Part shown: positions 1 through 64,000 of the stretch, in pieces
How positions within the stretch are numbered: position 1 is the first letter of the stretch
How the letters are laid out: each line of letters begins with the position of its first letter
Assembly (NCBI GenBank): GCA_963726985.1
Contig: CAVSEF010000001.1
Coordinates: 9,855-73,854, forward strand
Source of the DNA: an uncultured Solirubrobacterales bacterium
Lineage (GTDB): Bacteria; Actinomycetota; Thermoleophilia; Solirubrobacterales; Solirubrobacteraceae
Direction of reading: 5' to 3'
Length of the DNA: 64,000 bases
Program-made: the position numbers and the translations under genes
The notes under the pieces: model-generated
What the model was told of the DNA's origin: nothing
Seen by the model: only the letters and a program-made list of their open reading frames with translations
Database searches by the model: none

Positions 1-1131
1 GACGCGCTCTCCTACGAGCAGATCGCCCACGCGATGGAGACGACCGTGCCATCCGTCAAGTCGCTGCTCGTTCGCGCCCGCATCTCCCTCGCCGAGGCAG
101 CCGAGGCGCGCCAGCTCAGCTGCGAGCAGGTTCGCCAGGAGCTCGGCGAGGCGGCCGAGGGTCTGAACAAGCTGGGCGCGCCCGCACGCCGGCATGTGCG
201 CGACTGCGAACGCTGCCACGACTTCAAGAAGCATCTGAAGGCCAACAACCACGCCCTCGCCGCGATCTTCCCGGTCGGCCCGCTGTTGATGTTCAAAAAG
301 CTGATTCTCACCAAGCTCGGGTCAACCGCCTCGGCGGGCAGCGCGCACGTCGCCGGGGGGGCCGGGGCGACCGCCGGGGCAGCCGGGGCGACCGCGGCCG
401 CTGGTGCCGCGAGCGCCGGCGGAGCGGGCGCCGCCGGCGGCATCCTCACCGCCGGAGCGGGCGCGCTGGCGACCAAGGCGGTTGCCGGACTGGCCGCCGC
501 CGCGCTCGTCACCGCGGGCGCCGTCGCGGCGGAACACAACGGCCATGCGGCCCGCCACCACCACACCGCTTCCGTGAACACGGTCGGTGTATCCGCGGCG
601 AGCCCCGCCGCGCTGCCGGTCGTCGTTCGCGCCAAGGCCCAGCCGATCAGCTCCGCCGCCGGCGCCGTCGCCTCGGTCGCCACCGTCACCCATCGCACCC
701 GGCACCATGCGATCGCCGGCAAGGCCAAGACCGCTCTGCCGCCCGCCGCTGTGACGCCATCCACCGCGAACGACAACGCGCCCGTCGCCGTGGTCGACCC
801 GCCGGCCAAGCCCGTGCCGACCAGACCGATACCGGCGCCGGTCACGCAGGTCACGACCGAGACCACCGAACTTCCCGCGGCGGCCACCGAACAGCCTCAG
901 CCGAGCACGCCGGCCGTGCCTGTGACACCGCCGGCGGCGAGCGAAGAAGCCGCGGCGCAGCCCGCTCCGCCGGTGACGACCCCCAGCGAAGAACCGGCTG
1001 CCGTCACGCCGCCGAGCACGGGCGAAGCAAGCGAAGGAGCACCCGTCGCACAGACCGCACCGGGCACGGGACCGGGCGAGGCCGAACAGACCGGCGGCAC
1101 TCCCGCTCCGCCGGTGACAAGCGGCGGCTGA
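1..1131 (+). CDS. ECF-type sigma-70 family factor, 3' part (5' end lies outside the window), fused to a zf-HC2 (ZAS) anti-sigma-like segment, a TM-like Ala/Gly stretch and a Pro/Ala/Thr-rich tail
   Basis: Frame 1 is open from base 1. DALSYEQIAHAMETTVPSVKSLLVRARISL looks like a sigma region 4.2 HTH. It is followed without a stop by RHVRDCERCHDF (H-x3-C-x2-C). The listed ORF 34..1131 is the same frame. Confidence 0.75.
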   Translation, partial: DALSYEQIAHAMETTVPSVKSLLVRARISLAEAAEARQLSCEQVRQELGEAAEGLNKLGAPARRHVRDCERCHDFKKHLKANNHALAAIFPVGPLLMFKKLILTKLGSTASAGSAHVAGGAGATAGAAGATAAAGAASAGGAGAAGGILTAGAGALATKAVAGLAAAALVTAGAVAAEHNGHAARHHHTASVNTVGVSAASPAALPVVVRAKAQPISSAAGAVASVATVTHRTRHHAIAGKAKTALPPAAVTPSTANDNAPVAVVDPPAKPVPTRPIPAPVTQVTTETTELPAAATEQPQPSTPAVPVTPPAASEEAAAQPAPPVTTPSEEPAAVTPPSTGEASEGAPVAQTAPGTGPGEAEQTGGTPAPPVTSGG

Positions 1132-1149
1132 GCCGGGCGCTCAGCTCCG

Positions 1150-1791
1150 CTAACCGAACGTGAACGTCTTCAGCGGCTTTTCCAGCACGCCTTCGGTCCC
1201 CACTTCGAGCGGCGACGTGAGCTTCGCGCTCGGCAGGCTGAGCATCTCGATCACCACCCCGTCGCGTGCGCCCGTCCGTTCCGGCAGCAGCAACACGTCG
1301 CGACCGTACATCTCGCGACCTTCGACCGTCGCCGTATAGAGCACGTCGTAGGCGGGCACCGTGTTGACCCGCGTCTTGCCCTCGCCACGCAGCACGAAGC
1401 CGTCGAACCTTCTGCTCAAGCCGACGATGTAGCCGTTGGCGTAGAGCGGCAGCTCACCGCTCAGGCCGCCAGTGTAGGGCGGTAGACGCAGCAAGGAGAC
1501 CGCGTAGGAGTCCTCCAACCGCCCGCGCGCGCGGCGCTCGATCCGTACGATCTCGCCGGGCGCCGGCGTCGTGCGGTAGAGACCTCGGTAGCTGAAGTGA
1601 AACGGCGCCGGGCCACCGTAGGAGAATTTGGCGGGCAAGAGCGTCAAGGCCACCGCGATCGCTAGCACCACAAGTCCACAGCCGGCCGCGATCACCACAC
1701 CCCGCATGACCCTCGGCGCCGCGTTCCAACGAGGCGCCAGCAGGCGGCCGAGCGTCGGCCCGTATTGCGGCTTCAAAGGAACCGTCGCCAC
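1150..1791 (-). CDS. hypothetical membrane-anchored protein
   Basis: This is the 3' part of ORF 1150..2148. It has an in-frame GTG (VATVPLKPQYG...), then a TM helix (VVIAAGCGLVVLAIAVALTLL) and a protein-like ectodomain. The upstream part of the long ORF overlaps the Lrp-like gene and looks non-coding. Confidence 0.55.
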   Translation of the reverse strand: MATVPLKPQYGPTLGRLLAPRWNAAPRVMRGVVIAAGCGLVVLAIAVALTLLPAKFSYGGPAPFHFSYRGLYRTTPAPGEIVRIERRARGRLEDSYAVSLLRLPPYTGGLSGELPLYANGYIVGLSRRFDGFVLRGEGKTRVNTVPAYDVLYTATVEGREMYGRDVLLLPERTGARDGVVIEMLSLPSAKLTSPLEVGTEGVLEKPLKTFTFG

Positions 1792-1805
1792 TGCGCCGGG
1801 CCCTG

Positions 1806-2099
1806 CTATTCGCCGATGGAGAACAGCGACTCGAGATCGTGACGCGAGAAAGCAGCGAAGGCGACCATCGTCTGGGTTCGCGTCACGCCCGCTAGCCCGC
1901 CGATCTCGGCGGTCACGACATCCGCCAGCTGCTCGTGGTCGGGCACGCGCACGATCGCCACGAAATCCCACTCGCCCGTGACCGAGTAGGCCTCCGCCAC
2001 ACCCTCCACATCCGCCAGCGCGCCACCCAAGCTCGAGAGCGCGTCGCGCTCGGCCTCGATCAGCACGACGGCGTTGGTCATCGTCATGACCGCCTCCAT
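1806..2099 (-). CDS. Lrp/AsnC ligand-binding (RAM) domain protein, stand-alone, without an HTH
   Basis: The 97-aa ORF contains ...VVLIEAERDALSSLGGALADVEGVAEAYSVTGEWDFVAIVRVPDHEQLADVV..., typical of the AsnC_trans_reg fold. An alternative start lies at MTMTN (2087). Confidence 0.8.
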   Translation of the reverse strand: MEAVMTMTNAVVLIEAERDALSSLGGALADVEGVAEAYSVTGEWDFVAIVRVPDHEQLADVVTAEIGGLAGVTRTQTMVAFAAFSRHDLESLFSIGE

Positions 2100-2178
2100 C
2101 GCGCCCCGCGCACGGAGCAGCCGGCGGGACGGACCAGCGGCTCGTCACACGGACTGCTCGCCGCCTCGGGGGTGATCG

Positions 2179-2859
2179 TCATGGCGAGTGGGTCTCCCCC
2201 GGCGCCAGCACGACCACCTGTGAGGAGGTGTCTGTCTCGACGTCGCCCTTGAACGCCTGCGCGTCGGTCTCGATCGGCGGGAAGGTGTCGTAGTGACAGG
2301 GGATCACCTCGCGCGCGCCGATCAGCTTCGCCGCCTCGACCGCGTCGTGGCGGTCCATCGTGTAGTGGCCACCGATGCACATCAGCGCCACGTCGATGTG
2401 ATCCTCCCGCTTGGCGATCAGCTGCAGATCGGAGAACAGGGCGGTGTCGCCCAGGTGATAGATCGTCTTGCCGCCGAACTTCACGACCAGGCCGGCCGGC
2501 GTGTTGACGGCGCCCTTCGGCGTGGTCGAGGTGTGCCAGGCCGGAACCAGCTTGACCGAGCCCCAGTCGAACGTCACGGTTCCCCCGAGGTTGGGGTCGT
2601 GGACCTTCTCCAGACCCGCCGCCGAGAGCTCGTTGGCGATCTCCACGATCGCCACCACCTCCGCGCCGGTGCGCGTGGCGATCGCGGCCGTGTCTCCGAG
2701 ATGGTCGCCGTGACCGTGCGTGAGCAGGATCGCGTCCGCGCTCACCTCATCGGCGGTGACCGCCGCCTTCGGATTGCCCGTGAGGAACGGATCGATCAGA
2801 ACCGTGGTGTCTCCGTCGGTCAGCTCGAAGGCCGCGTGGCCAAGGAAGCGGATCTCCAT
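2179..2859 (-). CDS. metal-dependent hydrolase, MBL fold (UPF0173-like)
   Basis: MEIRFLGHAAFEL...LLTHGHGDHLGD...HLGDTALF...CHYDTFP. The start was checked in frame (681 nt). Confidence 0.9.
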   Translation of the reverse strand: MEIRFLGHAAFELTDGDTTVLIDPFLTGNPKAAVTADEVSADAILLTHGHGDHLGDTAAIATRTGAEVVAIVEIANELSAAGLEKVHDPNLGGTVTFDWGSVKLVPAWHTSTTPKGAVNTPAGLVVKFGGKTIYHLGDTALFSDLQLIAKREDHIDVALMCIGGHYTMDRHDAVEAAKLIGAREVIPCHYDTFPPIETDAQAFKGDVETDTSSQVVVLAPGETHSP

Positions 2860-2987
2860 CTTCGTGTTCCTCCTGTATCGACGGTTTCCGTGCGACCCCA
2901 TCATAGGGCCCGTGCGATCACATCTTGGGGGCCTGTTGTTACCGCCCGCGGGCTGATGTGCCACCCGCGAGACGCGAGCGTTGTTCG

Positions 2988-3794
2988 CTAGGTCTCGGAC
3001 GAGTCGAGGCGGTACATGCCGAACCCCAGCACCAGCCCCACCACTGCGCCCGTGACGCCCGCCAGCCAGCTTGCCTCGGGGCGCGCGTATGGCATCGCCA
3101 GCAACAGCGCGGCGATCGCCGCGACACCGAGTAGATCCCCCTCGTAGTAGTTGCCCGCCCGCGCGTCCTTGAGGTCGGGGACCGCCCAGGCGGCTAGCAG
3201 CCCGAGCGCCGCGCCGTTGCCGCCGCTCACGAACGGCTGCGCGTAGACGGCGCTCGCCACCAGCGCCCCCGTCGCTCCCGCACCGAAGAACACCACGAGC
3301 GCCACAACCGGGCCTCGGCGGCGCTCCAGCAGCCACCCGAAGATCGCGACGGCGAGCAGCGTGACGAACGCATACAGCCCGTTCACGTAGGCGAACTGGG
3401 TGCTGAAGAGCTTCCACCAGGCGCCGTTCAGAGGGCCGATGATCATCAGCTTGCCGATGTCCACATAGCCTCCGCGCAACACGACCCAACCCCCGCAACC
3501 GAGCGCCACGAGCGCGATCGTCGCGTAGGGCAGCGAGTCGACCCGCAGGCTCGTCGCGCGAGCGGGGCGGCTGTGCGAGCGCGCCGGCAGCGCTCCAGAC
3601 GTGGACCGCCTGGAGCGGCCAAAGCCAGGCAGGCGCAGGCGTCGCGAGCGCCGCGAGGAGCCATCCTTCTCGCGCGGCAGATCCGGTGCGCGACGGCGCA
3701 AGCGATGACCGCAGTAAGGACACTCGGTGATGTACGGGCTGACCTCCGATCCGCACTGCTTACAGACCACGAACAGATCGGGAGGAGAGGACAT
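2988..3794 (-). CDS. rhomboid-family membrane protein with an N-terminal zinc ribbon; the catalytic Ser/His appear substituted
   Basis: The N-terminus has CKQCGSEVSPYITECPYCGH. It has rhomboid-like TM topology, but the GxSG position reads GGNG and the TM6 His position reads SWLAG. Confidence 0.8.
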   Translation of the reverse strand: MSSPPDLFVVCKQCGSEVSPYITECPYCGHRLRRRAPDLPREKDGSSRRSRRLRLPGFGRSRRSTSGALPARSHSRPARATSLRVDSLPYATIALVALGCGGWVVLRGGYVDIGKLMIIGPLNGAWWKLFSTQFAYVNGLYAFVTLLAVAIFGWLLERRRGPVVALVVFFGAGATGALVASAVYAQPFVSGGNGAALGLLAAWAVPDLKDARAGNYYEGDLLGVAAIAALLLAMPYARPEASWLAGVTGAVVGLVLGFGMYRLDSSET

Positions 3795-3901
3795 CGTCGG
3801 TCCATTCTAAGTGCCTGTCCAGCCTGGCCCTCGGGTACCCGTTCGAGGGGGTTCCGCGTGGCTGCCCCACCCGCGCGACACGCCTTTGAAATACTCAAGC
3901 G

Positions 3902-4819
3902 ATGAAACCAGGCTACGACCAGAAGCTCTACATCCTCGCGTTCGACCACCGCGGGTCATTCCAGACGAAGTTCTTCGGCATCGAGGGCGACCCCGATCCC
4001 GAGCAGACGGCGATGATCGCCGACGCCAAGCACCTGATCTTCGAGGGTCTCCAGCAGGCCGTCGCCGCCGGCGCCGATGCCTCGGTGACCGGCGTGCTCG
4101 TCGACGAGCAGTTCGGCGGCAGTGTCCCGGAGGAAGCACACGCGCAGGGCCTGAAGCTGGCGATGCCCGCCGAGCGCTCGGGGCAGAACATGTTCGACTT
4201 CCAGTACGGCGATGACTTTCCCAAGCACATCGAAAGCTTCGATCCGGACTTCACGAAGGTGCTCGTCCGTTACAACCCGGATGGCGACGCGGCCGAAAAC
4301 AGCGAGCAGCTGGGCAAGCTGAAGCGGCTGTCGGACTGGCTGCACAAAAACGACCGCAAGTTCCTGTTCGAGCTGCTCGTGCCCGCCGAGGAGGCCCAGC
4401 TGCAAGCGGTGGACGGCGACTCCGAGCGCTATGACGCCGAGCTGCGCCCCGAGCTGATGCGCCGCACGATCGCCGCGATCCAGGACGCGAAGATCGAGGT
4501 CGACATCTGGAAGATCGAGGGCGTCGAGGCGCGCTCGGACTGCGAGATGCTCGTCGCCCAGGCCCGCACGGGCGGACGGAACGGCGTGGTGTGCGTCGTC
4601 CTCGGCCGGGGCGCCGATGACGCGAAGGTCGACCAATGGCTCCAGGCGGCCGCCCCCGTCGACGGCTTCGTCGGCTTCGCGATCGGTCGCTCGATCTGGT
4701 GGGAGCCGCTGAAGGCCTACGTCGACGGCAAGATCGACCGCGCCGCCGGAGCACGGAAGATCGCCGAGAACTACCTGCGCTTCGTCGCCGTCTACGAGCG
4801 GGCCAAGACGTCGCCGTGA
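3902..4819 (+). CDS. DUF2090 / 2-deoxy-5-keto-D-gluconate-6-phosphate aldolase-like domain protein
   Basis: 305 aa: KLYILAFDHRGSF...VLVRYNPDGD...FLFELLVP...IWKIEG... The family assignment is from memory of IolC-C/DUF2090-like proteins. Confidence 0.75.
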   Translation: MKPGYDQKLYILAFDHRGSFQTKFFGIEGDPDPEQTAMIADAKHLIFEGLQQAVAAGADASVTGVLVDEQFGGSVPEEAHAQGLKLAMPAERSGQNMFDFQYGDDFPKHIESFDPDFTKVLVRYNPDGDAAENSEQLGKLKRLSDWLHKNDRKFLFELLVPAEEAQLQAVDGDSERYDAELRPELMRRTIAAIQDAKIEVDIWKIEGVEARSDCEMLVAQARTGGRNGVVCVVLGRGADDAKVDQWLQAAAPVDGFVGFAIGRSIWWEPLKAYVDGKIDRAAGARKIAENYLRFVAVYERAKTSP

Positions 4820-4821
4820 GG

Positions 4822-5055
4822 ATGCGGCAGAGCCTTGGCGAGCTCGAGCGGGCTTTCGTCAAAGAGATCTCGCTCGAGCGCCGCCGCCGCGACTCGCTGC
4901 AGCGAAGCACCGAGAAGCGGGCGCACAAACGCGAGGTGGACCGCCGTCACAAGCGCGGCTCTGTGCGCTTCGTCCTGCTCGTCCTCACGCTGATCGCGAC
5001 TGCGGTGATCGTCACCGTGGTGATGTTCCGCACGCTCTACGTACTACTAGGCTGA
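4822..5055 (+). CDS. small tail-anchored membrane protein (hypothetical)
   Basis: An ATG lies 3 nt after the upstream stop. The 77-aa product has a basic coiled N-terminus and a C-terminal TM (FVLLVLTLIATAVIVTVVMF). Its 3' end overlaps the csrA 3' end by 19 nt. Confidence 0.45.
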   Translation: MRQSLGELERAFVKEISLERRRRDSLQRSTEKRAHKREVDRRHKRGSVRFVLLVLTLIATAVIVTVVMFRTLYVLLG

Positions 5056-5291
5056 GAACCTTCGCCCAGTTCCTGCAGGGCCTCTCCGACCTCAGCGCGG
5101 AGGTCCTGCTCGGTCGCGCCCTCGCCGTCTTTGCGGTGGATCTCCAGGTAGATCTCCGTGCGGAACACCGGGACCTCCTGCGGGGCCTGGATACCGATGC
5201 GCACCTTGTCGCCCATCACGGACAGGACCGACACCTCGACATCGTCCCCGATCATGATGCTCTGATTGGACTTGCGCGTCAGGACCAGCAT
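5037..5291 (-). CDS. csrA: carbon storage regulator CsrA
   Basis: MLVLTRKSNQSIMIGDDVEVSVLSVMGDKVRIGIQAPQEVPVFRTEIY is a near-canonical CsrA core. The product is 84 aa with an acidic tail. Confidence 0.9.
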   Translation of the reverse strand: MLVLTRKSNQSIMIGDDVEVSVLSVMGDKVRIGIQAPQEVPVFRTEIYLEIHRKDGEGATEQDLRAEVGEALQELGEGSQPSST

Positions 5292-5460
5292 TTGGTGCAC
5301 CTTCCTCGTTGCCATCGGGCAATCGGCCCGCTTGCCCCCGCAGCCGATGGCGTAGCATAGTCCGAGGGCCGGGAGAAAGCGAGTCAGATGTGTCCAAACC
5401 TCCCGCGCGGGCGATGCCAAACCTCCCGATCGCACGATGCGCTAGTCTCCCGGACCGCTC

Positions 5461-6033
5461 ATGGCTCGTAGATCACTGCGCCCACATTTGAACCAGATCC
5501 GCGTCTGGGTACGGCAAGGCCGTACCGACGCCTGGGTTGCCCACCAGCTGGAAGTCAGCGTGCAGGACATCGAGCAGTTCAAGCGCCAGAACGAGCTTTC
5601 CAGCGAAGGGGACGCCGCCACAGGCCCAGGCGCCGATTTCGAGGAGATCGATCTCCGCGCCGAGGACGACGCGCTGATCGCCGCCGAGCTGGAGGCGGCT
5701 GAGATCGAGGCCGAGCGCCTGAAGGCGGAAGCTCCTCCGGAGGATGAGCAGGATGACGAGGACGGAGCGGATACGGATACCGATCAGCAAGACGCCCCCA
5801 AACGCCGCCGCAGCCGGCGCGGTGGTCGCGGACGCCGCACGGGACGGGGCGCCGGCCCCCTCGAAGGCACCTTCGACCATGGCGAGGAGGGCTACGGCCT
5901 GTGGCTCGACCCAGCCGTCCAGGACAACCCGATCTACGCCGAGCACTGGGCAGGCCAACGTACGATCGAGGTCCTGATCGAAGAGGACCGCATCGTCATC
6001 CGCCGCACCAGCAGCGACTCAACCGACGCCTAG
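5461..6033 (+). CDS. hypothetical protein (N-terminal HTH-like segment, acidic linker, RRSRRGGRGRR patch)
   Basis: 190-aa ORF with an ATG start and protein-like composition at both ends. I do not recognise a family. Confidence 0.6.
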   Translation: MARRSLRPHLNQIRVWVRQGRTDAWVAHQLEVSVQDIEQFKRQNELSSEGDAATGPGADFEEIDLRAEDDALIAAELEAAEIEAERLKAEAPPEDEQDDEDGADTDTDQQDAPKRRRSRRGGRGRRTGRGAGPLEGTFDHGEEGYGLWLDPAVQDNPIYAEHWAGQRTIEVLIEEDRIVIRRTSSDSTDA

Positions 6034-6356
6034 GCGTTTACCTCTCGGCGGCCTCCGGCATAGTCGGAGGCCTCGCGCAGGTACCTCCCGAAGGCGGCAT
6101 CGACGACGATGCCCGAGTCCCATGCCCAGGGAGCGTCCGGAGCCTCGTTCATCGCCGCCTGCAGGCACCAGGCGGTGCCTTGCACGTACAGGTCAACCAG
6201 CTCCTGTGCCGAGAACCTTCCGCCCAGGCGCCTGCGCAGCTCGGCGACGAGCGTTTCGGTGACCCGCTCCAGCAAGGCCCCGCGCACGGCCGGAGCGGCG
6301 CGCAGCCGGCGCTCGCCCTGCTGCCACTGGTAGATCGCGTTCTCGAACCCCGACAC
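6030..6356 (-). CDS. hypothetical conserved protein
   Basis: 108-aa ORF with codon usage consistent with its neighbours. It converges on 5461..6033 with a 4-nt overlap. Confidence 0.55.
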   Translation of the reverse strand: MSGFENAIYQWQQGERRLRAAPAVRGALLERVTETLVAELRRRLGGRFSAQELVDLYVQGTAWCLQAAMNEAPDAPWAWDSGIVVDAAFGRYLREASDYAGGRREVNA

Positions 6357-6377
6357 TTCGGGCGAGGCTAGCAGCGG

Positions 6378-6704
6378 TCAGTTATTGGGCAGGTTGCTGA
6401 TGATGTACGGCCGCTCGCCGTGCTTCATCAAGCCCAGCTTGCGCGCTTGCGCTTCCACGGCGCCGGGGCTGCCAAGCGCTTCGTGCTGGCGCTGTAGCAC
6501 CCTGTGTTCGCGCTGCATCGCGGCCACCTTCGCACTCTCGCCATGCGCCTCGCGCCACGTGTTGAACAGATGCACTCCAGCGCTCAGGTACAGATACGCG
6601 AGGACGATCAGCACACACAGCATCGCAATCCGGCCCAGCCGGTCCCAGCGAACGCGCGCGGGCGCGGCCCTTGCGCCGCGGGCGGTGGCAGAAGCGGAGG
6701 ACAT
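6378..6704 (-). CDS. septum formation initiator (FtsB/DivIC-like)
   Basis: It has a single N-terminal TM (IAMLCVLIVLAYLYL) followed by a coiled coil. It lies immediately downstream of eno, which is the usual actinobacterial arrangement. Confidence 0.75.
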   Translation of the reverse strand: MSSASATARGARAAPARVRWDRLGRIAMLCVLIVLAYLYLSAGVHLFNTWREAHGESAKVAAMQREHRVLQRQHEALGSPGAVEAQARKLGLMKHGERPYIISNLPNN

Positions 6705-6742
6705 CTCCCTCGCATTCGCCCTCCCGCGCCGGGTTCCTCCCG

Positions 6743-8053
<1,311 letters not shown>

Positions 8054-8104
8054 TCACCGGCTTGACCGGACCGAGCTTGACTCACCGGCGTCACCGGAGC
8101 CGCG

Positions 8105-9316
8105 CTATTTGGTCGTGGGGGCGGGCGCCGTGGTCGTCTGCGCAGGCGTGGTCGTCTGCGGGACGGCGGTGCCGGTGCCGGTGCCAGTGCCAGTGCCAGT
8201 GGATGTCTTGGGCGCTTTGTACTGCTTGCAGTCCATCACCACGAATTCCTCGCGGCAATCCGTCTTGGCCGTCCACGTTTTTTTGAATTCCTTGACGAAC
8301 TTGCTCAGCGCCGCCTGCTGCTGGGTGGCGGTCAGCTGCTGCTTGATCGACGATTCGGCCTGCGCCAGCGTCTGCTGGTTGCCGGGCGTGGTGCTCTTCA
8401 CTTCGTAGATGTAGTAGCCGAAGGGGGTCTTCACGGGGCCGCTCAGCTTGTTGACGGGAGCCGAGAAGATCGCCGTGTTCAGCGCCGCCTCCTCCTGGCC
8501 CTTGACGACTCCGGTCAAGAGGCCGCCCTTGGCCTTGCTCGTCGGGTCGATCGACTTGGCTTTGGCGACGCTCGCGAAGCTCTTGCCCGATTCGATTTCC
8601 TTCTTGGCGGCGAGCGCTTCGGCTTCGGTCTTCGTGAGGATGATCGCCACGCTGCGCTTTTCCGGCGTGCCGAAGTGCGACGTGTTTGCCTTGTAGTACT
8701 TTTCGATTTCGGCCTTGCTGACGGTGCCTTTGCTTTTCGCGATCTTCTGCTGGATTTTCGAAGACAGCATGTTCAGCTTCACGCGCAGCAACAGGTCGGA
8801 GACGGTCTGCCCTGAGGTCGCCAGGAATTTTTCGAATTCGGCCGGCTTCGGGAACTGCTGGTTCTTGATTTTTTCAAATTCTTTCTTGACTTCCGCGTCG
8901 GAGACCTTCACGCCGAGGTTGGAGGCTTCGCCGATCACCCACTCGGATGAGATCAGGAAGCCGAGCACCTCCTGCTTCAGCGAGGTGTACTGCTGTTCGC
9001 ACTCGGACTTCAACTGCGCCTTCGTCGGCTTGGCCTGGCCTTTCGCCGGCTTTGCGGCGGTCGCTTCCAGATGGGCGATGCATTCCGTGTAGTTCGGCGG
9101 AACGGGAATCACCGGCTTGGCAGCTGTTTTACCCGCGGTCGTCGCGCTCGAGGCCGAGGCGACCGTCAGCCAGTGTTCGAACGTGGCCTTCGTGATCGGG
9201 TTGCTGCCGACCTGCACGACCGCGTCGCTGGGAATGCCGCCGCCACACGCCGTGAGGGCGAGCGAGGCAAAGAAAACGGCGCCTAGCGCCGGTATGAAGC
9301 GGGGGGTCTTGAACAC
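8105..9316 (-). CDS. peptidylprolyl isomerase lipoprotein (PrsA/SurA-like parvulin)
   Basis: It has a lipobox (LALTAC), a SurA-like N-domain and a parvulin-like segment (FGYYIYEVK). The C-terminal (TG)5-6 run is encoded by a hexanucleotide microsatellite at ~8168-8200. Confidence 0.85.
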   Translation of the reverse strand: MFKTPRFIPALGAVFFASLALTACGGGIPSDAVVQVGSNPITKATFEHWLTVASASSATTAGKTAAKPVIPVPPNYTECIAHLEATAAKPAKGQAKPTKAQLKSECEQQYTSLKQEVLGFLISSEWVIGEASNLGVKVSDAEVKKEFEKIKNQQFPKPAEFEKFLATSGQTVSDLLLRVKLNMLSSKIQQKIAKSKGTVSKAEIEKYYKANTSHFGTPEKRSVAIILTKTEAEALAAKKEIESGKSFASVAKAKSIDPTSKAKGGLLTGVVKGQEEAALNTAIFSAPVNKLSGPVKTPFGYYIYEVKSTTPGNQQTLAQAESSIKQQLTATQQQAALSKFVKEFKKTWTAKTDCREEFVVMDCKQYKAPKTSTGTGTGTGTGTAVPQTTTPAQTTTAPAPTTK

Positions 9317-9399
9317 GACGCGGGCACTCTAGCGGATCAGCCCTAACTCGTGCATAAAGAAGTTTTGATCATTCCCTAAAGCCGCTCAAACGCGTGCAC

Positions 9400-12816
<3,417 letters not shown>

Positions 12817-12819
12817 CTT

Positions 12820-13470
12820 CTACTCGTGCTCTTCCGCGAGCACCCGCTCGACCGCCGCCACCCCGCGCTCGATCAGCTCGGCCACCTCGGCCTTCGTTTG
12901 GCGCCAGCGCCCCAGCACGTAGCCCGAGACGATCTCCGGGTCGGTGCTGTCGGGGCGGCCGACACCGACCCGCACGCGCATGAACTCCGTGCCGCCGAGC
13001 TCGCGCTTGATCGACTTCAACCCGTTGTGCCCGGCCAATCCGCCACCCAGGCGCGTGCGCACCTCGCCGAACGGCAGGTCGATCTCATCGTGCACGACGA
13101 GCACCCGCTCCAGCGGGAGCTTCAGCGAACCGCGCGCCGGGCCGACCGAGCGCCCGGCGTCGTTCATGTAGGTCTGCGGCGTCAGCACCGCCACGCGCAG
13201 GGGAGTGACCGGACGCTGAGGAGTCGCCGCGGACAACGTGTCGGGGTTGGAGATCCCAGCCGGTGCGCCATCTGAAGGGCCGCCGAGGAGGGACTCGGTG
13301 AACGAGCCGGTGGGAGATAGGCCCGCACGTCCCTCGGCGAGGCGCCCTTTGAAGCGATCCTTCGACCGGCCCAAGCCCCAGCGCTCGACCAGCGCATCGG
13401 CCACATCAAAACCAACATTGTGGGGCGTGCCGGCGTACTCGCCGCCGGGATTGCCGAGCCCGACGATCAG
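12820..13470 (-). CDS. pth: peptidyl-tRNA hydrolase (start codon uncertain and non-canonical)
   Basis: The listed ORF starts at GTG 13404. However, the conserved N-terminus WLIVGLGNPGGEYAGTPHNVGF (which includes the catalytic His) is encoded in frame upstream of it. The only in-frame candidates are CTG 13515, CTG 13470 and ATC 13467. The C-terminal part has HDEIDLPFG...GGHNGLKS. Confidence 0.8.
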   Translation of the reverse strand: MIVGLGNPGGEYAGTPHNVGFDVADALVERWGLGRSKDRFKGRLAEGRAGLSPTGSFTESLLGGPSDGAPAGISNPDTLSAATPQRPVTPLRVAVLTPQTYMNDAGRSVGPARGSLKLPLERVLVVHDEIDLPFGEVRTRLGGGLAGHNGLKSIKRELGGTEFMRVRVGVGRPDSTDPEIVSGYVLGRWRQTKAEVAELIERGVAAVERVLAEEHE

Positions 13471-13521
13471 CCAGTCGACGCTCGCGCCGCCACCACCGCC
13501 AAAGGGGCGTCGCAGCGGTGT

Positions 13522-14187
13522 CTACTCCCCGGAGGAGCCCTCAGAGGAAGCGTCATCGGCGCCACCCTCCGCGGCCTCACCGACGAGCTCCGTCTCCGAC
13601 TCGATCTCCTCCTCCGCCTCGGTCTGCAGCCGGGGCGGGGAGAGGGTCACGACGACCGTCTCGAGATCGTCCAGCAGTGCCACGCCCTCCGGCACCGTCA
13701 ACGCGGAGAGCAAAAGCGTGTCGTTGATCTGCATCTCGCCGACGTCGTGCACGATCGACTCGGGAATCGCCGTCGGCAGCGCCTCGACGTTCACCTCACG
13801 GGTGATCTGCTCGAGCACGCCGCCCTCCTTCGCGCCGGGAGCGTCGTCGGTGCCGGTCAGCTCGATCGGCACGATCGCGTGGATCGCCTGATCGAGGCGT
13901 ACCCGCAGCAGATCGATGTGGACGGTCTCGCCGCGCACCGGATCGCGCTGGGTCTCCTTCAGCACGACCGGGGTCGCTTTCCCGCCGTCGACACTCAGGT
14001 CGAGCACCGCGCCGGAGCGAGCAAGGGCCAGGCGCAGCTCGCGCGCGTCGGCGTCGAAGCTCACCGAGTCGCCGCCGCCGCCATACAGCACACCGGGCAC
14101 GCGGCCGCTGCGGCGCAGGCGTCGCACCTCGCGCGAACCGCCCGCCGCGCGGCTCGCTACATCAAGCTTTGTCGTCGTCTCAGCCAT
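13522..14187 (-). CDS. rplY: 50S ribosomal protein L25 / general stress protein Ctc
   Basis: ...GRVPGVLYGGG...VVLKETQRDPVRGETVHIDLLRV... with an acidic C-terminal tail. Confidence 0.92.
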   Translation of the reverse strand: MAETTTKLDVASRAAGGSREVRRLRRSGRVPGVLYGGGGDSVSFDADARELRLALARSGAVLDLSVDGGKATPVVLKETQRDPVRGETVHIDLLRVRLDQAIHAIVPIELTGTDDAPGAKEGGVLEQITREVNVEALPTAIPESIVHDVGEMQINDTLLLSALTVPEGVALLDDLETVVVTLSPPRLQTEAEEEIESETELVGEAAEGGADDASSEGSSGE

Positions 14188-14353
14188 AACCGGGGCGTGA
14201 CTCTATCAACGGCCGCTCGCGCCGCGATCCTTCCTCCTCTCACGCACATGCCGCCCGGCGGCCGGAAAACCCGGGAATCGGACCCCGCCCGCCCAGCCGG
14301 ATGAGAATCTACGCCCTGCTTGGCTGATGTGATCGTTTGCCACCGTCGTCGTG

Positions 14354-14758
14354 CTAGCAATCGGCTTCGTTGGGGATCGGCGCACTGATCGACACCAGCG
14401 TGACGGCGATGCCAGTCAGGAAGCTTCCCGTGCGCCGCACCTGCGCACATTGCACGACCGGCAGTTTCCCGATCACCGTCCAGGCCACCCTCGTCATCCC
14501 GGTGGCGCTTGTCAGGGTGTGGGCCGTGGGGGAGGTCAGCGTAAGGATCTTCACCGCGCCGTTCCTACGCAAGCTCGTCGCGTTCGCGTGCGTGGTCGCG
14601 ACACACGAAGGACTCTCCCGACAACCGGCCTGGTCGTCGAGCATGCCCTGCACGTTCCCGGCCGCCTGCGCCTGGAGCACGGCGTAGATGTCATCGCGTT
14701 CGACGCCCTCCGCCGACAGGAACCTCGCCAGCAGGCCGCTGATCGCGATGAACAGCAC
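14354..14758 (-). CDS. hypothetical membrane-anchored protein
   Basis: 134-aa ORF directly downstream of prs with an N-terminal hydrophobic segment. The true start may lie upstream, because the frame stays open across the prs stop. Confidence 0.4.
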   Translation of the reverse strand: MLFIAISGLLARFLSAEGVERDDIYAVLQAQAAGNVQGMLDDQAGCRESPSCVATTHANATSLRRNGAVKILTLTSPTAHTLTSATGMTRVAWTVIGKLPVVQCAQVRRTGSFLTGIAVTLVSISAPIPNEADC

Positions 14759-14787
14759 CGCCGCAACGGCGATCAGGACGATGCGTC

Positions 14788-15812
<1,025 letters not shown>

Positions 15813-15816
<4 letters not shown>

Positions 15817-17273
15817 CTCCGCTCGGAGTCTAGAGCTTCGTCCTCGTGCGGTCGAGACTCGCGGGCCCCTTGCGCCCCGTCCCCGCGCACCGGCGACTCG
15901 CCCCCACGCCCTGGCGCACTGTCCTTGCGCCCCTGGGCCTCAACCTTGCGCCGCTGGGCGTAGCCGTCTTTGTTGCTCTGCCGCGCGCGCGCCATGCCCA
16001 GCGCGCCGGGCGGAACGTCCTCGGCGATCACCGACCCAGCGCCCGTGTATGCCTCGTCGCCGACGGTGACCGGCGCGACGAACGACACGTGCACGCTCGA
16101 GCGCACTCGCTCGCCGATCGTCGTGCGGTGCTTGTTCTGACCGTCGTAGTTGGCGGTGATCGTGCTCGCGCCGAGGTTTGTTCCCGCGCCCACGTCCGCA
16201 TCGCCGATGTAGGACAGGTGCGGGACCTTCGCGCCGGGTCCGATGTCGGAGTTCTTGATCTCCACGAACGTCCCCGCCTTCGCTCCCTCCCGCAGAACCG
16301 CGCCCGGGCGCAGGTAGGCAAACGGCCCGACGCTCACGCCGTCCTCCAGCTGGGCATCGATCAGGTAGGAGTGCTTCACCGTGCAGCCCTCGCCGATCGA
16401 CGTCTTGCCCTTGAGCGTGCTGAACGGCTCGATCACGGTGTCCCGGCCGATCTGCACCTCGACATCGATCACCGTTGTGGCGGGGTCGACGATCGACACT
16501 CCGGCGCGCATGTGCCGCTCGTTGATCGCGCGCTGGGCGAGCATGCGCACGTGCGCAAGCGCCACCCGATCGTTGACCCCGAGCACGAGGCTCTCGTCCG
16601 CGAGCATGTGCGCCGCGACCGCTTGACCGTCGGCGCGCAAGAGATCGAGCACCTGCGGCAGATACAGCTCGCCCTGGGCGTTATCGGCGCTCAGGCGCGG
16701 CAGCGCGCCCTGCAGCGCGGCCGCGTCGAAGGCGAATATGCCGGTGTTGACCTCTTTGATCTCGAGCTCCTCGGCGCTCGCGTCGCCGTCCGCCTTGGTC
16801 TCCACCACGCGCTCTACCGCGCCGTCGGCCCCGCGCACGACCCGCCCGTAGCCGGTGGGATCGTCGAGCACCGTCGTCACCATCGTGGCCGGCGCGCCGC
16901 CCTGCGCGTGCACCTCGGCCAGGCCGCGGATCGCCGCCACGCTGACGAGCGGCACGTCGCCGCTGAGCACGACCACAATCGCCCCGTCGTCGAGCCCCGA
17001 GCCCAGCTGCGCAAGAGCCGCGGTGACCGCGCCGCCGGTGCCGTTCGAGCTCGGCTGCACCGCCAGCTCGACGCCGTCGGGCAGTACCTCCGCGAGCGCG
17101 CGCTGGGGCGAGTCGACGACCACGACCCGCGCCGCCCCCGCCTCCAGGGCGGCGCGCACCGGCCACAGCACCATCGGCCGGCCGCACAGCTCGTGCAGCA
17201 CCTTCGGCGTCTCTGAGCGCATGCGCGTCCCCTGGCCCGCGGCGAGGACTAGGACGGTCGGCGCCGGAGTCAC
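15813..17273 (-). CDS. glmU: bifunctional UDP-N-acetylglucosamine pyrophosphorylase / glucosamine-1-phosphate N-acetyltransferase
   Basis: LVLAAGQGTRMRS... is followed by left-handed beta-helix hexapeptide repeats. I preferred the GTG at 17273 because the longer ORF start (17357) leaves too little room before the tRNA. There is an ATGA overlap with prs. Confidence 0.93.
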
Positions 17274-17403
17274 CCCGAGGATGCTAGCTCGATTCACCGC
17301 CGAACAGAGACTGGGGAGCAGGGAATCGAGAGCGTGGGGGGAGCAGGCTCCCCCCACGAACCCCCTACCTGGGACACCGACACAACTGGGACCAACACGA
17401 CGA

Positions 17404-17474
17404 CTGGGGAGCAGGGATTCGAACCCCGATTCTCAGGACCAAAACCTGATGTCCTGCCCTTGGACGACTCCCCA
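17404..17474 (-). tRNA. tRNA-Gln (anticodon TTG)
   Basis: A hand-folded cloverleaf fits: acceptor TGGGGAG/CTCCCCA, D-arm GTCC..GGAC, anticodon stem TCAGG/CCTGA with loop TTTTGGT, and T-arm CGGGG TTCGAAT CCCTG. No CCA is encoded. Confidence 0.85.
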
Positions 17475-17632
17475 TCTGGCTGCCATATCCTCGCACGCGC
17501 CCCGGCCACCGAGCGTCCCGACCGACCCGTGGCCGAGATGAGTGGGCTTCCAGGACATTAATTCTCGGAAGGAGCGGGAATTTACAGCGACGTGATGCCT
17601 CGATCTCCTGCTTCTGCAAGCATGCCTGCACT

Positions 17633-18316
17633 TTGTTCTGGGGAGAGCGGACATCGGGGAGGAATGCCTGCCGCGTACCCGCTGCCGGGCTGTCGGCGCT
17701 CGTCCCCAGGCTGTCAGCGCTCGTCCCCAGGCTGTCGGCGCTCGTCCCCAGGCTGTCGGTGCTCGTCGCGGCGTCGCTGATCCTCGCCGGCTTGCCGTCG
17801 GGCACCGCGAGCGCGCTGAGCGCCACCGCGAAGGCGAAACCCCATTCCTGCGCCGACGCGAGCCTCGTGCCGAACAACACCAACATGGCGGCGATCGACG
17901 CGTCGACCCTCTGCCTGATCGACCAGATCCGGGCCACCTACCGCCTGCAACCGCTGCGGTCCAACCGCGAACTGCAGAGCGTGGCCACCACGCAGGTCAG
18001 CGACATGGTGCATTGGAATTACTTCGCCGACAACCGTCCACCCGGCGAGACGCCGGCGACGCTGATCGAAGCGACGCGCTACGGAGCCCACGCGACCAGC
18101 CTCGCCACCGGGCAGAACATCGCCTGGGGCACGGGCGCCTACGCAACCCCGGCGCATGTCGTCAGCGAATGGATGGCCTCCCCGCCACACCGCGAAATCA
18201 TCCTCACCGCTTACTACCGCGATGCCGGTGTCAGCGCCACCGCCGCCGTGCCGTCCGTCGTCGAAAACGGGGCGGCGGGTGCAACCTATGCCGTCGAGTT
18301 CGGCGCGCGGGGCTAG
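17633..18316 (+). CDS. CAP/SCP (cysteine-rich secretory protein family) domain exported protein
   Basis: The C-terminal 150 aa (...LRSNRELQSVATTQVSDMVHWNYF...GQNIAWG...VVSEWMASPPHREIIL...) fits the CAP fold. The N-terminus carries a 7-aa repeat inside a signal-peptide-like region. The start (TTG 17633) is uncertain. Confidence 0.78.
   Translation: MFWGERTSGRNACRVPAAGLSALVPRLSALVPRLSALVPRLSVLVAASLILAGLPSGTASALSATAKAKPHSCADASLVPNNTNMAAIDASTLCLIDQIRATYRLQPLRSNRELQSVATTQVSDMVHWNYFADNRPPGETPATLIEATRYGAHATSLATGQNIAWGTGAYATPAHVVSEWMASPPHREIILTAYYRDAGVSATAAVPSVVENGAAGATYAVEFGARG
17689..17767 (+). repeat. 21-bp tandem repeat, 3.8 copies (GCTGTCGGCGCTCGTCCCCAG)
   Basis: Three near-identical units plus a partial one. 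In the CAP-gene frame they read LSALVPR x3 then LSVLV. Confidence 0.9.
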
Positions 18317-19542
18317 CTACGCCGGCCGGATCCGCGCGGGACACGGCCGCCCTCCGCGCCGGCCTCCAGCGCGGGCCCGCCCGCCGATGAGATGCCGAGC
18401 ACGCGCATCGACTTCAATCCGAGGCTGAGCTTCTCGCGCCCGTCGCTGGAGCTGACGTCCAGCCCCGAGAGGTCGCGCACGCGCTCCAGGCGGTAGTAGA
18501 TCGTGTGGCGGTGCGTGAACAGCCGCTGGGCGGTCCCCGCGACGTTGCCATCGGCCTCGAGGAACGTCTCGAGCGTGCGCATCAGGTCGGTCTCGTACTG
18601 CTCGTCGTAGGCGACCAGCGGCTCGACCGTCTCGGCGTAGAAGCGCTGCAGCTCGGCGGGGTTCTCGCTCATCGCGCTGAGCAGCAGCCGGTAGGCGCCG
18701 GTCTGCTCGAAGGCGAGCGCCGGGCCGTCCGAGCCACCCTGGGCGACGTTTGCCGCGAGCAGCGCCTCGCTGACCGCGCGTGGCAAGTCGGCGGGATCCT
18801 CGGCGATCCGACTGCGACCGATCGCGAACGTATAGCCGGCGAGCGCAGCCTCCATCTCACGCAGGACCGCCTCGGCCGCGCGCGCGGCCAGCGCCTCCTC
18901 GCCACCCGGCACGAGCAGCAGGACCTCGGCGCCGACCGTCCCGTCGCGCTCGGACAGGGCGGCGATCGAACGACTGACCACGGCCCGCGCGCCACGCTCG
19001 GCGACCGCGCGCACGCGCGCGCGCCAGCCCTCGTCGGTCGGCGCCTGGGGGAGGGCACGGGCGACGATCACGCTGGCGCCGTCCTCGACCTCCAGCGATA
19101 GCCCGCGTGCCTGGGCGATCAGCTCCTCGCGATCGGTCAGCTCGCGGCGCAACAGCGCGCCCAGGAAGTCCGCCGCGGCCGTCTCGGAGAGCCGCTCGGG
19201 CGCGCGCACGCGCTCGACCTCCGAGGCGATCATCGTCACGAGCAGCCTGCGCATCGACGCGCTGGGCTCGGTTTTCGCGCGCATGTACAGCGTTCCCACG
19301 ACCGCGTCGGCTACGCGCAGGGGGATGCTGATCACGCCCTCCCCCTGGGAGAGCAGCGCGCGCTCCTCCGCCGGCGAGCGGGCCGCGACCGCGAGCGTCG
19401 CCCCCATCGCGTCCGCCACGGCGAGGCTCGCCTCCAGCGCTTTGCCCGCCGCGCGCACCACTTCCGGCAGACCGGCCCCGGATTCGACCGCTTCGGTGAT
19501 CGCGTCGAGTGCCGCCAGATCTGAGCTTGGGCTCTCGGGCAT
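18313..19542 (-). CDS. PucR/CdaR-family transcriptional regulator
   Basis: It has a C-terminal PucR-type HTH (GNVAGTAQRLFTHRHTIYYRLERVRDLSGLD) and a GAF-like N-terminal part. Confidence 0.85.
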   Translation of the reverse strand: MPESPSSDLAALDAITEAVESGAGLPEVVRAAGKALEASLAVADAMGATLAVAARSPAEERALLSQGEGVISIPLRVADAVVGTLYMRAKTEPSASMRRLLVTMIASEVERVRAPERLSETAAADFLGALLRRELTDREELIAQARGLSLEVEDGASVIVARALPQAPTDEGWRARVRAVAERGARAVVSRSIAALSERDGTVGAEVLLLVPGGEEALAARAAEAVLREMEAALAGYTFAIGRSRIAEDPADLPRAVSEALLAANVAQGGSDGPALAFEQTGAYRLLLSAMSENPAELQRFYAETVEPLVAYDEQYETDLMRTLETFLEADGNVAGTAQRLFTHRHTIYYRLERVRDLSGLDVSSSDGREKLSLGLKSMRVLGISSAGGPALEAGAEGGRVPRGSGRRS

Positions 19543-19600
19543 CGCTCAGCTCCCTAAGTTCTCGGACATCGCGTCGGCCCCTGGGCGCCCGGACATCGCG

Positions 19601-19813
19601 TCAGCCCCAGTAGTAGACGGCGGCGAGCGCCCCGGCCACGCCGATGCCGACGAACACCGCGAGCACATACAACGACAGGATGCTCGCGGCCACCCGCTCC
19701 CACAGGCGCGAGTAGGAAGTCCACGCCGGCGCAAGGATCAGACCGACGTACAGCGCCAGCCCGAAGACCCCGGCACAGACGGCCACGAGATCGTTGATGG
19801 TTGTCCGGTTCAT
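19601..19813 (-). CDS. small two-TM membrane protein (hypothetical)
   Basis: MNRTTINDLVAVCAGVFGLALYVGLILAPAW...LSLYVLAVFVGIGVAGALAAVYYWG. The start is an in-frame ATG and the product is 70 aa. Confidence 0.5.
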   Translation of the reverse strand: MNRTTINDLVAVCAGVFGLALYVGLILAPAWTSYSRLWERVAASILSLYVLAVFVGIGVAGALAAVYYWG

Positions 19814-19830
19814 CCCGGCGTCATTGTGCC

Positions 19831-20832
19831 TCAAGCAGAGGTCACACGTGCGAAGTCGGCATCGACCGGTGTCGCGCAGATCGGCTCGGGCGCTCGACCG
19901 GCGAGCCCGGCGGCGGCCCGTTCGGCGCGTCCCAGTCCGTTGGCGTGGGGGAACAGGCCCACGACCGTGGGACCCGAGCCGCTGAGGATTGCGATGTCCG
20001 CTCCCACCTCGCGCAGTTCGTCGAGCGCAAGCGCGATCTCCGGACGCAGTGAGATCGCCGCGCGCTGCAGATCGTTCTCCAGCAGCTCGCGCTTCGCCGG
20101 CACCGGCGCGCTCAGCTCGAGCGCCCGGCGCAGGGCTTCGCGACACTCCTCGAGGGCCTCCCCAGAGCGTCCCAGGTTCAGGCGATCGGCCTCCCTGTAC
20201 ACCTCGGCGGTCGACAACCCGGCCGTCGCGGGCAGCACGAGCAGGCCGAACGACGCCGGGTTGGGGTCCGCCAGGCCCTCCAGGCGCTCACCGGCGCCGC
20301 CGGCAAGCCAGCGCCCGGGGGCGATCTGCGCGGGCACGTCCGCGCCCAGCGCGACGGCGATTTGCTGGAGCAACCGATCGTCGCCGAGACCCGAAGCGTG
20401 CCTGGCCAGCCGCAGCGCCGCGGCCGCGTCCGCCGAGCCTCCTCCGAGACCGGCGGCGACGGAGATCCGCTTGAGGATCGACAGCCGCAGCGGCGGGGCA
20501 TCCCAGCCGGTGGCCGTGCGAAAGGCCCTCAACGCCAACGCGGCCAGGTTCTCCGCGGGAGAGCCGGCGACCCCGGGACAGACGACCTCGTCGTGTCCTA
20601 CCCCAGCGGGCGCCCATTCCAGGGTGAGCTCGTCGGCCAGCGAGACCGATTGCATGACCGTCACCAGCTCGTGCCTTCCGTCCGCGGCTCGCGTCGGTCC
20701 GAGGAACAGGCCGAGGTTGACCTTCGCCGGGGCAAGCGCCCGCGCGGGGAGGCTCCCTGCCTCGGCGCCCCGCGCGTGCGCGTGCGCGATCCCCGGCGCG
20801 ATTCCCGGGTCGGAGGAGGCGTCGTGGCTCAT
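19831..20832 (-). CDS. ispE: 4-diphosphocytidyl-2-C-methyl-D-erythritol kinase
   Basis: APAKVNLGL...KRISVAAGLGGGSADAAAAL...SGSGPTVVGLF (GHMP kinase motifs). There is an ATGA overlap with rsmA. Confidence 0.9.
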   Translation of the reverse strand: MSHDASSDPGIAPGIAHAHARGAEAGSLPARALAPAKVNLGLFLGPTRAADGRHELVTVMQSVSLADELTLEWAPAGVGHDEVVCPGVAGSPAENLAALALRAFRTATGWDAPPLRLSILKRISVAAGLGGGSADAAAALRLARHASGLGDDRLLQQIAVALGADVPAQIAPGRWLAGGAGERLEGLADPNPASFGLLVLPATAGLSTAEVYREADRLNLGRSGEALEECREALRRALELSAPVPAKRELLENDLQRAAISLRPEIALALDELREVGADIAILSGSGPTVVGLFPHANGLGRAERAAAGLAGRAPEPICATPVDADFARVTSA

Positions 20833-21776
20833 AGCTCGAGTGCCTTCGCGAGCGCCCGAAAATCCTCAGGTGAGAGGCGCTCGGCCCGCACGTCCCCGGG
20901 GTGGCCGAGTTGTTCCAGCGCGTGGCGCACCTCCTCGCGGCAGTTGGATGGGCGGGATCCCGATCCGCCCGACAGCGCGAGCGAGCCAACCAGGGTCTTG
21001 CGCCGGTGGGCGAACGCTCCATTGACCAATCCCCGCAGGGCTCTAGTGGCCGCCTGTTCACGTCTACGCATTCCCACCAGCACCGAGTCGACGTTCGGCA
21101 CCGGATGGAACACCGTGCGCGGGATCTGCCTCAGCACCTGCACCTCGCACGCGAGTTGAGCGATCACCGACGGCACACCATAGGAGCCACTCCCCGGCTT
21201 GGCGGCCAGCCGTTCACCGACCTCGCGCTGGGCCATCGCCACCCAGCTGTCCACGCTCGGCAGCTCCTCGATCGTGCGCAGCAACGCGCCGGCCGCGACC
21301 CCGTAGGGGAGGTTCGCGACGACCTTCGTCGGCTTCGGTGAAAGCCCCGCCAGATCGATCGTCATTACATCCCCCCAGTGCACGCTCACGTTCTCCAGTC
21401 GCCCGACCGCGTCGTTCAGCGCATCCTCCAAGCGTCTGTCCAGCTCGATCACATGCACGTGTTCGACGCGCTCGGCCAGGTACTCCGACAGCACGCCCAG
21501 GCCACCGCCGATCTCCAACACGACGTCCTCTCTGTCGAGCTCCGCCGCGCGACCGATCACGCCGAGGATGTTCGAGTCGATCAAGAAGTTCTGGCCCAGC
21601 TCGCGATCGGGGCGAACACCGAACTGCTTCAGCCGTCGCAAGCTCGGCTGGACCGGCGCCGCGGGTGTATCGACCGGCGGTGCGCCATCTCGCTCTACTG
21701 CCCGGCCCTCGCCCGGCCGCCGCGGAGCGTCATTGCCTACGCCCGATCGCGGAACGGCCCCCAAGAGCTCATTCAC
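20829..21776 (-). CDS. rsmA: 16S rRNA (adenine1518/1519-N6)-dimethyltransferase
   Basis: LGQNFLIDSNILGVI...VLEIGGGLGVLSEYL...NLPYGVAAG. I chose the GTG at 21776, which overlaps the tatD stop (GTGA). The longer ORF start would run through tatD. Confidence 0.88.
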   Translation of the reverse strand: MNELLGAVPRSGVGNDAPRRPGEGRAVERDGAPPVDTPAAPVQPSLRRLKQFGVRPDRELGQNFLIDSNILGVIGRAAELDREDVVLEIGGGLGVLSEYLAERVEHVHVIELDRRLEDALNDAVGRLENVSVHWGDVMTIDLAGLSPKPTKVVANLPYGVAAGALLRTIEELPSVDSWVAMAQREVGERLAAKPGSGSYGVPSVIAQLACEVQVLRQIPRTVFHPVPNVDSVLVGMRRREQAATRALRGLVNGAFAHRRKTLVGSLALSGGSGSRPSNCREEVRHALEQLGHPGDVRAERLSPEDFRALAKALEL

Positions 21777-22522
21777 CAACCAAACACCCCGGCCGCGTTT
21801 CGCTCCACCGTCGCGCCGAGCTCCTCCACGGAGACCCCCCGGAGTTCCGCGAGAAAGCCCACGGTGTGCGCTACGAAAGCCGGCTGGTTGCGTTCCTTGC
21901 GCACCATCTGCGGAGTCAGATACGGGGCATCGGTCTCCACCAGCAGATGGTCCTCCGGGACCCGCCGCGCCGCCTCGGCGAGATCGCCGGCGTTCTTGTA
22001 CGTGACATTGCCGGCGAACGAGATCGCATAGCCCCTCGCCAAGCACTCGTCCAGGCGCGCGGGCATCGAGAAGCAGTGGATCACCACGCTGCACCCCTCG
22101 GCTTCCCTCTCGAGCTGGGCGAGCGTCGCGTCGTCGGCCGCGCGCGTGTGGATCACCAGCGGCTTGCCCGTCTCGCGCGCGAGCGCGATCTGCGCGGCGA
22201 ACGCGCGCTCCTGGTCGGCCGGCGGCGCGGTCTCGCGGTAGAAGTCCAGGCCCGTCTCGCCGATCGCCACGCAGCGCTCGTGCGCAGCCAGCGCGCGCAG
22301 TTCGGCGAGATCGGCGTCGTCGAAGCCCCGCGCCTCGTTCGGATGCCAGCCGACGGCCGCATACACATGGGGGAACGCCTCGGCAGCGCCAAGCGCCGCG
22401 CGCGAGGACGCGCCGTCGGTGCCCACCGTCAGCATCCGTGTCACGCCGACCGCTTCCGCGCTCGCCACCAGCTCCGCGTCAGGCGGCTCGCAGAGGTGCA
22501 GATGGGTGTGCGAATCGATCAT
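21773..22522 (-). CDS. TatD-family metal-dependent hydrolase/DNase
   Basis: MIDSHTHLHL...IGETGLDFYR...VIHTR...HCFS...FAGNVTY...ETDAPYLTP. Confidence 0.9.
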   Translation of the reverse strand: MIDSHTHLHLCEPPDAELVASAEAVGVTRMLTVGTDGASSRAALGAAEAFPHVYAAVGWHPNEARGFDDADLAELRALAAHERCVAIGETGLDFYRETAPPADQERAFAAQIALARETGKPLVIHTRAADDATLAQLEREAEGCSVVIHCFSMPARLDECLARGYAISFAGNVTYKNAGDLAEAARRVPEDHLLVETDAPYLTPQMVRKERNQPAFVAHTVGFLAELRGVSVEELGATVERNAAGVFGW

Positions 22523-22530
22523 CGACGCGC

Positions 22531-24090
22531 TCACAAATCCTTGGGAAAGAGCGACTCGATCTTGCTCACCCGTTCGATCTTCCCGGCCCCCAGCGTCGCA
22601 CCCGCCAGCGACAAATCGAGAGCCCCCCCACCCGCACCGAGCGCGGCGAGCAGCCGCTCGGAGCTCGCCGGCAGATACGGCCAGAGCAGCACCGCCACCA
22701 CGCGCAGTCCCTCGGCGAGCGTGCCGAGCACGCGGTCCAGGTCGCCGGCGCGTGACTCGTCCTTGGCCAGCTGCCATGGCGCCTGCTCCTCGACGTAGCG
22801 GTTCAAGCGACGCACCCGCTCCCAGATCTCCTCGAGCGCGAGCGTCAGCTCGGCGTTGCCGATCAGCGCTTCGACGCGGGCGGACAGGCCATCGAAGTCA
22901 CCGATCAGCACCGGGTCCGGCTCGCCCGCGAGCACAGCGCCGTCGCGGTAGCGGACGATCATCGCGAGCGTGCGACTGGCGAGGTTGCCGAGGTCGTTCG
23001 CCAGCTCGCTCGCATAGCGCTGCTCGAAGGCGGCCGTCGAGACCGAGCCGTCCTGGCCGAAGGGCACGTCGCGCAGCAGGTAGAAGCGCAGCGCGTCGGC
23101 GCCGAAGCGCTCGATCACCGCGAACGGGTCGAGCACGTTGCCGAGCGACTTCGACATCTTCTCGCCGTCCATCAGCAGATAGCCGTGCACGAAGATCCGC
23201 TCAGGTAACTCCAGCTCTGCCGCCATCAGCAGCGCCGGCCAGTAGATCGCGTGGAAGCGCAGGATGTCCTTTGCGATCACGTGGTAGCTGGCCGGCCAGA
23301 ACTGCGCCGTGAGATCCTCGTCCGCCGCATCGGAGCCCGGCCGCTCGTTCGCGATCGGATTCGCCGCCGGCGCGGGCGCGTAGGACAGCGCGGAGTAGTA
23401 GTTCAGCAATGCGTCGAACCACACGTAGAACACGTGCTCCTCATCCCACGGCACGGGCACGCCCCAGGTCAGCTTGTGCCGCGAGAGCGGCACGTCGCGC
23501 AACCCCGAGCGCAGGAACGAGAGCGCCTCGTTGTAGCGCGTGCGCGGCGCGACGAAGTCCTCGCGCTCGGCGTACAGCCGCTCCAACCGCTCCTGGAAGG
23601 CGGACAGGCGGAAGAAGTAGTTCTCCTCCTGCTCGCGCGTCAGCTCGATGTGGTGGATCGGACAGCGGTTGCCCTCGTCGACTTCGTTCTCGGCCTTGAA
23701 GTCCGCACAGCGCGGGCAATACCAACCCTCGTAGGTGCCCTCGTACACGAACCCGTTCTCACGCACACGCGTGAGCACCTCTTGGACCTTCGCCATGTGC
23801 TGGGGATCGGTCGTGCGGATGAAGAAGTCGTTCGCCGCGCCGAGCTGCGGCACGAGCGCCTTGAAGCGCTCGGCGTTCTTGTCGGCCAGCTGCAGCGGCT
23901 CGATCCCCAGCGCGTGCGCCGCGTCGGCGACCGGCTCGCCGTGCTCGTCGGTGCCCGTCAGGAAGAACACGTCCTCGCCACGCTGGCGATGATGGCGCGC
24001 GAGCGCGTCGACGGCGATCGTCGTATACGCGTGACCCAGATGGGGCGCCGCGTTGACGTAGTAGATCGGGGTGGTCACATAAAAGGACAC
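22531..24090 (-). CDS. metG: methionine--tRNA ligase
   Basis: [24 protein letters not shown] (HIGH-type motif) ...KMSKSLGNV (KMSKS). The start is GTG 24090, in frame (1560 nt). Confidence 0.95.
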
Positions 24091-24205
24091 TGTCCGCCCC
24101 AGGCTACTGACGCACTGCGATCGGAGGGTTCGATCCAGGCTCGATGCGAGCTCCGGCAGCGAGATCAGCGCTTGACTCACGCGAGCGAGGAAGTAGGCTT
24201 CGCGC

Positions 24206-24403
24206 ATGACCCAGAGCGACCGCCTGATCCACGAGCAGGACCGCTGCAAGGTCTGCGGCGGAGCGGGCTGGACGTGGTGGACCAAGGACGTCCCACCACC
24301 GGACACAGGCAAGTGGGTCGTCTGCCGCGAGTGCATCGGCACGGGGCGCACCGATCACAAGGGTCGCAAGCGCCAGAAGCCGGCCGAGGCGCCGGCTGCT
24401 TAG
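24206..24403 (+). CDS. small zinc-finger protein with two CxxCxGxG motifs (hypothetical)
   Basis: 65 aa containing CKVCGGAG and CRECIGTG (DnaJ-type Cys-rich repeats). It has an ATG start and lies in the otherwise empty metG-rsmI gap. Confidence 0.45.
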
Positions 24404-24526
24404 AACCGCTCGCTTCGCCGCGCCGCTTAGAACCGCTCGCGCGTCGGCCGGCCGCGCTCAGAACCGTTTGGTCGCCTCGCCTCCCGGATCGGCCTCGTCC
24501 ATCGGGCGCCTGCGCTCGGCGCACGC

Positions 24527-25369
24527 TCAGGGATCGCTCGTGAGCTGCCGGTAGAGCTCGTTGGCGGCCAGGCCCGTCAACTTCGCCACGACCTTCGCCG
24601 CCGGCCGCGGGCGCGCGCCGGCGTCGACGAGCGCGCGTAACGCCACCAGCGCATCCGCGCGTCCCATGGGATCGTCGGAGCTCGCTCCGGCGGCGGGGCC
24701 GAGCACCAGCACGACCTCACCGCGAGGAGCGTTCTCGCCGTAGTACTCCGCCAGCTCGGAGGCGCTTCCGCGGCGGACCTCCTCGTGCAGCTTCGTCAGC
24801 TCGCGGCAGACCGCCAGCGGACGGCCGGGGTCGCGGGCGGCCAGCTGCGTGAGCGTTGCAGCGAGACGCCGCGGCGACTCGAACGCGACGAGCGTCTCCG
24901 CGGCGTGATCCAGCAGGCGTTCCCGCTCTGCGCGCTTGCGCGGGAGGAAGCCGACGAAGCGCCAGCGCTCGGCGGGCATGCCCGAGGCCACAAGCGCGGT
25001 CAACACAGAGCTCGGACCAGGCAGCACTTCGACCGGAAGGCCCGCCTCGACGCACGCCTGTACGAGCGCGTACCCCGGGTCGGAGATCAACGGCATCCCT
25101 GCGTCGCTGACGAGCGCCACCCGCTCCCCGGCACCAACCCGGGCAGCCAGCTCACTCGCGCGCGCCCGTTCGTTGTGCTCGTGATAGCTGACCAACTTCG
25201 CCGTGATTCCGTGGCGATCGAGTAGCACCCGCGTGTGACGCGTGTCCTCGCACGCCACCACATCCGCCTCGCGCAATGCATCGAGCACGCGCAACGTCAC
25301 GTCCTGGAGATTGCCGATCGGCGTCGCGCACACCACGAGCCGTCCGCCTGGCGCACCCGCAGAGGTCAT
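24527..25369 (-). CDS. rsmI: 16S rRNA (cytidine1402-2'-O)-methyltransferase
   Basis: LVVCATPIGNLQDVTLRVLDALREADVVACEDTRHTRVLL...SDAGMPLISDPG (tetrapyrrole-methylase fold). Confidence 0.93.
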   Translation of the reverse strand: MTSAGAPGGRLVVCATPIGNLQDVTLRVLDALREADVVACEDTRHTRVLLDRHGITAKLVSYHEHNERARASELAARVGAGERVALVSDAGMPLISDPGYALVQACVEAGLPVEVLPGPSSVLTALVASGMPAERWRFVGFLPRKRAERERLLDHAAETLVAFESPRRLAATLTQLAARDPGRPLAVCRELTKLHEEVRRGSASELAEYYGENAPRGEVVLVLGPAAGASSDDPMGRADALVALRALVDAGARPRPAAKVVAKLTGLAANELYRQLTSDP

Positions 25370-25392
25370 CCGGCAAATATAGGGTGCTTAGC

Positions 25393-26565
25393 ATGTCCCC
25401 CGACGACGAGCCACCGCCTAAATACACCCGCTATCGAGCGGGCCGCCGGCTGCTGCCTCGCCGCGAAGAGGAGCTTCAGACGCCGGGCCTCACGCCGGGC
25501 TCCTCGCCACGGTCGCCGCGTCAGGCGGATGGGCGCGCCGGCGGATCTGGACCGGGACGGGGAAATGGGCGCACCGGTGGAGCGGTGGAAGGAGACGGCG
25601 ATCGCGCCGAAACGCGCTGGCGGCGCTGGGCGAAACCGAAACGGATCATCCTCGCCCTGCTCGCGCTCGTCGCCGGCTGGCTGTTGCTCTCGCTCGTGCT
25701 GTTCCTGCTCAGCTCGCAGTTCGAGCGCACCGCCCCGCCGTCGAACGTCGCCGCCGTGCTCGACCCGGCGGGCTTCCCGCTGACGAGCGCCAACAACATC
25801 CTCGTGCTCGGCTCAGACCGCCGCCAGAAGAACTCGAAGGAACCGGGCGCCGAAACCACGGGGCCGGGCCGCTCGGACACGATCATGCTGATCCGCACCG
25901 GCGGTGGGCATGCGGCGCGGTTGTCGATCCCGCGCGACACGATCGTCGAAATTCCCGGGCACGGCCCACAGAAGATCAACGCCGCGCATGAGTTCGGTGG
26001 GCCCGCGGAGTCGATCTCGGTGATCAAGCACTGGCTCGGCATCCCAATCAATCACATGGTCGAAGTCAACTTCGAAAACTTCCCACAGCTGATCGACGCG
26101 ATGGGCGGGGTCAACTACACGGGGGGCTGCATCATCTCGAAGCTCGACGGCGGCTCGGCCGACGGCGGCTTCACGCTGCGCCTGCCCCCGGGCACCCACC
26201 ACATCGACGGCAAGCAGGCGCTCGCGCTCGCACGGACCCGCGAGAACCTGTGCGCGCCGAACGAGAGCGACATCCAGCGCGAGGAACACCAGCAGGCGCT
26301 GTTCAACGACATGAAGTCCCGGCTGCTCTCACCGTCGAGCTTTCTGCGTATGCCGTTGATCGCCTGGAACGCACCGCCGGCGATCATCTCCGACATGAGC
26401 GGCATGGAACTGCTCGGTATGTTCGCCGCGCTCGCGGTAACGGGAACCCCGCCCACCCATGTGCTGAAGCCGACCGGACAGACGACGCTGCCGAGCGGCG
26501 AAGAAGGCTTGACGATTTCCGAAGCCGCGCGTCGCGCGGACGTCGCGCGCTTTGAGGCGGGGTGA
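25393..26565 (+). CDS. LCP (LytR-CpsA-Psr) family cell-envelope phosphotransferase
   Basis: It has a TM anchor followed by ILVLGSDRR...GRSDTIMLIR...SIPRDT...KINAA...NHMVEVNFENFPQLIDAMGGV. The start is ATG 25393, in frame. Confidence 0.88.
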   Translation: MSPDDEPPPKYTRYRAGRRLLPRREEELQTPGLTPGSSPRSPRQADGRAGGSGPGRGNGRTGGAVEGDGDRAETRWRRWAKPKRIILALLALVAGWLLLSLVLFLLSSQFERTAPPSNVAAVLDPAGFPLTSANNILVLGSDRRQKNSKEPGAETTGPGRSDTIMLIRTGGGHAARLSIPRDTIVEIPGHGPQKINAAHEFGGPAESISVIKHWLGIPINHMVEVNFENFPQLIDAMGGVNYTGGCIISKLDGGSADGGFTLRLPPGTHHIDGKQALALARTRENLCAPNESDIQREEHQQALFNDMKSRLLSPSSFLRMPLIAWNAPPAIISDMSGMELLGMFAALAVTGTPPTHVLKPTGQTTLPSGEEGLTISEAARRADVARFEAG

Positions 26566-26667
26566 ACCTTCGGGCGATCCGGGGCAGCACAAGGGCTGAG
26601 GCACTGTTGGGAGGAGTGCGGCGCGGAACGGACCGGTGAACGAGGCGGCCTGGACGGGAGACGGCCG

Positions 26668-27084
26668 TCAGCTCTTGGCCGCGACGGGCTTTGCGTCTTT
26701 CGACTTCTTCGTGTCCTTCGCGCCCGCATCGCTCTTCTTCGTATCCGCCCCGGACGAGCCGCCCTCGGATGAGGATGATGATGATGATGGAGAAGAAGAG
26801 GAGGAGTCCGACGATGAAGACGAGTCGCCCTTCGCCGAGGCGTCTCCTGAGGAGCCCTCCGAGGATTTCGAACCCTCCGCGGCGGCCGCGGTCTCGCGTT
26901 GGCGCTTGCGCGTGCCGTAGTCGGTGTTGTAGAAGCCCTTCCCCTTGAAGTGCACCGCCGGCGCATGCAGCACGCGCTGGACCTTCACCCCGGTCTCCGG
27001 GTCGTGAGTCAGCGTCTCATCGCTGAACGACTGCTGGATTTCGAACGTCGTCCCGTCGGGGCGCCGGTACTCGTAGATGGGCAT
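26668..27084 (-). CDS. FmdB-like (CxxC_CxxC_SSSS family) protein that lacks all four cysteines
   Basis: MPIYEYRRPDGTTFEIQQSFSDETLTHDPETGVKVQRVL...FKGKGFYNTDY is followed by a Ser-rich tail. The family fold motifs are present, but both CxxC pairs are replaced. Confidence 0.72.
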   Translation of the reverse strand: MPIYEYRRPDGTTFEIQQSFSDETLTHDPETGVKVQRVLHAPAVHFKGKGFYNTDYGTRKRQRETAAAAEGSKSSEGSSGDASAKGDSSSSSDSSSSSPSSSSSSSEGGSSGADTKKSDAGAKDTKKSKDAKPVAAKS

Positions 27085-27105
27085 TCCGCTGGATTATAAG
27101 TGGGG

Positions 27106-27753
27106 TCAGTCAGCCAGCAGCGCACGCACGCACATGATGCCCGCGCTGACCGTCGCGGTGAAGTCGCGCTCGGGCTCCGCGAGCATCCGCAGCGCGAACC
27201 CGTCGCCGAGCGAAAACAGGATCTCGGCGATCGCTTCCGGGTCGGCATTCAGCCGCAGCACGCCCTCATCCTGCGCCGAGGCGAGCATCCCGGCGACCTG
27301 ATCGCGCGTGCGGCGCATCAATGCGGTGTACTCCGCCGCGATCTCCGCGTTGCGACGCGACAGTGTGAACAGCTCGAACACGAGCGTCACGAAGTCGGGG
27401 TCCTCGCTGACCGTCTCCTGCAGGTTCTGCGCCATCAGCGCGATGAAGTCATCCGCCGTCTGCGCGCCCGCCAACTGACGCTCGAGGATCTCCAGCCGCA
27501 GCTCGCAATCCCGGCGGACGGCCTCGACGAGCAGTTGCTCCTTGGTGGCGAAGTAGTAGTGCAGCAGCCCCCGCGAGACGCCCGCTTCACGCGCGACATG
27601 CTCGAAGGTCGAGGCCGCGGCGCCGCGCTTGGCGACACTGTGGCGCATCGCCTCGACGATCCGCTGCGCCTTCTCCCCCGACAGCGACTTGCCGCCCGCT
27701 TCCCCCGTCGCCGGGGGAGGGTCCACGACGACGGCGTCCACGGCTGTCCTCAT
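27106..27753 (-). CDS. TetR/AcrR family transcriptional regulator
   Basis: The N-terminal HTH reads RIVEAMRHSVAKRGAAASTFEHVAREAGVSRGLLHYYFATKEQLL. Confidence 0.9.
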   Translation of the reverse strand: MRTAVDAVVVDPPPATGEAGGKSLSGEKAQRIVEAMRHSVAKRGAAASTFEHVAREAGVSRGLLHYYFATKEQLLVEAVRRDCELRLEILERQLAGAQTADDFIALMAQNLQETVSEDPDFVTLVFELFTLSRRNAEIAAEYTALMRRTRDQVAGMLASAQDEGVLRLNADPEAIAEILFSLGDGFALRMLAEPERDFTATVSAGIMCVRALLAD

Positions 27754-27778
27754 CCTCGCGGCCGGGGGTTCACTCAGC

Positions 27779-28246
27779 TCAGGCGGCCGAGCCGACCGGC
27801 GCGGGCTCGGCCGGAGCGGTGGTCGAGCTGTAGTCGAACTCCTCCTCGGCGCCGAACAGCAGGTCGAGCACCTTCGAGCGCAGGTCCTCGCTCAGCACCA
27901 GCGCCAGTGTCGCCGCAAACGTCAGCAGCAGCAGCGTGCGAGGAAGTCCGCCCTTGCGACGCTTCTTCTTCGGACCTTCGTTCAGCGCGCTCGACGCATC
28001 GCGCAGGGCGTTTGCCGCGTCGCGCAGTTCGCGCTGCAGCTTCCTGTCCTCGAACAGCGCCTTGCTCGCGGGCTTGCCGTTGCTCATGCGCCCGTACACG
28101 CCGCGCGCCGCGGCGTACGCGGTGAGCAGGTTGCCACGCAGGTCCTCGTCTTCGATCAAGCGCTGCAGATACTGATTGCTCTGCGCCTTACGCGCCGCCG
28201 CGCCTGCCTTGCCGATGCTGTCCTTTGCCGCCATGCTGGCCACCAT
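27779..28246 (-). CDS. hypothetical protein with a C-terminal TM segment
   Basis: MVASMAAKDSIGKAGAAARKAQSNQYLQRLIEDEDLRGNL...KKKRRKGGLPRTLLLLTFAATLALVL. An alternative start lies at 28234. Confidence 0.55.
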   Translation of the reverse strand: MVASMAAKDSIGKAGAAARKAQSNQYLQRLIEDEDLRGNLLTAYAAARGVYGRMSNGKPASKALFEDRKLQRELRDAANALRDASSALNEGPKKKRRKGGLPRTLLLLTFAATLALVLSEDLRSKVLDLLFGAEEEFDYSSTTAPAEPAPVGSAA

Positions 28247-28432
28247 TCCTATGCCGAAAGATTGTTGGGTTCGTCCAAATATACCCCCCTCGCGATCTCC
28301 CAATCGGGTCTCCGCGCCGATCGACCGTGCCGGGGTGGCGCGCACGTGGTCGAGGTCACTCGCGCGACAGATCGAAACTCCGCGCCGCCCCCGCCCCGCC
28401 AACCGGCCGCGGCACGTGAAAGGCTAGGCCCG

Positions 28433-29641
28433 ATGCCGAGCTTCCAGGCGACCGCCACCGTGCTCGGCCTGCTGCTGATCGCCGGCGCGCTGCTCTCCGG
28501 CCTGGCGCAGCGTTCGTTTCTGTCGCTCACCGCGCTGTTCGTGCTCGCCGGCTTCCTGCTCGGCCCCGGCGGCTTCGGCTGGATCGACTTCCGCGCCAAA
28601 TCGGGCTTCGTCGAGGATCTCGCGTTCGCCGCGCTGATCGTGATCCTGTTCCGCGACGGTCTCGAGGTCGAGGATGAGATGCTCAAAAGCGAGTGGCATC
28701 TGCCCGCGCGCAAGCTCGTGCTGGCGATGCCGATCACCGCCGCGATCGCCGCCGTCGCCGCGCACGCGCTGATCGGCTTCTCCTGGACCGAGTCCTTCCT
28801 CGTCGGCGCGCTGCTCTCGCCGACCGACCCCGTGCTGACTTCGAGCATCGTCACCAACCTCCGCGTACCCCGCGTGATCCGCCATTCGCTGAACCTCGAG
28901 TCCGGGCTCAACGACGGCCTCGCGCTGCCGGCCGTGCTCGCCCTGCTGGCAGCGCTGAGCGTCGGCGCAGGGAGCTTTCACTGGGGACGCTTCGTGCTCC
29001 AGGACCTCGGCCTCGGCCTGCTCTACGGGCTCGCCTGCGGCTGGCTGGCGTCGCTTTTGATGCCACAACCGCACGCGCGGGAGCACGAGATCCCGGCCCA
29101 CCAGAAGTCGCTGTTCGCGCTCGGCGTCGCCTTCACCACCTACGGGCTGACCGTGCTCACACCGAAAGGCAACGGTTTCATCGCGGTGTTCGTCGCCGCG
29201 ATCGTGCTCGGCATCCGCCGCCCCGACCTGCGCCTGCACTTCGAGCAGCGCGCCGACGAGCTGGTGGAGATCGTCAAGCTCGGCATCTTCTTCGTGTTCG
29301 GCTCGCTGCTCACGCTGAACGCGCTCACGCGCGAGGGCTGGCCGGCGGTCGTGTTCCTCGCCGTCGTCTTCCTCGTGGCACGCCCGCTCGCGGTGTGGGT
29401 CGCCCTGCTGGGAACTTCGACCGACCGCGCCACCCGCCTGTTCATGGGCTGGTTCGGGCCGAAGGGCGTCGCCACGATGACCTTCGCGCTGCTCGTCCTC
29501 GACCAGAACATCTCAAACGGCACGCGCATCTTCGACCTGACCGCGCTCGTCGTCTTCTGCTCGATCATCGCCCACGGCCTGTCCGACACCCCCGGCGCGA
29601 ACTGGATCGCCGCCCGCGAGGGTGACCAGAAAGACGGTTGA
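28433..29641 (+). CDS. cation:proton antiporter (Na+/H+ exchanger family)
   Basis: About 11 TM segments, with ...LLSPTDPVL...NLESGLNDGLALP... The start is ATG 28433, in frame. Confidence 0.9.
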   Translation: MPSFQATATVLGLLLIAGALLSGLAQRSFLSLTALFVLAGFLLGPGGFGWIDFRAKSGFVEDLAFAALIVILFRDGLEVEDEMLKSEWHLPARKLVLAMPITAAIAAVAAHALIGFSWTESFLVGALLSPTDPVLTSSIVTNLRVPRVIRHSLNLESGLNDGLALPAVLALLAALSVGAGSFHWGRFVLQDLGLGLLYGLACGWLASLLMPQPHAREHEIPAHQKSLFALGVAFTTYGLTVLTPKGNGFIAVFVAAIVLGIRRPDLRLHFEQRADELVEIVKLGIFFVFGSLLTLNALTREGWPAVVFLAVVFLVARPLAVWVALLGTSTDRATRLFMGWFGPKGVATMTFALLVLDQNISNGTRIFDLTALVVFCSIIAHGLSDTPGANWIAAREGDQKDG

Positions 29642-29646
29642 GAGGA

Positions 29647-29787
29647 GGCAGTGCCGCATGCGGCACTGCCCGGGGGCGTGCATGCACGCCCCCGCCGTCG
29701 GCGCATGCGCCGACGGATGACGCGCCGCATGCGGCGCGTCTCGGGGCGGCACATGTGCCGCCCCGCGGGCGGTGCATGCACCGCCCG
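29647..29787. repeat. array of six abutting perfect palindromes (20-24 nt each) centred on CATG
   Basis: GGCAGTGCCGCATGCGGCACTGCC / CGGGGGCGTGCATGCACGCCCCCG / CCGTCGGCGCATGCGCCGACGG / GACGCGCCGCATGCGGCGCGTC / CGGGGCGGCACATGTGCCGCCCCG / CGGGCGGTGCATGCACCGCCCG. The sequence was verified against the translation of ORF 29638..29928. Confidence 0.9.
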
Positions 29788-29800
29788 AACCACACAACAA

Positions 29801-30052
29801 CTACGACGTGTGCAGCGCCGCCTGCTCCTGCGCTGAGGGAAATGCCCAGGCCGCGCGCGAGCGGCGCTCCTGGCGGAACACGAACCGCAGCTGCTGTGGC
29901 GGGCGCAGCTCGGCCTCGCTGGGTCTGAACGTCGAGCACGGCTCGGCGAGATCCAGAGCGCAGAGCATGTTCGTGTGAAAGAAGCAGTCCTCGCAGGTGA
30001 CCTTCCGCGCCGGCCGTTTCCCCGGCCGCTTGCTCTGCTGCTTCGCTGGCAC
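29801..30052 (-). CDS. small basic Cys-containing protein (hypothetical)
   Basis: The GTG is preceded by GGGGAG. The 83-aa product reads VPAKQQSKRPGKRPARKVTCEDCFFHTNMLCALDLAEPCSTFRP... I do not recognise a family. Confidence 0.4.
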   Translation of the reverse strand: MPAKQQSKRPGKRPARKVTCEDCFFHTNMLCALDLAEPCSTFRPSEAELRPPQQLRFVFRQERRSRAAWAFPSAQEQAALHTS

Positions 30053-30343
30053 TCGCTCCCCTTCGCTTCGTTGCTCTTCAGTGGACGGGCCGGGTGGACC
30101 GGCCGAGCCATCAAAGCACCGCGCGCGCGCCCACTCAAGGGACGAGGAAGGGCCTTCCCGCAAAACGCAGACAAAACAATTTCTACCCACCTCGATCCCC
30201 GATAAGTCACCATCTCGTGACGCTCTGACGGTTTTCCGTGCACTTTCCGGAGATCTCGGCCCGGCGGCGTGCGGATCGTCGCATTCATCCTCCGCACCGC
30301 CCCACCCCGGACCCTGGCCCGATCGGCGTCATCATCTGTGGCG

Positions 30344-31351
30344 ATGCGCATCCTCGTCACCGGCGCCTCCGGCTTCGTCGGCTCGCTGCTCGTCCCGCGC
30401 CTGCTCTCCGACGGGCACGCCGTCCGCGCGCTCGGCCGCGACCCCGCGCGGGTCACCGCGGCGCTGGCGAGGACCACGGCGACGGCGGCGTTTTCGGATG
30501 GCGCCAGCGTCCCCGGCACCACCGTCCCCGGCACCACCGATCTCGCCGGCGAGGTCGAGGTGCTCCGCGGTGACGCGCTCTCCGGCGTTGGGCTCGCCGC
30601 CGCGCTCGCCGGGGTCGATGTCGCCTACTACCTGATTCACTCGATGGAGCATCCCTCTGGCGGTTCAATGCCATTTGCGGAGCGCGAGCGAATCGCGGCC
30701 GATAATTTCGCCGAGGCGTGCTCGCGCGCGGGCGTCGCGCGAATCGTCTATCTCGGTGGCCTGCTTCCCCACGATCGCGCGGCCTCGCGTCATCTCACCA
30801 GTCGCGGGTCTGTCGAGCGCATCCTGCTCGACGCCGTCCCCGATTCGCTCGCCCTGCGCGCCTCGATCGTAATCGGCGCGCGCTCGCGCTCGTTTCGCTT
30901 CCTCGTCCGCCTCGTCGAGCGCCTGCCGGTACTCACGCTGCCCGCCTGGCGCTCGTTTCGCACGCAGCCGATCGACGAGCGCGATGTGATCGCGATGCTC
31001 GCCGCGGCCGCGACCACCGTGTCGGTGACGGGGCGCACGCTCGAGATCGGTGGACCCGACATCCTCACCTATGGAGAAATGATCTCCCGGATCGCCGATT
31101 CGATGCTCGTACGCCGTCCGGTCCTCCGTTTCGGTGTGAACTTCACGCCCGTCGCGGGGCGCGTCGCCGCCGCAATCGCCGCGGAGGATCCCGAATTGAT
31201 CCTGCCGCTGATGGAGAGCCTCCAAGGCGATCTCCTTCCCCGCGACCGCTCAGCCGCGGAGTTGCTCGACGTCGAGCTGCGCTCCTTCGACTCCGCCGTC
31301 GAACACGCGCTGCGCGTGTGGGAGGAATTCGAGCCTCTCGCGGCGCGGTGA
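30344..31351 (+). CDS. NAD(P)-binding SDR/NmrA-like oxidoreductase
   Basis: MRILVTGASGFVGSLLVPRLLSDGHAVRAL (Rossmann GxxGxxG). 335 aa. Confidence 0.85.
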   Translation: MRILVTGASGFVGSLLVPRLLSDGHAVRALGRDPARVTAALARTTATAAFSDGASVPGTTVPGTTDLAGEVEVLRGDALSGVGLAAALAGVDVAYYLIHSMEHPSGGSMPFAERERIAADNFAEACSRAGVARIVYLGGLLPHDRAASRHLTSRGSVERILLDAVPDSLALRASIVIGARSRSFRFLVRLVERLPVLTLPAWRSFRTQPIDERDVIAMLAAAATTVSVTGRTLEIGGPDILTYGEMISRIADSMLVRRPVLRFGVNFTPVAGRVAAAIAAEDPELILPLMESLQGDLLPRDRSAAELLDVELRSFDSAVEHALRVWEEFEPLAAR

Positions 31352-31460
31352 ACAGCGCGGTGGACAGCACTGTGAACAGCGCGGTGAGCGGCGCGGGTCG
31401 CAGCGCGGTGAGCGGCGCAGTTCGCAGCGCGGTGAATGCTCGGCGCATACACCCCGCCGC

Positions 31461-31943
31461 ATGCCGGGTACCGTTCTCTCCCCGCCGATGAGCATCGTCA
31501 CCGCCTCGATTCAGATCGCCGCCCCACCAGCGGATGTGTGGAAGCTGGTGATGGACCCGGATCGCCTCGCCGACTGGGTGACGGTTCACCGCGAGCTGCA
31601 CCACGCCGACGAGGGGCCACCGCACGAGGGCTACAGGATGGATCAGCAGATCCACCTGCGCGGGGTCAGCCTCGATGTTCGTTGGAAGCTCGTCGACTGC
31701 CGCCCCTGCCGGCGAGCCGTGTGGGAGGGTCGCGGGCCGGCCCGCTCGCGTGCGCGCACGGAATACGTCCTGCGCCCCACAGCGGACGGTGGCACACACT
31801 TTGGCTATTCCAACGAGTTCCGTCCCCCGCTCGGCCCGATCGGGGCAATCGTCAGCCGCGCGCTCGTCGGTGGCATACCCGAGCGCGAGGCCACGCACAC
31901 GCTCGAACGCCTGCGCGCTCAGCTCGAGCCTGTTTCCAAATAA
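31461..31943 (+). CDS. SRPBCC (START/polyketide-cyclase-like) family protein
   Basis: ...ASIQIAAPPADVWKLVMDPDRLADWV... is a typical SRPBCC N-terminus. An alternative start lies at MSIVT (31488). Confidence 0.78.
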   Translation: MPGTVLSPPMSIVTASIQIAAPPADVWKLVMDPDRLADWVTVHRELHHADEGPPHEGYRMDQQIHLRGVSLDVRWKLVDCRPCRRAVWEGRGPARSRARTEYVLRPTADGGTHFGYSNEFRPPLGPIGAIVSRALVGGIPEREATHTLERLRAQLEPVSK

Positions 31944-31945
31944 GC

Positions 31946-32070
31946 GCAGACCGTCGGTGTGGGCGATGTTTCCGGCATGGCCCGCAGACCGTCGGTGTGG
32001 GCGATGTTTCCGGCACAGCCCGCAGACCGTCGGTGTGGGCGATGTTTCCGGCACGGCCCGCAGACCGTCG
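31946..32070. repeat. 38-bp tandem repeat, 3.3 copies (GCAGACCGTCGGTGTGGGCGATGTTTCCGGCAYRGCCC)
   Basis: Copies start at 31946, 31984, 32022 and 32060 (partial). They differ only at 2 positions near the unit end. The array is intergenic and starts 3 nt after the SRPBCC stop. Confidence 0.9.
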
Positions 32071-32236
32071 CCGACCGGCCTCCCGCCCCGCTTCCATACG
32101 CTCCGGCGACCGGAGACGGGTGTTTTGCATATCTCCCACCGTCACTGTTTTCCAGGAAAGATCGTGTAAGGTGATACTGGAGAGCTATGAATAATGTGAC
32201 TGAGCTCACATTTACACTAATGAAGAGGATCCAACC

Positions 32237-32851
32237 GTGACTGACTTTCTTGACGAGAAGCGCCGAGAGATCACCGACCGTCTGAAGGAGCTTGCTCCGC
32301 TGGTCGACGAGTATCGTCGCCTGGAGGCTGCCGCTTCGGCACTCGACGGAGTGGGCGCATCGTCGACCTCAACCACCCCCGCCGCCGCCACGGCCGCGAC
32401 CACCACTCGCCGTCGTGGACCGGGGCGCCCGCGTGGCTCCGGCCGCAAAGCGGCCGCGGCCGTTGCTGCCACCGTCGCCGCCCCCACGGGGGGGCGCAAA
32501 AAAGTAGGCCGTCCTCCCGGGTCAGGCAAAAAAGTCGGCCGTCCCGCCGGATCGGGCAAAAAAGTAGGCCGCCCCGCCGGCACAGGCAAAAAAGTCGGCC
32601 GTCCCGCCGGCAAAGTGGGTCGTCCGGCCGGGAAAGTAGGACGCCCCGCGGGGAAAGTCGGACGGCGCAAAGGCAGCGGCACGCGTGCCGCTCAGGCCCT
32701 TTCGTTCGTCCAGGGTCAGCCCGGTATCACGATTCCCGAGCTGGCCGCGAAGATGGGCATCAAGCAGAACTACCTCTACCGCGTCCTTCCCAGCCTCGAG
32801 CAGGAAGGCAAACTGGAGAAGAAAGGCCGCGGCTGGCACCCGAAGTCCTAG
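32237..32851 (+). CDS. DNA-binding protein with ~7 AT-hook-like GRP repeats and a C-terminal winged-helix-like domain
   Basis: RRRGPGRPRGSGRK, then KKVGRP(P/A)GSG x4, then KVGRPAG x3. The C-terminus reads ITIPELAAKMGIKQNYLYRVLPSLEQEGKLEKKGRGW. The ~75 nt upstream are unusually AT-rich for this window. Confidence 0.75.
   Translation: MTDFLDEKRREITDRLKELAPLVDEYRRLEAAASALDGVGASSTSTTPAAATAATTTRRRGPGRPRGSGRKAAAAVAATVAAPTGGRKKVGRPPGSGKKVGRPAGSGKKVGRPAGTGKKVGRPAGKVGRPAGKVGRPAGKVGRRKGSGTRAAQALSFVQGQPGITIPELAAKMGIKQNYLYRVLPSLEQEGKLEKKGRGWHPKS
32498..32665 (+). repeat. in-frame tandem repeats (30-bp x4, then 21-bp x3) encoding the GRP motifs
   Basis: The GGCAAAAAAGT(A/C)GGCCG(T/C)CC.GCCGG units are visible in the DNA and are in frame within 32237..32851. 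Confidence 0.85.
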
Positions 32852-33011
32852 TCTCGGAGCCCCTGGCGGCGTCCTTACCGATCGGAGATCGACGGGATCT
32901 CCGATCGGCCAGCACACGCGAAGCACGCCACGCTGGGTGGGCGGGCCTTCGATTCCTAGCCAGGAATGACGATCCGTCGGACTGACATTCGTCGGATGGC
33001 ATATTGATATG

Positions 33012-33041
33012 GAAAGGGCGCGGCTTATGCCGCGCCCTTTC
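33012..33041 (+). terminator. GC-rich hairpin followed by a T-containing tract (candidate intrinsic terminator)
   Basis: GAAAGGGCGCGGC-TTAT-GCCGCGCCCTTTC forms a 13-bp stem, followed by CTTTGCC. It lies 160 nt downstream of 32237..32851. Confidence 0.55.
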
Positions 33042-33194
33042 CTTTGCCGTCAGCCCGCTGGAGCGACTGCGAGAAGTCCCGAGCTAAAGTGGCGGGACCT
33101 GGTTGTTGACCTCAGTTCGTGGTAGACATGGTCCTGGTCCCTGCAGACAGCCGGGAAGAAAAACTCCGCAGTACGCGGGCGACTCAGCGAAGTC

Positions 33195-33482
33195 TCAGCC
33201 TGAGGTGGCAGCGGAAGATGATCGTGCGTCCTGGACCGTGATCACGACAATTAGGTCGTCATGCTCATCGTAGAGATAGACGAGCAGGAGCCATCGCCAC
33301 GGACCGATCAGGAGGCGCAGAGGTTGCCATCTCCCCTCCAACTGACGACCGACCAACGGAAATTGCTCCAAGATGCCCAGCGAACGCTTTACGCGAGCAC
33401 GCGTGTCGACGGGAAGACTGTGAGTGACGATCATCCGATCGAGATCCTCGATCGCAGCGAGGCTCAACTCGACGGGTGTCAC
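33195..33482 (-). CDS. type II toxin, RelE/ParE superfamily
   Basis: 95 aa. ...AIEDLDRMIVTH...VKRSLGILEQFPLVGRQLEG...LRLLIGPWRWLLLVYLYDEHDDLIVVITVQD is a typical ParE/RelE layout. It lies directly downstream of an RHH gene. Confidence 0.8.
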   Translation of the reverse strand: MTPVELSLAAIEDLDRMIVTHSLPVDTRARVKRSLGILEQFPLVGRQLEGRWQPLRLLIGPWRWLLLVYLYDEHDDLIVVITVQDARSSSAATSG

Positions 33483-33501
33483 GCTCTGGGTCTCATGAGA
33501 A

Positions 33502-33759
33502 TTACAGCACGTCGAGAGGGACGGTCTTGCCTTCAGCGACCTGCTTCAACCCCAGTTGGGCGCGCTCATAGGCACCCGGGATACCGTCGAGCAGCGCGGT
33601 GATCGTACGAGGGTCAGGGTCGGCCTCGTCAAGCGCCATCGACAGCAGCGAGCGAGCGAGCGTTCCCTCCTGCACATGCGTGCGCTCGGCCAACCGTGCC
33701 AGCCGAGCTGCATGCTCGGAGTCGAGCGTGACGTTCAGACGGTGGGTCGCTGCCTTCAC
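33502..33759 (-). CDS. ribbon-helix-helix (CopG-like) antitoxin
   Basis: The N-terminal beta-strand plus two helices read HRLNVTLDSEHAARLARLAERTHVQEGTLARSLL. 85 aa, 19 nt upstream of the toxin. Confidence 0.78.
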   Translation of the reverse strand: MKAATHRLNVTLDSEHAARLARLAERTHVQEGTLARSLLSMALDEADPDPRTITALLDGIPGAYERAQLGLKQVAEGKTVPLDVL

Positions 33760-33923
33760 ACCCGTAGCGTACTACACGTCCCGGCACGCCGCGTGCATGT
33801 ATAAGCCGGTGCCGACCCCGTCGACGTACGCGCTGCCTCAGCCAGCGTGGCGGCATTGGGCTGCGATCATCCGCGCGGCCGTGGATGTTTGATTTGGACG
33901 CACAAAATTAGTAAACTGGACAT

Positions 33924-34493
33924 ATGAGTTTTGCGCTTCAGGAGCTGGCGGACAGCCTGCAGGTCAACGAGCGAACCCTGCGTAGAGCATGGGCGCTGGG
34001 GACGCTGCGCGGAACGAGGAGGACCCCCTACCGGTTGGAGTTGCCGGTGGCGGAGCGAATCTACCTACGTCGTCACTGGCCAACTCTCAGCTGCATTCGC
34101 CGCGTGCTGCGCACCGAGCCGGGCGTATCGATGGCTGTCGTGTTCGGCTCGGTCGCACGTGGCGATGACCACGTGGAGTCAGACGTCGATTTGGTCGTCG
34201 CGCTGCGTGAGCCTGGATTGCACCATCGGGTTGCCTTGGCCAAGCGTCTGCGCAAACGCACGGGCCTCATTCTGGAGGTAGTGGCGCTGGAGGATGCCCT
34301 GCGGCGTCCATCGCTGATGATCGAGGTCCTGCGCGACGGACGCGTGCTGGTCGATCGTGACGGGCGCTGGCCGGAACTCCAGGCCCAGATGAAGCGGTTT
34401 GAGATCCGAACACAACGGGATCGCGAGCTCTTGGCCGAACGAGCCTGTGAGGCAACCGCCGCATTTGCCGAAAGGGCCGGGGCGTCCACGTGA
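33924..34493 (+). CDS. nucleotidyltransferase (MNT-type) with an N-terminal HTH-like extension
   Basis: VFGSVARGDDHVESDVDLVV matches the GSxxRG...DxD minimal NTase signature. The promoter region is AT-rich, and there is a GTGA overlap with the next gene. Confidence 0.78.
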   Translation: MSFALQELADSLQVNERTLRRAWALGTLRGTRRTPYRLELPVAERIYLRRHWPTLSCIRRVLRTEPGVSMAVVFGSVARGDDHVESDVDLVVALREPGLHHRVALAKRLRKRTGLILEVVALEDALRRPSLMIEVLRDGRVLVDRDGRWPELQAQMKRFEIRTQRDRELLAERACEATAAFAERAGAST

Positions 34494-35014
34494 ATCCGCA
34501 TCGACCGCAAAGGAGCTCCGCGCAGTTGCGCATGAGCTACGACGAGACGCTCGACGCTCTTCGTCGCCGCTTCGAGCAGCTGGAGTGGGCGGTCGCTCAA
34601 TTTCAGCCCGACCTCGACGAACGGGCCTTCTCGACCGCGTGGTACTCCGATGATCCGTCCGAGCGCACCAGAGCCGACAGCGTCTTATCCAGCTTCGAGA
34701 AGACCTACATGCTGCTCGTGGACCTAATCGCGCTCAGCGTCAAGATCGCCGGACGGTTTGGTGCTCTGAGCGTAGATCAGGAAACCTCTCCGGTTGAGGT
34801 GCTGCGCGAGCTGCGGATCATCTCCCAGTCTGCCCAGGATTCACTCGATGTCCAGCGCGAGGTGCGCAACTTGAGCCAGCACGTCTATGTCGAGCTGACT
34901 GTCTCCGACCTCCGCGATGCGGTCATGCAGCAGATCGGGAGCACGCCCCGCATGATCGAGAATGTCACTTCTTGGGTCGATGGGTTGACCAAGGAGGCGG
35001 GCGAGGGGCGGTGA
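34490..35014 (+). CDS. HEPN-like (HepT/DUF86-like) partner of the NTase
   Basis: It contains VRNLSQHVY (an R-x4-H HEPN motif in the RNxxxHxY context) and is translationally coupled to the MNT gene. Confidence 0.6.
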   Translation: MNPHRPQRSSAQLRMSYDETLDALRRRFEQLEWAVAQFQPDLDERAFSTAWYSDDPSERTRADSVLSSFEKTYMLLVDLIALSVKIAGRFGALSVDQETSPVEVLRELRIISQSAQDSLDVQREVRNLSQHVYVELTVSDLRDAVMQQIGSTPRMIENVTSWVDGLTKEAGEGR

Positions 35015-35268
35015 GCCGGCGCTGCGGGCACCATCGCCGCGTCAGTGCCCGACATCGAGACTCGCGCACCAGCGAGATCTCGGAGGCGCTGCGCAGGGAA
35101 TCAGCTTGCACAGTCCAACCGTCGAGATGTATGTCTCAACCAAGGTGGAAAAACGAAGGAAGAACCGGGGCACCGATTATCACGGGCGGTCAGGTCATCG
35201 CGGTGACACTCAAAGACGGACATTATGAAGTTGGTATTCTGTTCTGCCGAGAGACGATCTTGGCTTGG

Positions 35269-35754
35269 TCACCCAGACACCGCCACAAACTTGCCGCCGA
35301 AGCCCGGCTGCACAACCATCCGATATTGCATCGGGTCGTGACCGTACTTGCTGTCGATTGTCAGCCGCGTGAAATGAGCCCCTTGGCGAATAAACCCGCG
35401 GATTGTGGCTCCGTACTGTAGCTCCGGCCCCTCCGCGCAGTTGATCTTGCAGGTATCGACCCACAGAACGCCGACGCCACGAGCTTCGGATTGTGTCCAC
35501 GACAGCCACTTGATGGGAGCAGGGTGCGCGAATGACCCTACGCCCGTCACGGCGTACCCATCCGTTGGCGTGAGGTCTATCGAGGACGGCCGGACGACGA
35601 AGCTGCCCATCCAGTCGCTGAGGATGCCCGGCAAGCGAGTTGCGCCGCTCGCACTAACGGGCGAGGCCCAGCCAGCAACGATCGCGAGCAACCCGGCCGT
35701 CAAGAGCGAGACGAGCATCGAGAATTTCCGCGCGCTGGGGTTGATACTGTGCAT
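35269..35754 (-). CDS. exported hypothetical protein
   Basis: MHSINPSARKFSMLVSLLTAGLLAIVAGWASPVSASG is signal-peptide-like. 161 aa. Confidence 0.6.
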   Translation of the reverse strand: MHSINPSARKFSMLVSLLTAGLLAIVAGWASPVSASGATRLPGILSDWMGSFVVRPSSIDLTPTDGYAVTGVGSFAHPAPIKWLSWTQSEARGVGVLWVDTCKINCAEGPELQYGATIRGFIRQGAHFTRLTIDSKYGHDPMQYRMVVQPGFGGKFVAVSG

Positions 35755-35984
35755 GAGTTCTCCGATCATAGACACTTGGAATTGGGGACTCAATACCCAC
35801 TCGGTCACGCAGAGTCCCACAGAGCCTGTGTTCCACGAGTCCCTTCAATCGAGAACTCGCACACCACGCGCTTCGGCACGCGGGGGTTGAAGCCCGAACA
35901 GATCCTGTAGCTAGCCATATCGTCGCTCCACGGCGGACACACATGCTTTCCGCTTGTCAGCGTTCTTGATGTGCTTGCAAACAG

Positions 35985-36227
35985 TTATCGCACTGGCTCG
36001 CTGACGCTGGCGGGCAAGCTGAAGTTCGTGCTGGCGAAACAATATGTGACGCCGACCTGAGACGCCGCAGCACTCACGATCGCCTGCCCTTGCGAGGCAC
36101 CTGCCATTGCCGGCGTGACCAGCCCGATACCAAGGACCGACGCACACAGCAGCGTAAGCAGAAGCACGAAGACTGGGGGCCGGCGCGGCGACCTCACAGT
36201 CACGCCCAGAATCGCGCCCACAATCAT
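35985..36227 (-). CDS. small exported protein (hypothetical; the N-terminus faintly resembles NlpC/P60-type proteins)
   Basis: It has an ATGA overlap with the stop of 36224..37447. The sequence has a signal-like stretch (VFVLLLTLLCASVLGIGLVTPAMA) then QAIVSAAASQVGVTY... Confidence 0.4.
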   Translation of the reverse strand: MIVGAILGVTVRSPRRPPVFVLLLTLLCASVLGIGLVTPAMAGASQGQAIVSAAASQVGVTYCFASTNFSLPASVSEPVR

Positions 36228-37447
36228 CGCCCGTGCCCACGGCCGGCGGACACCAGAACCAGCACCTTCGAGCGAGGGGATAGCCGGGTGTGCGGACGCG
36301 AGGCGAGGCCGATCACTCGACCCCGCCGGACGTGACGGCTGTGAAGGTGGCTGATGCTCACCGCGCAGTCGGCTGCCGCCAGCTGGCGCTCGACACGGGC
36401 AAGCGTGCTGCCGCTCTCGACGACGGGAACGACACAGGGGCGTCCCGCGGACTCCACGATGTTCACGGCGGCTCCGGCGGATAGTTTGGTTCCCGGTGCC
36501 GGATTGAGGCTCACGACCCCGCCGCGCGCCACTTTGGTGCTTGCCACTGAACTGATGCTGCCGACCGTACAGTCGGCCGCGCGGATCTTCTGCTCGACGC
36601 TTGCGAGGCTGGCGCCGGATGCGAGCTGCGGCACTACACACGGCGGCGGTGGCGATACAACCGTGAACATCTCCGGCTGAGGGCCGGCGATCACCGGGGT
36701 TTCGTTGCCCGAACCGGCCAGCCACAGACAGATTAGATACTGGCCGGCTTTCGACTGGGTGGTCTTGGCCTGCGTCGAGAACGAGCCGTTTACGCTCTGC
36801 CCTTCGATCAGGTTTGTGCCGAAGTCCGCGTTGTAGGTTGACGCACACGGCGCTCCTCCCGCCGGCCGGACCTTCGCGTAGACGTTCTCGGGTGCTTCGC
36901 TGTCGCCGATCACAGTGACGGTCGCCTGCCGCCCGGGTTCGGGCGCGAGCGGATTCACGGTCGCGGTGATCGTGCCGTTCGGCGATCGGAAGGTAATCGT
37001 CTGCGTGATTGGCACAGTGATTTCATTCGCCCCTCCTTTGGGAGGTAGCCAGATGCAAAACATGAACGTTCCCGACGTGCGCCACGTCATCACTGCCTGA
37101 ACATGAATGGTCCCTTCCACAGCCGCTTCCCAGAATGGACCGGGGAAATCCTCGCTCCCATCCAAAAATGAGCCCGTGTCTTCATTAGCGTTCGGGGCGC
37201 ATGGAGCGCCGCCAGGACCACGGTACTTGACGAATACATGGTTAGGAGCTTCCGCGTTCCCATTGAGGGTAAAGACACGCGGCAGGCCGGCGGCAGGGTC
37301 GGATTCACCGGCCGTGTTGGTCACGCTGATCGAAGCGCTGTCCGCAAACGCTGATCCCGCGCAGATGAATACGGCAGCAAGCGCGAGCGAGCTCACCAAG
37401 ATGCAGCTGCGGCCGAGCCGCAAGCTTCTTCCTCTTCGATCAATCAT
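36224..37447 (-). CDS. exported protein with two internal ~110-aa repeats and two C-terminal PASTA-like domains
   Basis: The signal reads LVSSLALAAVFICAGSAFA. The pattern ...GGAPCA...Y/FLICLWL is repeated. The C-terminus has CVVPQLASGASLASVEQKIRAADCTVG...G.KLSAGAAVNIV and a second copy. Confidence 0.72.
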   Translation of the reverse strand: MIDRRGRSLRLGRSCILVSSLALAAVFICAGSAFADSASISVTNTAGESDPAAGLPRVFTLNGNAEAPNHVFVKYRGPGGAPCAPNANEDTGSFLDGSEDFPGPFWEAAVEGTIHVQAVMTWRTSGTFMFCIWLPPKGGANEITVPITQTITFRSPNGTITATVNPLAPEPGRQATVTVIGDSEAPENVYAKVRPAGGAPCASTYNADFGTNLIEGQSVNGSFSTQAKTTQSKAGQYLICLWLAGSGNETPVIAGPQPEMFTVVSPPPPCVVPQLASGASLASVEQKIRAADCTVGSISSVASTKVARGGVVSLNPAPGTKLSAGAAVNIVESAGRPCVVPVVESGSTLARVERQLAAADCAVSISHLHSRHVRRGRVIGLASRPHTRLSPRSKVLVLVSAGRGHGR

Positions 37448-37503
37448 CTGAGTCTCCCTTGTAGGTCGTGGTATCGCATCCTGCCCGCAGGCCCTGACTA
37501 TAG

Positions 37504-37534
37504 ATAGCCACCCAAGGTGTCGAGTGACCACACC
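37504..37534 (-). promoter_or_regulatory. island motif copy H (GGTGTGGTCACTCGACACCTTGGGTGGCTAT)
   Basis: The core ACACCTTGGGTGG is present. It lies 57-87 nt upstream of ATG 37447 and points toward that gene. Confidence 0.6.
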
Positions 37535-37572
37535 TGCGCTTTCAGGCCAGTCCCTTCGACGCCCACGGGCAG

Positions 37573-37791
37573 CTACGTAGGTCTCGCCCGCGGCGAGGAT
37601 CTTGTCCTGTTGTGAATCAGGTCGTGGACCTTAACCTTGCCGGCTACAGCCGTCATACGGGACTGGTCGCATTCGTCGATGGTCAGCCAGTGGGTGCCCT
37701 CGACGGTCGTGCTGACGTAACGGCCGTTGGTGCCCCAGCTGCCGCCGTTGTCCGAGACCCAGAGGTGGCGGGAGAATTTCTTCGACATCAT
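37573..37791 (-). pseudogene. 5'-truncated, frameshifted remnant of the shared C-terminal module
   Basis: RHLWVSDNGGSWGTNGRYVSTTVEGTHWLTIDECDQS...GKVKVHDLIH aligns with 39642..~39900. After IHN the homologous reading (QDKILAAGETYVAAR) continues in another frame. Confidence 0.6.
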
Positions 37792-37792
37792 G

Positions 37793-38299
37793 TCAACCGA
37801 CGTATTCCAGGTCGACTTCTCTCACGCCTTCGGCCCTGGTGTAGAACAGTATCGACGTGACAACAGGCTTCCCTTCGAACGTTCCCTTGATCTGACAGTC
37901 CAGAGACTTCTTGGGAATCCACGGCCCAGGCCCGCACTTGAGCTTTGGATATGCCTTGCGAAACTTGGCGTAAGACGAGAAGGCTCCAATACCTTTGCTG
38001 GTCTTCTGTAGCTTGGAGTCCGTCCACATCGCATCCACTCGGAGTTCACGATCGAAACCGACTACGCCGTCGAAGCCAGCGGGATACTTCCAGGCGATGC
38101 GACCTTCAAAGTCGGGCGGTTCCTTGAACCCTGGCGGCCCAGTCACCGCTTCGACTTCCGCCTGCGTCATTCCCAGCTTTACGCCGCCAATGCTCTGCCC
38201 CACGATGATATTGGCGCTGGCGGTCGACGACAGCAGAACACCAATAGCCCCCATTGCCGTTAGCGCTACCCCGACGGCAACTACTAGACGTTGTCTCAT
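37793..38299 (-). CDS. exported hypothetical protein
   Basis: The ATG is preceded by GGGAGAAG. The signal reads MRQRLVVAVGVALTAMGAIGVLLSSTASA. 168 aa. Confidence 0.65.
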   Translation of the reverse strand: MRQRLVVAVGVALTAMGAIGVLLSSTASANIIVGQSIGGVKLGMTQAEVEAVTGPPGFKEPPDFEGRIAWKYPAGFDGVVGFDRELRVDAMWTDSKLQKTSKGIGAFSSYAKFRKAYPKLKCGPGPWIPKKSLDCQIKGTFEGKPVVTSILFYTRAEGVREVDLEYVG

Positions 38300-38509
38300 G
38301 CTTCTCCCTGTTTGTGTTTTGCCGCTAGCCGTGACCGTTCCTGCGTCCCGTAGCTGAGTGAGAAGGCTGATTGGGACGCCATGGCAGAGCACGCGAGGCC
38401 CATGTGACCGCTTGAGCGGGAGTAGTTAAGTTAGCGTCGACCGGCCCACAGGCGAAAAGAGAGGCCACGGCGAGCATAAGCGCAGCGTAAGCGACCCGAG
38501 CGCGAAGGC

Positions 38510-39538
38510 TCATGGTTGCCATACAGGCGAAGTTGGGACGTCGGATTGCACGTACTCGGGCCCGGTGCCGTTTTTGACGATCTCGTGGGCCTCTTGACCT
38601 TGCGCGTTCGTCACGAAGAGCCCCTGTAGGCAGGCCACGGCATAGAGCTGCCCGTGTGGAGAGTTCGCGGCCTCGAGCGGCCAGTAGCTTGAGCTGCCGC
38701 TGCGCAGGACGCGGTGCTTGCCCGTGGTCGGGCTGTAGAGACAGATGTCTGGGTGTTGGTCACCTGGCGCCGGGCACTCGTAGCTCACTTCTCCGCTGAT
38801 CGTGAAGTGGACGGGTTCGTCGTAGAACCTCGGAAGGAAGGTAGAGCGTGGTTCGGTGCCGCTCGTGGTCTCGACCGTCGTCAGCGTGTGGAAGCCGGTG
38901 CTCTCTTTGATCTGGTGCGTAAAGACCATGAGACTCCCGTTGCTGGAGTATTCGGCTGAGCCCGGTACGGGCAGCTTTTGGGAGACGCCGGTGCTGACGT
39001 TGACTTCCTCCAACGGCGTGAAGTCTTCTTCGAAGGGTTCCGGTGGTTCTTCCAAGAGCAGTTTCTGCGACCACATGTTCGGGTTCAGCGAGTACACGAT
39101 GTTGCCGCTCGAAGTGAAATTCGGGTTGTAGCCGAGGCCGAGGCGTCTACGGTCGCGGCCATTCGCATCGGCCACGTAAACCGCACGCGTGTTTTCCTCC
39201 ATATCCCCCTCGTCGCCATGGACGATGTTTGTCTCCATGTCGTACGTGAGGAGCTTGCCGTTAGGTGAGAAATGGGGGTGTCTCGGTACGTCCCAGACCA
39301 CGCAGCCGGCGCCACAGGTGGCGGTCCGCCACGGGATCAACTCGTGTAGATCAGTGCCGTTTGCTCGGATCTCGTAGATGCCCGTCTTGACCGAGTAGGC
39401 GATCTCGCCGGCCTGGAAGCGCGCGCTCATTGTGGCGCCCGACGTGAAGCCGGCGGCCGAGGCGCTCGCGGCAACCAGCAACAGCCACGCAACGGCCATC
39501 ACGGTCGTGCAGTAGATCCCAAAAATGGATCGCCTCAT
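38510..39538 (-). CDS. exported beta-propeller-like protein (TolB/PD40-like repeats)
   Basis: The signal reads MRRSIFGIYCTTVMAVAWLLLVAASASA. It has FSPNGKLLTY / YSSNGSLMVF-type repeat signatures. Confidence 0.68.
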   Translation of the reverse strand: MRRSIFGIYCTTVMAVAWLLLVAASASAAGFTSGATMSARFQAGEIAYSVKTGIYEIRANGTDLHELIPWRTATCGAGCVVWDVPRHPHFSPNGKLLTYDMETNIVHGDEGDMEENTRAVYVADANGRDRRRLGLGYNPNFTSSGNIVYSLNPNMWSQKLLLEEPPEPFEEDFTPLEEVNVSTGVSQKLPVPGSAEYSSNGSLMVFTHQIKESTGFHTLTTVETTSGTEPRSTFLPRFYDEPVHFTISGEVSYECPAPGDQHPDICLYSPTTGKHRVLRSGSSSYWPLEAANSPHGQLYAVACLQGLFVTNAQGQEAHEIVKNGTGPEYVQSDVPTSPVWQP

Positions 39539-39613
39539 GGATGCCTCTGTGCGGTCATTCGAATATCCTCTTCTAGTGGCTTGCGGAGCATTATCTCGCC
39601 TGGGAGAACGCTC

Positions 39614-39637
39614 GGCCACCCATCCAAGGTGTTAATC
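39614..39637 (-). promoter_or_regulatory. island motif copy I, short form (GATTAACACCTTGGATGGGTGGCC)
   Basis: It starts 4 nt after the stop of the module gene 39642..40542 and lies ~80 nt upstream of ATG 39538. Confidence 0.55.
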
Positions 39638-39641
39638 GCGC

Positions 39642-40542
39642 TCACCCCGACGGCTGACGGGTGGCTATGTACGTCTGGCCCGCGCTGATGACCTTGGTCT
39701 TGTCGTTGACCAGATCGTGCACCTTCACCCTGCCGGCCGCGACCTCTACCTCGGAGCGATTGCATTTATCGAGCGTCAGCCAGCGCGTGCCCTCGACCGT
39801 GGTGCTCACGTAACGGCCGTTGGTGCCCCAACTGCCGCCGCTCTCGGAAACCCAGAGGTGGCGTAACTTGGCGCCCGCGCGATGCCCGGCGCCTTTCGCG
39901 GGCGACTTGGCGTGAGGGTGGCCCAGCGGCAGGCTGCGCGGACATCCGGTGAGCGGCAGAGACAACGTTAAACGCGCCAGTGCATGAGCTCCGCTGGTCT
40001 GACGGAACGTGAAGATCCCCTCGTACACTTCCGCGCTTGCTGTCGGTCCGGCATGCGCGGTCGCCACGGTGATCAGCACGCGGCCGTCGGTGGCGTCGAC
40101 TTCGCTCCCGTTGGGGATGCTGGCCGAACCGGAGAGCGATACGAACGTGTTCGTGCCCTTGAGGCGGATTCTCACGGTCCCGGCGATCACCTTCGCGATC
40201 CCCCTGCCGGCCGAGGATCGGAGGTGGTGGGGGCTCTTCGACCGAGGGCGAGACAGGCTGCGCCGTCGCAGCCTGCACCGTGGGTGGCAGGGGTGGAGGT
40301 TGATATACGGCGACGCGATTCGTCGCGGGACGCACTGGACGGACAGCCTTGTTGGAAACCTTCGGCGCAAGGCGTGGTGGAGCGGACAGAACTACAACCA
40401 CCGGCGGCGGGGGAGGCGAGGATGCCTGTGTTTTCGTGAGCGACGCCAGCGCTACGCCGGACACCATCAGAACGACGGCGCACGCGATGATCGCCGCGTG
40501 AATTTGGCGCCTGCGCGCCGAGCGTCTATTTCTCGGTTTCAC
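39642..40542 (-). pseudogene. TM-anchored Pro-rich protein carrying the shared C-terminal module, split by a single frameshift at a G5 run
   Basis: The N-terminal frame (39766..40542) reads MKPRNRR...TM...PPPPPILGRQG. The module frame (39642..40370) reads IAKVIAGTVRIRLKGTNTFVSL... The frames meet at CAGGGGGAT (plus-strand C5 at 40200-40204). Removing one G gives LGRQGIAKVIAGTV, which aligns with the paralogs. Confidence 0.65.
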
Positions 40543-40689
40543 CAGATCCTCACCAAATCCACCAATCGGGATCGGTACAGTAGCAAGATCGGACGAGATA
40601 GACTCGCCCGGTGGTCGGCGACTTGCGTTCGCGTCAACCGACGGTGTACTGAACGCTCAGGCGCAACCGGATAGGATCGCATCTGGCGA

Positions 40690-42027
40690 ATGGCAATCAG
40701 ACCGCGAGTCGGCCCAGTCCTGCAGTTACGTCAAGCGCACAACTGTCATCCATCGCGTGGACATTTGGCCGGTGTCGCCGCGACCGGTGTCGCTCTGGGC
40801 ATCACAATCGGCCTGACCGTTTTCTCCGGCGGCGGCTTCAGCGATGCGTCGCAGTCGACTTTTATCGCGCTCGCCGGCGCCACGCTGCTGCTGGCGGCGA
40901 GCTTCAACGGCGGCGCCACGATCGCGGCGATGCGATCTCCGTTGGCATTGACTCTCGCGGCTCTTGGCGCCCTCTGTATTGCGAGCGCGGCCTGGACGAT
41001 CGGGGACCCCGCGACATCTGTGCGCTGGGGGCTCACGATCGTGAGCTATGGCGCGGTGTTCGTCGCCGCCGCGACGTTCACACAAATGCTCGGCCCATGG
41101 CCGCTTGCTGCCGGAATCGCCGTCCTCGCGGCGATCGAGGCGATCCTGGGTGTGCGTGCGCTGGCCATGCATGCCTTGCCTGACGCCGAATCGATCGGCG
41201 GCGTCTGGCGGCCCGGGGGCACGTTTGAGTATCCCCCCGCGCTCGCGATCCTCGAGGTCGGCGCGATTCCGATCCTGAGTTATGCGATGGCACGCGAATC
41301 GAAGCTCGTTGCGGGTGCGTCCGCCGCGGCCACGGTGCTCGCCGGTGCGGTGCTTGGCCTCGCCGGAAGTCGACTGGCCGTTGGGCTCGCGGTGGTCTTC
41401 CTGGCGATCATGGCCCTGACCTCCCGAGCGAGCGGGATCTCGCGCATCACAGTGGCGGGTACGGCCGCACTGCTGATCGTGGGCGCACTGGCCGGCAGTG
41501 CCCTACTGAATGGACACCTCGCCCCGGGCGCGACCGCGGGGGACTACACGAGCCCCTCCGCCAGGGGCACATCACACGCTCGGAGCGCATCCGAGGTCCG
41601 ACGCACTCCTCCCAGCCGGCCGCGATCGGACCTGCTGCACGGCCGCGCGCATGAGTGGGACGCCGCACTGCAGACCTGGCTTCACCGGCCACTGCTCGGC
41701 GCCGGCGCCAGCTCGTACTACAAGGCATCGCTGCCATATCAGGGCTCCGGAGCCACGCTCTACGCGCACGACCTCCCGTTGGAACTGGCCGCCGAGCTCG
41801 GCGTGCTGGGATTGCTGCTGGGCGTGGTCTTATATATCGCGTGCGGGTGGACGATCGCGACGGCGAGCGACGGCACGGCGCTGATGCTCCTCGGCGTGAC
41901 GGTCGTGGCGTTCCTGGCTTCCAATCTCGTCGACTGGACGTGGCACCTGGCCGGTCTCGGAGCCGTGTGGGCTGCATGCGCTGGCGGCCTGGCGGGTTGC
42001 GGGCGTCGGACCGCGCGCGGGGCTTGA
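40690..42027 (+). CDS. O-antigen ligase / Wzy_C-like polytopic membrane protein
   Basis: About 10 TM segments, a large loop, and the motif YAHDLPLELAAELGVLGLLL typical of the O-antigen ligase family. Confidence 0.72.
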   Translation: MAIRPRVGPVLQLRQAHNCHPSRGHLAGVAATGVALGITIGLTVFSGGGFSDASQSTFIALAGATLLLAASFNGGATIAAMRSPLALTLAALGALCIASAAWTIGDPATSVRWGLTIVSYGAVFVAAATFTQMLGPWPLAAGIAVLAAIEAILGVRALAMHALPDAESIGGVWRPGGTFEYPPALAILEVGAIPILSYAMARESKLVAGASAAATVLAGAVLGLAGSRLAVGLAVVFLAIMALTSRASGISRITVAGTAALLIVGALAGSALLNGHLAPGATAGDYTSPSARGTSHARSASEVRRTPPSRPRSDLLHGRAHEWDAALQTWLHRPLLGAGASSYYKASLPYQGSGATLYAHDLPLELAAELGVLGLLLGVVLYIACGWTIATASDGTALMLLGVTVVAFLASNLVDWTWHLAGLGAVWAACAGGLAGCGRRTARGA

Positions 42028-42214
42028 GATCGGCTATCGGACGAGATTTGTCGAGAGCCATCTCCTTGTAGGCGACAGCTCACCCGCCCGCCCGGTATCA
42101 CGGCGCTTTGGCGAGATACCTGTGACCGGCCTTGACGATGACACGAAGGCATCACAACACCTTGGTTGGTTCCCGGGACGAGCGTTACGGTAGACACGGC
42201 CCGGGAGCCCCTCA

Positions 42215-43369
42215 TTGGGGCAAGCGGAATCGATACGGATAGACCGTGGCATCTGCTACGGTTTGACCGTGGCTCCCAGTAACCCGTTCATCTTCCAGCG
42301 ACCCGTCGACGACCTGATCGACCGCGAGGACGAGTTGCAGCGCCTGCTCGATCTCGCCGCGGGCGCGCACTTCATGCGACTGAGCGCTCCGAGGCGCTAC
42401 GGCAAGACCACGCTGATTCGCCGGCTGCGCATCGAAGCCGAGCGGCAACTCGAGATGACGACGATCGTCGTCGACTTCAGTCGCGTGCTCTCGCTCGGCG
42501 ACGTTACCGTGCGGATCGAGGACGCCTACCGCCGCGCCACCGACGGGCCGGTCAGGAGCGCCGTGCGCACACTCATGCGATCGTGGAACCTCGGCGTCTC
42601 CCTCAGCGCCGGCGGGATCGCGGCCAAGCTCGAGGCCGAGCCCAAGACCGACCCCCTGCCCGCGCTGCACCGACTGCTCGAGCTGCCCCACGAAGCCTAC
42701 GAGCGCACCGGCCACCGCGTCCTCGTCGCCTTCGACGAGTTCCATGAGGTCCTTCGCCTCGACGGGCTCGACGGCCTGATCAGAAGCCATGTCCAACACC
42801 ACGGCGAGGCGGCAAGCTACCTGTTCGCGGGCTCCGAGCCCGGGCTGATGAACCAACTCTTCGGCGAGCGCGAGCGACCCCTGTTCGGACAAGCAGCACC
42901 CGTCAGCCTCGGCGAGCTCCCCAACGACGCACTCGGCGCCCACATCGAACAACGGTTCACCGAAACCGACCGCGACGCCGGCGAGGCCCTCGACGCGCTG
43001 CTCGAGCTCGTCCAAGGCCACCCCCAGCGCGCGATCCTGATGGCACACTACCTCTGGGAGCACACACCCCCACAACACCCCGCGACCATCACCGAGTGGC
43101 AGGCCGCGCTCGACGAGGTAACCGACTCGCTCGCCGAGGGCTTCGAGCGATTTCTCGACGTCCTCCCCACCCTCCAAGGCCGCGTGTTGTTCGCCCTCGC
43201 CCTCTCCCCACACGGACTCAACTCCAACTACACCCAAGCACGCTACGGACTCCCCAAAGGCAGCGCCGCCCACGAAGCACGCGACGCCCTCGTCCGCCGC
43301 GGAGAGATCCTCACCAAGCCCTACCGAATCACCGACCCCCTCCTGCGCCACTGGCTGCGCCAACACTGA
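42215..43369 (+). CDS. AAA/Arch-ATPase-like ATP-binding protein
   Basis: NPFIFQRPVDDLIDREDEL...LSAPRRYGKTTLIRRL (Walker A) ...VLVAFDEFHEV (Walker B). Alternative starts lie at TTG 42263 and GTG 42269. Confidence 0.8.
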   Translation: MGQAESIRIDRGICYGLTVAPSNPFIFQRPVDDLIDREDELQRLLDLAAGAHFMRLSAPRRYGKTTLIRRLRIEAERQLEMTTIVVDFSRVLSLGDVTVRIEDAYRRATDGPVRSAVRTLMRSWNLGVSLSAGGIAAKLEAEPKTDPLPALHRLLELPHEAYERTGHRVLVAFDEFHEVLRLDGLDGLIRSHVQHHGEAASYLFAGSEPGLMNQLFGERERPLFGQAAPVSLGELPNDALGAHIEQRFTETDRDAGEALDALLELVQGHPQRAILMAHYLWEHTPPQHPATITEWQAALDEVTDSLAEGFERFLDVLPTLQGRVLFALALSPHGLNSNYTQARYGLPKGSAAHEARDALVRRGEILTKPYRITDPLLRHWLRQH

Positions 43370-43527
43370 ACCAAACGCGCTCACTTCTTGCGCCTCTTGA
43401 GCGGGCCATATCTTCGTGCTGCGCTCGGTGGTGGTTCACTTTTAAATCCGGCTCGTGACCCGCCAATCCCAGCTGGGGTGAACAGTGACTTCAGTAACGG
43501 GATTACATAGCCGCGAGCCGCCGGCTG

Positions 43528-44625
43528 TCATTCACCCGCACAACCCGCCGCGTTGCGAGGCACGAGTCGCAGCTCATGATGTAGCCACACGGCCGTTTGC
43601 GTCAGCATCTGCGTGCCCGTCGAGAACGATCCGGAGCTTGGAAACGCCACGATCGACACGACCACTCCGCGGGAGGACCCCACGTCGATGATGCCTGACT
43701 GGCGCACCAGGTAGGCGCCGGAAGGCTCGGGTCCCCAGCCTCCCTTGAACGCAACCGAGCTGAAGCCCGCTGAGCCGAGCCCCCAGCTCTCGCTGGGCTC
43801 GACATTCTCCATCAGGTTGAGCACATACCCGCTCTCCGCGGCGGGCAGCAGGCATCCATTGCCCAGCGCGCGGAAGAACTTGACCGCCTGACTCGGTCTC
43901 CACTCAGTCTGGCCGAACGTCGTCACGGCGCCGGGCGGAGGAGGCGCGGTGGCTACGACCGTTTCGTCGTCTCCGCTCAGGCTGAACAGCTGCTGGATAT
44001 AGGCGCTGGCCCCGTCCAGGCCACCCTCGACCCTCTCCAGATCTCCGAACAGCGCGAGAATCGATTCGTTGTTCGATTCGGTGATCGCCGAATGCGCCAG
44101 CTGGTTCTCCTGCGCCGTCAGACCCCGTGCGCCGCGAGCCTTCAGGAGCGCGACGAGCACGGGCACCTTCGTGGTGCTCCAACCATGGGCCGGCACGTCC
44201 GCTCCAAGGATCTTCGTGCTGCCTTCGCCGAGAGGGGCTACCGCAAGCTCGATGTCACCGGAGAGCGCCGAGCTCAGATGCTCAAAGGATGCGGCGACGT
44301 TGGCGGGCAGGACAGGGTGGGCCGCTGAGGTGGTGCCCGTGGCGGCGGCCGACGGGGAGGGAGCGCTGGGTGGCGCTTGGTAGGTTCTGCCGGGCTGAAC
44401 GCCCGCGCTTGCGGCTGGAAGCGACGGAGTCGAGGTAACTTGAGGTCCGACTTGGTCGGTCTTGAGCACCCGCACGACCTTCACGTGTCGAGTCGTGGGA
44501 AAGGCAAACAGCACGAGCGCCAGCACGCACAACGCCCCAACGCCCGCGCCCAGGAGCAGCCAGCGGCGGCGAACACGAGCTCCGGGCCTGCGCCGCCGTG
44601 CTCGTTGCGTCGGTGGATCGTCCAC
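43528..44625 (-). CDS. membrane-anchored serine hydrolase, class-A beta-lactamase-like
   Basis: It has an N-terminal TM, then HGWSTTKVPVLVALL (SxxK), ESNNES (SxN-like) and FKGGWG (KTG-like). Confidence 0.72.
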   Translation of the reverse strand: MDDPPTQRARRRRPGARVRRRWLLLGAGVGALCVLALVLFAFPTTRHVKVVRVLKTDQVGPQVTSTPSLPAASAGVQPGRTYQAPPSAPSPSAAATGTTSAAHPVLPANVAASFEHLSSALSGDIELAVAPLGEGSTKILGADVPAHGWSTTKVPVLVALLKARGARGLTAQENQLAHSAITESNNESILALFGDLERVEGGLDGASAYIQQLFSLSGDDETVVATAPPPPGAVTTFGQTEWRPSQAVKFFRALGNGCLLPAAESGYVLNLMENVEPSESWGLGSAGFSSVAFKGGWGPEPSGAYLVRQSGIIDVGSSRGVVVSIVAFPSSGSFSTGTQMLTQTAVWLHHELRLVPRNAAGCAGE

Positions 44626-44671
44626 GAGTAGCTCAGCTTATAGACGGCTCAGGAGTCCGAGCGTCTGCGGG

Positions 44672-45424
44672 TCAGGGAGAGAAGTAGACGGCCGCGCCGA
44701 TGCCACCGGTGCACTTGACCGTATTGGTGGACGTGACGCATGTCATTTCATACGTTTTGTGCGTCACGTCGCTATACGCTTCGACCGTGCTCGCGCCGCC
44801 GCTGCTGCGGTACGCCGATTGAACCGATTCCGCGAACACGCAGGTCGTGTCGGGGCCCACCGAAAGGCCGCCGCCGCAGGAGGTCTGGCTCGATCCGGCC
44901 ACTTCCGATGAGCCCCCTTGCTCGGCCGCCACAGCGGGTGTCGCGCTACCGCCACTGGAGCTCCCATGATGCGACGATTCTCCCGAGCCGCCGCTCGATT
45001 GCTGGGTGATCGTAAGGCTGGTCGAGCCCGGCGTCATGCCCGGAGCGCTGCCGATCACATCGATCGTCGTCTTTCCCGGATGGAGCGTTGCGGTACCGGT
45101 GAACACACCGTTGCCAACCGCCGCGGGCTCGCCTTGGATCTGGACGGTGGCGTTGGCCGGATCGACGGTGCCGCGAACCGTCACGTTGCTTGCCGCGATC
45201 ACACTGCCGCTGGTGGGAGCGACCACGACAACCGAAACAGCTCCGGAACCCACCGTGCTGGTTGTCGTCGAGGTCGTCGAACCACAGCCGGCAACCGCCA
45301 GTCCCAGCGTCGCGATAATCGCCACGGTCCAAGCTCTCGCGGCTACGGGAATCTTCCCTGCGTCCCCCATACGCGAAACCGTACCAGAGGTCCGAAGGTT
45401 GGGCTGTCCAGCATGATCGGTCAT
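44672..45424 (-). CDS. lipoprotein with an Ig-like domain and one Cys-rich C-terminal domain
   Basis: The lipobox reads LAVAGCGS. VTVRGTVDPANATVQIQGEPAAVGNGVFTGTATLHPGKTTIDVIG is followed by CGGGLSVGPDTTCVFAESV...CTGG..AVYF. There is an ATGA overlap with the upstream paralog. Confidence 0.7.
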   Translation of the reverse strand: MTDHAGQPNLRTSGTVSRMGDAGKIPVAARAWTVAIIATLGLAVAGCGSTTSTTTSTVGSGAVSVVVVAPTSGSVIAASNVTVRGTVDPANATVQIQGEPAAVGNGVFTGTATLHPGKTTIDVIGSAPGMTPGSTSLTITQQSSGGSGESSHHGSSSGGSATPAVAAEQGGSSEVAGSSQTSCGGGLSVGPDTTCVFAESVQSAYRSSGGASTVEAYSDVTHKTYEMTCVTSTNTVKCTGGIGAAVYFSP

Positions 45425-46482
45425 GGGAAGTAGACCGAAGCCCGGTTGCCTCCGGTACACACGACCGGGTCGCCGGCGGAGCAGGTCATCGAGTACGTCT
45501 TGTGCGTCACCGGGCTGTATGCCATGACCGTCCCCGGACCGGAGCTTTCATATGCCGAGCGGACCTCCTCGGCGAACGCGCATGTCGTGTCCGCTCCCAC
45601 GCTGAGCTCGTCGCCACAGCCCGTCTCACCCGAGTCGCCGCTGGCGTGTGCCACAGCCAGCGTCGCCTCTTCGCTGGAGTTCGGCTGCGCCGTCGCGTCC
45701 TCGGCGCCGGCGGAACCGCTGGGAAAGTAGACCGAGGCGTTGTCGCCTCCGGTGCAGACCACCGCATCGCCGGTCGAGCAGCTCATCGCGTAGGTCCGGT
45801 TCGTCACTGGGCTGTAGGCCATCACAGTTCCGGGACCGGCGTTGTCGTAGGCCGAGCGGACGTTTTCGGCGAATGCGCACGTCGTATCGGGTCCAACGGC
45901 CAGTTCGTTGCCACAGGCGGTCTCGGCCGAGCCGCTACCCGCGTAGGTGATCGCGGGGGTCGCGGCGGCTGAGGCCGGGTGGGTCGTCGTTGCCGTTCCG
46001 CCGCTGGATTGGCGGGCGACCATCACGGTGGTCGAGTCCGGGGTGGCCCCGGGGGCGCTGCCGATCACGTCGATCGTCGTCTTGCCGCCGTGCAGGGTCG
46101 CCGTGCCCGTGAAGACGCCGTTGCCGACCGCTGCCGGTTGGCCCTGAACCTGAACGGTCGCGTTGGCGGGGCTGACCGTGCCGCGCACGATCACCTGATC
46201 GGCCGCGATTACGCTACCGCCGGTCGGCGAGGTCAGGGCGACCGTGACCGCGCTTGCATTCTCTGCGCTCGTCGTGGTCGTGGTGGTGGTCGAGCCGCAG
46301 CCGCTGATCGCCAGCGCGAGCAACGCGACGGCCGCGCCCGCGCCCAGCCCGATCGCCTTGGAGGTTCGCCGGGCGCTCCGGCGCGGGCGTGTAGGGAGTC
46401 GAAGGCCGGGACCGGTCTGGTCGGTGGTCAACTGCTTTGAGTGGTTGTGATCCGGCTGGGTGTGCTGCGGCGTGGTGTCCAT
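45421..46482 (-). CDS. lipoprotein paralog with the same Ig-like domain and two copies of the Cys-rich domain
   Basis: The ATG at 46482 is preceded by GGGAGG. The lipobox reads LAISGCGS. The unit CG.EL.VG.DTTCAFAE.VRSAY...GPGTVMAYSPVT..TY.M.C..GD.VVCTGG..ASVYFP occurs twice. Confidence 0.7.
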   Translation of the reverse strand: MDTTPQHTQPDHNHSKQLTTDQTGPGLRLPTRPRRSARRTSKAIGLGAGAAVALLALAISGCGSTTTTTTTSAENASAVTVALTSPTGGSVIAADQVIVRGTVSPANATVQVQGQPAAVGNGVFTGTATLHGGKTTIDVIGSAPGATPDSTTVMVARQSSGGTATTTHPASAAATPAITYAGSGSAETACGNELAVGPDTTCAFAENVRSAYDNAGPGTVMAYSPVTNRTYAMSCSTGDAVVCTGGDNASVYFPSGSAGAEDATAQPNSSEEATLAVAHASGDSGETGCGDELSVGADTTCAFAEEVRSAYESSGPGTVMAYSPVTHKTYSMTCSAGDPVVCTGGNRASVYFP

Positions 46483-46537
46483 TTCGATGCCTCCCGGTTG
46501 GTTACACCAGCAGCATCCGTGCTCTTGGCCGGCCTGG

Positions 46538-46568
46538 ATACCCACCCAAGGTGTGGAGCTTTGTTACC
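46538..46568 (-). promoter_or_regulatory. island motif copy G (GGTAACAAAGCTCCACACCTTGGGTGGGTAT)
   Basis: It lies 56-86 nt upstream of ATG 46482 and points toward that gene. Confidence 0.65.
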
Positions 46569-46653
46569 TGCTCGAGGTGGGCACGGGAGCGCCCCGAGCG
46601 ACTGGGAGCCGTGGTGGCACCCGCCTGTCACCGGCGCTCGGACGCACGACCCC

Positions 46654-46986
46654 ATGGGAACGGCCGGTTATGTACCGTGCATTGATCGAGATCATGGACG
46701 GCCGAGACCACCGTGCTGCGTGAGCAAACGGAAGTTCACGATCCACGTGCGCAAGCTGCCCGGAATCACGTGGGTCAGCGCGGTCATCAAGATCAATGGC
46801 AAGCGCGTGAAGTCCGTGGGACGCTCCCACATCACCGCGCTCGTGAACCTCGTGGGCTTGCCCAAAGGCACGTTCGTCCTTTCGATCACCGCCAAGGCGA
46901 GCAACGGACAATCGGTGACCGGGACACGGACCTACCACACGTGCGTTCAGAAAAGCAAAAGCCACTACCCGACTCCGAAGCTCTAA
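46654..46986 (+). CDS. small stand-alone copy of a ~85-aa module (CVSKRKFTIHVRKLPGITWVSAVIKINGKRV...)
   Basis: The same module ends the decayed gene 49030..50435. Here it is intact but lacks any N-terminal domain or obvious signal peptide. The start is uncertain. Confidence 0.4.
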   Translation: MGTAGYVPCIDRDHGRPRPPCCVSKRKFTIHVRKLPGITWVSAVIKINGKRVKSVGRSHITALVNLVGLPKGTFVLSITAKASNGQSVTGTRTYHTCVQKSKSHYPTPKL

Positions 46987-47052
46987 AGTGGGCAGCCGGC
47001 AAGGGCTTCCGATCAACAAGAACGAAGCCGTCCGGATAGGGTAGTCATTCGC

Positions 47053-47898
47053 ATGCGGCCCGAGAGTCCGAGAGCGTTGAGACGCGCGGTACTGGTACTG
47101 GCTGTTGCGGCCGCGGTCGGTGGACTGGGCGTGGCGCAGGCCCATGCCACTACCACGGCGCCTGCCGTCGCGGTGAGCGCCGGCTGGGGCCACTCCTGCG
47201 CAATCCTGTCGGGCGGCACCGTCGAATGCTGGGGCGAAAACGAGCAGGGCGAGCTCGGCAACGGAACGATCAAGGGCAGCTCTAGGCCGGTCGCAGTGAA
47301 GGGCGTGAGCAGTGCGATAGCGGTCAGCGCCGGCAATGAAGACACCTGCGCGCTGATCTCGGGTGGAGCCGTTGAGTGCTGGGGCCTGAACGTCAAGGGC
47401 GAGCTCGGCAACGGGACGACCAAGAACAGCTCCACGCCGGTCGCGGTGAAGGGCGTGAGCAGCGCGATCTCTGTGAGTACCGGCATCTCGAGCACATGCG
47501 CCCTCCTGTCGGGTGGAACCGTTGAGTGCTGGGGCGACAACGAGAACGGTGAACTCGGCGACGGGACGACCAAGAACAGCTCTACGCCGGTCGAGGTGCA
47601 GGGTGTGAGCGACGCGATCGCGATTGCCAACGGGGAAACCCACTGCGCGATCATTGCCGGCGGGACCGTCGAGTGCTGGGGCTATAACGCGCAGGGCGAG
47701 TTAGGGAACGGCACGACCGAGAGCACCACCACACCGGTCGCCGTGAGCGCCTTGAGCAACGCTACCGCAATCAGCGCGGGTTACGCCTCATGTGCGGTAG
47801 TTGGGATGGGCTCGGTCGAATGCTGGGGTCATAACGAAGAAGGAGCGGGGACGGAGCCAGCGCGAGTAATTCCACGCCGGTCTCCGTGGCCGGGGTGA
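47053..47898 (+). CDS. exported RCC1-repeat protein, N-terminal part (5 repeats), ending out of frame
   Basis: A signal peptide is followed by GG(T/A)VECWG.N..GELGNGT...SS.PV.V.G units. After ECWGHNEEG the frame reads [17 protein letters not shown], whereas another frame continues [25 protein letters not shown]. Confidence 0.75.
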
Positions 47899-48779
47899 GC
47901 AGCGCGATCGCAGTCAGCGGCCTCTCCGCCACAACGTGTGCCCTTCAGTCGGGCGGCACCGTCGATTGCTGGGGCCGAGGAGAACTCGGCAACGGAACGA
48001 CCGACAACAGCTCCACTCCGGTGCGCGTGAGCGGGCTGACAAACGCGATCGCCGTGAGCGCCGGCGCAGGCCATAGGTGCGCAGTCTTGTCAAACGGCAC
48101 CGTTGAGTGCTGGGGCGACAACGACGTCGGCCAGCTCGGCAACGGAACGACTAAGAACAGTTCCACGCCGGTCGTTGTCAGGGGCCTCGGTCAGCCTTCG
48201 ACGAATGCGAACGGGGGATCGGCCGGGCCCGTCCTTGGACACACGGGAAGTCTGAACACGGTCTCCGGCAGCGTGCTCGTGAAGCTGCCCGGATCGTCGA
48301 CCTTCGTCCCGCTGACAGCGGTCGGCCAGATCCCGTTCGGTACTGTCGTGGACGCGACGCACGGCCGCGTGTCGGTGACGACTGCGGGCCCGCACGGCAC
48401 CACCCAGACGATCACCCTCTCAGAAGGCGAATTCGTACTCACGCAGGGCCGCAACGGCATGTTCGTCGCGACGCTCACCGGCGGCGACTTCTCCGTTTGC
48501 CCCACCGCACAGGAGCGAGCACACACCGCCCACGCCGCGTCAACGCACGCGACGGGCAAACACGTCGTGCGCAAACTGTGGGCCGAAGGCCACGGCAACT
48601 TCACCACTGACGGCAACTACGCCTCCGCGTCCGTACGCGGCACCCGCTGGCTGACCGAGGATCTCTGCGAAGGCACGCTGATCCACGTGGCGACCGACCG
48701 GGTGGCGGTTACCAACCGGGTTAACCACCACCACGTCACAGTCAAGGCTGGACACAGCTACCTCGCGAAAGCGCCATGA
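47886..48779 (+). CDS. continuation of the RCC1-repeat protein (2-3 repeats) plus an intact shared C-terminal module
   Basis: [16 protein letters not shown]... and [19 protein letters not shown]... are followed by [39 protein letters not shown]...[28 protein letters not shown]...[11 protein letters not shown]. Together with 47053..47898 this was probably one gene, split by a frameshift near 47840-47890. Confidence 0.72.
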
Positions 48780-48937
48780 CTGCGGCCGGGGAGGCGTCCC
48801 TAGTTGCAGGCGACAAGCTACTTGAGATCGCTTTTGCGGGGCCGACCGGTCGTCTGGGACTCGGCATATTCGCCGGCGCCGCTCGGCCTGTCTCGGGCAA
48901 GGCGCCTCGGAGCGCCCGCCGTTATGCTGGCCGCTCA

Positions 48938-48968
48938 GGTAACAGACGCCTACACCTTGGGTGGGTAG
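48938..48968 (+). promoter_or_regulatory. island motif copy A (GGTAACAGACGCCTACACCTTGGGTGGGTAG)
   Basis: It lies 62-92 nt upstream of ATG 49030, whose SD region reads CCAAGAGGGGA. Confidence 0.65.
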
Positions 48969-49029
48969 TCGCGCTTCGAGCGATGGCAGATGCTTGCTGA
49001 GTAATCCGACTCCAAGAGGGGACACCGCA

Positions 49030-50435
49030 ATGCTCACGCCTAGCGATCACCACAAGCAGTCGCCGATCGACCCGTCCAGGTCTAGACTACGTGACCGCCG
49101 CATCCGCGGCATATCGATGCGGGGGGACCTCGCTGTGCCATCCATACGCAGCACGCTGAGCGCGATTGCCGTGGCAAGCGTCCTTCTCGTGCTGCCCGCA
49201 GTGCTCACGTCGACGGCACTGGCATCCTCTGGTCGACAGGCGTCGACCTCGGTCGACGCCTCCGTGGCGCCTGCGGCCTCGACTAGCGATCCTCTCGTCG
49301 GAGACTGGTACATAACTTACGGGAACACGACGGTGGTCGAAATCTCTGAATCCGGCGGCGTGTACACCGGGACCGCAACGGAACCGGTTCAAGTAACGGG
49401 GAGTTCGTGTTATCTACCGGCGGGCACGGTCATCTCCACGTTCAAAGTCTCGGGAGGCGGCTACTCGGGGAACACGGGCTGTGGTTCACGTCCTGTTCGT
49501 TTAACAAAGAGGCGCCGATGACACTCAAGCTTGAAGGCAACACCTTGAGCGGCGAAATTGTAGGCGTCGAACGACTGGTATACACCAGACAAGCGGTCGC
49601 GGCTCCGCCGAAAGCGTCGATCGAATCTCCAGCGAGCGGTGGCACCTACCAGCAGGGCGCGGCCGTCACGACTAGATTCTCGTGCATGGAAGGCGAGGCC
49701 GGGCCGGGGATTGAATCGTGCGCGGACTCCAACGGCGGGTCTGGCACCTCCGGCGTGCTTGAAACTTCGACCCTGGGGCTGCACACCTACACGGTGACCG
49801 CGAAGAGCAAGGACGGCCAGGCTGGCACGGCATCGATTAGCTACAACGGTCCTCGGGGCGCAGCACATCACGTTCACCTCGACGGCGCCCGCCTCGGCGA
49901 CCGTCGGCGGAGTTAGCTACACCGTGGCCGCGACCGGTGGCGCCTCGGGGAACCCGGTGACGTTCTCTTCGGGAGCGCCTACGGTCTGCTCCATCTCAGG
50001 TGCGACCGTCAGCTTCACCGGCGCGGGCACCTGCACGATCGCCGCGAATCAGGCAGGCAATGCGGACTATTTGAGCGCCCCTCAGGTAACCCAGTCGTTC
50101 ACGGTGACCCCGAAACCTAAAGCGACACCCAAAGCGATCTCCGCCGTCGCCGCCTTCAGCCTCCCACCCGCTAGACAGTGCGTGAGCCACCGCAAGTTCA
50201 CAATCCACGTACGGACGCTGCCCGGCATCACGTGGGTCAGCGCGATCATCAAGATCAACCACAAGCGCATAAAGACCTTGGAGCTCCACATCACGCGTTG
50301 GTGACCTTGGCCTGCCCAAAGGCACGTTCGTGCTCTCGATCACGCAACGCGAGCAAGGGCATCGGTGACCGGGACGCGGACCTACCACACTGCGTTCCGA
50401 AAAGCAAAAGCCACGACGTCGCACCGAGGCTTTAG
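49030..50435 (+). pseudogene. exported multi-domain protein broken by at least 5 frameshifts
   Basis: The homologous reading hops between frames. It runs from 48961-frame (signal peptide...GGGYSG) to 49407-frame (...LKLEGNTLSGEIVG...TYTVTAKSKDGQAGTASISY), then to 49924-frame (ATGGASGNPVTFSSGAPTVCSISGATVSFTGAGTCTIAANQAGN...CVSHRKFTIHVRTLPGITWVSAIIKINHKRIK). It then changes frame several times across the last 200 nt, judged against the intact copy 46654..46986. Confidence 0.6.
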
Positions 50436-50488
50436 CGATGCACGGCCTAACGACCGGGATCAATGGGGCGATCCTCAGAGGGGCCAAC

Positions 50489-51334
50489 ATGCGAAAGGGA
50501 CTGTGCTCTATTCCGCTCGTTGTCATTGTGGCGCTGGCGCTCATGGGTACCAACGCTACTGGGAGCACACTGCACCTGAGCGAGTTAGCACCCGCCGCGC
50601 GGGGAGTGGGCGCGGCCGCTACGGCGCAAAGCGCGAGCTCGTGCGCAAACGAGCGAGTTGTGGCAGGGAGGGGCGGCGAAGTTTTCTACGCGTTCACCCT
50701 GCACGGCATCGCATGCGCGAAGGCGCACGCCCTCATCACGGCCTACAGCCACCGGGTCAGCACGGGGCGGGGGTGCGAGGGTCGCGGCACCGCGTGCGGC
50801 TACGAGGTGAGCGGCTCATGGTGCTCGCTGCCCGGCTACGCCGGCGCCCCAGTGGACGCGGGGTGCTGCGAGAACGGCGGCCACCCCCTCGGGAGCTGTT
50901 CGCGCCATGGCGGGAGCTTCACGGTTCGCGCAACCTCCCCTCCGCCCGGCTGGAGCGCGCAGCTGCACCTGACTCAGTTCGAGACGCCCGACGGGAGCAT
51001 CTCCTGCTACTCAACCGGCCTCGGGCTGAAGGGCTACACGTCGTGCTCGGTGTCGAGCAAGAACGAGTTCGCGGTACCGGCGGCATGGATGGAAGCCCCG
51101 CGTGTGCGGGTGTGCACGCACCGCGAAGAACTCGTGCAGCCCGAAGGCGAAGGCAGCGCATGTCCGGTGAGCGATCTGGACCGCAGGGTGATCCTCGCCG
51201 ATGGCCAGGAAAACGAGCTCGGCGGCATCCGTTGTGTGGTCGCGCCCGAAGGCGTGACGTGCACATTCGCTGCGGGTGCTGAAGCCGGCAAGGGTTTCCG
51301 CATCAACATCTCTGAAGTCGTGCAGCTGGGCTGA
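50489..51334 (+). CDS. exported Cys-rich protein (hypothetical)
   Basis: The ATG is preceded by AGAGGGG. The signal reads MRKGLCSIPLVVIVALALMG. 281 aa with ~20 Cys, including the motif FTLHGIACAKAHALI that is shared with 55012..55407. Confidence 0.65.
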   Translation: MRKGLCSIPLVVIVALALMGTNATGSTLHLSELAPAARGVGAAATAQSASSCANERVVAGRGGEVFYAFTLHGIACAKAHALITAYSHRVSTGRGCEGRGTACGYEVSGSWCSLPGYAGAPVDAGCCENGGHPLGSCSRHGGSFTVRATSPPPGWSAQLHLTQFETPDGSISCYSTGLGLKGYTSCSVSSKNEFAVPAAWMEAPRVRVCTHREELVQPEGEGSACPVSDLDRRVILADGQENELGGIRCVVAPEGVTCTFAAGAEAGKGFRINISEVVQLG

Positions 51335-51348
51335 GGGCGCCCCGCGAT

Positions 51349-53189
51349 ATGCGACGACATCCACGACGCGTGTCCCTGCTGGTGGCTGCCGCCACGTTCG
51401 CGGCGGCCGGGGCGATGGCCGTGCCGGCGCACTCGGCGGAAGTCAGCTGGACGATCGTGCCCACACCCGTCCCGGTCGGGCCCACCGAGAGTCTGTTGCG
51501 AAGCGTGTCGTGCGTATCCGCGCAAGCCTGCATGGCCGTTGGCTTCACCGACGATGGGCATCCAGCGGTCAACGGCGAAGCGGTGGCCATCGGCTCGCTG
51601 GCCGAGAGCTGGAATGGCTCTTCTTGGACCCAGGTTCCCGCCCCCCGCGTCGGCGGGCGCGAACCCGGAGCTGTATTCCGTCTCGTGTGCGTCCGCGGTG
51701 TTCTGCGTCGCGGTCGGGCACACCGAGGGGACTCCGCCGCGAACGCAACCGAATTCGACGACCACGCGGAACCAGCCTCGAGGGCGATCGTGGAGACGTG
51801 GAACGGAACAGCATGGACGGTGCAGCCGAATCCCGCCGCAGCTCTTCCGGCGAGCACGCTTGGCGGCGTCTCGTGCCGCTCGGACTCATTCTGCATCGCG
51901 GTAGGGGCCAGCCGTGTACAGGCACGTGAACGTGCGCTCGCGGAGGTGTGGAATGGGACGAGCTGGAAGCTGCAGAGCCCGCCGCGAATCGCGGGTCAAG
52001 GCGCCCACCTGCAGGCCGTCTCGTGCGTCCTGGGTTCGTGCCAGGCCGTGGGTGTCTACCTCCCACGACCGGAAGATCCCCTTCTCCTCGCGGAGCGCTG
52101 GGACGGGAGTCGCTGGAGCGTGGAGCCTCCGAGCGCAACCTCGCGCCTGAGCCAAATGGCGTCTCGTGCGTGTCGCGCTCCTTTTGCCTCGCGGTCGGTA
52201 GCGCCGGGTCGCGCGCCGGCCCCATCGTGGCGCCCCCGTTCGCCGAGCGCTGGAGCGGCTCGCGTGGACGCCGCTCACGCCGGGACTGCCGAAGCACGGG
52301 GAACTCGACGGCGTCTCCTGCGTGACGAGCGCATTCTGCCTCGCGGTGGAGCAGCTCGATCAGCAGCCCGTTCCCGGCGACGGCAGGACCCCTGCTCGAG
52401 AGCTGGAACGGATCCCGCTGGTCGCGCAGCACCACCCCAGCCGTCCCGGTGCCCAGCCTCTCCCCGGAGCCGGAGTTCCCTGACCCGCTGGACCCTGCGC
52501 TGTTGGGCATCTCCTGTGTCGCGCAGATTGGCTGCACGGCCGTCGGCGCGCAGGCCGCCGGCTCCAACCTTGTGCCGTTGGCGCAGAGCGAGGCGGGTGC
52601 CCCGAGCGCTCCGCCCCCGGAACCCGCTCTAGCACCCGCATCGGTGCTCGGACGAAGCGCCGACGTCAAGACCCTGTCGGGAACCGTGTTGGAGCGACTC
52701 CCCGGGAACCACGCGTTCGTGCCACTCTCCTCATCGACGCAGATCCCGTTCGGTACGGTCGTGGACGCGACCCACGGCAGCGTGTCGGTGACGACTGCGG
52801 GCCCGCACGGCACCACCCAGACGATCACTCTCTCAGAAGGCGAGTTCGTACTGACGCAAGGCCACAGCGGCATGGTGGTGGCAACGCTCGCGGGCGGTGA
52901 CTTCTCGGTGTGCCCGACCGCACAGAAGCGAGCTCACCTCGCCCGCTCCGCGTCAACACACACGACGGGCAAACACGTGGTGCGCAAACTGTGGGCCGAA
53001 GGCCACGGCAACTTCACGACCGGCAACTACGCCTCAGCGTCCGTGCGCGGGACCAAGTGGCTGACCGAGGACCTCTGCGAAGGCACGCTGATCCACGTGG
53101 CGACCGACCGCGTCGCGGTCATAGATCGCGTCAACCACCATCACGTCATCGTGAAGGCCGGACACAGCTACCTCGCGAAAGCGCCATGA
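51349..53189 (+). pseudogene. exported protein of SVSC.S...C.AVG / WNG..W repeats plus the shared C-terminal module, broken by at least 4 frameshifts
   Basis: The repeats are readable in turn in the frames of ORFs 51349, 51539, 51349, 51948 and 52449. The last 190 aa (52449-frame) carry the module ...SVLGRSADVKTLSGTVLERLPG...[11 protein letters not shown]. Confidence 0.6.
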
Positions 53190-53199
53190 CAGCGGCCGG

Positions 53200-53230
53200 A
53201 GTAACAGAGCCCTACGCGTTGGTTGGCTGG
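53200..53230 (+). promoter_or_regulatory. island motif copy B (GAGTAACAGAGCCCTACGCGTTGGTTGGCTG)
   Basis: It starts 11 nt after the module stop (53189) and lies ~100 nt upstream of ATG 53328. Confidence 0.6.
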
Positions 53231-53327
53231 CTATGAAGATGCGGACCACGAATACTGGGTGAGCAGACCAGCTTTCAAAGGAGACTCCGATGCGCATGCG
53301 ACTCACAATCATCACCGTCCTCGCCTC

Positions 53328-54864
53328 ATGAGACTGCTGGATCGTTTCTCGCGAGCAGGTGCAGTCCGACTGACTGGGATGCTGGTCGCGGCGGTAGCCA
53401 TAGCGGCATGCTGCGTCGGCGTGTCCTCGGCGGCGCCACAGAAGGCATCCGCACGATCCCCGTCGGCATCGCCCCTTGGCGTGTCTTCGGATGGAACCCA
53501 CGTCTGGGTCGCGAACACAGCGAAAATACGGTCAGTGAGATCGAAGCGTCGAGCGGCGAAGTCATCCGCACGATCCACGTCGGCAGCCGCCCCGAAGGCG
53601 TGTCTTCGGATGGAACCCACGTCTGGGTCACGAACTCCGGCGAAGATACGGTCAGTGAGATCGAAGCGTCGAGCGGCAAAGTCATCCGCACGATCCCCGT
53701 CGGCACCGCCCCAAAGGCGTGTCTTCGGATGGAACCCACGTCTGGGTCGCGAACGCCATCGAAAGGTACGGTCACTGAGATCGAAGCGTCGAGCGGCACC
53801 GTCATCCGCACGATCGCAGTCGGCAGCCACCCCCAAGGCGTGTCCTCGGATGGAACCCACGTCTGGGTCACGAACGCCGGAAATACGGTCAGTGAGATCG
53901 AAGCGTCGAGCGGCACCGTCATCCGCACGATCCCCGTCGGCAGCACCCCCATAGCGTGTCTTCGGATGGAACCCACGTCTGGGTCGCGAAGCGACGAAAA
54001 TACGGTCAGTGAGATCGAAGCGTCGAGCGGCACCGTCATCCGCACGATCCCCGTCGGCAGCCCCCCAAGGCGTGTCCTCGGATGGAACCCACGTCTGGGT
54101 CACGAACTCGAAGATACGGTCAGTGAGATCGAAGCGTCGAGCGGCACCGTCATCAACACGATCCCCGTCGGCAGCGCCCCCAGGCGTGTCCTCGGATGGA
54201 ACCCACGTCTGGGTCACGAACCGACATTCGTTGCCGAAGCCTTTTGACGGTACCGTCAGTGAGATTGCGACCAGCTAAACGGCAGCCAAGCTTCCGCTCC
54301 CGAAGCTGGCTGGTGACGGGCAACCTGACGCCGGTTTCCGGCAGCGGTGCTGGTGAAGTCTGCCTGGCATCCTCGACCTTCGTTTCTCTGGCGGCGGTCC
54401 GTCAGATCCCGTTCGGGACGGTGATTGACGTCACGGATGGGGGTCGTGAGCGTGACGACCGCGCTTCCCGGTGGGGGCACCCAGACGGGCGAATTCTTCA
54501 AAGGTGAGTTTGTGTTGACCCAGGGCCGCAATGGACGGGTGGTGGCGACGCTGGCAGGCGGGAACTTCTCGACTGTCCGACTGCCCGTGAGCGAGTCACA
54601 AGGCGAGCGCGCAGTTCAGGCACGCGCAGCCGGCGTCGGGGAGCCAGGCGGTGCGCAAACTGTGGGCCAACGCGCACGGCAAATTCTCCACTAAGGGCAA
54701 CTATGCCGCCGGGGGCGGTGCAGGGCACCGAATGGCTGACGGAGGATCTATGCGAAGGAACTTTAATCAAGGTCACCCGCGACAAGGTCGCGGTGACGAA
54801 CCTCGTCAACCACCGTCACATCACGATCACGGCGGGCCACCGCTATCTGGCCAAGGTGCCGTGA
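53328..54864 (+). pseudogene. exported YVTN/NHL-like beta-propeller repeat protein plus a decayed shared C-terminal module; many frame changes and one in-frame stop
   Basis: The signal reads MRLLDRFSRAGAVRLTGMLVAAVAIAACC. Seven units of (TVSEIEASSG.VIRTIPVG..P.GVSSDGTHVWV.N) follow, then a module remnant (VSGSGAGEVCLASSTFVSLAAVRQIPFGTVIDVTDG ... [42 protein letters not shown]) spread over 3 frames. Confidence 0.6.
53478..54278 (+). repeat. tandem array of 7 coding repeats (periods 120, 120, 117, 117, 114 nt, then 136)
   Basis: The anchor GTCAGTGAGATCGAAGCGTCGAGCGGC recurs at 53531, 53651, 53771, 53888, 54005, 54119 and 54255. The core GGCGTGTC(T/C)TCGGATGGAACCCACGTCTGGGTC recurs at 53478, 53597, 53716, 53837, ~53953, 54069 and 54183. 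Confidence 0.9.
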
Positions 54865-54919
54865 GCACGAGCCGCGGACCGAGCAGGTGGGGGCACCGGA
54901 AGACCCGCTCGTTGTGTCG

Positions 54920-54950
54920 GGTAACAGACGCCCACACCTTGGAGGGCTGG
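54920..54950 (+). promoter_or_regulatory. island motif copy C (GGTAACAGACGCCCACACCTTGGAGGGCTGG)
   Basis: It lies 56 nt after the decayed module stop (54864) and 62-92 nt upstream of ATG 55012. Confidence 0.65.
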
Positions 54951-55011
54951 CTACAGCGACGCCGACGACGGATACTGCTGAGCAAGACAACTCCAAATGG
55001 GGAGTATTCCA

Positions 55012-55407
55012 ATGCGCAGACGACTGATCACTATCGCCATTCTCATCACGGCCGTAGCCGCGATCTCCACGACGCCCGCGGCGGCCGAACGATCCTGCGG
55101 CACTGAGCGTGTCCGGCCCGGCAGGACCGGCCCCGCTACGGCGGGTTCTACGAGCGATTCGGGCCTCCCTTACAGGATCAGCGTGTCGCGCGGATCGGTC
55201 ACCTGCGCCAAGGCGCGCAGCCTGATAAAGGACACGGGCGAAGGTAAGGGCACGTGGCACGAGGCTCCCGCCCTCTCGGGGATTTACACGAGCTTTCCAG
55301 GCGGCTGGTCCTGCTCCCCCGTCGCAAATGGAGGGTATGGCTGCGTGCAGGGTCGGCGCGTCGGCGCCTTCCAGCACGCGGACACGATCTCCGGCGCACA
55401 GCTCTGA
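55012..55407 (+). CDS. small exported Cys-containing protein (hypothetical)
   Basis: The ATG is preceded by GGGGAG. The signal reads MRRRLITIAILITAVAAISTTPAAA. It has the motifs RISVSRGSVTCAKARSLI and PGGWSCSP. Confidence 0.65.
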   Translation: MRRRLITIAILITAVAAISTTPAAAERSCGTERVRPGRTGPATAGSTSDSGLPYRISVSRGSVTCAKARSLIKDTGEGKGTWHEAPALSGIYTSFPGGWSCSPVANGGYGCVQGRRVGAFQHADTISGAQL

Positions 55408-55946
55408 CGATCAGCCGGCCGGCGGGCGGCGACTCCGCTACGTCGCCGCGTCGCTCGGCGGGCGGCGGCGCCGGCGTCGAACCGCCGCGACCTCTTGAAA
55501 TCCCGATCGAGGTAGAGGGCGGTTTGATTTCCGGGCGGTTCGATTTCCTTCGGTGGCAAGGGCTTGGGTGTCATGGACCTCTCTACCGCCAAGACGGCCA
55601 GCGACGAAATCGTCTGCGCGATCATCAGGATCCCGACCGCGCCCGACGGCCATGAAGCGCGAGCCGAACCTTACGCGCGTTTTCCGCGCGCAGTGCCTCA
55701 TAACCATAGCCGACAGCGGCAAGCCAGCCCAGCGTGTCGGATTCAGCGGGCACGCGAGCACCAAGCGAGTGTCGTCCTCCGTTGCGACAGCATCCATGCC
55801 AGTTGGGAGGACCGCCCGTAGCGGCGAAGCGGTCGTCACGGGTGCCGGCACCTGACCCCGCTTGGCCAATGCCGCCGCACGCAACGCCGTGATCGAGAGC
55901 AGAAGATCGTTGGGGACGCGCAGCCGTCCAGTGCGCCTGTCGCTCG

Positions 55947-55977
55947 GGTAACGAAGACCTACACCTTGGTTGGGTAG
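55947..55977 (+). promoter_or_regulatory. island motif copy D (GGTAACGAAGACCTACACCTTGGTTGGGTAG)
   Basis: It lies 70-100 nt upstream of a 25-codon ORF (56047..56124; SD region CCAAGGGGGA). That ORF overlaps the GTG of 56121..56873 by GTGA. Confidence 0.6.
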
Positions 55978-56120
55978 CCCTGCCTGCGTTGGTTGCGCCG
56001 GATCACGGGATTCTCCTCAGATCCGACTACCAAGGGGGACAGAGAGATGCCCAAGCCAACCGATAGCTACGAACAGTTGTCGCTCGACGACTTCACCTCA
56101 ACGATGGACACAAAGGGAGC

Positions 56121-56873
56121 GTGAATATTGTGGCTCAGCTTATCGTGATCGTGATTGTTGCACCGATTCTGTGGCAGTTGCCGAGGGTCTGCTGGCCGGT
56201 GCATGTGGATTCCTCGGGCATGCGTTTTACTGGGCTCTATTCGCGCTACTCAATTCAGACCGCGACCGGATACGCCAGTGGTATTCGCACTTGGACTGGT
56301 GAGGCGCTGAGCACTGGTTCGGTCAGCGCCCAAACGACCGGCCCGGTGATTGGCAGTAGCGTCGTCGCCAGTACGACTTTCAGCGACAGTCGTAGGACCT
56401 TTGTTGTTCGGCACACCGGTTTCTTTCTTGAGGATCGCGCTGGAGCTATGCACGAGGTGGACGCGGCCAACGTTGGGCCGTCGATGGCCGATGGTCACCT
56501 TGTGTCGGTCGCCTGGCTCGTACACAACGGGAAACGCGGTAACGCATTCTTGGTCGCGAACCACACGACCGGCAGCGTGTACATCGAGAAGACGCGGGCC
56601 GGGGGAGATAGGAATGCGCGACGCAGGCCTGGTCAAAATGGTGTTCCCGATGCCCTTGCCTATCCAGGTGCTCCTTCTCCTTCTGATCGTCACCATACCG
56701 TTGATGATCGTGATTGGGGTGGCGGCCATGTTGCAGCTGCGGTGGTTTGGGACGCGTGGTTCTCGGCCCCTGGTGGCCTTGTTGGGCCGCAATGCGGCCG
56801 AGATGCCGTCGCGCACTCGCGCCGCTGGCGGGAATGTGGCGATGGCGCCGGTGCATCGTGCGGGCGCGGTTGA
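56121..56873 (+). CDS. membrane-anchored hypothetical protein (3' end doubtful)
   Basis: It has an N-terminal TM (IVAQLIVIVIVAPILW) and a plausible ~165-aa domain up to ...GSVYIEKTRAG. Beyond ~56610 the frame looks non-coding and overlaps the SHOCT gene, so this is either a frameshift or an earlier true stop. Confidence 0.4.
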   Translation: MNIVAQLIVIVIVAPILWQLPRVCWPVHVDSSGMRFTGLYSRYSIQTATGYASGIRTWTGEALSTGSVSAQTTGPVIGSSVVASTTFSDSRRTFVVRHTGFFLEDRAGAMHEVDAANVGPSMADGHLVSVAWLVHNGKRGNAFLVANHTTGSVYIEKTRAGGDRNARRRPGQNGVPDALAYPGAPSPSDRHHTVDDRDWGGGHVAAAVVWDAWFSAPGGLVGPQCGRDAVAHSRRWRECGDGAGASCGRG

Positions 56874-56994
56874 CTTCGCCTCTCAGATGAAGGAGATCAC
56901 CGTGCTCCACGAGTCGGGGTCCCTTACGCCTGACGAGTTCCAGGCCGCTAAGGCGAAGCTGCTTGACACACGGGTCGCGGGGGGACGGCGGTGA
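56614..56994 (+). CDS. membrane protein with a C-terminal SHOCT domain
   Basis: The ATG is preceded by GGGGAG. It has a TM (LPIQVLLLLLIVTIPLMIVIGVAAML) and ends EITVLHESGSLTPDEFQAAKAKLL (SHOCT signature). Confidence 0.6.
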   Translation: MRDAGLVKMVFPMPLPIQVLLLLLIVTIPLMIVIGVAAMLQLRWFGTRGSRPLVALLGRNAAEMPSRTRAAGGNVAMAPVHRAGAVDFASQMKEITVLHESGSLTPDEFQAAKAKLLDTRVAGGRR

Positions 56995-57079
56995 CCGCGG
57001 TGGCGATATTCGTCTTTGGGCGCTAGCTCGCTACGCCGACTGGCACCCTCATCGTGGTGCCTGACGCGCTTGGGAAGGT

Positions 57080-57502
57080 TCAGCGGGCCATGCCCGTCAA
57101 ATCAGCGACATGGCAGGTGCAGGTCTTGCCGGACCGCGACGGGGATGCCGAGCCGTCCACACGGGAGCATGAGCAGAACCCGCCGTGACGTAGTCCCAGC
57201 GCCCGCGAGCGCGGCGCAAGATGACGACACCGTTGAACCCCCAGCGGCCGCACGAGCGATAGTGGAGGCCGTTGAAGCCGACGGTCGGCCCAGTTGCCGC
57301 CGTCCTTGGTCGTCACCTGGGCAAACAGGCAGCGCTCCGGGATGCCGGGAGGCAACTGCGGGGCCGCAGCTCGGTCGATCGCATTCCGAGTACTGCCGGT
57401 CGCGACTCGACTAGCGACAGCGACCGCTGGCACGACGAGCCCGAGGACGATGATGATGGTGATGATCCGCTTCACGATCTGCTCCCGTGTCGATGGTTCC
57501 AT
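57080..57502 (-). CDS. TM-anchored hypothetical protein (3' half doubtful)
   Basis: MEPSTREQIVKRIITIIIVLGLVVPAVAVASRV... The second half has a non-coding-like composition and may be frameshifted. Confidence 0.35.
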   Translation of the reverse strand: MEPSTREQIVKRIITIIIVLGLVVPAVAVASRVATGSTRNAIDRAAAPQLPPGIPERCLFAQVTTKDGGNWADRRLQRPPLSLVRPLGVQRCRHLAPRSRALGLRHGGFCSCSRVDGSASPSRSGKTCTCHVADLTGMAR

Positions 57503-57504
57503 GC

Positions 57505-57533
57505 GTCTCACCCCAAGGCGCTATTGCTCACCG
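57505..57533 (-). promoter_or_regulatory. island motif copy J, weak (CGGTGAGCAATAGCGCCTTGGGGTGAGAC)
   Basis: Only CGCCTTGGGGTGAG matches the core. It abuts the start of 57080..57502. Confidence 0.35.
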
Positions 57534-57630
57534 AGCGGGTCACCGGCACCCTACCGATGACGTGCATCGCGTGCCGGACCCGACGGCGCTCGGGCATCGG
57601 CGCGCGGGCAGGCGGCGGGCGGCGCCCAGT

Positions 57631-58005
57631 TCACGTCTTCCTCGCGTTGCCAACGGCGTCGTAAGCATCGATTGACGCGCCCGGGCGGCTGCAGTCCGCC
57701 TCGAGGCCGTGGTCTCCCTTGGACTCGACGGCGCTCAGGAAAGCGCACTGCCAGCCACCGGGTTGGCGTATCCCACAGATCCGTCCTGATCCACAAGCCC
57801 CCGACGCCCTCGTCGCGTCGAAACGCGTCGGTACGCGCGACGAGCTTGAGCGCAGGACACCTTGCCGCGCAGCACGAGTCGCCATGTGGTTGCCTTACCA
57901 GACGCCGTGCCTATCTGGACCAGGCACGGGGAGAGCAATCGACCCGTCGCGCCTCGCCTGCGCCCCAGTCGTCGTCAGCACAACCACGACAGTGAATGCC
58001 GCCAT
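57631..58005 (-). pseudogene. frameshifted paralog of the small exported protein 55012..55407
   Basis: The signal MAAFTVVVVLTTTGAQA, then TTWRLVLRGKVSCAQARRAY, then PGGWQCAF..., each lie in a different minus-strand frame (ORFs 57895.., 57735.. and 57631..). Confidence 0.4.
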
Positions 58006-58944
58006 CGCAAAGCTGAAAGTCGCCCGACCGTGTCGCGGGACTCGCCGCCAATGACCTCGCTGTCCCACCAACTCGTCCCCGCCCATCCGGTCCACATTCT
58101 CCGCTGGCCTGTATTCCATAGTGTAGGCGTTCACGCGGTTGTGAGCCGGACCGGGATCGGCGTCATCGCATCGCTCGCCATGGCGGGGTACGCTCGCTCG
58201 CGACCGTAACGGGTTGCGCGCCTGGCCTGCAATCCATGACTCAAACGCAAAATGCACAAGGGGGATGTCATGAAGCGACTCATCCTTCGCAGCGGCGTTG
58301 GCTCTTCGGGCTGACGCTGCCCGCCATGGCCCAAGCGAGCGATTCCTCAGCCGATCTACTTCTGGGGGAGCGTCGCTGCGCCTCCCGGAAGCGATCCGAG
58401 GGCCCGGTCTGCCCACCCAGCCAGAGGTTATTCGTCCCTCAGGTGATCGCTGTCTATAACGAGGACGGCGCATGGTCCATTGAACGATCTGCATTGGACT
58501 GGTTGGGGCTCAAGCGTTGCCCACGCCAACGGGAATCAGCAGCGCGAGCAACGGCATCCCGAACCATGGCTCAGGGGAAGCGGATAAAGAAGCCAGCCCA
58601 GGTCACTCTGTCGAACCCCGGGCGGTTCTTCAGGGCCACGAGGTGTACCGCTGCTTCATGGTCAAGGTCGCTCCCCCGACCCAACGGGTTGAGCACCTAT
58701 GCCTCGAAGGTCATCATGGCCTCTGGGTCCTGAATTAGCGCTGAGCACCGTTCTCTGGCATGCCGGATTGGCGTTTACGGGCACGGCTGCTCGCCGACGA
58801 CGGTCGAGCGCCGGCGGCGAGGGTGCCCCACTTGCGCAATCGAACAGAAGCGAGCGCATCGCCCGTTTGATCGCGGGCTGCTGAGTTGGACGGTGGCTGT
58901 TGCGTAAAGGGGTGCCGTCCGGCGGGTTGAAGAGGATGCTGGGT

Positions 58945-59252
58945 ATGCCCCAGAACTTCATAGCTTGTGACCGTGAGCAGGATCTGTTGTTGCCGCCGAG
59001 TTTGAGGGAGTGGTTGCCGGAGGATCATCTTGGCGTGGTTCGTGCTGGCGAGCGACCGAGGAGATGGATCTGTCGGCGTTCTATGGGGCCTACCGTGGCG
59101 ATGGCCACGGTCGTGCGGCGCACGAGCCGGGGATGATGCTCGCGCTGTTGCTTTACGCCTACTGCAAGGGGCAGCGCTCCTCGCGGTTGATCGAGCGCGA
59201 GTGCGTGGAGGACGTGGCCTACCGGGTGATCGCGGCGAATCAGCGCCCGGAG
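58945..59252 (+). mobile_element. IS1182-family transposase N-terminal remnant (frameshifted and truncated)
   Basis: MPQNFIACDREQDLLLPPSLREWLPEDHL / AWFVL / DLSAFYGAYRGDGHGRAAHEPGMMLALLLYAYCKGQRSSRLIERECVEDVAYRVIAANQRPE matches the DUF772/InsH-type N-terminus, spread over three frames. No DDE domain follows. Confidence 0.7.
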
Positions 59253-59769
59253 AGGACCCGACCTCAGGTCGCGTGCAGGCGAGGGCGTACCGGTGTACAT
59301 GGGGATCATCGCGGGGATGGATGAATGGCATCAGAGGAGAGTGATCGTAGTCAGGCCGCCCGCACCACCGCCTCGGACGAACCTCGCGGAATACGTCGAA
59401 CCCCCGCTACAGCGATGGGCCTGTCGCTCCAAACCCACCTTCGGCGGCCAGGCCATGCAGGTCACCTGCCAGCGCGGGCACGCGACGGTCACCGCGCAAC
59501 TGGGTGAATGAGCCTCGTAGGTTCGCGGTGACACCGGCCGTCCGTCGCGATCGCGCAATGGTTCGCTTGGTCGCAGGAGCTTCTCGATAGCGCGGCCAAG
59601 CCGGCGGAGACGCGTCGACTTCCGCTTCGCGTGATCGCGCGCGACCGTGCACCCTCGGTCACGCTGCAAGGAGGAGGGAAGACGCTGCGACCCCTACGCC
59701 GTCGAGCCTCTCGCCTTCCCGCGGAACAACCTGCAAGCTAGACGGCAACCGACCTGCGCGGCGTCTCAA

Positions 59770-59851
59770 GCCCCGTGGCTGTTGCCACCGGGTTAACCAC
59801 CACCACGTCACAGTCAGGGCGGGTCACAGCTACCTCGCGAAAGCGCCATGA
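59770..59851 (+). pseudogene. orphan 3' end (~25 codons) of the shared C-terminal module
   Basis: GGGTTAACCACCACCACGTCACAGTCAGGGCGGGTCACAGCTACCTCGCGAAAGCGCCATGA is nearly identical to 48718..48779. Confidence 0.7.
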
Positions 59852-59861
59852 CAGCGGCCGG

Positions 59862-59892
59862 GATAACAGAGCCCTACACCTTGGTGCACCCG
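59862..59892 (+). promoter_or_regulatory. island motif copy E (GATAACAGAGCCCTACACCTTGGTGCACCCG), solo
   Basis: It follows the orphan module end with the same CAGCGGCCGG spacer as copy B. No convincing ORF follows it. Confidence 0.55.
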
Positions 59893-59999
59893 CGGGGGAT
59901 CGAGGGTCAACTCTCGCGAAGTGATCGGGTTTAGCGTTCTTCCCGTAAGCGTTCCGTCCCGCTGGATTTGGTGAACGCAGGCGCTCCGGCTTCTCCAGT

Positions 60000-60030
60000 G
60001 GTAACACAGGGCTACACCTTGGGTGTCTGC
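60000..60030 (+). promoter_or_regulatory. island motif copy F (GGTAACACAGGGCTACACCTTGGGTGTCTGC)
   Basis: It lies 244-274 nt upstream of the kinase start (60274). A partial inverted copy (GCAACAGAGCCCTC on the minus strand) sits at ~60222-60240. Confidence 0.55.
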
Positions 60031-60273
60031 GATAGGGGCATCGGCGACGGATAACGGGCACCGAGTCCTGGTCGACGGTGAACTAGTCCTAAGAGCCCTC
60101 GCCGCCGCGGCGAAGATCTGCCGCGGCGGCGCGGTTGTGCTTTCCCCGTAGTCTGATCCCACTCGACCCACGCGCCCCAGCCCGGAGTCCCACACGACGC
60201 TACGCGTCAGCGACTCGTACCTGAGGGCTCTGTTGCTCCGATCACTGGTGCGATCGGATAGCGTTCGCCTCCG

Positions 60274-62385
60274 ATGCGCCAAGCGTTGTGGCAGAGACGT
60301 AAGGCCCTACTGCTCCTCGCGGTCGCGCTGATCTCCGCCGGACTCGGCAGCCTGGCCTACAACAGCCACCTCCTGCGCCGTCCCGAGCAGCAGACGATCG
60401 ACGCGCGCTTTCAGATCCGGGGCACCGATCGTCACCGGGCCACGGGTGTCGTTCTGGTGGACATCGACGCCACGACCTTCAACTATTTCCGAAACCACAA
60501 CCGGCCCGCGCAGTGGCCGTTTCCGCGTCGCTACCACGCTCGCGTGATCGAAGAGCTCCACCGTGCGGGCGCCAAGGTGATCGCCTTCGACGTCCAGTTC
60601 ACCGAGCCCACCGACCCCGCCGATGACAACGCGCTGATCGAAGCGGTCGGACACGCACACAACATGGTGCTGAGCACGACCGAAGTCGGCCCGCACGGCA
60701 CCACCGACGTGCTGGGAGGCGAAGCGGTTCTGCGCCGGGTGGATGCCCGCGCCGCCAACACGAGCGTGATACCCGACAGCGACGGGGTCATCCGCAACAC
60801 GCAGTACTCGATCGATGGCCTGAAGACCTTCGGCGTGGCGGTGGCCGAAGCGGACACCGGCCGCGCGGTGCCGCCGTCGCTGTTCGGCGGCGTAAAAAAG
60901 CCGGTGCCGATCGACTACGCCGGGCCGCCCGGCACGTTTCCCTCGATCTCCTACTCGCGCGTCTACGACGGCCGGTTCCCAGCCGGCATGTTCGCCGGCA
61001 AGATCGTGATCGTCGGAGCGTCGGCGCCGACGCTCCAGGATCTCCACCAGACACCGATGTCCGGCTCCTCGCCGATGGCAGGTGAGGAAATCCTCGCCAA
61101 CAAGGTGGCCACGGTCCTGGCCGGCATCCCGCTGCGCAACCCGTCGAGCCTGGCTGACGGTGCTGCTGATCGTGCTCCTCGCCCTGCTGGCATGTGTCGC
61201 GGGCATGCGGCTTGGGACGCTCGGCGTGGCCCTGGCGGGTCTCGGCATTCTTGGCCTGTGGACGGTCTGCACCCAGCTCGCGTTCGACTCGGGCACCGTG
61301 CTCGACTACAGCGACCCGGCCGCCTCGCTGATGCTCGCCACAGGCGGAACCGTGCTCGTGGGTCTGTGGGCCGACAGCCGCGAGCGCAGGCGGCTGCGCA
61401 ACCTGTTCGCGGCCGACTCGGCGAGCATCGTCGAGGAGGTCCTGCGCGCCTCCGGGCCCCGCTCGCTAGAGCCCACCGCGATCATCGCCGGCTACAGGAT
61501 CGAGCAGGCGATCGGGCGCGGCGGCATGGGAGTCGTCTACCGTGCCACCCAGCTGGCGCTCGAGCGCCCGGTGGCGATCAAGCTGATCGCGACCGAGCGC
61601 GCGCAGGATCCGGTGTTTCGCGGCCGCTTCAAGCTCGAGTCGCGGCTGGCGGCCTCGATCGAGCACTCAACGTCATCCCGGTGTATGAGGCCGGCGAGGA
61701 CGACGGCCTGCTGTTCATCGCGATGCGCCTGGTCGAAGGGACCGACCTGGCGCAGCTGCTCGAGCGCGTCGGGGCGCTCGAGCCCTCAAGGGCGGCGCGA
61801 CTGATCGGCCAGCTCGCGGGAGCGCTGGACGCCGCCCACGCCCACGGCCTCGTGCACAGAGACGTAAAGCCCGCCAACGTGCTACTCACACTCGATGAGC
61901 CCGAGCATCTCTATCTCACCGACTTCGGCGTCGCCAAGCACATCGGCGCGGGCGAGGGCGTGACCCAGGCCGGCCAGTGGGTCGGCACCCTGGATTATCT
62001 CGCGCCCGAGCAGATCCGTGGAGAGGCGGCCGGCGCCGGCGCCGACATCTATGCGCTCGCCGGTCTCCTGTACCACTGCCTGACCGGAGAGGTCCCCTTT
62101 CCGCGGGAGAACGAGGCGGCCAAGCTGTGGGCACACGTCAACGCCCCGCCTCCCGCGCCCAGCCGATTGCGGCCCGACCTTCCGAAGGCGATCGACGGGG
62201 TGATCGCCCGCGGGATGGCCAAGGATCCGGCCGCACGCTTTCACAGCGCCGCCGAGCTGGCCCACGCCTGCGCGCAGGCGCTGGGCCTCGCCACAGACGA
62301 GGTTGGACCGCTCCGGCCTGACGGCCCCGGCGATGGTTCCGGCCACGCCGAGCGGCCGTCGGCGCCGACGGTCGTCTCGGAATGA
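60274..62385 (+). CDS. CHASE2 sensor-domain Ser/Thr protein kinase; the central ~170 codons are out of the homologous frame
   Basis: The N-terminus is CHASE2-like (TM, ...VLVDIDATTF...VIAFDVQFTEP...GKIVIVGASAP). The C-terminus reads HRDVKPANVLL...DFGVAK...GTLDYLAPE. The TM helices, the GRGGMGVVY loop and the AIK lysine are readable only in the frame of ORF 61082..61804. Confidence 0.78.
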   Translation: MRQALWQRRKALLLLAVALISAGLGSLAYNSHLLRRPEQQTIDARFQIRGTDRHRATGVVLVDIDATTFNYFRNHNRPAQWPFPRRYHARVIEELHRAGAKVIAFDVQFTEPTDPADDNALIEAVGHAHNMVLSTTEVGPHGTTDVLGGEAVLRRVDARAANTSVIPDSDGVIRNTQYSIDGLKTFGVAVAEADTGRAVPPSLFGGVKKPVPIDYAGPPGTFPSISYSRVYDGRFPAGMFAGKIVIVGASAPTLQDLHQTPMSGSSPMAGEEILANKVATVLAGIPLRNPSSLADGAADRAPRPAGMCRGHAAWDARRGPGGSRHSWPVDGLHPARVRLGHRARLQRPGRLADARHRRNRARGSVGRQPRAQAAAQPVRGRLGEHRRGGPARLRAPLARAHRDHRRLQDRAGDRARRHGSRLPCHPAGARAPGGDQADRDRARAGSGVSRPLQARVAAGGLDRALNVIPVYEAGEDDGLLFIAMRLVEGTDLAQLLERVGALEPSRAARLIGQLAGALDAAHAHGLVHRDVKPANVLLTLDEPEHLYLTDFGVAKHIGAGEGVTQAGQWVGTLDYLAPEQIRGEAAGAGADIYALAGLLYHCLTGEVPFPRENEAAKLWAHVNAPPPAPSRLRPDLPKAIDGVIARGMAKDPAARFHSAAELAHACAQALGLATDEVGPLRPDGPGDGSGHAERPSAPTVVSE

Positions 62386-62390
62386 GCGCC

Positions 62391-62699
62391 TCAGCGCAGG
62401 TCGCGCTCTGAGATCACGCCGAACTGCAGCACGCACTCGGCGAGCCTCGCGCGCTTCTCGTTCTGGGGCATCTCGCTCAGCTCGAACTCGGCGAACAGCC
62501 TGCGCAGGTGCATCTTCACCGCGTCGACGCTCAGGAACACCTCCGCGGCGATCTGCTGGTTGGTCGCCGGGGTGGCGAAGCTCGGACCGTCGCGATAGGG
62601 GCGGCAGAGCGCGATCAGAACCCGGCGCTGGGTGTCGGTGAGCTCCCGCGAGCGCGGGCGCCTCGCCGGCCGTGACCGTCTCCTGCACCGGGGTTGCAC
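62391..62699 (-). CDS. LuxR/GerE-type HTH protein (start uncertain; possibly the C-terminal half of an FHA-LuxR fusion)
   Basis: LTDTQRRVLIALCRPYRDGPSFATPATNQQIAAEVFLSVDAVKMHLRRLFAEFEL. The in-frame GTG at 62699 overlaps the FHA ORF tail. Confidence 0.6.
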   Translation of the reverse strand: MQPRCRRRSRPARRPRSRELTDTQRRVLIALCRPYRDGPSFATPATNQQIAAEVFLSVDAVKMHLRRLFAEFELSEMPQNEKRARLAECVLQFGVISERDLR

Positions 62700-63097
62700 C
62701 CCCCGCCCTGTAGAGCGAGGATCGTCTGCCCGATGCGAACGCGGTCTCCGTCGCGCAGCCGCTGACGGCCGCTGACACGCTGGCCGTTGACATAGGTTCC
62801 GTTTGTCGACAGCCCGTCGTCGACGATCGTCCATTCGCCGCCGAGGCCCTGGAGCTCGGCGTGCAGACCGGAGACCTCCGAGTCCCAGGCGATCGACAGG
62901 TCCATCTCCGCCCGGCGCCCGACGGTCCGGGTCTGCCCGCCACGACCGGTCGCGAACAGGCCGAGTCGCCCCTCCCCGTCCCTGAACGCGAGAAACGGCT
63001 TGCCGGCCCGTTCGATCGCAAGCAGCTCCTGCAGCTCGCTCGGCGAGAGCGAGTGCGGAGCAAGCGGATCGCCGTGCTTGTCAAGGTGAGTGGGCAT
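62615..63097 (-). CDS. FHA-domain protein
   Basis: The ATG is preceded by GGAGA. ...TVGRRAEMDLSIAWDSEVSGLHAELQGLGGEWTIVDDGLSTNGTYVNGQRVSGRQRLRDGDRVRIGQTIL. The 35-aa tail after the domain looks non-coding. Confidence 0.72.
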   Translation of the reverse strand: MPTHLDKHGDPLAPHSLSPSELQELLAIERAGKPFLAFRDGEGRLGLFATGRGGQTRTVGRRAEMDLSIAWDSEVSGLHAELQGLGGEWTIVDDGLSTNGTYVNGQRVSGRQRLRDGDRVRIGQTILALQGGGCNPGAGDGHGRRGARARGSSPTPSAGF

Positions 63098-63324
63098 CGC
63101 ATCTCCAGGCACGAGCCGGGCTCGACAGTAACAGGCTACTCGCCAAAGCCGTGACTCGGGGCCGATGATGCCGGGCGGGTCATCTACAGCGGGGACGCCC
63201 ACCAACTCTTGAACGTCGTGCTGGCCCTGGTTGGCCTTTCCGCAAGGCCACACTGCTCACCTGGGCATATACGTTCATGCTCCTCGCGGTCCTCGCCGAT
63301 CTCGTCGGGGAAGCTCATCTGATA

Positions 63325-64000
63325 TCAGGGGCGGGCGGCGAGGTAGTTTCGTAGGAGCGGCTCGGGGATGACCCAGTCCCCACGGCCGTGGTGTTCGGCG
63401 ATTCCTGCACGCTCCATCATGCTCAACGCGCGCCTGGCGCCGGAGGACTCGGTGCCGCTGTAGGGGCGCTGGCCACGCGCGAGGCGCAGCGCGATTGGGT
63501 AGGCATGCGCGGTGGAGCGCAGCCGTTCGACGATCTCCTCTTAACGTAACCGGTCGGCCTGCATCGCGAGTTCCTGGCCACCGCGGACATCACCGAACTC
63601 GATCCTGGTGCCCTCGCGGCGAGCGAGGGTGACCGTCAGGGGGTCTCGCGGGCGACCAGCATCGTCGCGCGCGGATGCCCTTCACCGAGAGCGACGATCT
63701 CTCCAATCGTGCCTTCGGCAGCCTGAACATCGGGCTCCCGCTGTAGCGTGCGGCGATACCGGCCTCCCACTCACGCGGAGAGATGGAGTCGGCTCTAAAA
63801 CTCTTGCCGAACTGGCTCAGCGCTCTACGCGTTGGGCCAAACAGGTCACGCATCAGATGCTCCATGCTGCCAGCGAACAACACGCTGATCAGCGGCGAAC
63901 GCTGCAACTCCGAGCGTAACTGCTTGGTCAGCACATCCGGCTCCCCGAAGCGATGCGATGGCACCGCGATGTCTTGAAACTCGTCCAGGAACAACACAAT
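63325..64000 (-). pseudogene. decayed paralog of the Arch-ATPase-like gene 42215..43369 (5' end outside the window)
   Basis: LFLDEFQDIAV...LISVLFAGSMEHLMRDLFG aligns with VLVAFDEFHEV...YLFAGSEPGLMNQLFG. Downstream homology (GEIVALGEGHPRATMLVA ... GDWVIPEPLLRNYLAA) continues in two other frames and crosses a stop. The 3' boundary is approximate. Confidence 0.6.

Follow-up and report, generated by a model that had tools for sequence, protein, structure and literature searches.

The palindrome array and its flanking genes

An array of short palindromes separates two convergent genes in the 64-kb window (the whole stretch of DNA that was analysed). Its upstream neighbour is an NhaP-type cation/proton antiporter gene on the plus strand (28433–29641, stop TGA at 29639–29641). 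The product is a Na_H_Exchanger protein (PF00999, E = 2.9e-42) with a 402-aa protein of 100% identity on record (P0001), from which the start at 28433 is inferred; relatives in Solirubrobacteraceae MAGs carry the name NhaP-type antiporter. The downstream neighbour is a conserved small gene of ~81 aa on the minus strand (29801–30046, stop at 29801–29803, CTA on the plus strand), with a GC3 of 0.88 over 29801–30046. It shares 81% identity over 73 aa with an 81-aa gene at the same position in locus L002 and adjoins the antiporter gene in ~65 related loci. Its mechanical ORF extends to 30190, and the start of the 29801–30046 gene is approximate. Judged by sequence, both ORFs flanking the array are real genes, and their stops lie where the initial annotation placed them, ending at 29641 and beginning at 29801.

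An exhaustive palindrome scan reproduced exactly the six perfect palindromes initially reported at 29647–29787, with the same arm sequences and the same centres (GCATGC, n = 5; ACATGT, n = 1), all of them on CATG. The arms of units 1 to 6 are 12, 12, 11, 11, 12 and 11 nt long, and the intervening gaps are 0, 0, 2, 1 and 0 nt. Between the antiporter stop codon and unit 1 lies a purine-rich 5-nt spacer, GAGGA (29642–29646), which by its sequence and flank pattern corresponds to the "GGAA-type" end of the repeat family described below; GGAAG precedes unit 1 at orthologous loci. Units 1 (29647–29670, arms GGCAGTGCCGCA and TGCGGCACTGCC) and 2 (29671–29694, CGGGGGCGTGCA and TGCACGCCCCCG) are perfect 24-bp palindromes, and units 3 (29695–29716, CCGTCGGCGCA and TGCGCCGACGG) and 4 (29719–29740, GACGCGCCGCA and TGCGGCGCGTC) are perfect 22-bp palindromes. 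Unit 5, again a perfect palindrome of 24 bp (29742–29765, CGGGGCGGCACA and TGTGCCGCCCCG), carries the ACATGT centre and is followed by the perfect 22-bp palindrome of unit 6 (29766–29787, CGGGCGGTGCA and TGCACCGCCCG). A 13-nt spacer without a T-run, AACCACACAACAA (29788–29800), corresponds to the "AACA-type" end of the family and leads to the stop of the small gene.

The window contains seven perfect palindromes whose arms reach 11 nt or more, six in the array and the seventh at 61015, compared with a chance expectation of 0.1 on average and 1 at most (100 first-order Markov simulations of the window). By computed folding, both strands form six consecutive 9–10-bp hairpins with CAUG loops, at −128.9 and −130.2 kcal/mol (z = −8.2 and −7.5), and none of 200 shuffles folded as well as the array. 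A search of the whole window against Rfam at gathering thresholds found only tRNA and nothing at the array. At permissive E-values the array itself gave sub-threshold noise, such as RsmW at 23.6 bits against a 52-bit cut-off. BLAST against plasmids found no similarity to the array, and a promoter and terminator consensus scan found no terminator-like site there.

Distribution and architecture of the repeat family

In 185,579 species genomes, a scan for the pattern returned at least 120 matches. The 120 listed included ~110 Solirubrobacterales-type MAGs with the same layout, the kind of palindrome cluster in relatives that the initial annotation proposed to look for, and nine from other phyla that proved to be direct repeats or chance matches. 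Viral contigs, searched with the same pattern as a negative control, gave 28 matches, none of them palindromic. Judged from these matches, the family appears to be lineage-specific to Solirubrobacterales, within Thermoleophilia.

The loci of the matches listed hold at least 114 arrays and at least 441 perfect units. Arrays comprise 2–8 abutting units, 22–24 bp long and with a dominant period of 24: among the matches listed, units are spaced by 24 nt in 210 cases, 23 nt in 70 and 25 nt in 37, arms are 12 nt long in 319 units (n = 441), and the gap between units is 0 nt at 191 of 327 junctions and 1 nt at 67 of 327. The units share a 12-bp core, SSYGCA-TGCRSS, outside which ~6 outer arm positions are nearly free and still complementary. 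The suggestion, made from the single locus, that the symmetry and the centre are conserved and the arm sequence is not thus extends to the family, in which the core is kept and 439 12-nt arms include 324 distinct sequences (matches listed). Centres of the ACATGT type account for ~8% of units in the same set.

The arrays are dispersed over at least 81 unrelated flank contexts (tblastx), and several genomes carry at least 3–4 of them; the window contains one. Core sites are essentially never single, with at most 2 isolated units in ~920 kb, and essentially no extra, unseeded arrays were found in ~900–920 kb of flanks, so that the copy number of the family is apparently low. Arrays at unrelated loci have units in common 4.6 times more often within one genome than between genomes. 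One clear same-genome duplicate is a 142-bp copy at two unrelated loci (L075/L084), which could be a segmental duplication; the 52-nt flank of this pair, considered as a general tail, is present in those two loci only.

In many family members one end reads AACAGCA or AACAAC. A conserved non-palindromic tail, ATCAGC-TTTT-N-AAGCATG, has 13 occurrences, none of them more than 60 nt from an array unit, and at one locus (L065) 28-nt tails lie at both ends in inverted orientation; most arrays, that of the window included, have one tail or none. The GGAA and AACA ends showed no preferred orientation relative to gene stops, both facing stops equally often. Neither did a canonical ordered triplet of unit classes emerge: same-class neighbours number 60 of 221 against 64.5 expected, with no dominant order.

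We rejected an assembly artefact because the same arrays recur across independent short-read and long-read projects (L166/L184; L162/L163/L198). Searches of Rfam and of the full-text literature (Solirubrobacter palindromes, GCATGC palindromes, actinobacterial REP/RAYT and tandem perfect palindromes) yielded no description of such an element. The family is apparently undescribed, and as far as checked the earlier remark that no described element has this layout holds.

Presence, absence and deletion at orthologous loci

The array is present at 13 of ~65 orthologous loci of the antiporter and small gene (14 with the window) and absent from ~50 of 65, including those of the closest relatives (86–89% identity). 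At loci that lack it the two genes abut or overlap. Filled and empty orthologous sites thus both exist, and no consistent target-site duplication is readable at them.

Several of the empty sites are deletion scars. Two loci (L151 and L227) contain chimeric units in which the first unit supplies the left arm and the last unit the right arm; in L151, nothing separates the right arm of unit 6 from the left arm of unit 1, which marks a deletion between conserved cores. Because these two scars display the event directly, we propose that recombination or slippage between the cores of different units would expand, contract and delete arrays.

The six-unit array is colinear between the window and L173 despite only 73% identity of the antiporters, which argues for some selective retention. 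An identical copy of unit 5 stands at the same position in L173, and unit 4 is colinear with unit 4 of L173 (GACGCGCCACA and TGTGGCGCGTC) and of L034.

Covariation of the arms

Comparison of the 13 orthologous arrays revealed that the two arms of a unit change together. Both-side changes affect 22 of 30 pairs, with 68 two-sided cells against a single one-sided change. Unit 1 reads GACAGGGCC, GGGAGCGCC, GGAAGGGCC, GGCATGGCC and others in orthologues, and the opposite arm always compensates. In helix 2 both sides change in 9/10 pairs and in helix 3 covariation is seen in 8/10; the L002 counterpart of unit 3 (CCGGTCGGCGCA and TGCGCCGACCGG) has a 1-nt insertion in both arms. Across the orthologous arrays 99.5% of cells are paired, a level that none of 500 shuffles reached, and in slid controls the number of pairs was 6 at most. 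G-U accounts for 1 of 386 cells, and the pairing is otherwise Watson-Crick.

Divergence per site is 0.34 in the outer arms and 0.42 at the four-fold sites of the neighbouring gene. Among 14 single-mismatch flanking units (13 distinct, one being scored from both adjoining sub-arrays), the mismatch falls in the central dinucleotide of 10, whose stems remain perfect.

Near-neutral arm divergence combined with 99.5% pairing, the absence of G-T and perfection inside coding DNA (see below) lead us to infer that the arms of each unit correct each other, which would keep the unit perfect. The likely route is a replication template-switch at hairpins, by which a quasipalindrome would become a perfect palindrome; template-switching is described as having this effect (PMC7202029). 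Selection at the level of the hairpin may add to the perfection of the units.

Arrays within coding genes

Some arrays lie in frame within protein-coding genes. Three loci have them in the gene of leucyl-tRNA synthetase, LeuRS (L085, L231 and L232), with four perfect units each, at exact 24-nt spacing in L231 and L232, and the gene of an ABC-F ATPase (L113) contains an in-frame array of perfect palindromes. The array-bearing LeuRS and ABC-F ORFs are intact, with high GC3 on both sides. At the insert position, the stretch is 41 aa long in 47 of 120 LeuRS homologues and reaches up to 119 aa in insert carriers; a LeuRS subclade has inserts of up to ~78 extra aa with His-Ala motifs that are the translation of GCATGC units. 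Strict 24-nt spacing is kept only in intragenic copies, and with 23- and 25-nt spacings at about a third of junctions we rejected protein-coding repeats as a general account of the arrays.

Origin and maintenance of the arrays

The array is probably one copy of a family of dispersed palindrome arrays that resembles REP/BIME elements or MITEs and is kept up at the level of DNA. In its behaviour the family is closer to selfish DNA of the REP/MITE type than to a terminator built for that role. The family is dispersed, has inserted into coding sequence and is polymorphic for presence and absence. On this reading it would be repetitive DNA whose origin, spread and turnover take place in the DNA itself. 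It would be tolerated for the most part immediately 3′ of stop codons, and now and then in frame where a protein has a variable linker.

Any transcription of the array at this locus would come from both convergent genes, and each transcript would carry six 9–10-bp G+C-rich hairpins with CAUG loops. By analogy with E. coli REPs, which are partial terminators and mRNA stabilisers (bioRxiv 10.64898/2026.03.23.713779), these hairpins would be expected to protect 3′ ends against exonucleases and to reduce read-through into the opposing gene.

No gene for a transposase, RAYT or similar enzyme was found within ~4 kb of the 114 arrays among the matches listed. The ORF families that recur near arrays are of an ordinary housekeeping kind and comprise only ABC transporter, acyl-CoA dehydrogenase, MFS, SDR, ADH, GreA, ClpP and sigma-factor paralogues. 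Copies within one genome have diverged and are not near-identical, unlike active REPs or MITEs.

We tentatively raise the further possibility that the arrays are what can be seen of an undescribed system in Thermoleophilia by which hairpins are made, perfected and moved at the level of DNA. Such a system might be a REPtron analogue, a loop-specific enzyme recognising GCATGC on folded single-stranded DNA, or else an unusually efficient arm-to-arm template-switch or repair process. In either form, hundreds of palindromes would stay perfect despite near-neutral drift and would be seeded behind stops and in essential genes.

A role in transcription termination

The array had initially been proposed to act as a bidirectional multi-hairpin terminator or RNA-stabilising element. 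In its strongest version, the host would have selected the array for this role at the antiporter and small genes, and the family would be the lineage's style of strong terminator; on both transcripts, the hairpins would halt RNA polymerase or make it pause and would obstruct 3′ exonucleases. The six stable hairpins computed for both strands agree with this, and E. coli REPs have such dual roles (bioRxiv 10.64898/2026.03.23.713779). With gene contexts assigned by a GC3/ORF heuristic, a gene stop faces the array within 150 nt in 90 of 114 arrays (median 17 nt) and 34 of 114 arrays lie between convergent genes (matches listed); by the same heuristic, however, some arrays appear to lie between divergent genes. 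Watson-Crick-only pairing is also expected if both transcripts are functional, and is what a two-strand function would require. The colinear array of L173 points in the same direction.

As the reason for the family, termination is nonetheless unlikely, because perfect arrays stand in frame in LeuRS and ABC-F genes, most orthologous loci lack the array, and a U-tract (T-run) follows at only 2 of 225 array flanks among the matches listed. A terminator inside the essential LeuRS gene, where three genomes carry arrays, or inside ABC-F would be harmful, and selection for a terminator does not explain why intragenic arrays are perfect. The antiporter and small genes of the closest relatives do without the array and simply abut or overlap. 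The conserved GCATGC core, the conserved tail and the fixed 24-nt period are likewise left unexplained, and other 3′ ends in the window have unrelated single hairpins.

Canonical intrinsic terminators consist of a G+C-rich hairpin immediately followed by a 7–9-nt U-rich tract, which the only actinobacterial RNA polymerase tested requires (PMC3993855). The sequence after the array (AACCACACAACAA on the plus strand, TCCTCTCAACCGT on the minus strand) contains no U-tract on either strand, and the array is therefore no canonical intrinsic terminator. It does resemble intrinsic bidirectional terminators and the tandem or U-tract-less hairpins proposed as actinobacterial terminators in placing G+C-rich hairpins directly past stops and symmetrically between convergent genes, but it has six hairpins instead of one, a conserved loop and relatives inside coding sequences. 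Termination or RNA stabilisation, with six hairpins on both strands and a median distance of 17 nt past stops, is thus a plausible local consequence of a repeat probably maintained at the DNA level, and not what accounts for the family.

Sites for a DNA-binding protein or a dedicated enzyme

We consider it improbable that the arrays are double-stranded binding sites, possibly in cruciform, at which a dimeric or nucleoid protein, a topoisomerase, or a methyltransferase or restriction enzyme would act on the 12-bp core every 24 bp. The conserved core SSYGCATGCRSS does recur with a strict 23–25 bp period, its perfect dyad symmetry fits dimeric proteins, and the greater sharing of units within than between genomes could reflect co-evolution with a protein. 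E. coli BIMEs bind IHF and gyrase. Binding to a duplex core, however, gives no reason for complementary variable outer arms, which covary at 22 of 30 pairs, nor for the perfect stems kept by units with mutated centres; and core sites do not occur singly. The initial suggestion of a site cluster for a restriction-modification system or dimeric protein is not supported, on account of the arms and stems and of frequency: GCATGC is neither avoided nor enriched outside the array (21 copies against ~22 expected in the window), which disfavours a restriction-modification target. Window totals are 26 for GCATGC against 21.9 expected and 178 for CATG against 195.

Equally doubtful is an array of substrates for a dedicated hairpin-specific enzyme, such as an unrecognised RAYT-like HUH nuclease or a structure-specific recombinase. 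Such an enzyme would recognise the GCATGC loop on folded single-stranded DNA, and the units would be actively made and moved, a true REPtron analogue in Actinomycetota. The conserved part of each unit is the loop and the top of the stem, the remaining stem needing only to pair, and HUH enzymes recognise hairpins in the same manner (PMC8266576). Dispersal, insertion within coding sequence, TIR-like tails and the sharing of units within genomes would all fit. Against this, none of the 114 arrays among the matches listed has a candidate enzyme gene nearby, the REP hallmark GTAG is absent, same-genome copies have diverged, and neither a cleavage site nor a target duplication can be defined.

Implications for palindromic repeats

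If the favoured reading of a dispersed, DNA-maintained family is correct, a structurally distinct family would be added to the bacterial extragenic palindromic repeats (REP/BIME, Correia, RPE, SMAG). As far as checked, it would be the first such family found for Thermoleophilia, abundant but barely studied soil Actinomycetota. With hundreds of units keeping only their symmetry and the 12-bp core while the arms drift almost like synonymous sites, the family offers a natural experiment on the upkeep of palindromes, in which replication template-switching and hairpin repair can be set against RNA-structure selection. It also suits the study of how palindromic DNA is tolerated inside essential genes such as that of LeuRS. 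The arrays likely shape 3′-end formation and the insulation of convergent genes. They can mislead gene callers and assemblers by giving rise to spurious ORFs and His-Ala or Ala-Cys repeat "proteins".

Relation to known repeat systems

Of the options considered at the outset, a REP/BIME-like cluster of extragenic palindromes comes closest, in that the family is dispersed, lineage-specific and found in at least 81 contexts. REP/BIME elements (TnpA_REP/RAYT; Enterobacteria, Pseudomonas, Stenotrophomonas) are likewise short, G+C-rich palindromes of 20–50 nt that form stem-loops. They too are dispersed between genes, mostly at gene 3′ ends or between convergent genes and often in tandem clusters, and vary in presence and absence between related strains. 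The effect expected on RNA, partial termination and protection against 3′ exonucleases, is also the same, and group-3 REPs are perfect palindromes like the array units.

The likeness does not extend to the features that define REPs. These have a conserved tetranucleotide, mostly GTAG, immediately 5′ of the palindrome (PMC8266576), whereas only 11 of 225 array flanks have GTAG/CTAC within 8 nt, and 441 units contain it a total of 4 times (matches listed); the outer positions of abutting units are variable and no other flanking tetranucleotide is present. Each unit is its own reverse complement and has no orientation, so no alternation of REP and iREP is possible. In contrast to BIMEs, units abut without linkers (0-nt gaps) and unit classes follow no fixed order. 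What is conserved is the centre or loop and not the foot of the stem, and arms are hypervariable among the units of a single array, in contrast to the near-identical REP copies of a genome. Array units never stand singly, and their copy number is apparently low where REPs reach hundreds per genome. REPs have a cognate tnpA_REP gene (RAYT, HUH Y1) in the genome, as a rule with REPs on either side (a REPtron); near the arrays no RAYT was seen. The host phylum (Actinomycetota) differs.

Rickettsia palindromic elements (RPEs) insert in frame into protein-coding genes and extend the protein by a peptide segment where this is tolerated (PMC10969869). The arrays in LeuRS and ABC-F resemble them in this insertion into unrelated, even essential genes. 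An RPE, however, is a single element of ~100–150 bp whose sequence is conserved, as is the peptide that it encodes, whereas the arrays consist of 24-bp perfect palindromes with freely varying arms and are mostly extragenic. The array also has no Rfam family and no plasmid similarity, and the host phylum again differs.

With MITEs and foldback elements the arrays share small size and non-coding character, the inverted tails at both ends of L065 and the 142-bp copy at unrelated loci of one genome. They differ in that they mostly carry a single tail or lack one, show no recognisable target-site duplication, have no known parent IS, and have a body made of a variable number of units in place of a fixed sequence.

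CRISPR arrays and mycobacterial MIRUs are also regularly spaced short tandem units whose number varies between strains. CRISPR, however, combines identical repeats with unique spacers, whereas the units here differ from one another and have no spacers; MIRUs are direct repeats, not palindromes. The variable number of units could help to tell strains apart in soil metagenomes.

An array of six palindromes between convergent genes

The six perfect palindromes that the initial annotation placed at 29647-29787 are confirmed by the sequence and by an exhaustive search for perfect palindromes of even length, which gives unit arms of 12, 12, 11, 11, 12 and 11 nt and inter-unit gaps of 0, 0, 2, 1 and 0 nt. 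The centre is GCATGC in five of the six units and ACATGT in the other. The array accounts for six of the seven perfect palindromes in the window whose arms reach 11 nt or more; in 100 first-order Markov simulations of the window, the number of such palindromes averaged 0.1 and never exceeded 1. As RNA, either strand forms a row of six hairpins, each with a 9-10-bp stem and a CAUG loop (-128.9 and -130.2 kcal/mol for the two strands; z = -8.2 and -7.5), a fold matched by none of 200 shuffles. Eleven further perfect hairpins (stem 9 bp or longer) occur in the 64-kb window, none in tandem and none with a CATG loop.

The genes flanking the array are real and convergent. An NhaP-type cation/proton antiporter gene (PF00999, E = 2.9e-42) has its stop codon ending at 29641, and a conserved small gene of ~81 aa lies on the minus strand at 29801-30046 with its stop starting at 29801; its product shares 81% identity, over 73 aa, with that of an 81-aa gene at the equivalent position in a relative. 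Antiporter homologues put the window in the Solirubrobacteraceae (order Solirubrobacterales, class Thermoleophilia). We also observed that the small convergent gene is strongly conserved beside the antiporter across Solirubrobacterales (~65 loci) and that its product contains conserved Cys residues (CEDCFF...C...C); a Pfam search with this product gave no match.

A dispersed family of obligate arrays

The initial annotation had proposed searching relatives for similar clusters. We searched 185,579 species, each represented by a single genome, for runs of three YGCATGCR cores 22-26 nt apart and obtained at least 120 matching stretches, with ~110 of the 120 listed coming from Solirubrobacterales-type MAGs. 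The loci among the matches listed contain 114 arrays with 441 perfect units, and translated comparison of their 800-nt flanks assigns the arrays to at least 81 unrelated genomic contexts. Nine of the listed matches are from other phyla; these are direct repeats or chance matches, none palindromic. The identical core pattern gave 28 matches in viral contigs, all without palindromes, and these two sets of matches serve as controls.

The window array is one copy of a lineage-specific, dispersed, obligate-array repeat in which the core is conserved and the arms are free yet perfectly paired. Arrays contain 2-8 units, spaced centre to centre by 24 nt (n = 210), 23 nt (n = 70) or 25 nt (n = 37), with arms of 12 nt (n = 319) or 11 nt (n = 88) and gaps of 0 nt (n = 191) or 1 nt (n = 67) between neighbours. 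Within the unit, the 12 bp of the core (SSYGCA|TGCRSS) are conserved; the six outer positions of each arm are weakly informative, and 439 arms of 12 nt include 324 distinct sequences. Lone units essentially never occur: among 2,293 CATG sites outside arrays in ~920 kb, pairing at 8 or more of the 10 flanking positions is seen at seven, of which five belong to arrays missed by the strict definition and two are weak 8/10 matches.

Arrays are not fully symmetric. One end typically follows a purine-rich ...GGAA, often just past a stop codon, and AACAGCA or AACAAC comes after the opposite end; the window array has weak versions of these ends (GAGGA on the left, AACCACACAACAA on the right). Conserved tails lie beside arrays: ATCAGC-TTTT-N(3-6)-AAGCATG occurs 13 times in ~1.3 Mb of loci, always no more than 60 nt from an array unit. 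Locus L065 has a copy of the tail at each end, the two inverted relative to each other in the manner of terminal inverted repeats, and at L002, orthologous to the window locus, a tail-like GACGACATCAGCCCGATAAGGCACATG lies past the third unit. The orientation of array ends showed no bias relative to neighbouring gene stops. Gene contexts of the 114 arrays were taken from a GC3/ORF heuristic rather than a gene caller; by this heuristic, 90 arrays have a gene stop facing them within 150 nt (median distance 17 nt), 34 have a facing stop on both sides and are therefore in a convergent context, and 22 have none on either side, including intragenic copies and copies between apparently divergent genes.

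Pairing is conserved, arm sequence is not

We compared the window with 82 further loci orthologous to the antiporter/small-gene locus (80 metagenome, 2 genome). Both genes are present in ~65 of the 82, and 13 of these ~65 (14 with the window) carry an array of 2-6 units. At L173, where antiporter identity is just 73%, six units are colinear with those of the window. Units 1-3 of 13 loci were aligned and scored against a three-hairpin structure. In this test 99.5% of 386 cells are paired, with two-sided changes at 22 of 30 pairs (68 cells) and a single one-sided change, a U-G. None of 500 shuffles reached the observed covariation, and no more than 6 two-sided pairs appeared when the structure was shifted by 1-3 columns. 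Many arm changes are transversions (G-C to C-G or U-A), for which no G-U intermediate is possible, and in one unit of L002 both arms have a 1-nt insertion.

At array edges, few units are imperfect (14 single-mismatch flanking units, 13 of them distinct, one having been scored from both adjoining sub-arrays). The mismatch falls at the central dinucleotide, which is the loop, in 10 of the 14, leaving the stems perfect; stem mismatches are G/T only and come from three distinct units. It is thus hairpin or cruciform pairing that is conserved, not arm sequence. The central CATG is common, yet dispensable.

Outer arms of orthologous arrays diverge by 0.34 per site, versus 0.42 at four-fold degenerate sites of the adjacent gene, with a weak correlation between the two (r = 0.17). 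Array divergence does not follow that of the neighbouring gene in individual comparisons: the window differs from L161 by 0.34 at four-fold sites and 0.06 in outer arms, and from L002 by 0.27 and 0.18, respectively. Synonymous saturation, lineage-specific constraint, or array exchange or conversion could account for this mismatch.

Turnover of arrays and units shared between loci

Array presence and unit number are polymorphic. Most orthologous loci lack the array, including those with the nearest antiporters (86-89% identity), and in array-free loci the two genes abut or overlap (intergenic distance -10 to ~+80 nt). L151 has a chimeric unit in which the first unit's left arm runs straight into the last unit's right arm, and L227 carries a chimera of the same kind, GGCAGGGCCGCA|TGCACCGACCGG; each results from a deletion running from the conserved core of one unit to that of another. 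Decayed remnants are found at L162, L163, L198 and L209. Tandem duplications were seen by the arrays of L174 (~3240-3330, copying the antiporter 3′ end and half of unit 1) and L175 (~3727-3830, copying a 45-nt upstream flank).

Unrelated loci share units 4.6 times more commonly within one genome than between genomes. Two contigs of one MAG (L075, 3678-3819; L084, ~5080-5220) have in common a 142-bp segment of ~93% identity, composed of a three-unit array with 52-nt and 20-nt flanks, in otherwise unrelated DNA. The 52-nt flank was found at no other locus and is ruled out as a general feature. No transposase-like gene was found to recur near arrays.

Copies inside genes

Palindrome arrays also occur as in-frame copies within coding sequence. 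A 2,835-nt leucyl-tRNA synthetase (LeuRS) ORF at L085 contains four perfect units in frame, with high GC3 on either side, and L231 and L232 have four perfect units at the equivalent LeuRS position with exactly 24-nt spacing; arm sequences differ among the three genomes. In an alignment of 120 LeuRS homologues, the region between the conserved RLWRLAAETAER and DDLxLLRKTHWAI motifs is 41 aa long in 47 and reaches 119 aa in a subclade. The long inserts are rich in PHAA, AHAP and SAHAPTGT, which are translated GCATGC units plus the conserved tail, itself present within the inserts. A second gene with an array inside it is an ABC-F ATPase ORF (L113), and several further arrays extend into the final codons of a gene. 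Such intragenic copies resemble Rickettsia palindromic elements and other MITEs found within genes (PMC10969869).

On several long contigs of long-read MAGs, LeuRS is called as two genes or as the C-terminal piece alone (L232, 1-2607; protein records P0124, P0130, P0158, P0178 and P0231). Such calls could stem from a frameshift or a faulty assembly, or the gene may truly be split upstream of the insert.

Relation to known elements and possible function

REPs are defined by flanking GTAG, REP/iREP alternation, high copy number and a cognate RAYT (PMC8266576). The suggestion of a REP/BIME-like cluster holds for behaviour and fails for membership: the family acts like REP/BIME and Rickettsia palindromic elements and belongs to neither. 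Tests for flanking GTAG and REP/iREP alternation showed neither hallmark, with GTAG or CTAC adjoining the array in 11 of 225 flanks. As to copy number, the matches listed give at least 3-4 arrays in several genomes, and the 64-kb window has one. Rfam and full-text literature searches gave no description of this layout, in agreement with the initial annotation, and the family therefore appears to be an undescribed form of extragenic palindromic repeat. It is unusual in its perfect units, its conservation of loop and core rather than stem foot, its obligate abutting arrays and its insertion into essential genes.

We infer that the family is REP/BIME- or MITE-like DNA, spreading and turning over at the DNA level. 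Unit perfection would be kept by arm-to-arm correction, and hairpin selection may contribute; template-switching during replication turns quasipalindromes into perfect palindromes (PMC7202029). At the window locus both convergent transcripts would gain six stable 3′ hairpins; as shown for REPs in E. coli (bioRxiv 10.64898/2026.03.23.713779), these probably hinder both exonucleases and read-through.

A dedicated enzyme system specific for the hairpins is possible, although no candidate gene was found near the 114 arrays. That the array is a dedicated host terminator is less plausible, as most orthologous loci do without it and perfect arrays inside coding DNA have a palindromy that terminator function cannot explain. 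The proposed bidirectional terminator or stabiliser may survive as the probable hairpin barrier; the window array is not a canonical intrinsic terminator because it lacks a U-tract, which the sole actinobacterial RNA polymerase tested requires (PMC3993855), and a T-run follows the array in 2 of 225 flanks. An array of sites recognised on double-stranded DNA is disfavoured by strict conservation of pairing and not of arm sequence; GCATGC occurs 26 times in the window versus 21.9 expected.

Other features of the window

Relative to base composition, GATC (583 versus ~195 expected) and CGATCG (102 versus ~22) are strongly over-represented in the window, and GGTACC, GGATCC and GCTAGC are rarer than expected. 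Positions 32001-40000 have a G+C content of 0.62-0.63, versus 0.67-0.72 on either side, and two long perfect hairpins lie at the left edge of this stretch (32878-32908 and 33011-33042), where a horizontally acquired segment may have its boundary. An 11-bp perfect hairpin (17333-17358) adjoins a tRNA gene identified by Rfam search on the minus strand (17404-17474).

Follow-up and report, generated by a model that had tools for sequence, protein, structure and literature searches.

In the analysed window, a 64,000-nt stretch of DNA from an uncultured Solirubrobacterales bacterium, a genuine repeated motif serves as a signal ahead of about nine mostly unrelated genes for secreted proteins. As the first-pass annotation had proposed, it is an oriented, gene-proximal transcription signal of secreted or envelope genes rather than a by-product of whole-gene duplication. 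The motif shows a two-way genomic linkage to a pair of genes encoding a CHASE2-domain Ser/Thr protein kinase and an FHA-LuxR regulator. Based on its sequence and genomic context, we consider it rather likely that each copy is a composite promoter/operator, in which the FHA-LuxR regulator would occupy a central dyad under the control of the neighbouring kinase.

When the core ACACCTTGGNTGG was counted in the window with at most one mismatch, eight matches were found, all of them confined to 37.5-60 kb, whereas 0.14 were expected from shuffled sequences and none of the shuffles reached eight. An nhmmer profile built from 20 copies and searched against the window detected nine significant copies (A, B, C, D, E, F, G, H and I; E = 1e-16 to 4e-4) and had no match over 1-37 kb, in agreement with the earlier remark that the motif is absent from the 0-32 kb half. 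Ten copies, A to J, had originally been listed. Copy J (57505-57533) was undetected by the profile and lacks the core as well as the flanking boxes, and is therefore not supported; one further core, K, had been overlooked. Pairwise identity among eight window copies is at background (~0.27) outside positions -16 to +14, apart from a smaller bump at the -10 element. Thus, the copies are not parts of one larger repeated element.

The unit had been described as about 30 nt long and proved to be larger and more rigid. It is a module of ~60 bp, GGT(AAC)-N8-ACACCTTGGNTGG-N24-GAT(G/A)CT, followed by a leader of ~30 nt, a strong Shine-Dalgarno sequence and a start codon. In a genome scan with the pattern GTAAC-N8-core, which does not require the hexamer, all ten copies found had GAT.CT at exactly 28 nt past ACACCTTGG; in copies detected in metagenomes with the pattern core-N24-GAT.CT, GGT was likewise located exactly 14 nt before the core. 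The 24-nt spacer is fixed in length and free in sequence: between the window and a 94%-identical strain (L001) it is wholly replaced at the same length. Within the hexamer, A2, T3 and T6 are almost invariant among 33 representative copies from many genomes. Two spacing classes, 28 and 31 nt, were observed, the latter comprising D, H and the orthologs of H, where a GGAT element lies 3 nt farther downstream. A strict class-II geometry would tolerate such a 3-nt shift poorly. The dyad (ACACC-N3-GGTGG) is short, with arms of 4-5 bp, and its right arm and the GGT box show only partial symmetry.

In two related loci, L041 and L115, the ATG lies 6 nt past the hexamer, a leaderless geometry. These two cases support the reading of GATGCT as a -10 element, and the dyad at about -43 would then be the operator of the regulator. 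No TTGACA-type promoter was found in the island that carries the copies. The hexamer GATGCT has G at its first position and a conserved CG directly before it. The housekeeping -10 element of Actinobacteria is TANNNT, for which a G-first hexamer is unusual, so an alternative sigma factor may read it. The conservation of the leader (AATCCAACTCC-AAGGGGGA) exceeds what a promoter needs.

Full modules on the plus strand are represented by copies A and C. Copy A (48936-48994; E = 1e-15) has a GGTAAC box, the core ACACCTTGGGTGG at 48952, a 24-nt spacer and GATGCT, and precedes a gene (ATG at 49030) for a protein of 163 aa that carries an N-terminal tail and a TM or signal segment. Copy C (54918-54976; E = 7e-15) contains GATACT and precedes a gene (ATG at 55012) for a 131-aa secreted protein containing Cys. 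Copy B (53198-53256; E = 6e-6), which begins 9 nt past the stop codon of the preceding gene, has a degenerate core ACGCGTTGGTTGG and AATACT; its gene (ATG at 53290) opens with a 13-codon stretch of signal peptide, after which the frame shifts into a YVTN/beta-propeller repeat gene (to 54247). Copy D (55945-56006; E = 1e-10) has the GGTAAC box and the core, with GATCAC at spacing 31, and is followed by a 25-codon ORF (ATG at 56047) and then by TM/SHOCT genes.

On the minus strand, copy G (46512-46570; E = 1e-16) is a full module with GATGCT upstream of a gene (ATG at 46482) for a 353-aa Ig-like (Glucodextran_B) lipoprotein. Copies H and I are variants, each of which is also kept elsewhere. Copy H (37475-37536; E = 4e-4) has a GGTGTG box, the core and GGATGCG at spacing 31, precedes a gene (ATG at 37447) for a 407-aa secreted protein with a PASTA domain, and has counterparts in L051 and L132. 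Copy I (39590-39648; E = 4e-12), with counterparts in L052 and L061, has a GGTGAG box, the core ACACCTTGGATGG and GATAAT, followed by a 7-codon uORF from 39558 and, with its main ATG at 39538, a gene for a 342-aa secreted protein.

The two copies that had appeared to be solo can now be explained, because E duplicates B in truncated form and the gene of F is deleted here. Copy E (59860-59885, plus strand; E = 1e-4) is a remnant with box and core only, lacking both a -10 element and a gene, and has in common with B a 97-nt upstream repeat that is the 3' end of a paralogous gene. Copy F (59998-60055, plus strand; E = 6e-10) is a decayed module (core ending in GGGTGT, spacing 27, GATAAC) orthologous to the promoter of a lipoprotein gene in L006, L010, L017 and L024; a terminator-like hairpin (60120-60135) lies between F and the kinase gene. 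Copy K (42157-42169, plus strand; E = 0.03) is an exact 13/13 core that lies 130 nt past a Wzy_C gene, with an ATPase gene downstream. Both the GGT box and the -10 element are missing, and the copy could represent either a remnant or an operator standing alone.

The claim that the motif points at a gene just downstream is confirmed, since in A, B, C, D, G, H and I the core start is followed, 72-86 nt later and on the same strand, by a start codon with a Shine-Dalgarno sequence; more generally, this distance is 72-91 nt. Nearly all products have a signal peptide, a lipobox or a TM segment, and they belong to at least 12 unrelated families. The exported nature noted at first stood for A, C, G, H and I, and was modified for the frameshifted B and for D, where the short ORF precedes the TM protein. 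The downstream proteins are only partly non-homologous: the A, G and D-type genes share a leader and an N-terminal M-x-T-T-P-x-Q tail, and the upstream repeat of B and E qualifies the claim further.

The kinase gene (60274-62385, plus strand) is located at the island edge and encodes a CHASE2 sensor (5e-42) and a Ser/Thr protein kinase domain (Pkinase, 3e-32); it is kept beside motif-bearing genes in nearly all related loci. The candidate motif reader, an FHA protein with a LuxR/GerE-type HTH, is encoded next to it on the minus strand (62391-63097). In the window this gene is split over three frames, with FHA to ~62830, a linker (YRAGGATPVQETVTAGEAPALAG) and the HTH. The two frameshifts are probably long-read errors, and the gene could also be a pseudogene; in related loci it is intact (~234 aa). 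The FHA domain is significant (E = 1e-15) and its canonical residues (GR, SxxH, NG) are invariant across the family. A GerE/LuxR match was obtained in 24 of 24 aligned members (best 1e-6), two of which score 24.4 bits against a gathering score of 23.5 bits. The closest solved relatives in the PDB are the DNA-binding domains of LiaR and VraR. The HTH is almost invariant even in the 52%-identical homolog of L115, which has the same core.

The same module was detected in numerous MAGs of Solirubrobacterales and contigs of soil metagenomes, and is lineage-specific and conserved across an order-level lineage. There, too, the genes that it heads encode lipoproteins, membrane-anchored proteins or proteins with a signal peptide, and the CHASE2 kinase and the FHA-LuxR regulator are almost always found only a few kb away. 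The first-pass annotation had suggested scanning related genomes for scattered copies; by the strict pattern, from which copy number elsewhere in the genomes was taken, nine Solirubrobacterales species were matched in a scan of whole genomes, with every match at the kinase/regulator locus, and the kinase or regulator was inside the 8-kb locus in eight of the nine. In the reverse direction, of seven distinct loci fetched only via regulator homologs, four had significant copies (E = 5e-10 to 1e-14), two had weak ones and one (L137) had none; this last locus is rearranged, contains an IS element and lacks the kinase. The regulator gene and a motif copy face away from each other in L003 and L115, with the start of the gene no more than about 30 nt from the copy.

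A reasonable hypothesis is that the FHA-LuxR regulator reads the module, which genomic linkage makes probable. In such a model, the GGT(A/G)NN box, the ACACC-TTG-GGTGG dyad 8 nt downstream and, after 24 nt, GAT(G/A)CT would form a rigid promoter of ~60 bp, with GAT(G/A)CT acting as a -10-like hexamer, transcription starting about 7 nt farther on, and a short CA-rich leader with a strong Shine-Dalgarno sequence preceding the start codon. The island is variable and codes for secreted, lipoprotein and membrane-anchored products, and each of its transcription units would begin with one module. A regulator dimer may sit on the dyad, centred near -43, with a second, weaker contact at the GGT box 22 bp upstream, and would recruit RNA polymerase to promoters having a -10 element and no recognisable -35 element, that is, by class-II-like activation rather than repression. 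The adjacent kinase might set the activity of the regulator through phospho-threonine recognition by FHA, as in the PknH/EmbR pair.

It is also conceivable, at a small probability, that the module is a promoter of an alternative sigma factor (ECF-type or other group 3/4), with GGTAAC as the -35 element, the TTGGGTGG region or the downstream CGGATGCT as the -10 element, and a sigma/anti-sigma pair encoded elsewhere. The ECF-like layout of GTAAC and GGGTA had been noticed at the outset, and (G/A)TAAC is indeed present upstream of the core in the seven copies A, B, C, D, E, F and G. GTAAC, akin to the ECF 'AAC', occurs in about two thirds of copy types, the targets are a typical ECF theme, the CG-preceded hexamer is atypical for a housekeeping promoter, and in L115 the module precedes an ECF-like sigma gene (Sigma70_r2, 4.5e-17). 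However, AAC is missing in about one third of copy types (GGTGTG in H, GGTGAG in I, GGGGTC and others), and H, I, L041, L065, L048, L132 and L135a-c retain the core and spacing without it. GGGTA is unconserved among the 33 copies, being replaced by GGGCCA, GGCTGG, GGGTTA or GGGTCG, and no CGT-type element is present 16-17 nt after AAC, the -10-like element being GAT(G/A)CT. The distances from GGTAAC to GATGCT (45 nt) and from the core to GATGCT (24 nt) do not correspond to known -35/-10 spacing, and no sigma/anti-sigma gene was found in the window or other family loci. The confinement of all strict-pattern copies to the one kinase/regulator locus speaks for a regulator that acts locally and against a global sigma factor. 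An equally doubtful explanation is that another DNA-binding protein reads the module, either another regulator of the genome or, as a candidate, the AT-hook/wHTH protein at 32237-32851, and that the kinase and regulator merely share the island. The linkage to the regulator is circumstantial, the island has further putative DNA-binding genes, and L137 has a regulator without a motif copy. Yet no genes other than the kinase and regulator are consistently kept by motif copies across differing cargo, the regulator abuts a divergent copy in two distant lineages, its HTH conservation parallels that of the core, and the 32237 protein has no counterpart at other loci.

The first-pass alternatives of a mobile element or an RNA leader fared less well. 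It is very unlikely that the motif is a mobile or recombination element (MITE/REP-like, att-like or a cassette boundary) whose position before genes is secondary. The island is mosaic, with a 2.3-kb insertion between promoters G and A (in L034 the two are back-to-back), a deletion of the genes between copy F and the kinase relative to L006, the truncated duplicate E and a DUF772 transposase fragment (59010-59324). But similarity among copies is limited to about 35 bp plus the -10 element with no extended repeat, terminal inverted repeats, target duplications and a recombinase gene are all absent, each full copy aims at a gene from a fixed distance, and the H, I, F and G variants are conserved with their genes across genomes. 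A scan of viral contigs gave only four low-GC matches, without the module architecture. The copies may well promote homologous recombination as a side effect. Least probable, and hardly credible in our view, is an RNA-level element of the 5' leader, such as a riboswitch, a thermometer or sequestration of the anti-SD type by CCUUGG/CCAAGG. Although CCTTGG in the core complements CCAAGG beside the Shine-Dalgarno sequence in many copies, and the leader past the -10 element is unusually conserved, RNAalifold found no conserved structure in the leader (consensus -1.2 kcal/mol, no informative covariation). CCUUG/CAAGG pairing occurs in 67% of cells without compensatory changes and is no better than in controls (500 of 500 shuffles reach it; slid by +1, 80%). 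Rfam gave no match, the spacer is fixed in length and free in sequence with no common hairpin, and in the leaderless L041 and L115 the core falls outside the transcript.

Regarding known systems, regulons of ECF sigma factors for envelope and secreted proteins have a -35 'AAC' and a -10 'CGT'. The module resembles them in being a short, oriented upstream motif common to non-homologous envelope-protein genes and in having GTAAC in most copies; it differs in that the defining -10 element, the spacing and a linked sigma/anti-sigma pair were not found at these loci, and that conservation is highest in a dyad located between the presumed -35 and -10 elements. Activators of the LuxR/NarL/FixJ type bind dyads overlapping the -35 region, the lux box being centred near -42.5. 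The present regulator has the same HTH type, and its proposed site is similarly a short dyad at a fixed distance from the -10 element, centred at about -43, with no recognisable -35 element. Unlike those activators, it has FHA in place of a receiver or autoinducer-binding domain, and the sites have the extra GGT box and two spacing classes. To our knowledge, the dyad matches no described box, including those of NarL (TACYYMT), DosR, LiaR and GerE.

In Mycobacterium tuberculosis, the Ser/Thr kinase PknH is paired with EmbR, an FHA-containing activator of the embCAB cell-envelope genes (PMC4601284). Both systems combine a membrane sensor kinase with an FHA transcription factor and have cell-envelope genes as targets, and the logic proposed here, in which the kinase would control promoter binding by the FHA factor, is that of PknH/EmbR. 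On the other hand, EmbR has an N-terminal OmpR-type wHTH and BTA (SARP) whereas the HTH of our regulator is C-terminal and of the four-helix LuxR/GerE type, sensing by the kinase is assigned to a CHASE2 domain, and the targets form an array by the regulator that varies and comprises up to about nine promoters. The two-domain architecture itself is the same as that of the FHA + LuxR_C proteins of Nocardia and Rhodococcus, a rare actinobacterial LuxR subfamily whose fusion was placed in the ancestor of these genera in a census that assigns them neither a function nor a binding site or a regulon (Santos et al. 2012, PMC3466318). The family described here, likened to them by architecture, comes from Solirubrobacterales (Thermoleophilia).

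The ACACCTTGGNTGG core of the motif, with at most one mismatch allowed, was found eight times in the 64-kb window against 0.14 occurrences expected, and none of 100 shuffled sequences reached eight. All core matches lie between 37.5 and 60 kb, in an island whose GC content is 62–67%, compared with about 69–71% in the first 32 kb. Using a search profile made from 20 motif copies, we detected nine copies with significant scores in the window (A to I; E-values from 1e-16 to 4e-4) and none in its 1–37 kb, which agrees with the first-pass annotation that the motif recurs in the island and is absent from the housekeeping half. The earlier count of about ten copies holds for A–I; the weak copy J (57505–57533) went undetected and has none of the conserved boxes, and an exact core at 42157 (copy K), which lacks flanking boxes and reaches a profile E-value of only 0.03, had been overlooked. 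Pairwise identity of the eight window copies is 0.88 in the core and 0.45–0.59 in the flanking 15 nt, shows a small rise at a -10-like element, and stays at background (approximately 0.27) elsewhere between -80 and +140. Thus, the window copies are not parts of a larger repeat.

Alignment of the copies revealed a unit that is longer than the 31-mer described at first, and very rigid. It consists of GGT(AAC), 8 nt, ACACCTTGG(G)TGG(G), 24 unconserved nt, and (C)GGAT(G/A)CT, a composite module of approximately 60 bp. Nearly all copies place GAT.CT exactly 28 nt from ACACCTTGG; the GGAT element lies 3 nt farther in a small class comprising D, H, and the counterparts of H in two related loci (L051 and L132), and copy F has a spacing of 27 nt, with its hexamer spoiled. 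Within the core lies a dyad, ACACC-TTG-GGTG(G/T), which is perfectly palindromic in F, L006a, L010a, L051, and L132; 22 bp farther up, its right arm recurs as the upstream GGT(G/A) box. The gap between dyad and hexamer is mostly 24 nt; D- and H-type copies have 27 nt. Among 33 representative copies, positions A2, T3, and T6 of the hexamer GAT(G/A)CT are nearly invariant and positions 4 and 5 are variable, giving variants such as GATGCT, GATACT, GATAAT, GATGAT, AATACT, and CATGCT.

Every full copy faces a start codon on its own strand, located 72–91 nt past the first core base, which bears out the proposal that the motif points at a downstream gene. The two copies described as solo, E and F, are indeed geneless, and both can be accounted for: E is a shortened duplicate of B, and the ortholog of F in L006, L010, L017, and L024 is the promoter of a lipoprotein gene that has been deleted in the window. 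Except in leaderless cases, the hexamer and the start codon are separated by a CA-rich leader, AATCCAACTCC...AAGGGGGA, of 22–32 nt with a Shine-Dalgarno (SD) site. This leader is conserved across nonhomologous genes (window copies A, C, D, and G, and most copies in L004–L140), to an extent that exceeds what a promoter needs, and has no sign of RNA structure; it could be a translation enhancer or the binding site of a posttranscriptional factor. Copy I is followed by a 7-codon upstream ORF (MTAQRHP; 39538–39558, minus strand) whose stop codon runs into the main ATG (ATGA); since the orthologous leader in L052 lacks this ORF, it is probably not conserved.

In two loci, the coding sequence starts 6 nt past the hexamer: L041 (GATGCT-atgggc-ATG), whose product is an RTX secreted protein, and L115 (GATCCT-ctctcc-ATG). 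An ATG at 6 nt past a -10 hexamer is the geometry of leaderless actinobacterial mRNAs. With a predicted transcription start 7 nt past the hexamer, the dyad would be centered near -43 and the GGT box would lie near -62. No TTGACA-like -35 element is present, and a consensus sigma-70 scan of 44.5–60.4 kb found no sites, indicating that the modules are not standard -35/-10 promoters. A -35 hexamer 16–19 nt upstream of GATGCT was rejected, as this stretch is unconserved, and the sigma-28/WhiG, SigF/SigB, and SigD-type consensus sequences do not appear to fit in spacing or sequence. What the copies share is a -10-like hexamer whose distance to the gene is fixed and a dyad fixed near the -35 region without a TTGACA-like hexamer, an arrangement characteristic of activator-dependent (class-II-like) promoters with a LuxR-type operator. 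The motif is very likely the promoter/operator module of a local regulon.

To examine the distribution of the module, we scanned one genome per species (GTDB) with the pattern GTAAC-N8-ACACCTTGG-N-TGG. This search identified 26 loci, nine of which (10 copies) belong to Solirubrobacterales metagenome-assembled genomes. All 10 of these copies have GGATGCT at the identical distance, as well as an SD and an ATG, none of which was demanded by the pattern. The remaining 17 matches, from assorted phyla, have no such architecture and behave like chance hits. In a reciprocal scan of JGI metagenomes with core-N24-GAT.CT, about 15 high-GC contigs showed the full architecture, with GGT at the exact upstream position in all of them, again without being required. 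A 13-kb ENA contig (L001) is a strain variant of window 46.9–60.3 kb with 94% identity; its copy A has the same box, core, and spacer length as that of the window and a completely different spacer sequence. This implies that the length of the spacer is constrained and its sequence is free, which points to protein–DNA geometry rather than RNA. In addition, gene-specific variants of the module (H, I, F, and G types) have been kept with their gene across genomes. Because of the lower GC and many frameshifts, gene calling by GC3 was unreliable in the island, and homology and the positions of SD and ATG were used instead.

Tblastn searches with the island proteins against the family loci showed that the cargo (the motif-driven genes) varies between loci, and that two genes recur almost everywhere. 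One encodes a CHASE2 and Ser/Thr kinase protein (60274–62385, plus strand; CHASE2 5e-42, Pkinase 3e-32), and the next gene on the opposite strand (62391–63097, minus strand) encodes an FHA domain and a C-terminal LuxR/GerE-type helix-turn-helix (HTH), hereafter FHA-LuxR. In the window the latter is split over three frames; in short-read assemblies it is a single protein of approximately 234 amino acids. Frame problems were also observed in the kinase gene, whose middle translates to an Arg-rich out-of-frame stretch, in the gene of copy B (53290–54247, plus strand), and in an RCC1-repeat gene (46987–48779, plus strand), and L001 differs by 1.3% gaps, so the split is probably a long-read error; it is also possible that the frameshifted genes are pseudogenes. 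The FHA domain is recognized with E-values of 1e-15 to 1e-17, and its canonical residues (GR, SxxH, and NGT) are invariant in 24 sequences. The GerE/LuxR HTH was matched in 24 of 24 homologs (best 1e-6), two of which (P0003 and the L115 homolog) exceed the Pfam gathering score, and the family profile matches the DNA-binding domains of LiaR and VraR in PDB. Thus, as expected for a kinase–FHA pair, intact phosphothreonine-binding residues and a DNA-binding domain occur together in a protein encoded alongside a Hanks-type kinase. The linker between FHA and HTH carries a TVTAG motif with an invariant Thr, a residue which might hint at phosphorylation-dependent control of DNA binding and is only a lead.

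The kinase gene adjoins the regulator gene, usually in convergent orientation, in the window, in six of seven regulator-selected loci, and in most motif-selected loci, and all Solirubrobacterales matches of the whole-genome scan are located at this kinase/regulator locus. Conversely, seven distinct loci were fetched solely via regulator homologs: four contain highly significant motif copies, two contain weak ones, and one, which is rearranged, carries an IS element, and lacks the kinase, contains none. The regulator genes of L003 and L115 run divergently from a motif copy, which lies no more than about 30 nt from their start; locally acting, autoregulated factors typically show such an arrangement. 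Although its identity is only 52%, the L115 regulator retains the HTH, and the motif core there is the same. Based on this genomic linkage, the FHA-LuxR protein is probably the regulator that reads the module.

The first-pass annotation had compared GTAAC and a downstream GGGTA with the -35 and -10 boxes of ECF-sigma promoters. GTAAC does resemble an ECF -35, and a housekeeping -10 would not be expected to begin with G or to have the conserved CG prefix of this hexamer, so an alternative sigma factor might read the module; however, the proposed layout is not supported by comparison across genomes. GGGTA is not conserved, no -10 of CGT or GTC type lies 16–17 nt downstream of AAC, where TTGGGTGG is found instead, and the -10-like hexamer lies 45 nt past GGTAAC. 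GTAAC itself occurs in about two thirds of the 33 representative copies, the others having GGTGTG, GGTGAG, GGTGAT, GGGGTC, GGGGGA, or GGGTTA; AAC is therefore missing from a third of copy types, which retain the core and the spacing. Moreover, the island is not accompanied by a sigma or anti-sigma gene: no Sigma70 domain was detected in Pfam-scanned island ORFs or among the called genes of the regulator-selected loci, and tblastn with an ECF-like sigma fragment returned nothing in the window or the family loci. The single exception, found by Pfam, is L115, a 1.1-kb JGI contig from a more distant lineage, in whose 784–1142 region the module occupies a gap of approximately 60 bp between the FHA-LuxR gene and a divergent, leaderless gene for an ECF-like sigma factor (Sigma70_r2, 4.5e-17), which it appears to drive; we note this as a curiosity. 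Taken together, an alternative sigma factor as the reader of the module is quite improbable.

Two further readings had been raised for the motif, a 5'-leader RNA element and a small mobile or recombination element. A search of the whole window against Rfam at gathering thresholds returned only a tRNA, with no match to the motif. RNAalifold on 20 diverse copies gave -1.2 kcal/mol and four pairs, three of them invariant (a 3-bp GGT/ACC contact), without covariation. A CCUUGG/CCAAGG pairing that would mask the SD was seen in 67% of cells with no compensatory change, and shuffled and slid controls did equally well or better. Without a covarying structure, an anti-SD helix better than controls, or an Rfam match, a cis-regulatory leader RNA (riboswitch, thermometer, or attenuator) was rejected. 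As for mobility, neither terminal repeats nor a recombinase gene were found, identity is limited to about 35 bp plus the -10, which speaks against a single larger mobile element around all copies, and every full copy is oriented toward a gene. A scan of viral contigs gave just four low-GC matches without the module architecture. The motif was thus not considered a small mobile repeat (MITE/REP) or recombination site. The only trace of a mobile element in the island is a short ORF (59010–59324, plus strand) directly before the remnant copy E; the counterpart of this ORF in L001 (12155–12469) matches the transposase family DUF772.

Nearly all products encoded downstream of the module have a signal peptide, a lipobox, or an N-terminal membrane anchor. 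They belong to at least a dozen unrelated families, including Ig-like/Glucodextran_B lipoproteins, a PASTA protein, a beta-propeller/YVTN protein, RTX, PKD, and NHL proteins, small Cys proteins, and TM/SHOCT proteins. The earlier view that these proteins are not homologous is only partly right: genes of the A, G, and D types, together with their relatives, have the leader and the first codons (M-x-T-T-P-x-Q) in common, and the same 3' end of a paralogous gene precedes both B and E. Hence, partial duplication and recombination contributed to the spread of the module. Many motif-driven proteins start with M-x-(S/T)-T-P-x-Q and have a cytoplasmic tail of 25–45 amino acids before the anchor or lipobox (window starts 49030, 46482 on the minus strand, and 56047; L004, L006, L010, L020, L025, L040, L050, L063, and L088). 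Such tails are independent of the type of extracellular domain and could be targets of the kinase or FHA domain. A C-terminal domain of approximately 185 amino acids without a Pfam match is common to otherwise different proteins (RCC1-repeat, Cys-repeat, and others) in the window (48222–48779, 52626–53189, and 39642–40205) and in L004, L010, L020, L034, L040, L052, L061, and L067; it could be a shared anchoring or export domain.

The island is a mosaic. In L034 (4650–4730), copies G and A diverge, with 73 nt between them; in the window they are separated by a 2.3-kb insertion (46575–48935), which contains a gene fragment similar to 50179–50281 and the RCC1-repeat gene, with GGATAGGGTAGTC ahead of its ATG at 47053. 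Two features were observed at the island border. An ORF at 32237–32851 (plus strand) has 30-nt and 21-nt tandem repeats (32496–32664) with A6 runs encoding KKVGRPxG (AT-hook-like) and weak winged-helix/MarR-type matches at its C-terminus; its product may be a nucleoid-associated or DNA-binding protein. At 33924–35014 (plus strand), a nucleotidyltransferase gene (Polbeta/NTP_transf_2) overlaps a 174-aa partner ORF, a pair that looks like a toxin–antitoxin system.

A possible mechanism is that the FHA-LuxR protein binds the dyad, and probably the GGT box too, and from about -43 would activate a promoter that has no -35. Activation of class-II type is a tentative assignment, with a little less than an even chance. 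The CHASE2 kinase would control the FHA-LuxR protein through phosphothreonine/FHA interactions. More speculatively, and rather unlikely as a whole, the kinase, the FHA-LuxR regulator, and the rigid module might act together as a self-contained "plug-in" system for expressing a fast-turnover island of surface proteins, in which any gene landing behind a module comes under kinase control. The near-identical modules, the shared leader, and the M-x-T-T-P-x-Q tails would then serve as homology patches for swapping, inserting, or deleting cargo between strains, a recombinase-free analog of a cassette array, and the conserved Thr-rich tails would perhaps be kinase/FHA targets through which the envelope feeds back on the regulator.

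Solirubrobacterales are Actinomycetota that abound in soil; we found no published work on gene regulation in this order. To our knowledge, direct kinase-to-promoter links in bacterial Ser/Thr-kinase pathways are rare outside PknH/EmbR. Here, the cis-element, the likely regulator, and the sensor kinase can all be read from sequence, giving a compact and testable regulon in such a pathway. It would provide a first inferred function and a candidate binding site for the uncharacterized FHA + LuxR class of regulators. The hypervariable locus that the module marks, which encodes secreted and surface proteins, probably shapes the interaction of these bacteria with their surroundings, and the module could be used as a portable, signal-controlled promoter for Solirubrobacterales.

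The FHA + LuxR architecture is listed, with no function given, in a census of actinobacterial LuxR proteins (PMC3466318); beyond this domain census, we found no literature on a Solirubrobacterales promoter motif, a characterized FHA-LuxR regulator, or a regulon of this type. This cis-regulatory module is real and lineage-wide, had not been described before, and has plausible candidates for its cognate regulator and sensor. A circuit of a kinase and an FHA-containing transcription factor with a local regulon is nevertheless of a known kind and represents no new category. The same logic is found in PknH/EmbR of M. tuberculosis (PMC4601284), from which the proposed CHASE2 kinase/FHA-LuxR pair differs in its DNA-binding domain.

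Follow-up and report, generated by a model that had tools for sequence, protein, structure and literature searches.

Module genes of the island

The window, a 64,000-nucleotide stretch of contig CAVSEF010000001.1 from an uncultured Solirubrobacterales bacterium, carries a family of C-terminal modules that has expanded into an island of about 22 kb. The island adjoins a gene for a CHASE2-domain Ser/Thr protein kinase (60274-62385, plus strand; Pfam CHASE2 E 4.6e-42, Pkinase E 3.1e-32), and among its module copies several carry frameshifts or survive only as 3' stubs. The original prediction had listed six copies, and self-BLAST of the window recovered all six (E 5e-169 to 6e-29), although the start coordinates first given were out of codon register. 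Two type A copies on the plus strand have intact reading frames (copy 1, 48246-48779; copy 2, 52659-53189) and share 88% nucleotide identity across 463 nt (E 5e-169) and 84% amino acid identity. The copy at 54319-54864 (plus strand), which had been called decayed, does contain at least three frameshifts and is 70% identical in nucleotides to the 48k copy (E 3e-57). On the minus strand lie a divergent type C copy (39642-40202; 37% amino acid identity to the 48k copy) and an orphan type C 3' fragment of about 70 codons (37573-37791), which directly follows the stop of ORF 37793-38392 and is 78% identical in nucleotides to 39657-39863. The last copy, which the sister strain shares, is an orphan type A end of about 25 codons (59775-59851, plus strand), 92% identical to 48702-48790. 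A truncated DUF772 transposase remnant (59010-59324, plus strand), which was also called on contig L086, precedes it by about 450 nt. A second, unrelated C-terminal module of about 88 residues, mod2, occurs as an orphan-like copy at 46700-46986 (plus strand) and a frameshifted one at 50135-50435.

The four differing N-terminal architectures that had been described were all present. The first gene encodes a secreted RCC1-repeat protein (47053-48779, plus strand; Pfam RCC1/WD40_RLD matches; signal peptide). A single frameshift near 47850-47890, identical in sister strain L001, breaks the gene into two ORFs, 47053-47898 and 47886-48779. The secreted SVSC/WNG Cys-rich repeat gene (51349-53189, plus strand; signal peptide) has several frameshifts, and its orthologues are intact in relatives L003 and L004 (611-637 aa) and L002 (619 aa). 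A YVTN-like beta-propeller repeat gene (53290-54864, plus strand) contains seven units of 114-120 nt each at 53404-54221 and ends in the frameshifted module; its unit indels adjoin C-runs, and some indels in this gene are shared with L001, which makes random read errors unlikely. Finally, a gene with a transmembrane segment and Pro-rich anchor (39642-40542, minus strand) ends in the type C module, is frameshifted near 40220 at the linker/module junction, and adjoins a Wzy_C gene (40690-42027). Frameshifts thus affect all four module genes of the window, inside the module or upstream of it. Because the window and its closest relatives are long-read metagenome assemblies (MAGs, by record titles), the frameshifts and the strain mosaic described below could in part be assembly or consensus artefacts.

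A FecR-like family paired with CHASE2 sensors

The module had been regarded as a local graft. A profile search showed instead that its promiscuity is family-wide, with thousands of architectures: 6,215 representative protein clusters matched at E<=1e-3 and 3,049 at E<=1e-30, and the match nearly always stops at the final residue of the protein. About 175 residues long, all-beta and extracytoplasmic, this FecR-like domain closes secreted multidomain Solirubrobacterales proteins as their invariant C-terminus. Signal peptides are visible in these sequences and a Pro-rich linker precedes the module, in which C141 is invariant and C85 is present in at least 90% of sequences. Among 55 representatives the N-terminal domains included TIG (30), FG-GAP (12) and lactonase propellers (9), as well as Ig, lectin and fn3 domains.

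The original prediction had tentatively likened the module to FecR, and this proved apt for fold and genomic context but not for sequence. Sequence searches of Pfam, NCBIfam and PDB gave no model that matches it; none of 72 members matched PF04773 at E<=1, and an hhalign comparison with enterobacterial FecR was not significant, its best stretch aligning 10 module residues to FecR 'ALGTEFTV'. NCBIfam Lsa33 gave a weak sequence echo (E 0.004-0.7). In an AF2 model of copy 1 (pLDDT 88.2, pTM 0.84), the sole consistent fold matches of the predicted structure are the C-terminal domains of FecR-family anti-sigma proteins. These were the top four PDB matches (6ovk_R, 4m0n and two 4m0h chains), led by 6ovk_R (E 9.7e-3, prob 1.00, TMq 0.44), and all remaining matches had prob <=0.2. 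The similarity is moderate (TM 0.44/0.37, E about 1e-2).

To place the module in its genomic context, we examined loci from the 334 stretches that tblastn confirmed. We kept the 80 best-scoring loci, a choice in which one orthologous group may be over-represented; by record titles, 77 of them are Solirubrobacterales or Solirubrobacteraceae MAGs. A CHASE2-domain match lay within 6 kb of the module in 66 of these 80 best-scoring Solirubrobacterales species loci. In 64 the CHASE2 gene was on the opposite strand, and in 58 of those 64 the two gene starts were within 620 nt of each other (median 45 nt). The output domain was a class III cyclase in 63 of the 66 and a kinase in 3, the usual partner domains by Pfam being CHASE2 plus Guanylate_cyc. 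At most loci lacking a CHASE2 match, the module ORF exceeds 2,100 aa and extends past the fetched flank. The same pairing with a CHASE2-cyclase was seen on an independent contig. Other window genes that adjoin module copies were neighbours in just 0-5 of 82 loci. At least one divergent member (P0114, 48% identity) has no adjacent CHASE2 gene, and three module genes of the window lie 7-20 kb from the CHASE2 kinase. Most species have a single module copy head-to-head with a CHASE2 sensor gene, usually a class III nucleotide cyclase; in the clade of the window the sensor output is a Ser/Thr kinase.

Earlier studies report similar neighbourhoods for FecR-domain proteins: in Burkholderiales and Pseudomonas they cluster with CHASE2 histidine kinases, the Burkholderia partner carrying a peptidoglycan-binding LysM domain (PMC5192318), and in Campylobacterota they cluster with CHASE2 adenylate cyclases (PMC9239204). 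The Solirubrobacterales gene pairing matches these published cases: a secreted FecR-like protein (LysM-FecR/COG4254 in the former) is paired with a CHASE2 receptor, whatever the receptor's output domain. It differs from them in its host, an actinomycetote; in a divergent FecR-like family invisible to Pfam, set C-terminal to large variable ectodomains rather than LysM; in divergent genes rather than an operon; and in a lineage-specific multi-copy island with kinase output.

Promoter motif and strain variation

The island motif GTAACAnnnnCCTACACCTTGG occurs in seven copies with at most three mismatches (chance expectation 0), on the plus strand at 48939-48960, 53201, 54921, 55948, 59863 and 60001 and on the minus strand at 46546. 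The minus strand also has half motifs, at 39624-39632 and 37512-37520. The motif is clade-specific and each island gene has its own copy, in a kept layout of motif, about 22 nt, GACGGAT(A/G)CTGCTGAGCAATCC, then AAGGGGGA and the ATG; no RNA structure was found at the motif. It had been placed 4-60 nt past four module stops, which holds for 53189 and 59851 (11 nt each) and 54864 (56 nt), while past 39642 there is only a half motif. The spacer CAGCGGCCGG does stand between stop and motif at both 53189 and 59851, as claimed, and past 48779 the motif is indeed more distant, beginning only after about 159 nt. A duplicated unit of module end plus motif was recovered once, as one continuous stretch (53127-53223 versus 59789-59885, 87%); no other copies are continuous across module, spacer and motif.

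The original prediction also proposed a cassette architecture, for which strain comparison gave partial support. Relative to contig L001, the window has a variable block at 48462-54798 with about 1,200 differences, mostly substitutions, between flanks that are about 100% identical apart from several 1-bp indels; the adjacent 2.3 kb has zero differences. Both breakpoints of the block fall within module copies, the left one at about 48462-48605 in copy 1 and the right one at about 54798 in the module at 54319-54864. In addition, the Wzy_C-linked anchor gene has an orthologue in the more distant relative L002 that bears a different module type, with homology ending at the module start, and three orphan module 3' ends stand before motif-bearing promoters. 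Other observations point the opposite way and argue against an active switching system. The best pair of copies, 1 and 2, is old (dS 0.55, dN/dS 0.20); paralogue identity peaks fall where between-species peaks do; gene order is unchanged in sister strain L001; and the island has no recombinase, just an IS remnant. With pilE/pilS-type cassettes and CDI/Rhs orphan modules the island shares conserved segments around variable coding DNA, orphan 3' stubs, and strain-level replacement with breakpoints in conserved segments. It differs in having no recombinase, repeats only 70-88% identical (dS ~0.5), no within-genome order change between window and sister strain and, since every gene has a promoter motif, no silent promoterless cassettes.

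Role and origin of the module

One rival account, which we consider unlikely, treats the island as old paralogues and pseudogenes. The 3' stubs would then be leftovers of IS-mediated or random deletions unable to reach into the next gene's promoter, and the mosaic and many frameshifts would be artefacts of long-read assembly of a repeat-rich, strain-heterogeneous locus. The dS of the best two copies, with its sign of purifying selection, the coinciding identity peaks, the kept gene order, the transposase remnant near the orphan end, the 1-bp indels in otherwise identical flanks, the YVTN indels at C-runs and the mere 13.4 kb of L001, as expected if assemblers break at strain variation, all suit it. 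However, some 1,200 mostly substitution differences between two modules, beside 2.3 kb with zero, are not read errors, and several indels of the 54k copy are common to two independent assemblies. Furthermore, L002 has intact orthologues (L002 and L001 being neighbouring ENA accessions, ERZ25039501 and ERZ25039497), the module-type swap breaks exactly at the module start, and the CHASE2 pairing is left unaddressed. Far less probable still is a genuine FecR-type anti-sigma role for the module genes, in which they would control an ECF sigma factor and the island motif would be the ECF promoter. The fold resembles PupR/FecR C-terminal domains, and the invariant GTAAC of the motif recalls ECF -35 elements. 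Domain architecture contradicts this reading: signal peptides and propeller or TIG domains stand in place of a cytoplasmic anti-sigma domain (PF16220/DUF4880), about 40 island ORFs scanned contain no sigma-70 r2/r4 domain, a TonB-dependent transducer is absent, the host is a monoderm actinobacterium, and the distance between GTAAC and any -10-like element does not agree with 16-17 nt. Compared with the FecR/PupR periplasmic domain (PF04773; 6OVK, 4M0N), the module is alike in being all-beta and extracytoplasmic, in the 'GT-x-(F/W)-x-T/V' strand motif of the best hhalign stretch and, for one window gene, in a TM-linker-module topology; it lacks a significant PF04773 match, an anti-sigma N-domain, an STN/TonB transducer partner and an ECF sigma, and it follows large propeller/Ig ectodomains to which it is fused.

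Wall-anchored proteins of Gram-positive bacteria classically have the same layout, with a Pro-rich linker ahead of a conserved C-terminal domain. The module might accordingly retain adhesin-like ectodomains at the cell envelope (wall, surface layer or a membrane component) without docking directly on CHASE2, whose gene would merely regulate or sense the same process. Its extreme C-terminal place in thousands of secreted TIG, FG-GAP, lectin and Ig proteins and the linker ahead of it favour such an anchor, as do C141 and C85, compatible with an extracellular disulfide, the LysM domain of the Burkholderia partner, and mod2, which takes the same place on similar proteins. In the window, L002 and L006, moreover, the TM/Pro-anchor module gene adjoins the O-antigen-ligase-like Wzy_C gene. 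As with T9SS CTD, SLH and LPXTG domains, an invariant end module follows unrelated secreted ectodomains and a low-complexity linker. Unlike them, the module (protein end ...GHSYLAKAP) has no hydrophobic tail, sorting motif or sequence or fold match (SLH, LysM, LPXTG, CWB2 and GW were sought in Pfam and NCBIfam), and neither cognate sortase nor secretion genes were seen near it; the conserved neighbour is a sensor. The tight divergent CHASE2 pairing, in about 58 species, also exceeds expectation for a generic anchor, and we regard this account as improbable.

We favour, at a probability of about 0.55, a joint reading in which a FecR-like tail paired with CHASE2 has a co-sensor role and serves as a homology anchor in the expanded island. 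As the most conserved DNA of these genes, adjoining the next gene's promoter motif, the module could provide homology through which the ectodomain-coding block is replaced between strains, with breakpoints within modules; the mosaic would then have arisen by natural recombination. The module probably docks on, or beside, the extracellular CHASE2 domain, and an external ligand or surface would be bound by the variable propeller, Ig, lectin or repeat domains at the N-terminus. In this way each protein may assist the CHASE2 receptor as its co-sensor or antenna.

Module family and FecR-like fold

We found that the module, the ~175-residue C-terminal domain of the island proteins, matched no family among Pfam, NCBIfam and PDB sequence models, the only signals in those searches being weak Lsa33 matches and Cfp29 at E 0.3. 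A single-sequence search with the module returned 145 relatives, and a profile search of 1.84 billion representatives retrieved 6,215 proteins at E<=1e-3, 3,049 of them at E<=1e-30, giving a family of more than 6,000 clusters at 50% identity. In these proteins (200-2,100 aa) the module match ended at the last residue almost always. The N-terminal domains of 55 representatives were TIG (30), FG-GAP (12) and lactonase-type propellers (9), the rest being Ig, lectin or fn3. The very large size of the family and the diversity of its N-terminal domains therefore place the mixing of architectures at the level of the family: one module behind unrelated N-termini, which the original prediction had read as local grafting, is a trait of the entire family. 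A genome scan gave 334 confirmed stretches; the 80 loci kept were the top-scoring matches among them, so that one orthologous group may be over-represented, and 77 of the 80 were titled Solirubrobacterales or Solirubrobacteraceae MAGs, many of the MFD series.

Structure prediction and profile comparison had been proposed as checks on a tentative FecR assignment. An AlphaFold2 model of the module, built from a 72-sequence alignment, was all-beta and confident (pLDDT 88.2, pTM 0.84). A Foldseek search of the PDB with this model returned C-terminal domains of FecR-family anti-sigma proteins as its top four matches (6ovk_R, 4m0n and two chains of 4m0h), the best being the PupR CCSSD 6ovk_R (E 9.7e-3, probability 1.00, query TM-score 0.44); the remaining PDB fold matches all had a probability of 0.2 or less. 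Because the TM-score is below 0.5, we take this as a resemblance and not as proof. At the sequence level, the window copies did not match PF04773 at E<=0.01 and none of 72 family members did at E<=1; a PDB profile search with the module and a comparison with the single E. coli FecR sequence were also without a match. An hhalign comparison with an enterobacterial FecR alignment was not significant (Prob 2.4%), the FecR profile being shallow because the homologue search from E. coli FecR found close relatives only; in its best stretch the module 'VRGT.W' strand sits on FecR 'LGTEF.V'.

Two other identities for the module proteins were weighed. A regulator of the FecR-PupR anti-sigma type would agree with the top fold matches; such a protein has the N-terminal cytoplasmic anti-sigma domain PF16220, a single TM segment and a linked ECF sigma factor and TonB-dependent transducer. 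PF16220 is carried by the E. coli FecR homologues and absent, by Pfam, from the module proteins, and the scanned island ORFs contained neither a sigma domain nor a TonB-receptor domain, so this identity was rejected. A C-terminal sorting or anchoring domain would fit the terminal position of the module, and is a less likely identity: no Pfam or NCBIfam anchor family matched, and the C-terminus (...YLAKAP) lacks a hydrophobic tail. Signal peptides or TM segments were seen by eye at the N-termini of the window genes and of at least 10 orthologues, which indicates that the module proteins are secreted or extracytoplasmic.

Pairing with CHASE2 sensor genes

The island adjoins a CHASE2 Ser/Thr kinase gene at 60274-62385 (+) (Pfam CHASE2 E 4.6e-42, Pkinase E 3.1e-32). 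Searching the fetched loci with this kinase placed a CHASE2-domain homologue no more than 6 kb from the module in 66 of the 80 species loci, on the opposite strand from the module gene in 64 of the 66, and Pfam confirmed CHASE2 in the partner gene. In 58 loci the two genes are divergent, with the module-ORF start (ORFs of 550-1,400 aa) within ±620 nt of the CHASE2 gene start (median 45 nt). Loci without a CHASE2 match mostly held module ORFs of more than 2,100 aa that run past the fetched flank. An independent contig likewise carried a divergent module/CHASE2-cyclase pair; one module member at 48% identity was without CHASE2 linkage. The module gene thus adjoins a CHASE2-domain sensor gene across species, and the other window genes next to module copies were conserved neighbours in just 0-5 of 82 loci. 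As its output domain the CHASE2 partner carried a class III cyclase at 63 of these 66 loci; a Ser/Thr kinase was present only in the window's clade, namely in the window, L003, L004 and L018. This distribution points to an output-domain swap on a conserved sensor.

Earlier work has described FecR-domain proteins paired with CHASE2 histidine kinases in Burkholderiales and Pseudomonas (PMC5192318) and with CHASE2 adenylate cyclases in Campylobacterota (PMC9239204). The cAMP/Clr regulon of S. meliloti, which CHASE2 cyclases drive, includes a periplasmic FecR-domain protein (PMC5498481). A 2016 paper stated that the factors recognised by CHASE2 were not known (PMC5192318). Our literature search found nothing specific on CHASE2 with 'FecR-like', nor on Solirubrobacterales surface proteins. 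The FecR guess is supported by the fold of the predicted model and by genomic context, and not by sequence (PF04773, hhalign). Given the fold resemblance and the shared CHASE2 context, the module proteins are best classified as 'FecR-like partners of CHASE2 receptors', a divergent FecR-like family of soil Actinomycetota that lacks annotation and is paired with CHASE2 sensors. We infer that the module would dock directly on CHASE2, with the variable ectodomain as a putative ligand-binding antenna.

Module copies, shared promoter-region motif and island extent

Translation and self-alignment of the window recovered every module site of the original prediction, including the orphan ends, together with its four N-terminal architectures. 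ORFs 47886-48779 and 52449-53189 (the latter identical to P0007) end in modules with an intact reading frame. These two copies, at 48246-48779 (copy 1) and 52659-53189 (copy 2), are 88% identical over 463 nt (48327-48789 vs 52740-53199, E 5e-169), the likeness ending 10 nt past the stop codon. A third copy at 54316-54864 (70% identity, E 3e-57) is broken by several frameshifts, and a fourth at 39642-40202 (-) belongs to a divergent subtype, type C, with 37% amino-acid identity to copy 1, which like copy 2 is of type A. The segment 37573-37791 (-) is a 3' fragment of the type-C form (78% identity to 39657-39863), and 59775-59851 is an orphan of the last ~25 codons of a module (92% identity to 48702-48790). 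This orphan end is a chimera, similar to copy 1 in the coding part and to the junction past copy 2 in the spacer and motif. The N-terminal partners comprise RCC1 repeats (a Pfam match), Cys-rich SVSC/WNG repeats, a YVTN-like array of seven tandem units of 114-120 nt each (53404-54221) and a TM segment with a Pro-rich anchor, each type preceding one module copy. In alternate YVTN units, ±1 indels beside C-runs switch 'GVSSDGTHVWV' to 'ACLRMEPTSGS' and back; the changes are explained either by frameshifts that compensate each other or by sequencing errors in homopolymers.

Seven copies of the motif GTAACAnnnnCCTACACCTTGG lie in the window (zero expected), at 48939, 53201, 54921, 55948, 59863 and 60001 (+) and at 46546 (-), with half sites at 39624-39632 and 37512-37520 (-). 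As predicted, an identical CAGCGGCCGG spacer separates the module stops 53189 and 59851 from the motif; it follows stop 54864 by 56 nt and stop 48779 by ~159 nt. The layout is conserved: motif, ~22 nt, GACGGAT(A/G)CTGCTGAGCAATCC, AAGGGGGA, ATG. Within the motif GGTAAC and ACACCTTGG are invariant, and a GAT(A/G)CT -10-like box ~40 nt 3' of it, with TTGCTGAGCAA, is followed by the RBS and ATG. The motif is confined to the window and its closest relatives, L001-L005. We read it as a putative promoter or regulator site; convincing -35/-10 spacing for an ECF or sigma-70 promoter was not found in it. An RNA leader was rejected because the RNAalifold energy was -1.75 kcal/mol and covariation was essentially absent, and an Rfam and tRNA scan found nothing in the island, its only hit being tRNA-Gln at 17404.

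Only 6 of the 80 species loci had two or more module copies inside 12.5 kb, so the multi-copy island, seen in the window, L001, L002 and L005, is a lineage-specific expansion. GC3-based gene calling gave no discrimination within it. A second shared C-terminal module of ~88 aa, mod2 (...VSKRKFTIHVRKLPGITWVSA...TYHTCV.KSKSHY.TPKL*), is present as an intact but orphan-like copy at 46700-46986 (+) and a frameshifted copy after Ig-like sequence at 50135-50435 (+), 82.5% identical in nucleotides; it had no Pfam match, and the more distant relative L002 has it at the end of an intact RCC1 protein of 586 aa.

Several further features were observed. Two small tandem arrays coincide exactly with the drop in GC from ~0.69 to ~0.62 and so may delimit the island on its left: one at 31945-32070, with a 38-nt unit in 3.3 copies (96% matches), and one at 32496-32664, with a 30-nt unit (GCAAAAAAGTAGGCCGTCCCGCCGG...) in ~3.8 copies. 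Over 32000-40000, which includes a Pol-beta-type nucleotidyltransferase ORF (33915-34493), GC is 0.62-0.63, compared with 0.67-0.72 across the first 32 kb; horizontal transfer may have brought in this left part of the island. An imperfect palindrome of 113 nt lies at 29674-29786 (78% match to its own reverse complement). The Wzy_C (O-antigen ligase-like) gene 40690-42027 (+) is divergent from the TM/Pro-anchor module gene 39642-40542 (-); this pairing recurs in L002 and L006 and so may be a second conserved context, of a membrane-tethered module form. The adjacent paralogous genes 44672-45460 and 45421-46545 (-) have Glucodextranase-domain-B-like matches and internal DNA repeats of 70-77% (45425-45638 vs 45722-45935; 44988-45315 vs 45998-46328), and the motif at 46546 stands before the second of them.

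Strain variation bounded by module copies

The sister strain L001 is collinear with the window over 46965-58675 and essentially identical to it in 46965-48461, 54799-57116 and 57487-58675, where they differ by a single substitution, a small cluster of 2 nt and a few 1-bp indels. Between these flanks, 48462-54798 contains ~1,200 differing positions, and this variable block has its left edge within module copy 1 and its right edge within the third copy, so that the breakpoints of strain variation fall in conserved repeats. Window and L001 positional orthologues differ by dS 0.54 for copy 2, inside the block, and dS 0.04 for copy 1. The Wzy_C-linked anchor genes of L002 and the window are orthologous (83% nt) as far as window 40223, where the module starts; from there on L002 encodes a type-A module and the window a type-C one. 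A patch of 370 nt at 57117-57486, with 26 substitutions between window and L001 amid identical sequence, resembles a further, small tract of recombination or conversion; its ORFs have no Pfam match. ORF 55012-55407 matched only the L001 contig in a contig search.

The original prediction had proposed a cassette architecture in which recombination between copies swaps or deletes N-terminal domains. This proposal is partly supported: its between-strain part, recombination anchored in the module, agrees with the edges of the variable block, and programmed switching is not supported. A programmed system would have either one expression site with silent promoterless cassettes, or a dedicated recombinase or invertase, whereas every island gene has its own motif, RBS and ATG, and mobile elements have left only a truncated DUF772 (IS4/IS5-type) transposase, at 59010-59324 (+) (Pfam E 3.8e-8). 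This remnant, ~450 nt 5' of the orphan module end and present also in a sister-strain contig (L086), could on its own account for that orphan end. Gene order is unchanged in the sister strain. Near-identical repeats with recent exchange within the genome were rejected, since the two most similar copies agree at 88% of 463 nt and have diverged to dS 0.55 (dN/dS 0.20); the copies are old paralogs. Recent gene conversion between the 48k and 52k copies is ruled out by the same dS and by identity peaks that coincide with between-species peaks. The apparent mosaic could also come from assembler strain-switching at repeats, the closest relatives being metagenome assemblies of the MFD long-read series. 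Because 1-bp indels separate otherwise identical flanks and the YVTN-repeat indels adjoin C-runs, some frameshifts may be errors. Other frameshifts are common to two independent assemblies and L002 has intact orthologues, so pseudogenisation is likely real for at least the third copy.

In Proteobacteria and Campylobacterota, FecR-domain proteins are already known as neighbours of CHASE2, a sensor domain that is extracellular and widespread. To this our analysis adds a large family with large, variable ligand-binding ectodomains and with cyclase as well as kinase outputs on its CHASE2 partners. We give roughly one chance in five to a reading in which the module is a universal docking plug, through which interchangeable extracellular antenna proteins (propellers, lectins, Ig arrays) feed signals into one CHASE2 receptor, the repertoire being multiplied beside the CHASE2 kinase and diversified between strains by recombination anchored in plug-coding and promoter sequences. 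Docking of the module proteins as co-sensors is a concrete hypothesis, testable by a cAMP read-out, and ~60 naturally paired sequences are usable for coevolution analysis and complex modelling. The family merits a domain model in Pfam or InterPro, and the module-bounded strain mosaic is a clean candidate case in which conserved DNA encoding a domain would anchor recombination within an island of surface-protein genes. If the reading as a universal plug is true, these genes would constitute a modular, recombining sensory input system, and would show what CHASE2 domains respond to.

Follow-up and report, generated by a model that had tools for sequence, protein, structure and literature searches.

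Organization of the propeller locus

The window, i.e., the whole stretch of 64,000 nt that was analysed, contains an array of seven YVTN beta-propeller blades, which is preceded by a signal-peptide region and followed by a C-terminal module common to at least three genes of the window. The following elements are considered here, with the underlying evidence in brackets:

48293..48789, plus strand: C-terminal module (shared), third copy, terminating an RCC1-repeat gene (repeat families D4, D5, D7 and D9; Pfam RCC1)
50224..50421, plus strand: deletion-rich stretch (16 single bases absent relative to L166 within ~200 nt)
51349..53189, plus strand: upstream paralogous secreted repeat protein (ORF list; alignment to the short-read orthologue L165/P0129)
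53328..53440, plus strand: region encoding the signal peptide of the YVTN propeller, MRLLDRFSRAGAVRLTGMLVAAVAIAACCVGVSSAA, frame 0 (three-frame translation)
53446..54275, plus strand: seven tandem YVTN beta-propeller blades (TRF, unit table, TIGR02276, homologue identity)
53466..53478, plus strand: example of loop L1, between GTCGGC and GGCGTGTC (unit table)
53513..53527, plus strand: example of loop L2, between GGGTC[AG]CGAAC and ACGGTC (unit table)
54276..54278, plus strand: TAA stop, TAC (Tyr, motif SEIPTSY) in both orthologues (L164 alignment, L166 translation)
54279..54864, plus strand: linker and shared C-terminal module of the propeller gene (local-frame translation, L164 alignment, relatives)
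60274..62385, plus strand: CHASE2 Ser/Thr kinase gene (Pfam domain split, three-frame translation, event list, dN/dS)

The two orthologues of the propeller gene are L164, a short-read JGI contig that shares the intergenic sequence downstream of the gene with the window, and L166, a syntenic Flye-style ENA contig which matches window positions 43636-64000 at 91-93% identity.

The start codon of the propeller gene (ATG 53328) lies in frame 0 and thereby in a frame other than that of the repeat anchors described below. Near-identical N-termini are found in the intact homologues P0012, P0001 and P0003. Near 53435 a loss of 1 nt (GCGGCGGCC to GCGGCGCC) switches the reading from frame 0 to frame 2. 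The blade units start at 53446, 53563, 53683, 53803, 53920, 54037 and 54151, and the six units ahead of the last one have lengths of 117, 120, 120, 117, 117 and 114 nt. With TRF the array was described as a 117-nt repeat of 6.6 copies (53446-54221, 89% matches, 4% indels). The TIGR02276 profile matched the product of the ORF in the frame of position 53408 in four stretches with 116.6 bits (cut-off 27.85), and the repaired protein shares 73-77% identity with intact proteins of ~550 aa annotated as 'YVTN family beta-propeller protein'. Like other YVTN/YncE-like propellers (TIGR02276, PF21783), the gene comprises an N-terminal signal peptide and seven blades built from the same repeat of ~40 residues, GVSSDGTHVWVTNxxxxTVSEIEASSGTVIRTIPVGxxPx. 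It differs from intact representatives in that its blades are spread over three frames and that it carries a stop codon. Seven blades in one continuous frame, which close the propeller, are found in the intact homologues but not in the window as assembled; in L164 the frame is open over the last two blades. Most YVTN homologues possess an Ig-like C-terminal module, whereas the window gene is equipped with a family-specific module of ~180 aa, for which no Pfam match was found.

Further genes of the window are broken as well. In the upstream paralogue the N-terminal repeat domain is frameshifted (frame path 1, 2, 1, 0, 2, 0), and its alignment to L165/P0129 contains gaps of -4, -1 and -5 nt; L165 is open through the whole upstream gene. 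The C-module of this paralogue (52449-53189, 740 nt) is intact, with P0128 as its exact product. The RCC1-repeat gene is split at 47846, where one C is absent from the window, and is represented by an intact ORF of 576 aa in L166. L166 also retains an intact family frame in the deletion-rich stretch, the flanks of which are ~99% identical between both sequences. In the CHASE2 kinase gene, a +1 shift at 61153 is followed by a -1 shift at 61666, and the 513 nt in between code in frame 2 with a dN/dS of 0.175. The housekeeping genes of the window, ~25 kb in total, are free of frame errors. A search of the window against Rfam resulted in a single match, one tRNA. Two minus-strand ORFs overlap the propeller gene (53312-54217 and 53326-54045) and were taken as by-products of the high G+C content and the 3n periodicity.

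Frame changes within the blade array

The anchor marker ACGGTCA[GC]TGAGATCGAAGCG was located at 53528, 53648, 53768, 53885, 54002 and 54116, in all cases in frame 2. The core markers were found at 53479, 53598, 53717, 53838, 53954, 54070 and 54184 (coordinates modulo 3: 1, 0, 2, 0, 2, 1 and 1), so that the GVSSDGTHVWV cores of units 1 to 7 are in frames 0, 2, 1, 2, 1, 0 and 0. The last anchor and the stop of the array are in frame 0 and the end of the C-module is in frame 1; signal peptide, blade array and C-module are thus found in three different reading frames. These data reproduce the preliminary description of the array. Its anchors, which are our marker positions plus 3, and its periods of 120, 120, 117, 117 and 114 nt were recovered, as were the spread of the cores over three frames and their native reading in units 2 and 4 only. 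The anchor-to-core distances of 66, 65, 66, 65, 64 and 64 nt and the core-to-anchor distances of 53, 54, 55, 51, 52 and 50 nt given there follow from the marker coordinates. The TAA at 54276-54278 with a decayed copy of the C-terminal module behind it was likewise confirmed, since the region 54300-54864 shows several frameshifts when compared with the intact copy (52449-53189).

All nine shifts of the array fall into two short hypervariable loops per unit (L1 and L2), and none was detected in the constant framework of ~100 nt per unit. Local-frame translation of the constant segments yields the family consensus with few residue changes and without stops. The length of L1 after GGC is 10, 12, 11, 12, 11, 10 and 10 nt in units 1 to 7, where 12 nt would be in frame, and the L1 loops of the last two blades measure 12 nt in L164 and L166. 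Every short L1 is consistent with the contraction of a run, presumably TGGGGC to TGGC, AAGGGC to AAGGC or a C6-7 run one base short. L2 comprises 11, 12, 13, 9, 10 and 8 nt, with 12 or 9 nt being in frame; in the second-to-last unit, L164 and L166 contain GCCGAAGGT (9 nt) as opposed to TCGAAGAT (8 nt) in the window. The loops at the shift sites differ in sequence and contain runs of 2-6 nt, and the nine shifts within 800 nt occur in both directions. According to the unit table, the shift sites have neither a shared slippery motif nor an extended tract of simple sequence (7-8 nt or more) in common.

In the C-module of the propeller gene (54279..54864) the frame path is 0, 1, (2), 1, 2, 1, 0, 1, with about eight indels of 1 nt at 54311, 54347, 54359, 54368, 54444, 54571, ~54594-54601 and 54710. 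The local-frame translation of this module fits cleanly into a real subfamily (P0145, P0148, P0160, P0162, P0196, P0212, P0049). In total, the ancestral propeller ORF is disrupted by ~17 frameshifts of 1-2 nt each and one TAA.

The return to the anchor frame in all six complete units was evaluated by simulation. Two random ±1 steps on a three-state frame lead back to the start in half of the cases, and with nine of the 13 loop junctions shifted at random signs, all six complete units reached a net change of 0 in ~0.14% of the runs. The pattern is therefore unusual, though not astronomically so. Perfect compensation per unit was not seen in any of the nine other mixed arrays of the propeller family, for which reason it is best read in the window as chance rather than selection (p ~0.001). 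The view that pairwise compensation makes a sequencing error unlikely proved to be overstated, as the complete pattern has this same probability of ~0.001 and no tendency of this kind is seen in the other mixed arrays.

Orthologues, selection and sequencing technology

In the short-read contig L164 the last two blades, a Tyr codon at the position of the TAA and the whole C-module form one open frame. In L166 the unit lengths are 122, 119, 116, 115, 117 and 117 nt; the breaks are located at other loops and are uncompensated, and the C-module is intact. Lengths such as 122, 119, 116 and 115 nt imply that the compensation is not conserved. The alignment of the window with L166 contains 246 indels, of which 206 have a length of 1 nt and 13 are multiples of 3, and each of the two sequences is intact at sites which are broken in the other. 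An uninterrupted frame in accurate sequence and an orthologue with non-compensated indels had been named beforehand as observations that would speak against a compensated array; in effect both were found, the former in L164 for the last two blades and the C-module, the latter in L166.

Between window and L166, the dN/dS in local frames is 0.29-0.36 for the propeller gene (0.29 for its C-module) and 0.15-0.27 for neighbouring genes. This indicates that the local native frames of the propeller gene are under purifying selection. Signs of relaxed constraint (a dN/dS approaching 1, substitutions in proportion to indels) were not observed for this gene.

The distribution of frame changes follows the type of assembly. 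In JGI metagenome contigs, which were taken as short-read assemblies, 64 arrays with 624 junctions contained no frame change, and 15 frame changes, in five arrays, were counted among the 81 arrays of GTDB genomes, which were almost exclusively Nanopore MFD MAGs. Within the propeller family, frame-mixed arrays were seen only in Flye-style or Nanopore-only assemblies. Database proteins with out-of-frame core peptides, which include ACLRMEPTSGSR and RVLGWNPRLGHE, were derived from ENA in seven out of seven cases; the eighth is P0049. Five such protein records were examined and turned out to be 'contig_N' entries from neighbouring ERZ250394xx-395xx analyses. The MFD-LR MAGs were generated from Nanopore data only, by Flye assembly and one round of Medaka polishing, and microdiversity was a limit on MAG recovery in that study (PMC12313526). 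Judged from its relatives among the MFD Nanopore MAGs and from its syntenic counterpart, the window contig is probably a long-read-only consensus as well.

Several further ideas were discarded. DGR-type mutagenesis of the substitution-dense C-module was dismissed because the differences are not adenine-specific and represent true subfamily differences common to many JGI proteins. Systematic basecalling errors at methylated GATC motifs were dismissed, since the GATC sites are located 10-20 nt away from the loops and about 80 other arrays with identical context are intact. A uniformly low coverage of the genomic island was rejected as well, as the 740-nt module without any frameshift adjoins 1.5 kb with ~17 of them. 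A GC3 frame plot and an ORF-coverage metric for scoring assembly quality across loci proved too noisy and too strongly affected by genome composition to be of use.

Origin of the frame changes and the ancestral gene

The locus is best explained as an unremarkable gene whose product, a secreted YVTN/YncE-type beta-propeller of seven blades and ~510-550 aa, is fused to a C-terminal module. In the organism this gene most likely forms a single open reading frame. The frame-hopping is very probably the result of consensus indel artefacts in strain-variable loops. The loops of each blade would have been resolved at a wrong length, off by 1-2 nt, in a long-read-only metagenome consensus, and other strain-variable stretches of the same island would have been affected likewise. 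Reads of co-existing strains or alleles may agree in the framework and disagree in the loops, whereupon the pile-up alignment would set conflicting gaps and the polisher would give out short runs in contracted or expanded form. Every error in a loop would then shift the frame by ±1, out at one loop and back at the next in half of the cases. Strain heterogeneity would accordingly be the presumed proximate cause. The disruptions are small indels which are absent from the short-read orthologues (L164, and L165 for the upstream gene), and the loss of 16 single bases within 200 nt at 50224-50421 is an unmistakable error cluster. Of the three explanations offered in the preliminary description, our data support only the third, an artefact of assembly or of the consensus within a tandem repeat.

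Errors of this kind are on record. In long-read assemblies, the collapse of heterogeneous alleles and internal repeats gives rise to INDEL errors and to seeming frameshifts (PMC8445201), residual homopolymer-length errors and repeats that are hard to polish have been described (PMC8812927), and gene-fragmenting indels are known from long-read-only assemblies (PMC8445201, PMC8812927, PMC12007338). As in the window, known long-read indel errors comprise 1-2 nt, often in short runs, are concentrated in repeats or allele-variable stretches, are absent from accurate short reads and differ between independent long-read assemblies. The known cases concern the alleles of a diploid, whereas here the heterogeneity would exist between strains of a soil metagenome; the array also stands apart in that every one of its units regularly comes back to a single frame, and the platform is in our case a deduction. 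Further observations count against an artefact. About 17 errors in 1.5 kb are set against none in the adjoining 740-nt C-module or in ~25 kb of housekeeping genes, and because of this uneven spread strain heterogeneity has to be assumed in addition. Some changes are not of the homopolymer type (TAC to TAA, single-base insertions at 54311, 54359 and 54368), and many of the supposedly contracted runs have a length of just 3-4 nt. Runs of 3-4 nt are normally read correctly with R10.4.1 chemistry. Finally, the perfect compensation per unit (p ~0.001) is left to chance, which is an unusual coincidence.

Part of this evidence fits a genuine, very recently inactivated pseudogene within a cluster of decaying surface-protein genes, a reading we regard as unlikely. 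Small indels would have arisen at slippage-prone short runs of the loops, gene conversion from paralogous blades and C-modules would have kept the framework clean, and the compensation per unit would be due to chance or to unit-wise homogenization. The gene-specific disruption next to intact housekeeping genes and an intact neighbouring C-module, the nonsense substitution TAC to TAA and the multi-nucleotide gaps of -4 and -5 in the upstream gene relative to its short-read orthologue are in line with this. Concerted evolution of blades is moreover real: in the second array of L052, seven out of seven cores contain a synonymous GGC where GGA is found elsewhere, and all five shifted units of this array have a length of 3n+1 (121 nt, in one case 118 nt) with differing loop sequences. 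However, a dN/dS of 0.29-0.36 in local frames is at most a modest excess over the intact neighbours, and far more neutral substitutions would normally be expected alongside ~17 frameshifts. The breaks are absent from the syntenic L166 and the short-read L164, at least four other genes of the neighbourhood would have to be recently and independently broken, and L166 breaks the same genes elsewhere. Sixteen single-base deletions within 200 nt (50224-50421) correspond to no natural mutation spectrum, and none of the 64 short-read arrays is frame-mixed.

The readings in which the frame-hopping itself is functional or inherited are far less probable. Selection on the 53408 frame, i.e., a real protein with alternative-frame peptides as blade cores, or its variant in which the loops serve to diversify the blades by programmed frameshifting or phase variation, is largely refuted and the least credible of all. 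An ORF of 279 codons is indeed open, the six complete units are multiples of 3 (p ~0.001 under independent shifts), and a few database ORFs (P0123, P0126, P0049) also exhibit an out-of-frame core between in-frame anchors; open ORFs are preferentially called as genes, however, so that such examples are pre-selected for compensation. The product would lack signal peptide and C-module, since both are encoded in other frames. The structure prediction that had been proposed for it was carried out with AlphaFold (AF2; pLDDT 67, pTM 0.53) and is confident over the two in-frame units only, with values of ~60 or lower exactly at the replaced cores. Compensation is not kept in L166 or in other mixed arrays, the open frame of L164 contradicts such a protein, and purifying selection acts in the native frames instead of the 53408 frame. 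Against the variant, there is no shared slippery motif, and runs of 2-6 nt are too short for contingency loci.

A recent duplication of a two-unit block, composed of one in-frame and one compensated unit, would require only one or two independent events and is very improbable. TRF scores of 1209 at period 237 and 1171 at period 117 favour it, as do the unshifted units 1 and 3, the pattern (-1, +1) in both units 2 and 4 and the alternating A/G in GTC[A/G]CGAA. The loops of units with the same shift pattern strongly differ from each other, however (ACCGCCCCAAA and GCCATCGAAAGGT in unit 2 vs. AGCACCCCCAT and CGACGAAAAT in unit 4), which argues against the duplication of already-compensated units; the array has the seven blades standard for the family, and the loops of the orthologous L164 and L166 blades are equally diverse. 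Comparably remote is the idea that the indels are real and the loops true hotspots of length change in Solirubrobacterales surface-protein genes, where blades repeatedly leave the frame and re-enter it as a by-product or mechanism of loop diversification combined with concerted evolution, and the cell tolerates or uses alien-frame cores. Compensated frameshift pairs in pseudogenes or evolving proteins likewise consist of a ±1 indel and an opposite shift within ~50 nt, by which the frame further downstream is restored, with a short alien peptide in between. Fixation of true pairs is due to a continued need for the downstream protein, whereas the pairs of the window are not conserved in the orthologues, and with signal peptide, array and C-module in three frames, nothing would be rescued by the compensation.

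As the frame-hopping is most likely not present in the organism, it carries little weight as a biological claim. The consensus artefact favoured here rather calls for caution: long-read-only metagenomes may gather dense 1-nt errors in strain-variable loops of repetitive surface proteins, housekeeping genes beside such clusters can look perfect, and protein databases take up the ORFs derived from such sequences as chimeric 'proteins', of which eight were found. The propeller family is abundant in soil Solirubrobacterales and Acidimicrobiales. In its intact members the blade framework is near-invariant in protein and DNA, and variation is seen at two loop positions of each blade only. Entire arrays possess synonymous variants of their own, which suggests a concerted evolution of the blades. 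We take the family to be comparable in this respect to the fungal HNWD/NLR WD40 repeats, which are internally conserved and have hypervariable positions, a likeness that concerns the gene family and not the frame anomaly. With its invariant seven-blade framework, two hypervariable loops and modular C-termini, this family may deserve a study of its own.

Repeat array, family and C-terminal module

At 53446-54221 a unit of ~117 nt is repeated in tandem 6.6 times (89% matches); cut at a fixed marker, the units measure 117, 120, 120, 117, 117 and 114 nt, followed by a longer last unit. As the preliminary description had stated, the anchor TVSEIEASSG.VIRTI.VG remains in one constant frame with periods of 120, 120, 117, 117 and 114 nt, and the GVSSDGTHVWV cores are spread over the frames (0, 2, 1, 2, 1, 0, 0 in unit order). 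All of its anchor and core distances were reproduced, and the sequence does contain both the TAA at 54276-54278 and a C-terminal module with frameshifts. The unit is a 40-residue YVTN beta-propeller repeat (TIGR02276, 116.6 bits versus a cut-off of 27.85). A conceptual repair yields a signal peptide, seven blades and a SEIATS motif, and this product aligns along its entire length at 73-77% identity with numerous intact YVTN family beta-propeller proteins of ~550 aa, which likewise have seven blades and share the N-terminus MRLLDGFSRAGAVRLTG... with it. The blade framework of these homologues is near-invariant and variable only at VG-xxPx-GVSS (loop L1) and WVxN-xxx-TVSEI (loop L2).

An intergenic leader, GGTAACAGAsCCC...GGCTGGCTA..., is conserved 5' of the YVTN gene (53200-53330) and of the next gene (54915-55000) and is near-identical in the orthologue on the JGI contig L164 (790-947). 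A 13-codon remnant, MRMRLTIITVLAS, lies 5' of the YVTN ATG and is similar to the signal peptide encoded by the gene at 54997.

The C-terminal module of ~180 aa (...IPFGTV.DATHG.V.VTT...GEFVLTQG...VCPTA...VRKLW..GHG.F.T.GNYA...., further letters not shown) has no match in Pfam or NCBIfam. Its N-terminal partners in 170 database matches include RCC1, YVTN, IPT/TIG, FG-GAP, fn3 and others. The module copies and the single tRNA gene of the window are:

48293-48789, C-terminal module
52706-53199, C-terminal module
54369-54874, C-terminal module
17404-17474, minus strand, tRNA gene, the only Rfam match in the window

Position and compensation of the frame changes

All frame changes of the array fall into loop L1 or L2, and none was found within the ~100 nt framework of any of its units. 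Following GGC, L1 measures 10, 12, 11, 12, 11, 10 and 10 nt (in-frame length 12), while L2 measures 11, 12, 13, 9, 10 and 8 nt (in-frame lengths 12 or 9). Every short L1 can be read as a short run with one or two bases missing, for instance AAG-GGC contracted to AAGGC, TGG-GGC to TGGC and C6-7 to C5-6.

Frame 0 encodes the signal peptide, frame 2 the anchors, and frame 0 again the last anchor and the stop; the frame of the C-terminal module wanders but is 1 at the module's start and end. Since no single frame yields a sensible secreted protein, ORF 53408..54247, which carries the anchor frame and had been considered a possible object of selection, cannot be selection's target. An AlphaFold2 model of its product, built on a 20-sequence alignment, reached a mean pLDDT of 67 and a pTM of 0.53, with high confidence limited to the two units in frame; cores read out of frame scored ~60 or lower and several stretches <50.

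How often the anchor frame would be restored in each unit was simulated by shifting 9 of the 13 loop junctions in randomly chosen directions; a net of zero for every one of the six complete units arose in 0.14% of the simulations. Over the whole gene, with ~17 ordered shifts, the sign alternates in 11 of 16 cases versus ~8 expected, which is not remarkable, and regular compensation per unit occurs in 0 of nine other frame-mixed arrays, the orthologue on the syntenic ENA contig L166 among them. On these grounds we attribute the regularity to two hot spots per unit, a three-state frame walk and the fact that a striking case was noticed. One of the nine, the second array of locus L052 (8767-9504, MAG MFD01716.bin.3.19), instead shows a +1 shift in loop L2 five times in succession, and its units measure 121 nt (one 118) despite unlike loop sequences, with frames 1, 2, 0, 1, 2, 0.

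Orthologues and the syntenic contig

A homologue search with the adjacent intact module (52449-53189) retrieved the window's own product P0128 (sources ncbi, ena; contig of 99,583 nt) and close relatives. On the short-read JGI contig L164 (P0137), a single open frame spans the last two blades, linker and C-terminal module and is followed by the window's downstream intergenic sequence; this is the orthologue of the target gene. Against it the window shows -2, -1 and -2 in three loops, TAA in place of TAC, and a run of single-base insertions and deletions across linker and C-terminal module. A second short-read JGI contig, L165 (P0129), holds the upstream gene's orthologue as an open frame; compared with it, the window has gaps of -4, -1 and -5 nt.

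L166, which bears P0049, is syntenic with window positions 43636-64000 at 91-93% identity. Its array units measure 122, 119, 116, 115, 117 and 117 nt; the array is also broken at loops, at different ones and without compensation, and its last two blades and C-terminal module are in frame. Across 20 kb, 246 indels separate the two sequences (206 single-base, only 13 multiples of three), a spectrum unlike that between real, mostly coding genomes, and the breaks of one fall where the other is intact.

State of four regions in the window and in contig L166
Upstream C-terminal module: window intact; L166 broken
Target C-terminal module: window broken; L166 intact
Gene at 48.8-50.4 kb: both broken, in different parts
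CHASE2 kinase: window +1 at 61153 and -1 at 61666; L166 split elsewhere

Within 50224-50421, 16 single bases of L166, mostly non-homopolymer ones, are missing from the window, which has zero insertions there; L166 has intact family sequence there (...KTLGRSHISALVNLVGLPKGTFVLSITAKASNGQSVTGTRTYHTCVPKSKSH), and the flanking genes (47886-48776, 50438-51331) are ~99% identical (dS 0.01-0.02). This stretch is a local, deletion-rich cluster of consensus errors. One C missing at 47846 turns the RCC1-repeat gene at 47053-48779 into two overlapping ORFs; in L166 the gene forms a single 576-aa ORF. In the CHASE2 Ser/Thr kinase gene (60274-62385) the long ORF is still open despite both shifts, but a different frame encodes the transmembrane helix and the kinase N-lobe (Pfam positions 1-58). 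The housekeeping genes of the first 32 kb (Mfd, MetRS, GlmU, Prs, enolase, KsgA, IspE) are full-length with complete Pfam coverage.

Origin of the frame changes

The frame-hopping array is real in the sequence, but the biology it seemed to imply found no support: a frame-hopping protein, whether selected or programmed, is highly improbable. Most probably the frame pattern is a consensus artefact, located in strain-variable loops, of a presumably long-read-only metagenome assembly. Collapsed heterogeneous alleles and internal repeats may have misaligned reads and so produced INDEL errors and apparent frameshifts, as has been described (PMC8445201); long-read-only assemblies also keep errors in homopolymer length, and polishing is difficult in repeats (PMC8812927). 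Indels other than multiples of three between window and L166 are concentrated in diverged segments (dS ~0.3) and sparse in near-identical ones (dS ~0.01), which fits the documented allele-collapse errors. The main rival, a genuine pseudogene of very recent origin in which gene conversion maintains an undamaged framework, is rather improbable. A true accumulation of ~17 frameshifts would be expected to bring relaxed constraint and many more substitutions, yet dN/dS against L166 (codons in native local frames, gapped columns left out) is 0.36 across the last two blades and C-terminal module of the target gene and 0.29 in the module alone (dS 0.35). The intact upstream module gave 0.21, other genes of the island 0.15-0.27, and the kinase segment lying outside the frame of the window's long ORF 0.175 in its native frame.

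Relatives of the family among species-representative genomes are almost throughout MFD MAGs, which are Nanopore-only Flye assemblies with one round of Medaka, and for which microdiversity was noted as a factor limiting MAG recovery (PMC12313526). The species-representative loci showed frame changes in 5 of 81 arrays (3 MAGs; 15 of 905 junctions), the JGI metagenome contigs, which were assumed to be assembled from short reads, at 0 of 624 junctions in 64 arrays. Queried against 5.8 billion proteins, the out-of-frame peptides matched seven entries, all from ENA, and an eighth, P0049 (ENA), was found via relatives of the C-terminal module; all five that were looked up lie on records named 'contig_N', which belong to neighbouring ERZ analyses. 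No JGI entry is among them, though a large part of the intact family comes from JGI. These entries (P0121-P0127 and P0049) are chimeric 'proteins' in public collections, translated through frame-mixed YVTN arrays; blades read in frame stand in them beside peptides like ACLRMEPTSGSR, RVLGWNPRLGHE and RSVRSKRRAAPSSARS.

Along 43636-64000 the relationship between window and L166 is a mosaic, in which segments with dS ~0.01 (46.6-48.8, 50.4-51.3 and 55-57 kb) alternate with segments of dS ~0.3 (43.6-46.5 kb, the C-terminal modules and the kinase); this suggests recombination between closely related strains in a surface-protein island. The near-invariant seven-blade framework of the intact family holds at the DNA level too (loci L001-L079 and L084-L163), and synonymous variants are common to whole arrays, e.g., GGC for GGA in 7/7 cores of the second L052 array. 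For the secreted propellers of soil Solirubrobacterales and Acidimicrobiales, concerted evolution with diversifying loops is suggested.
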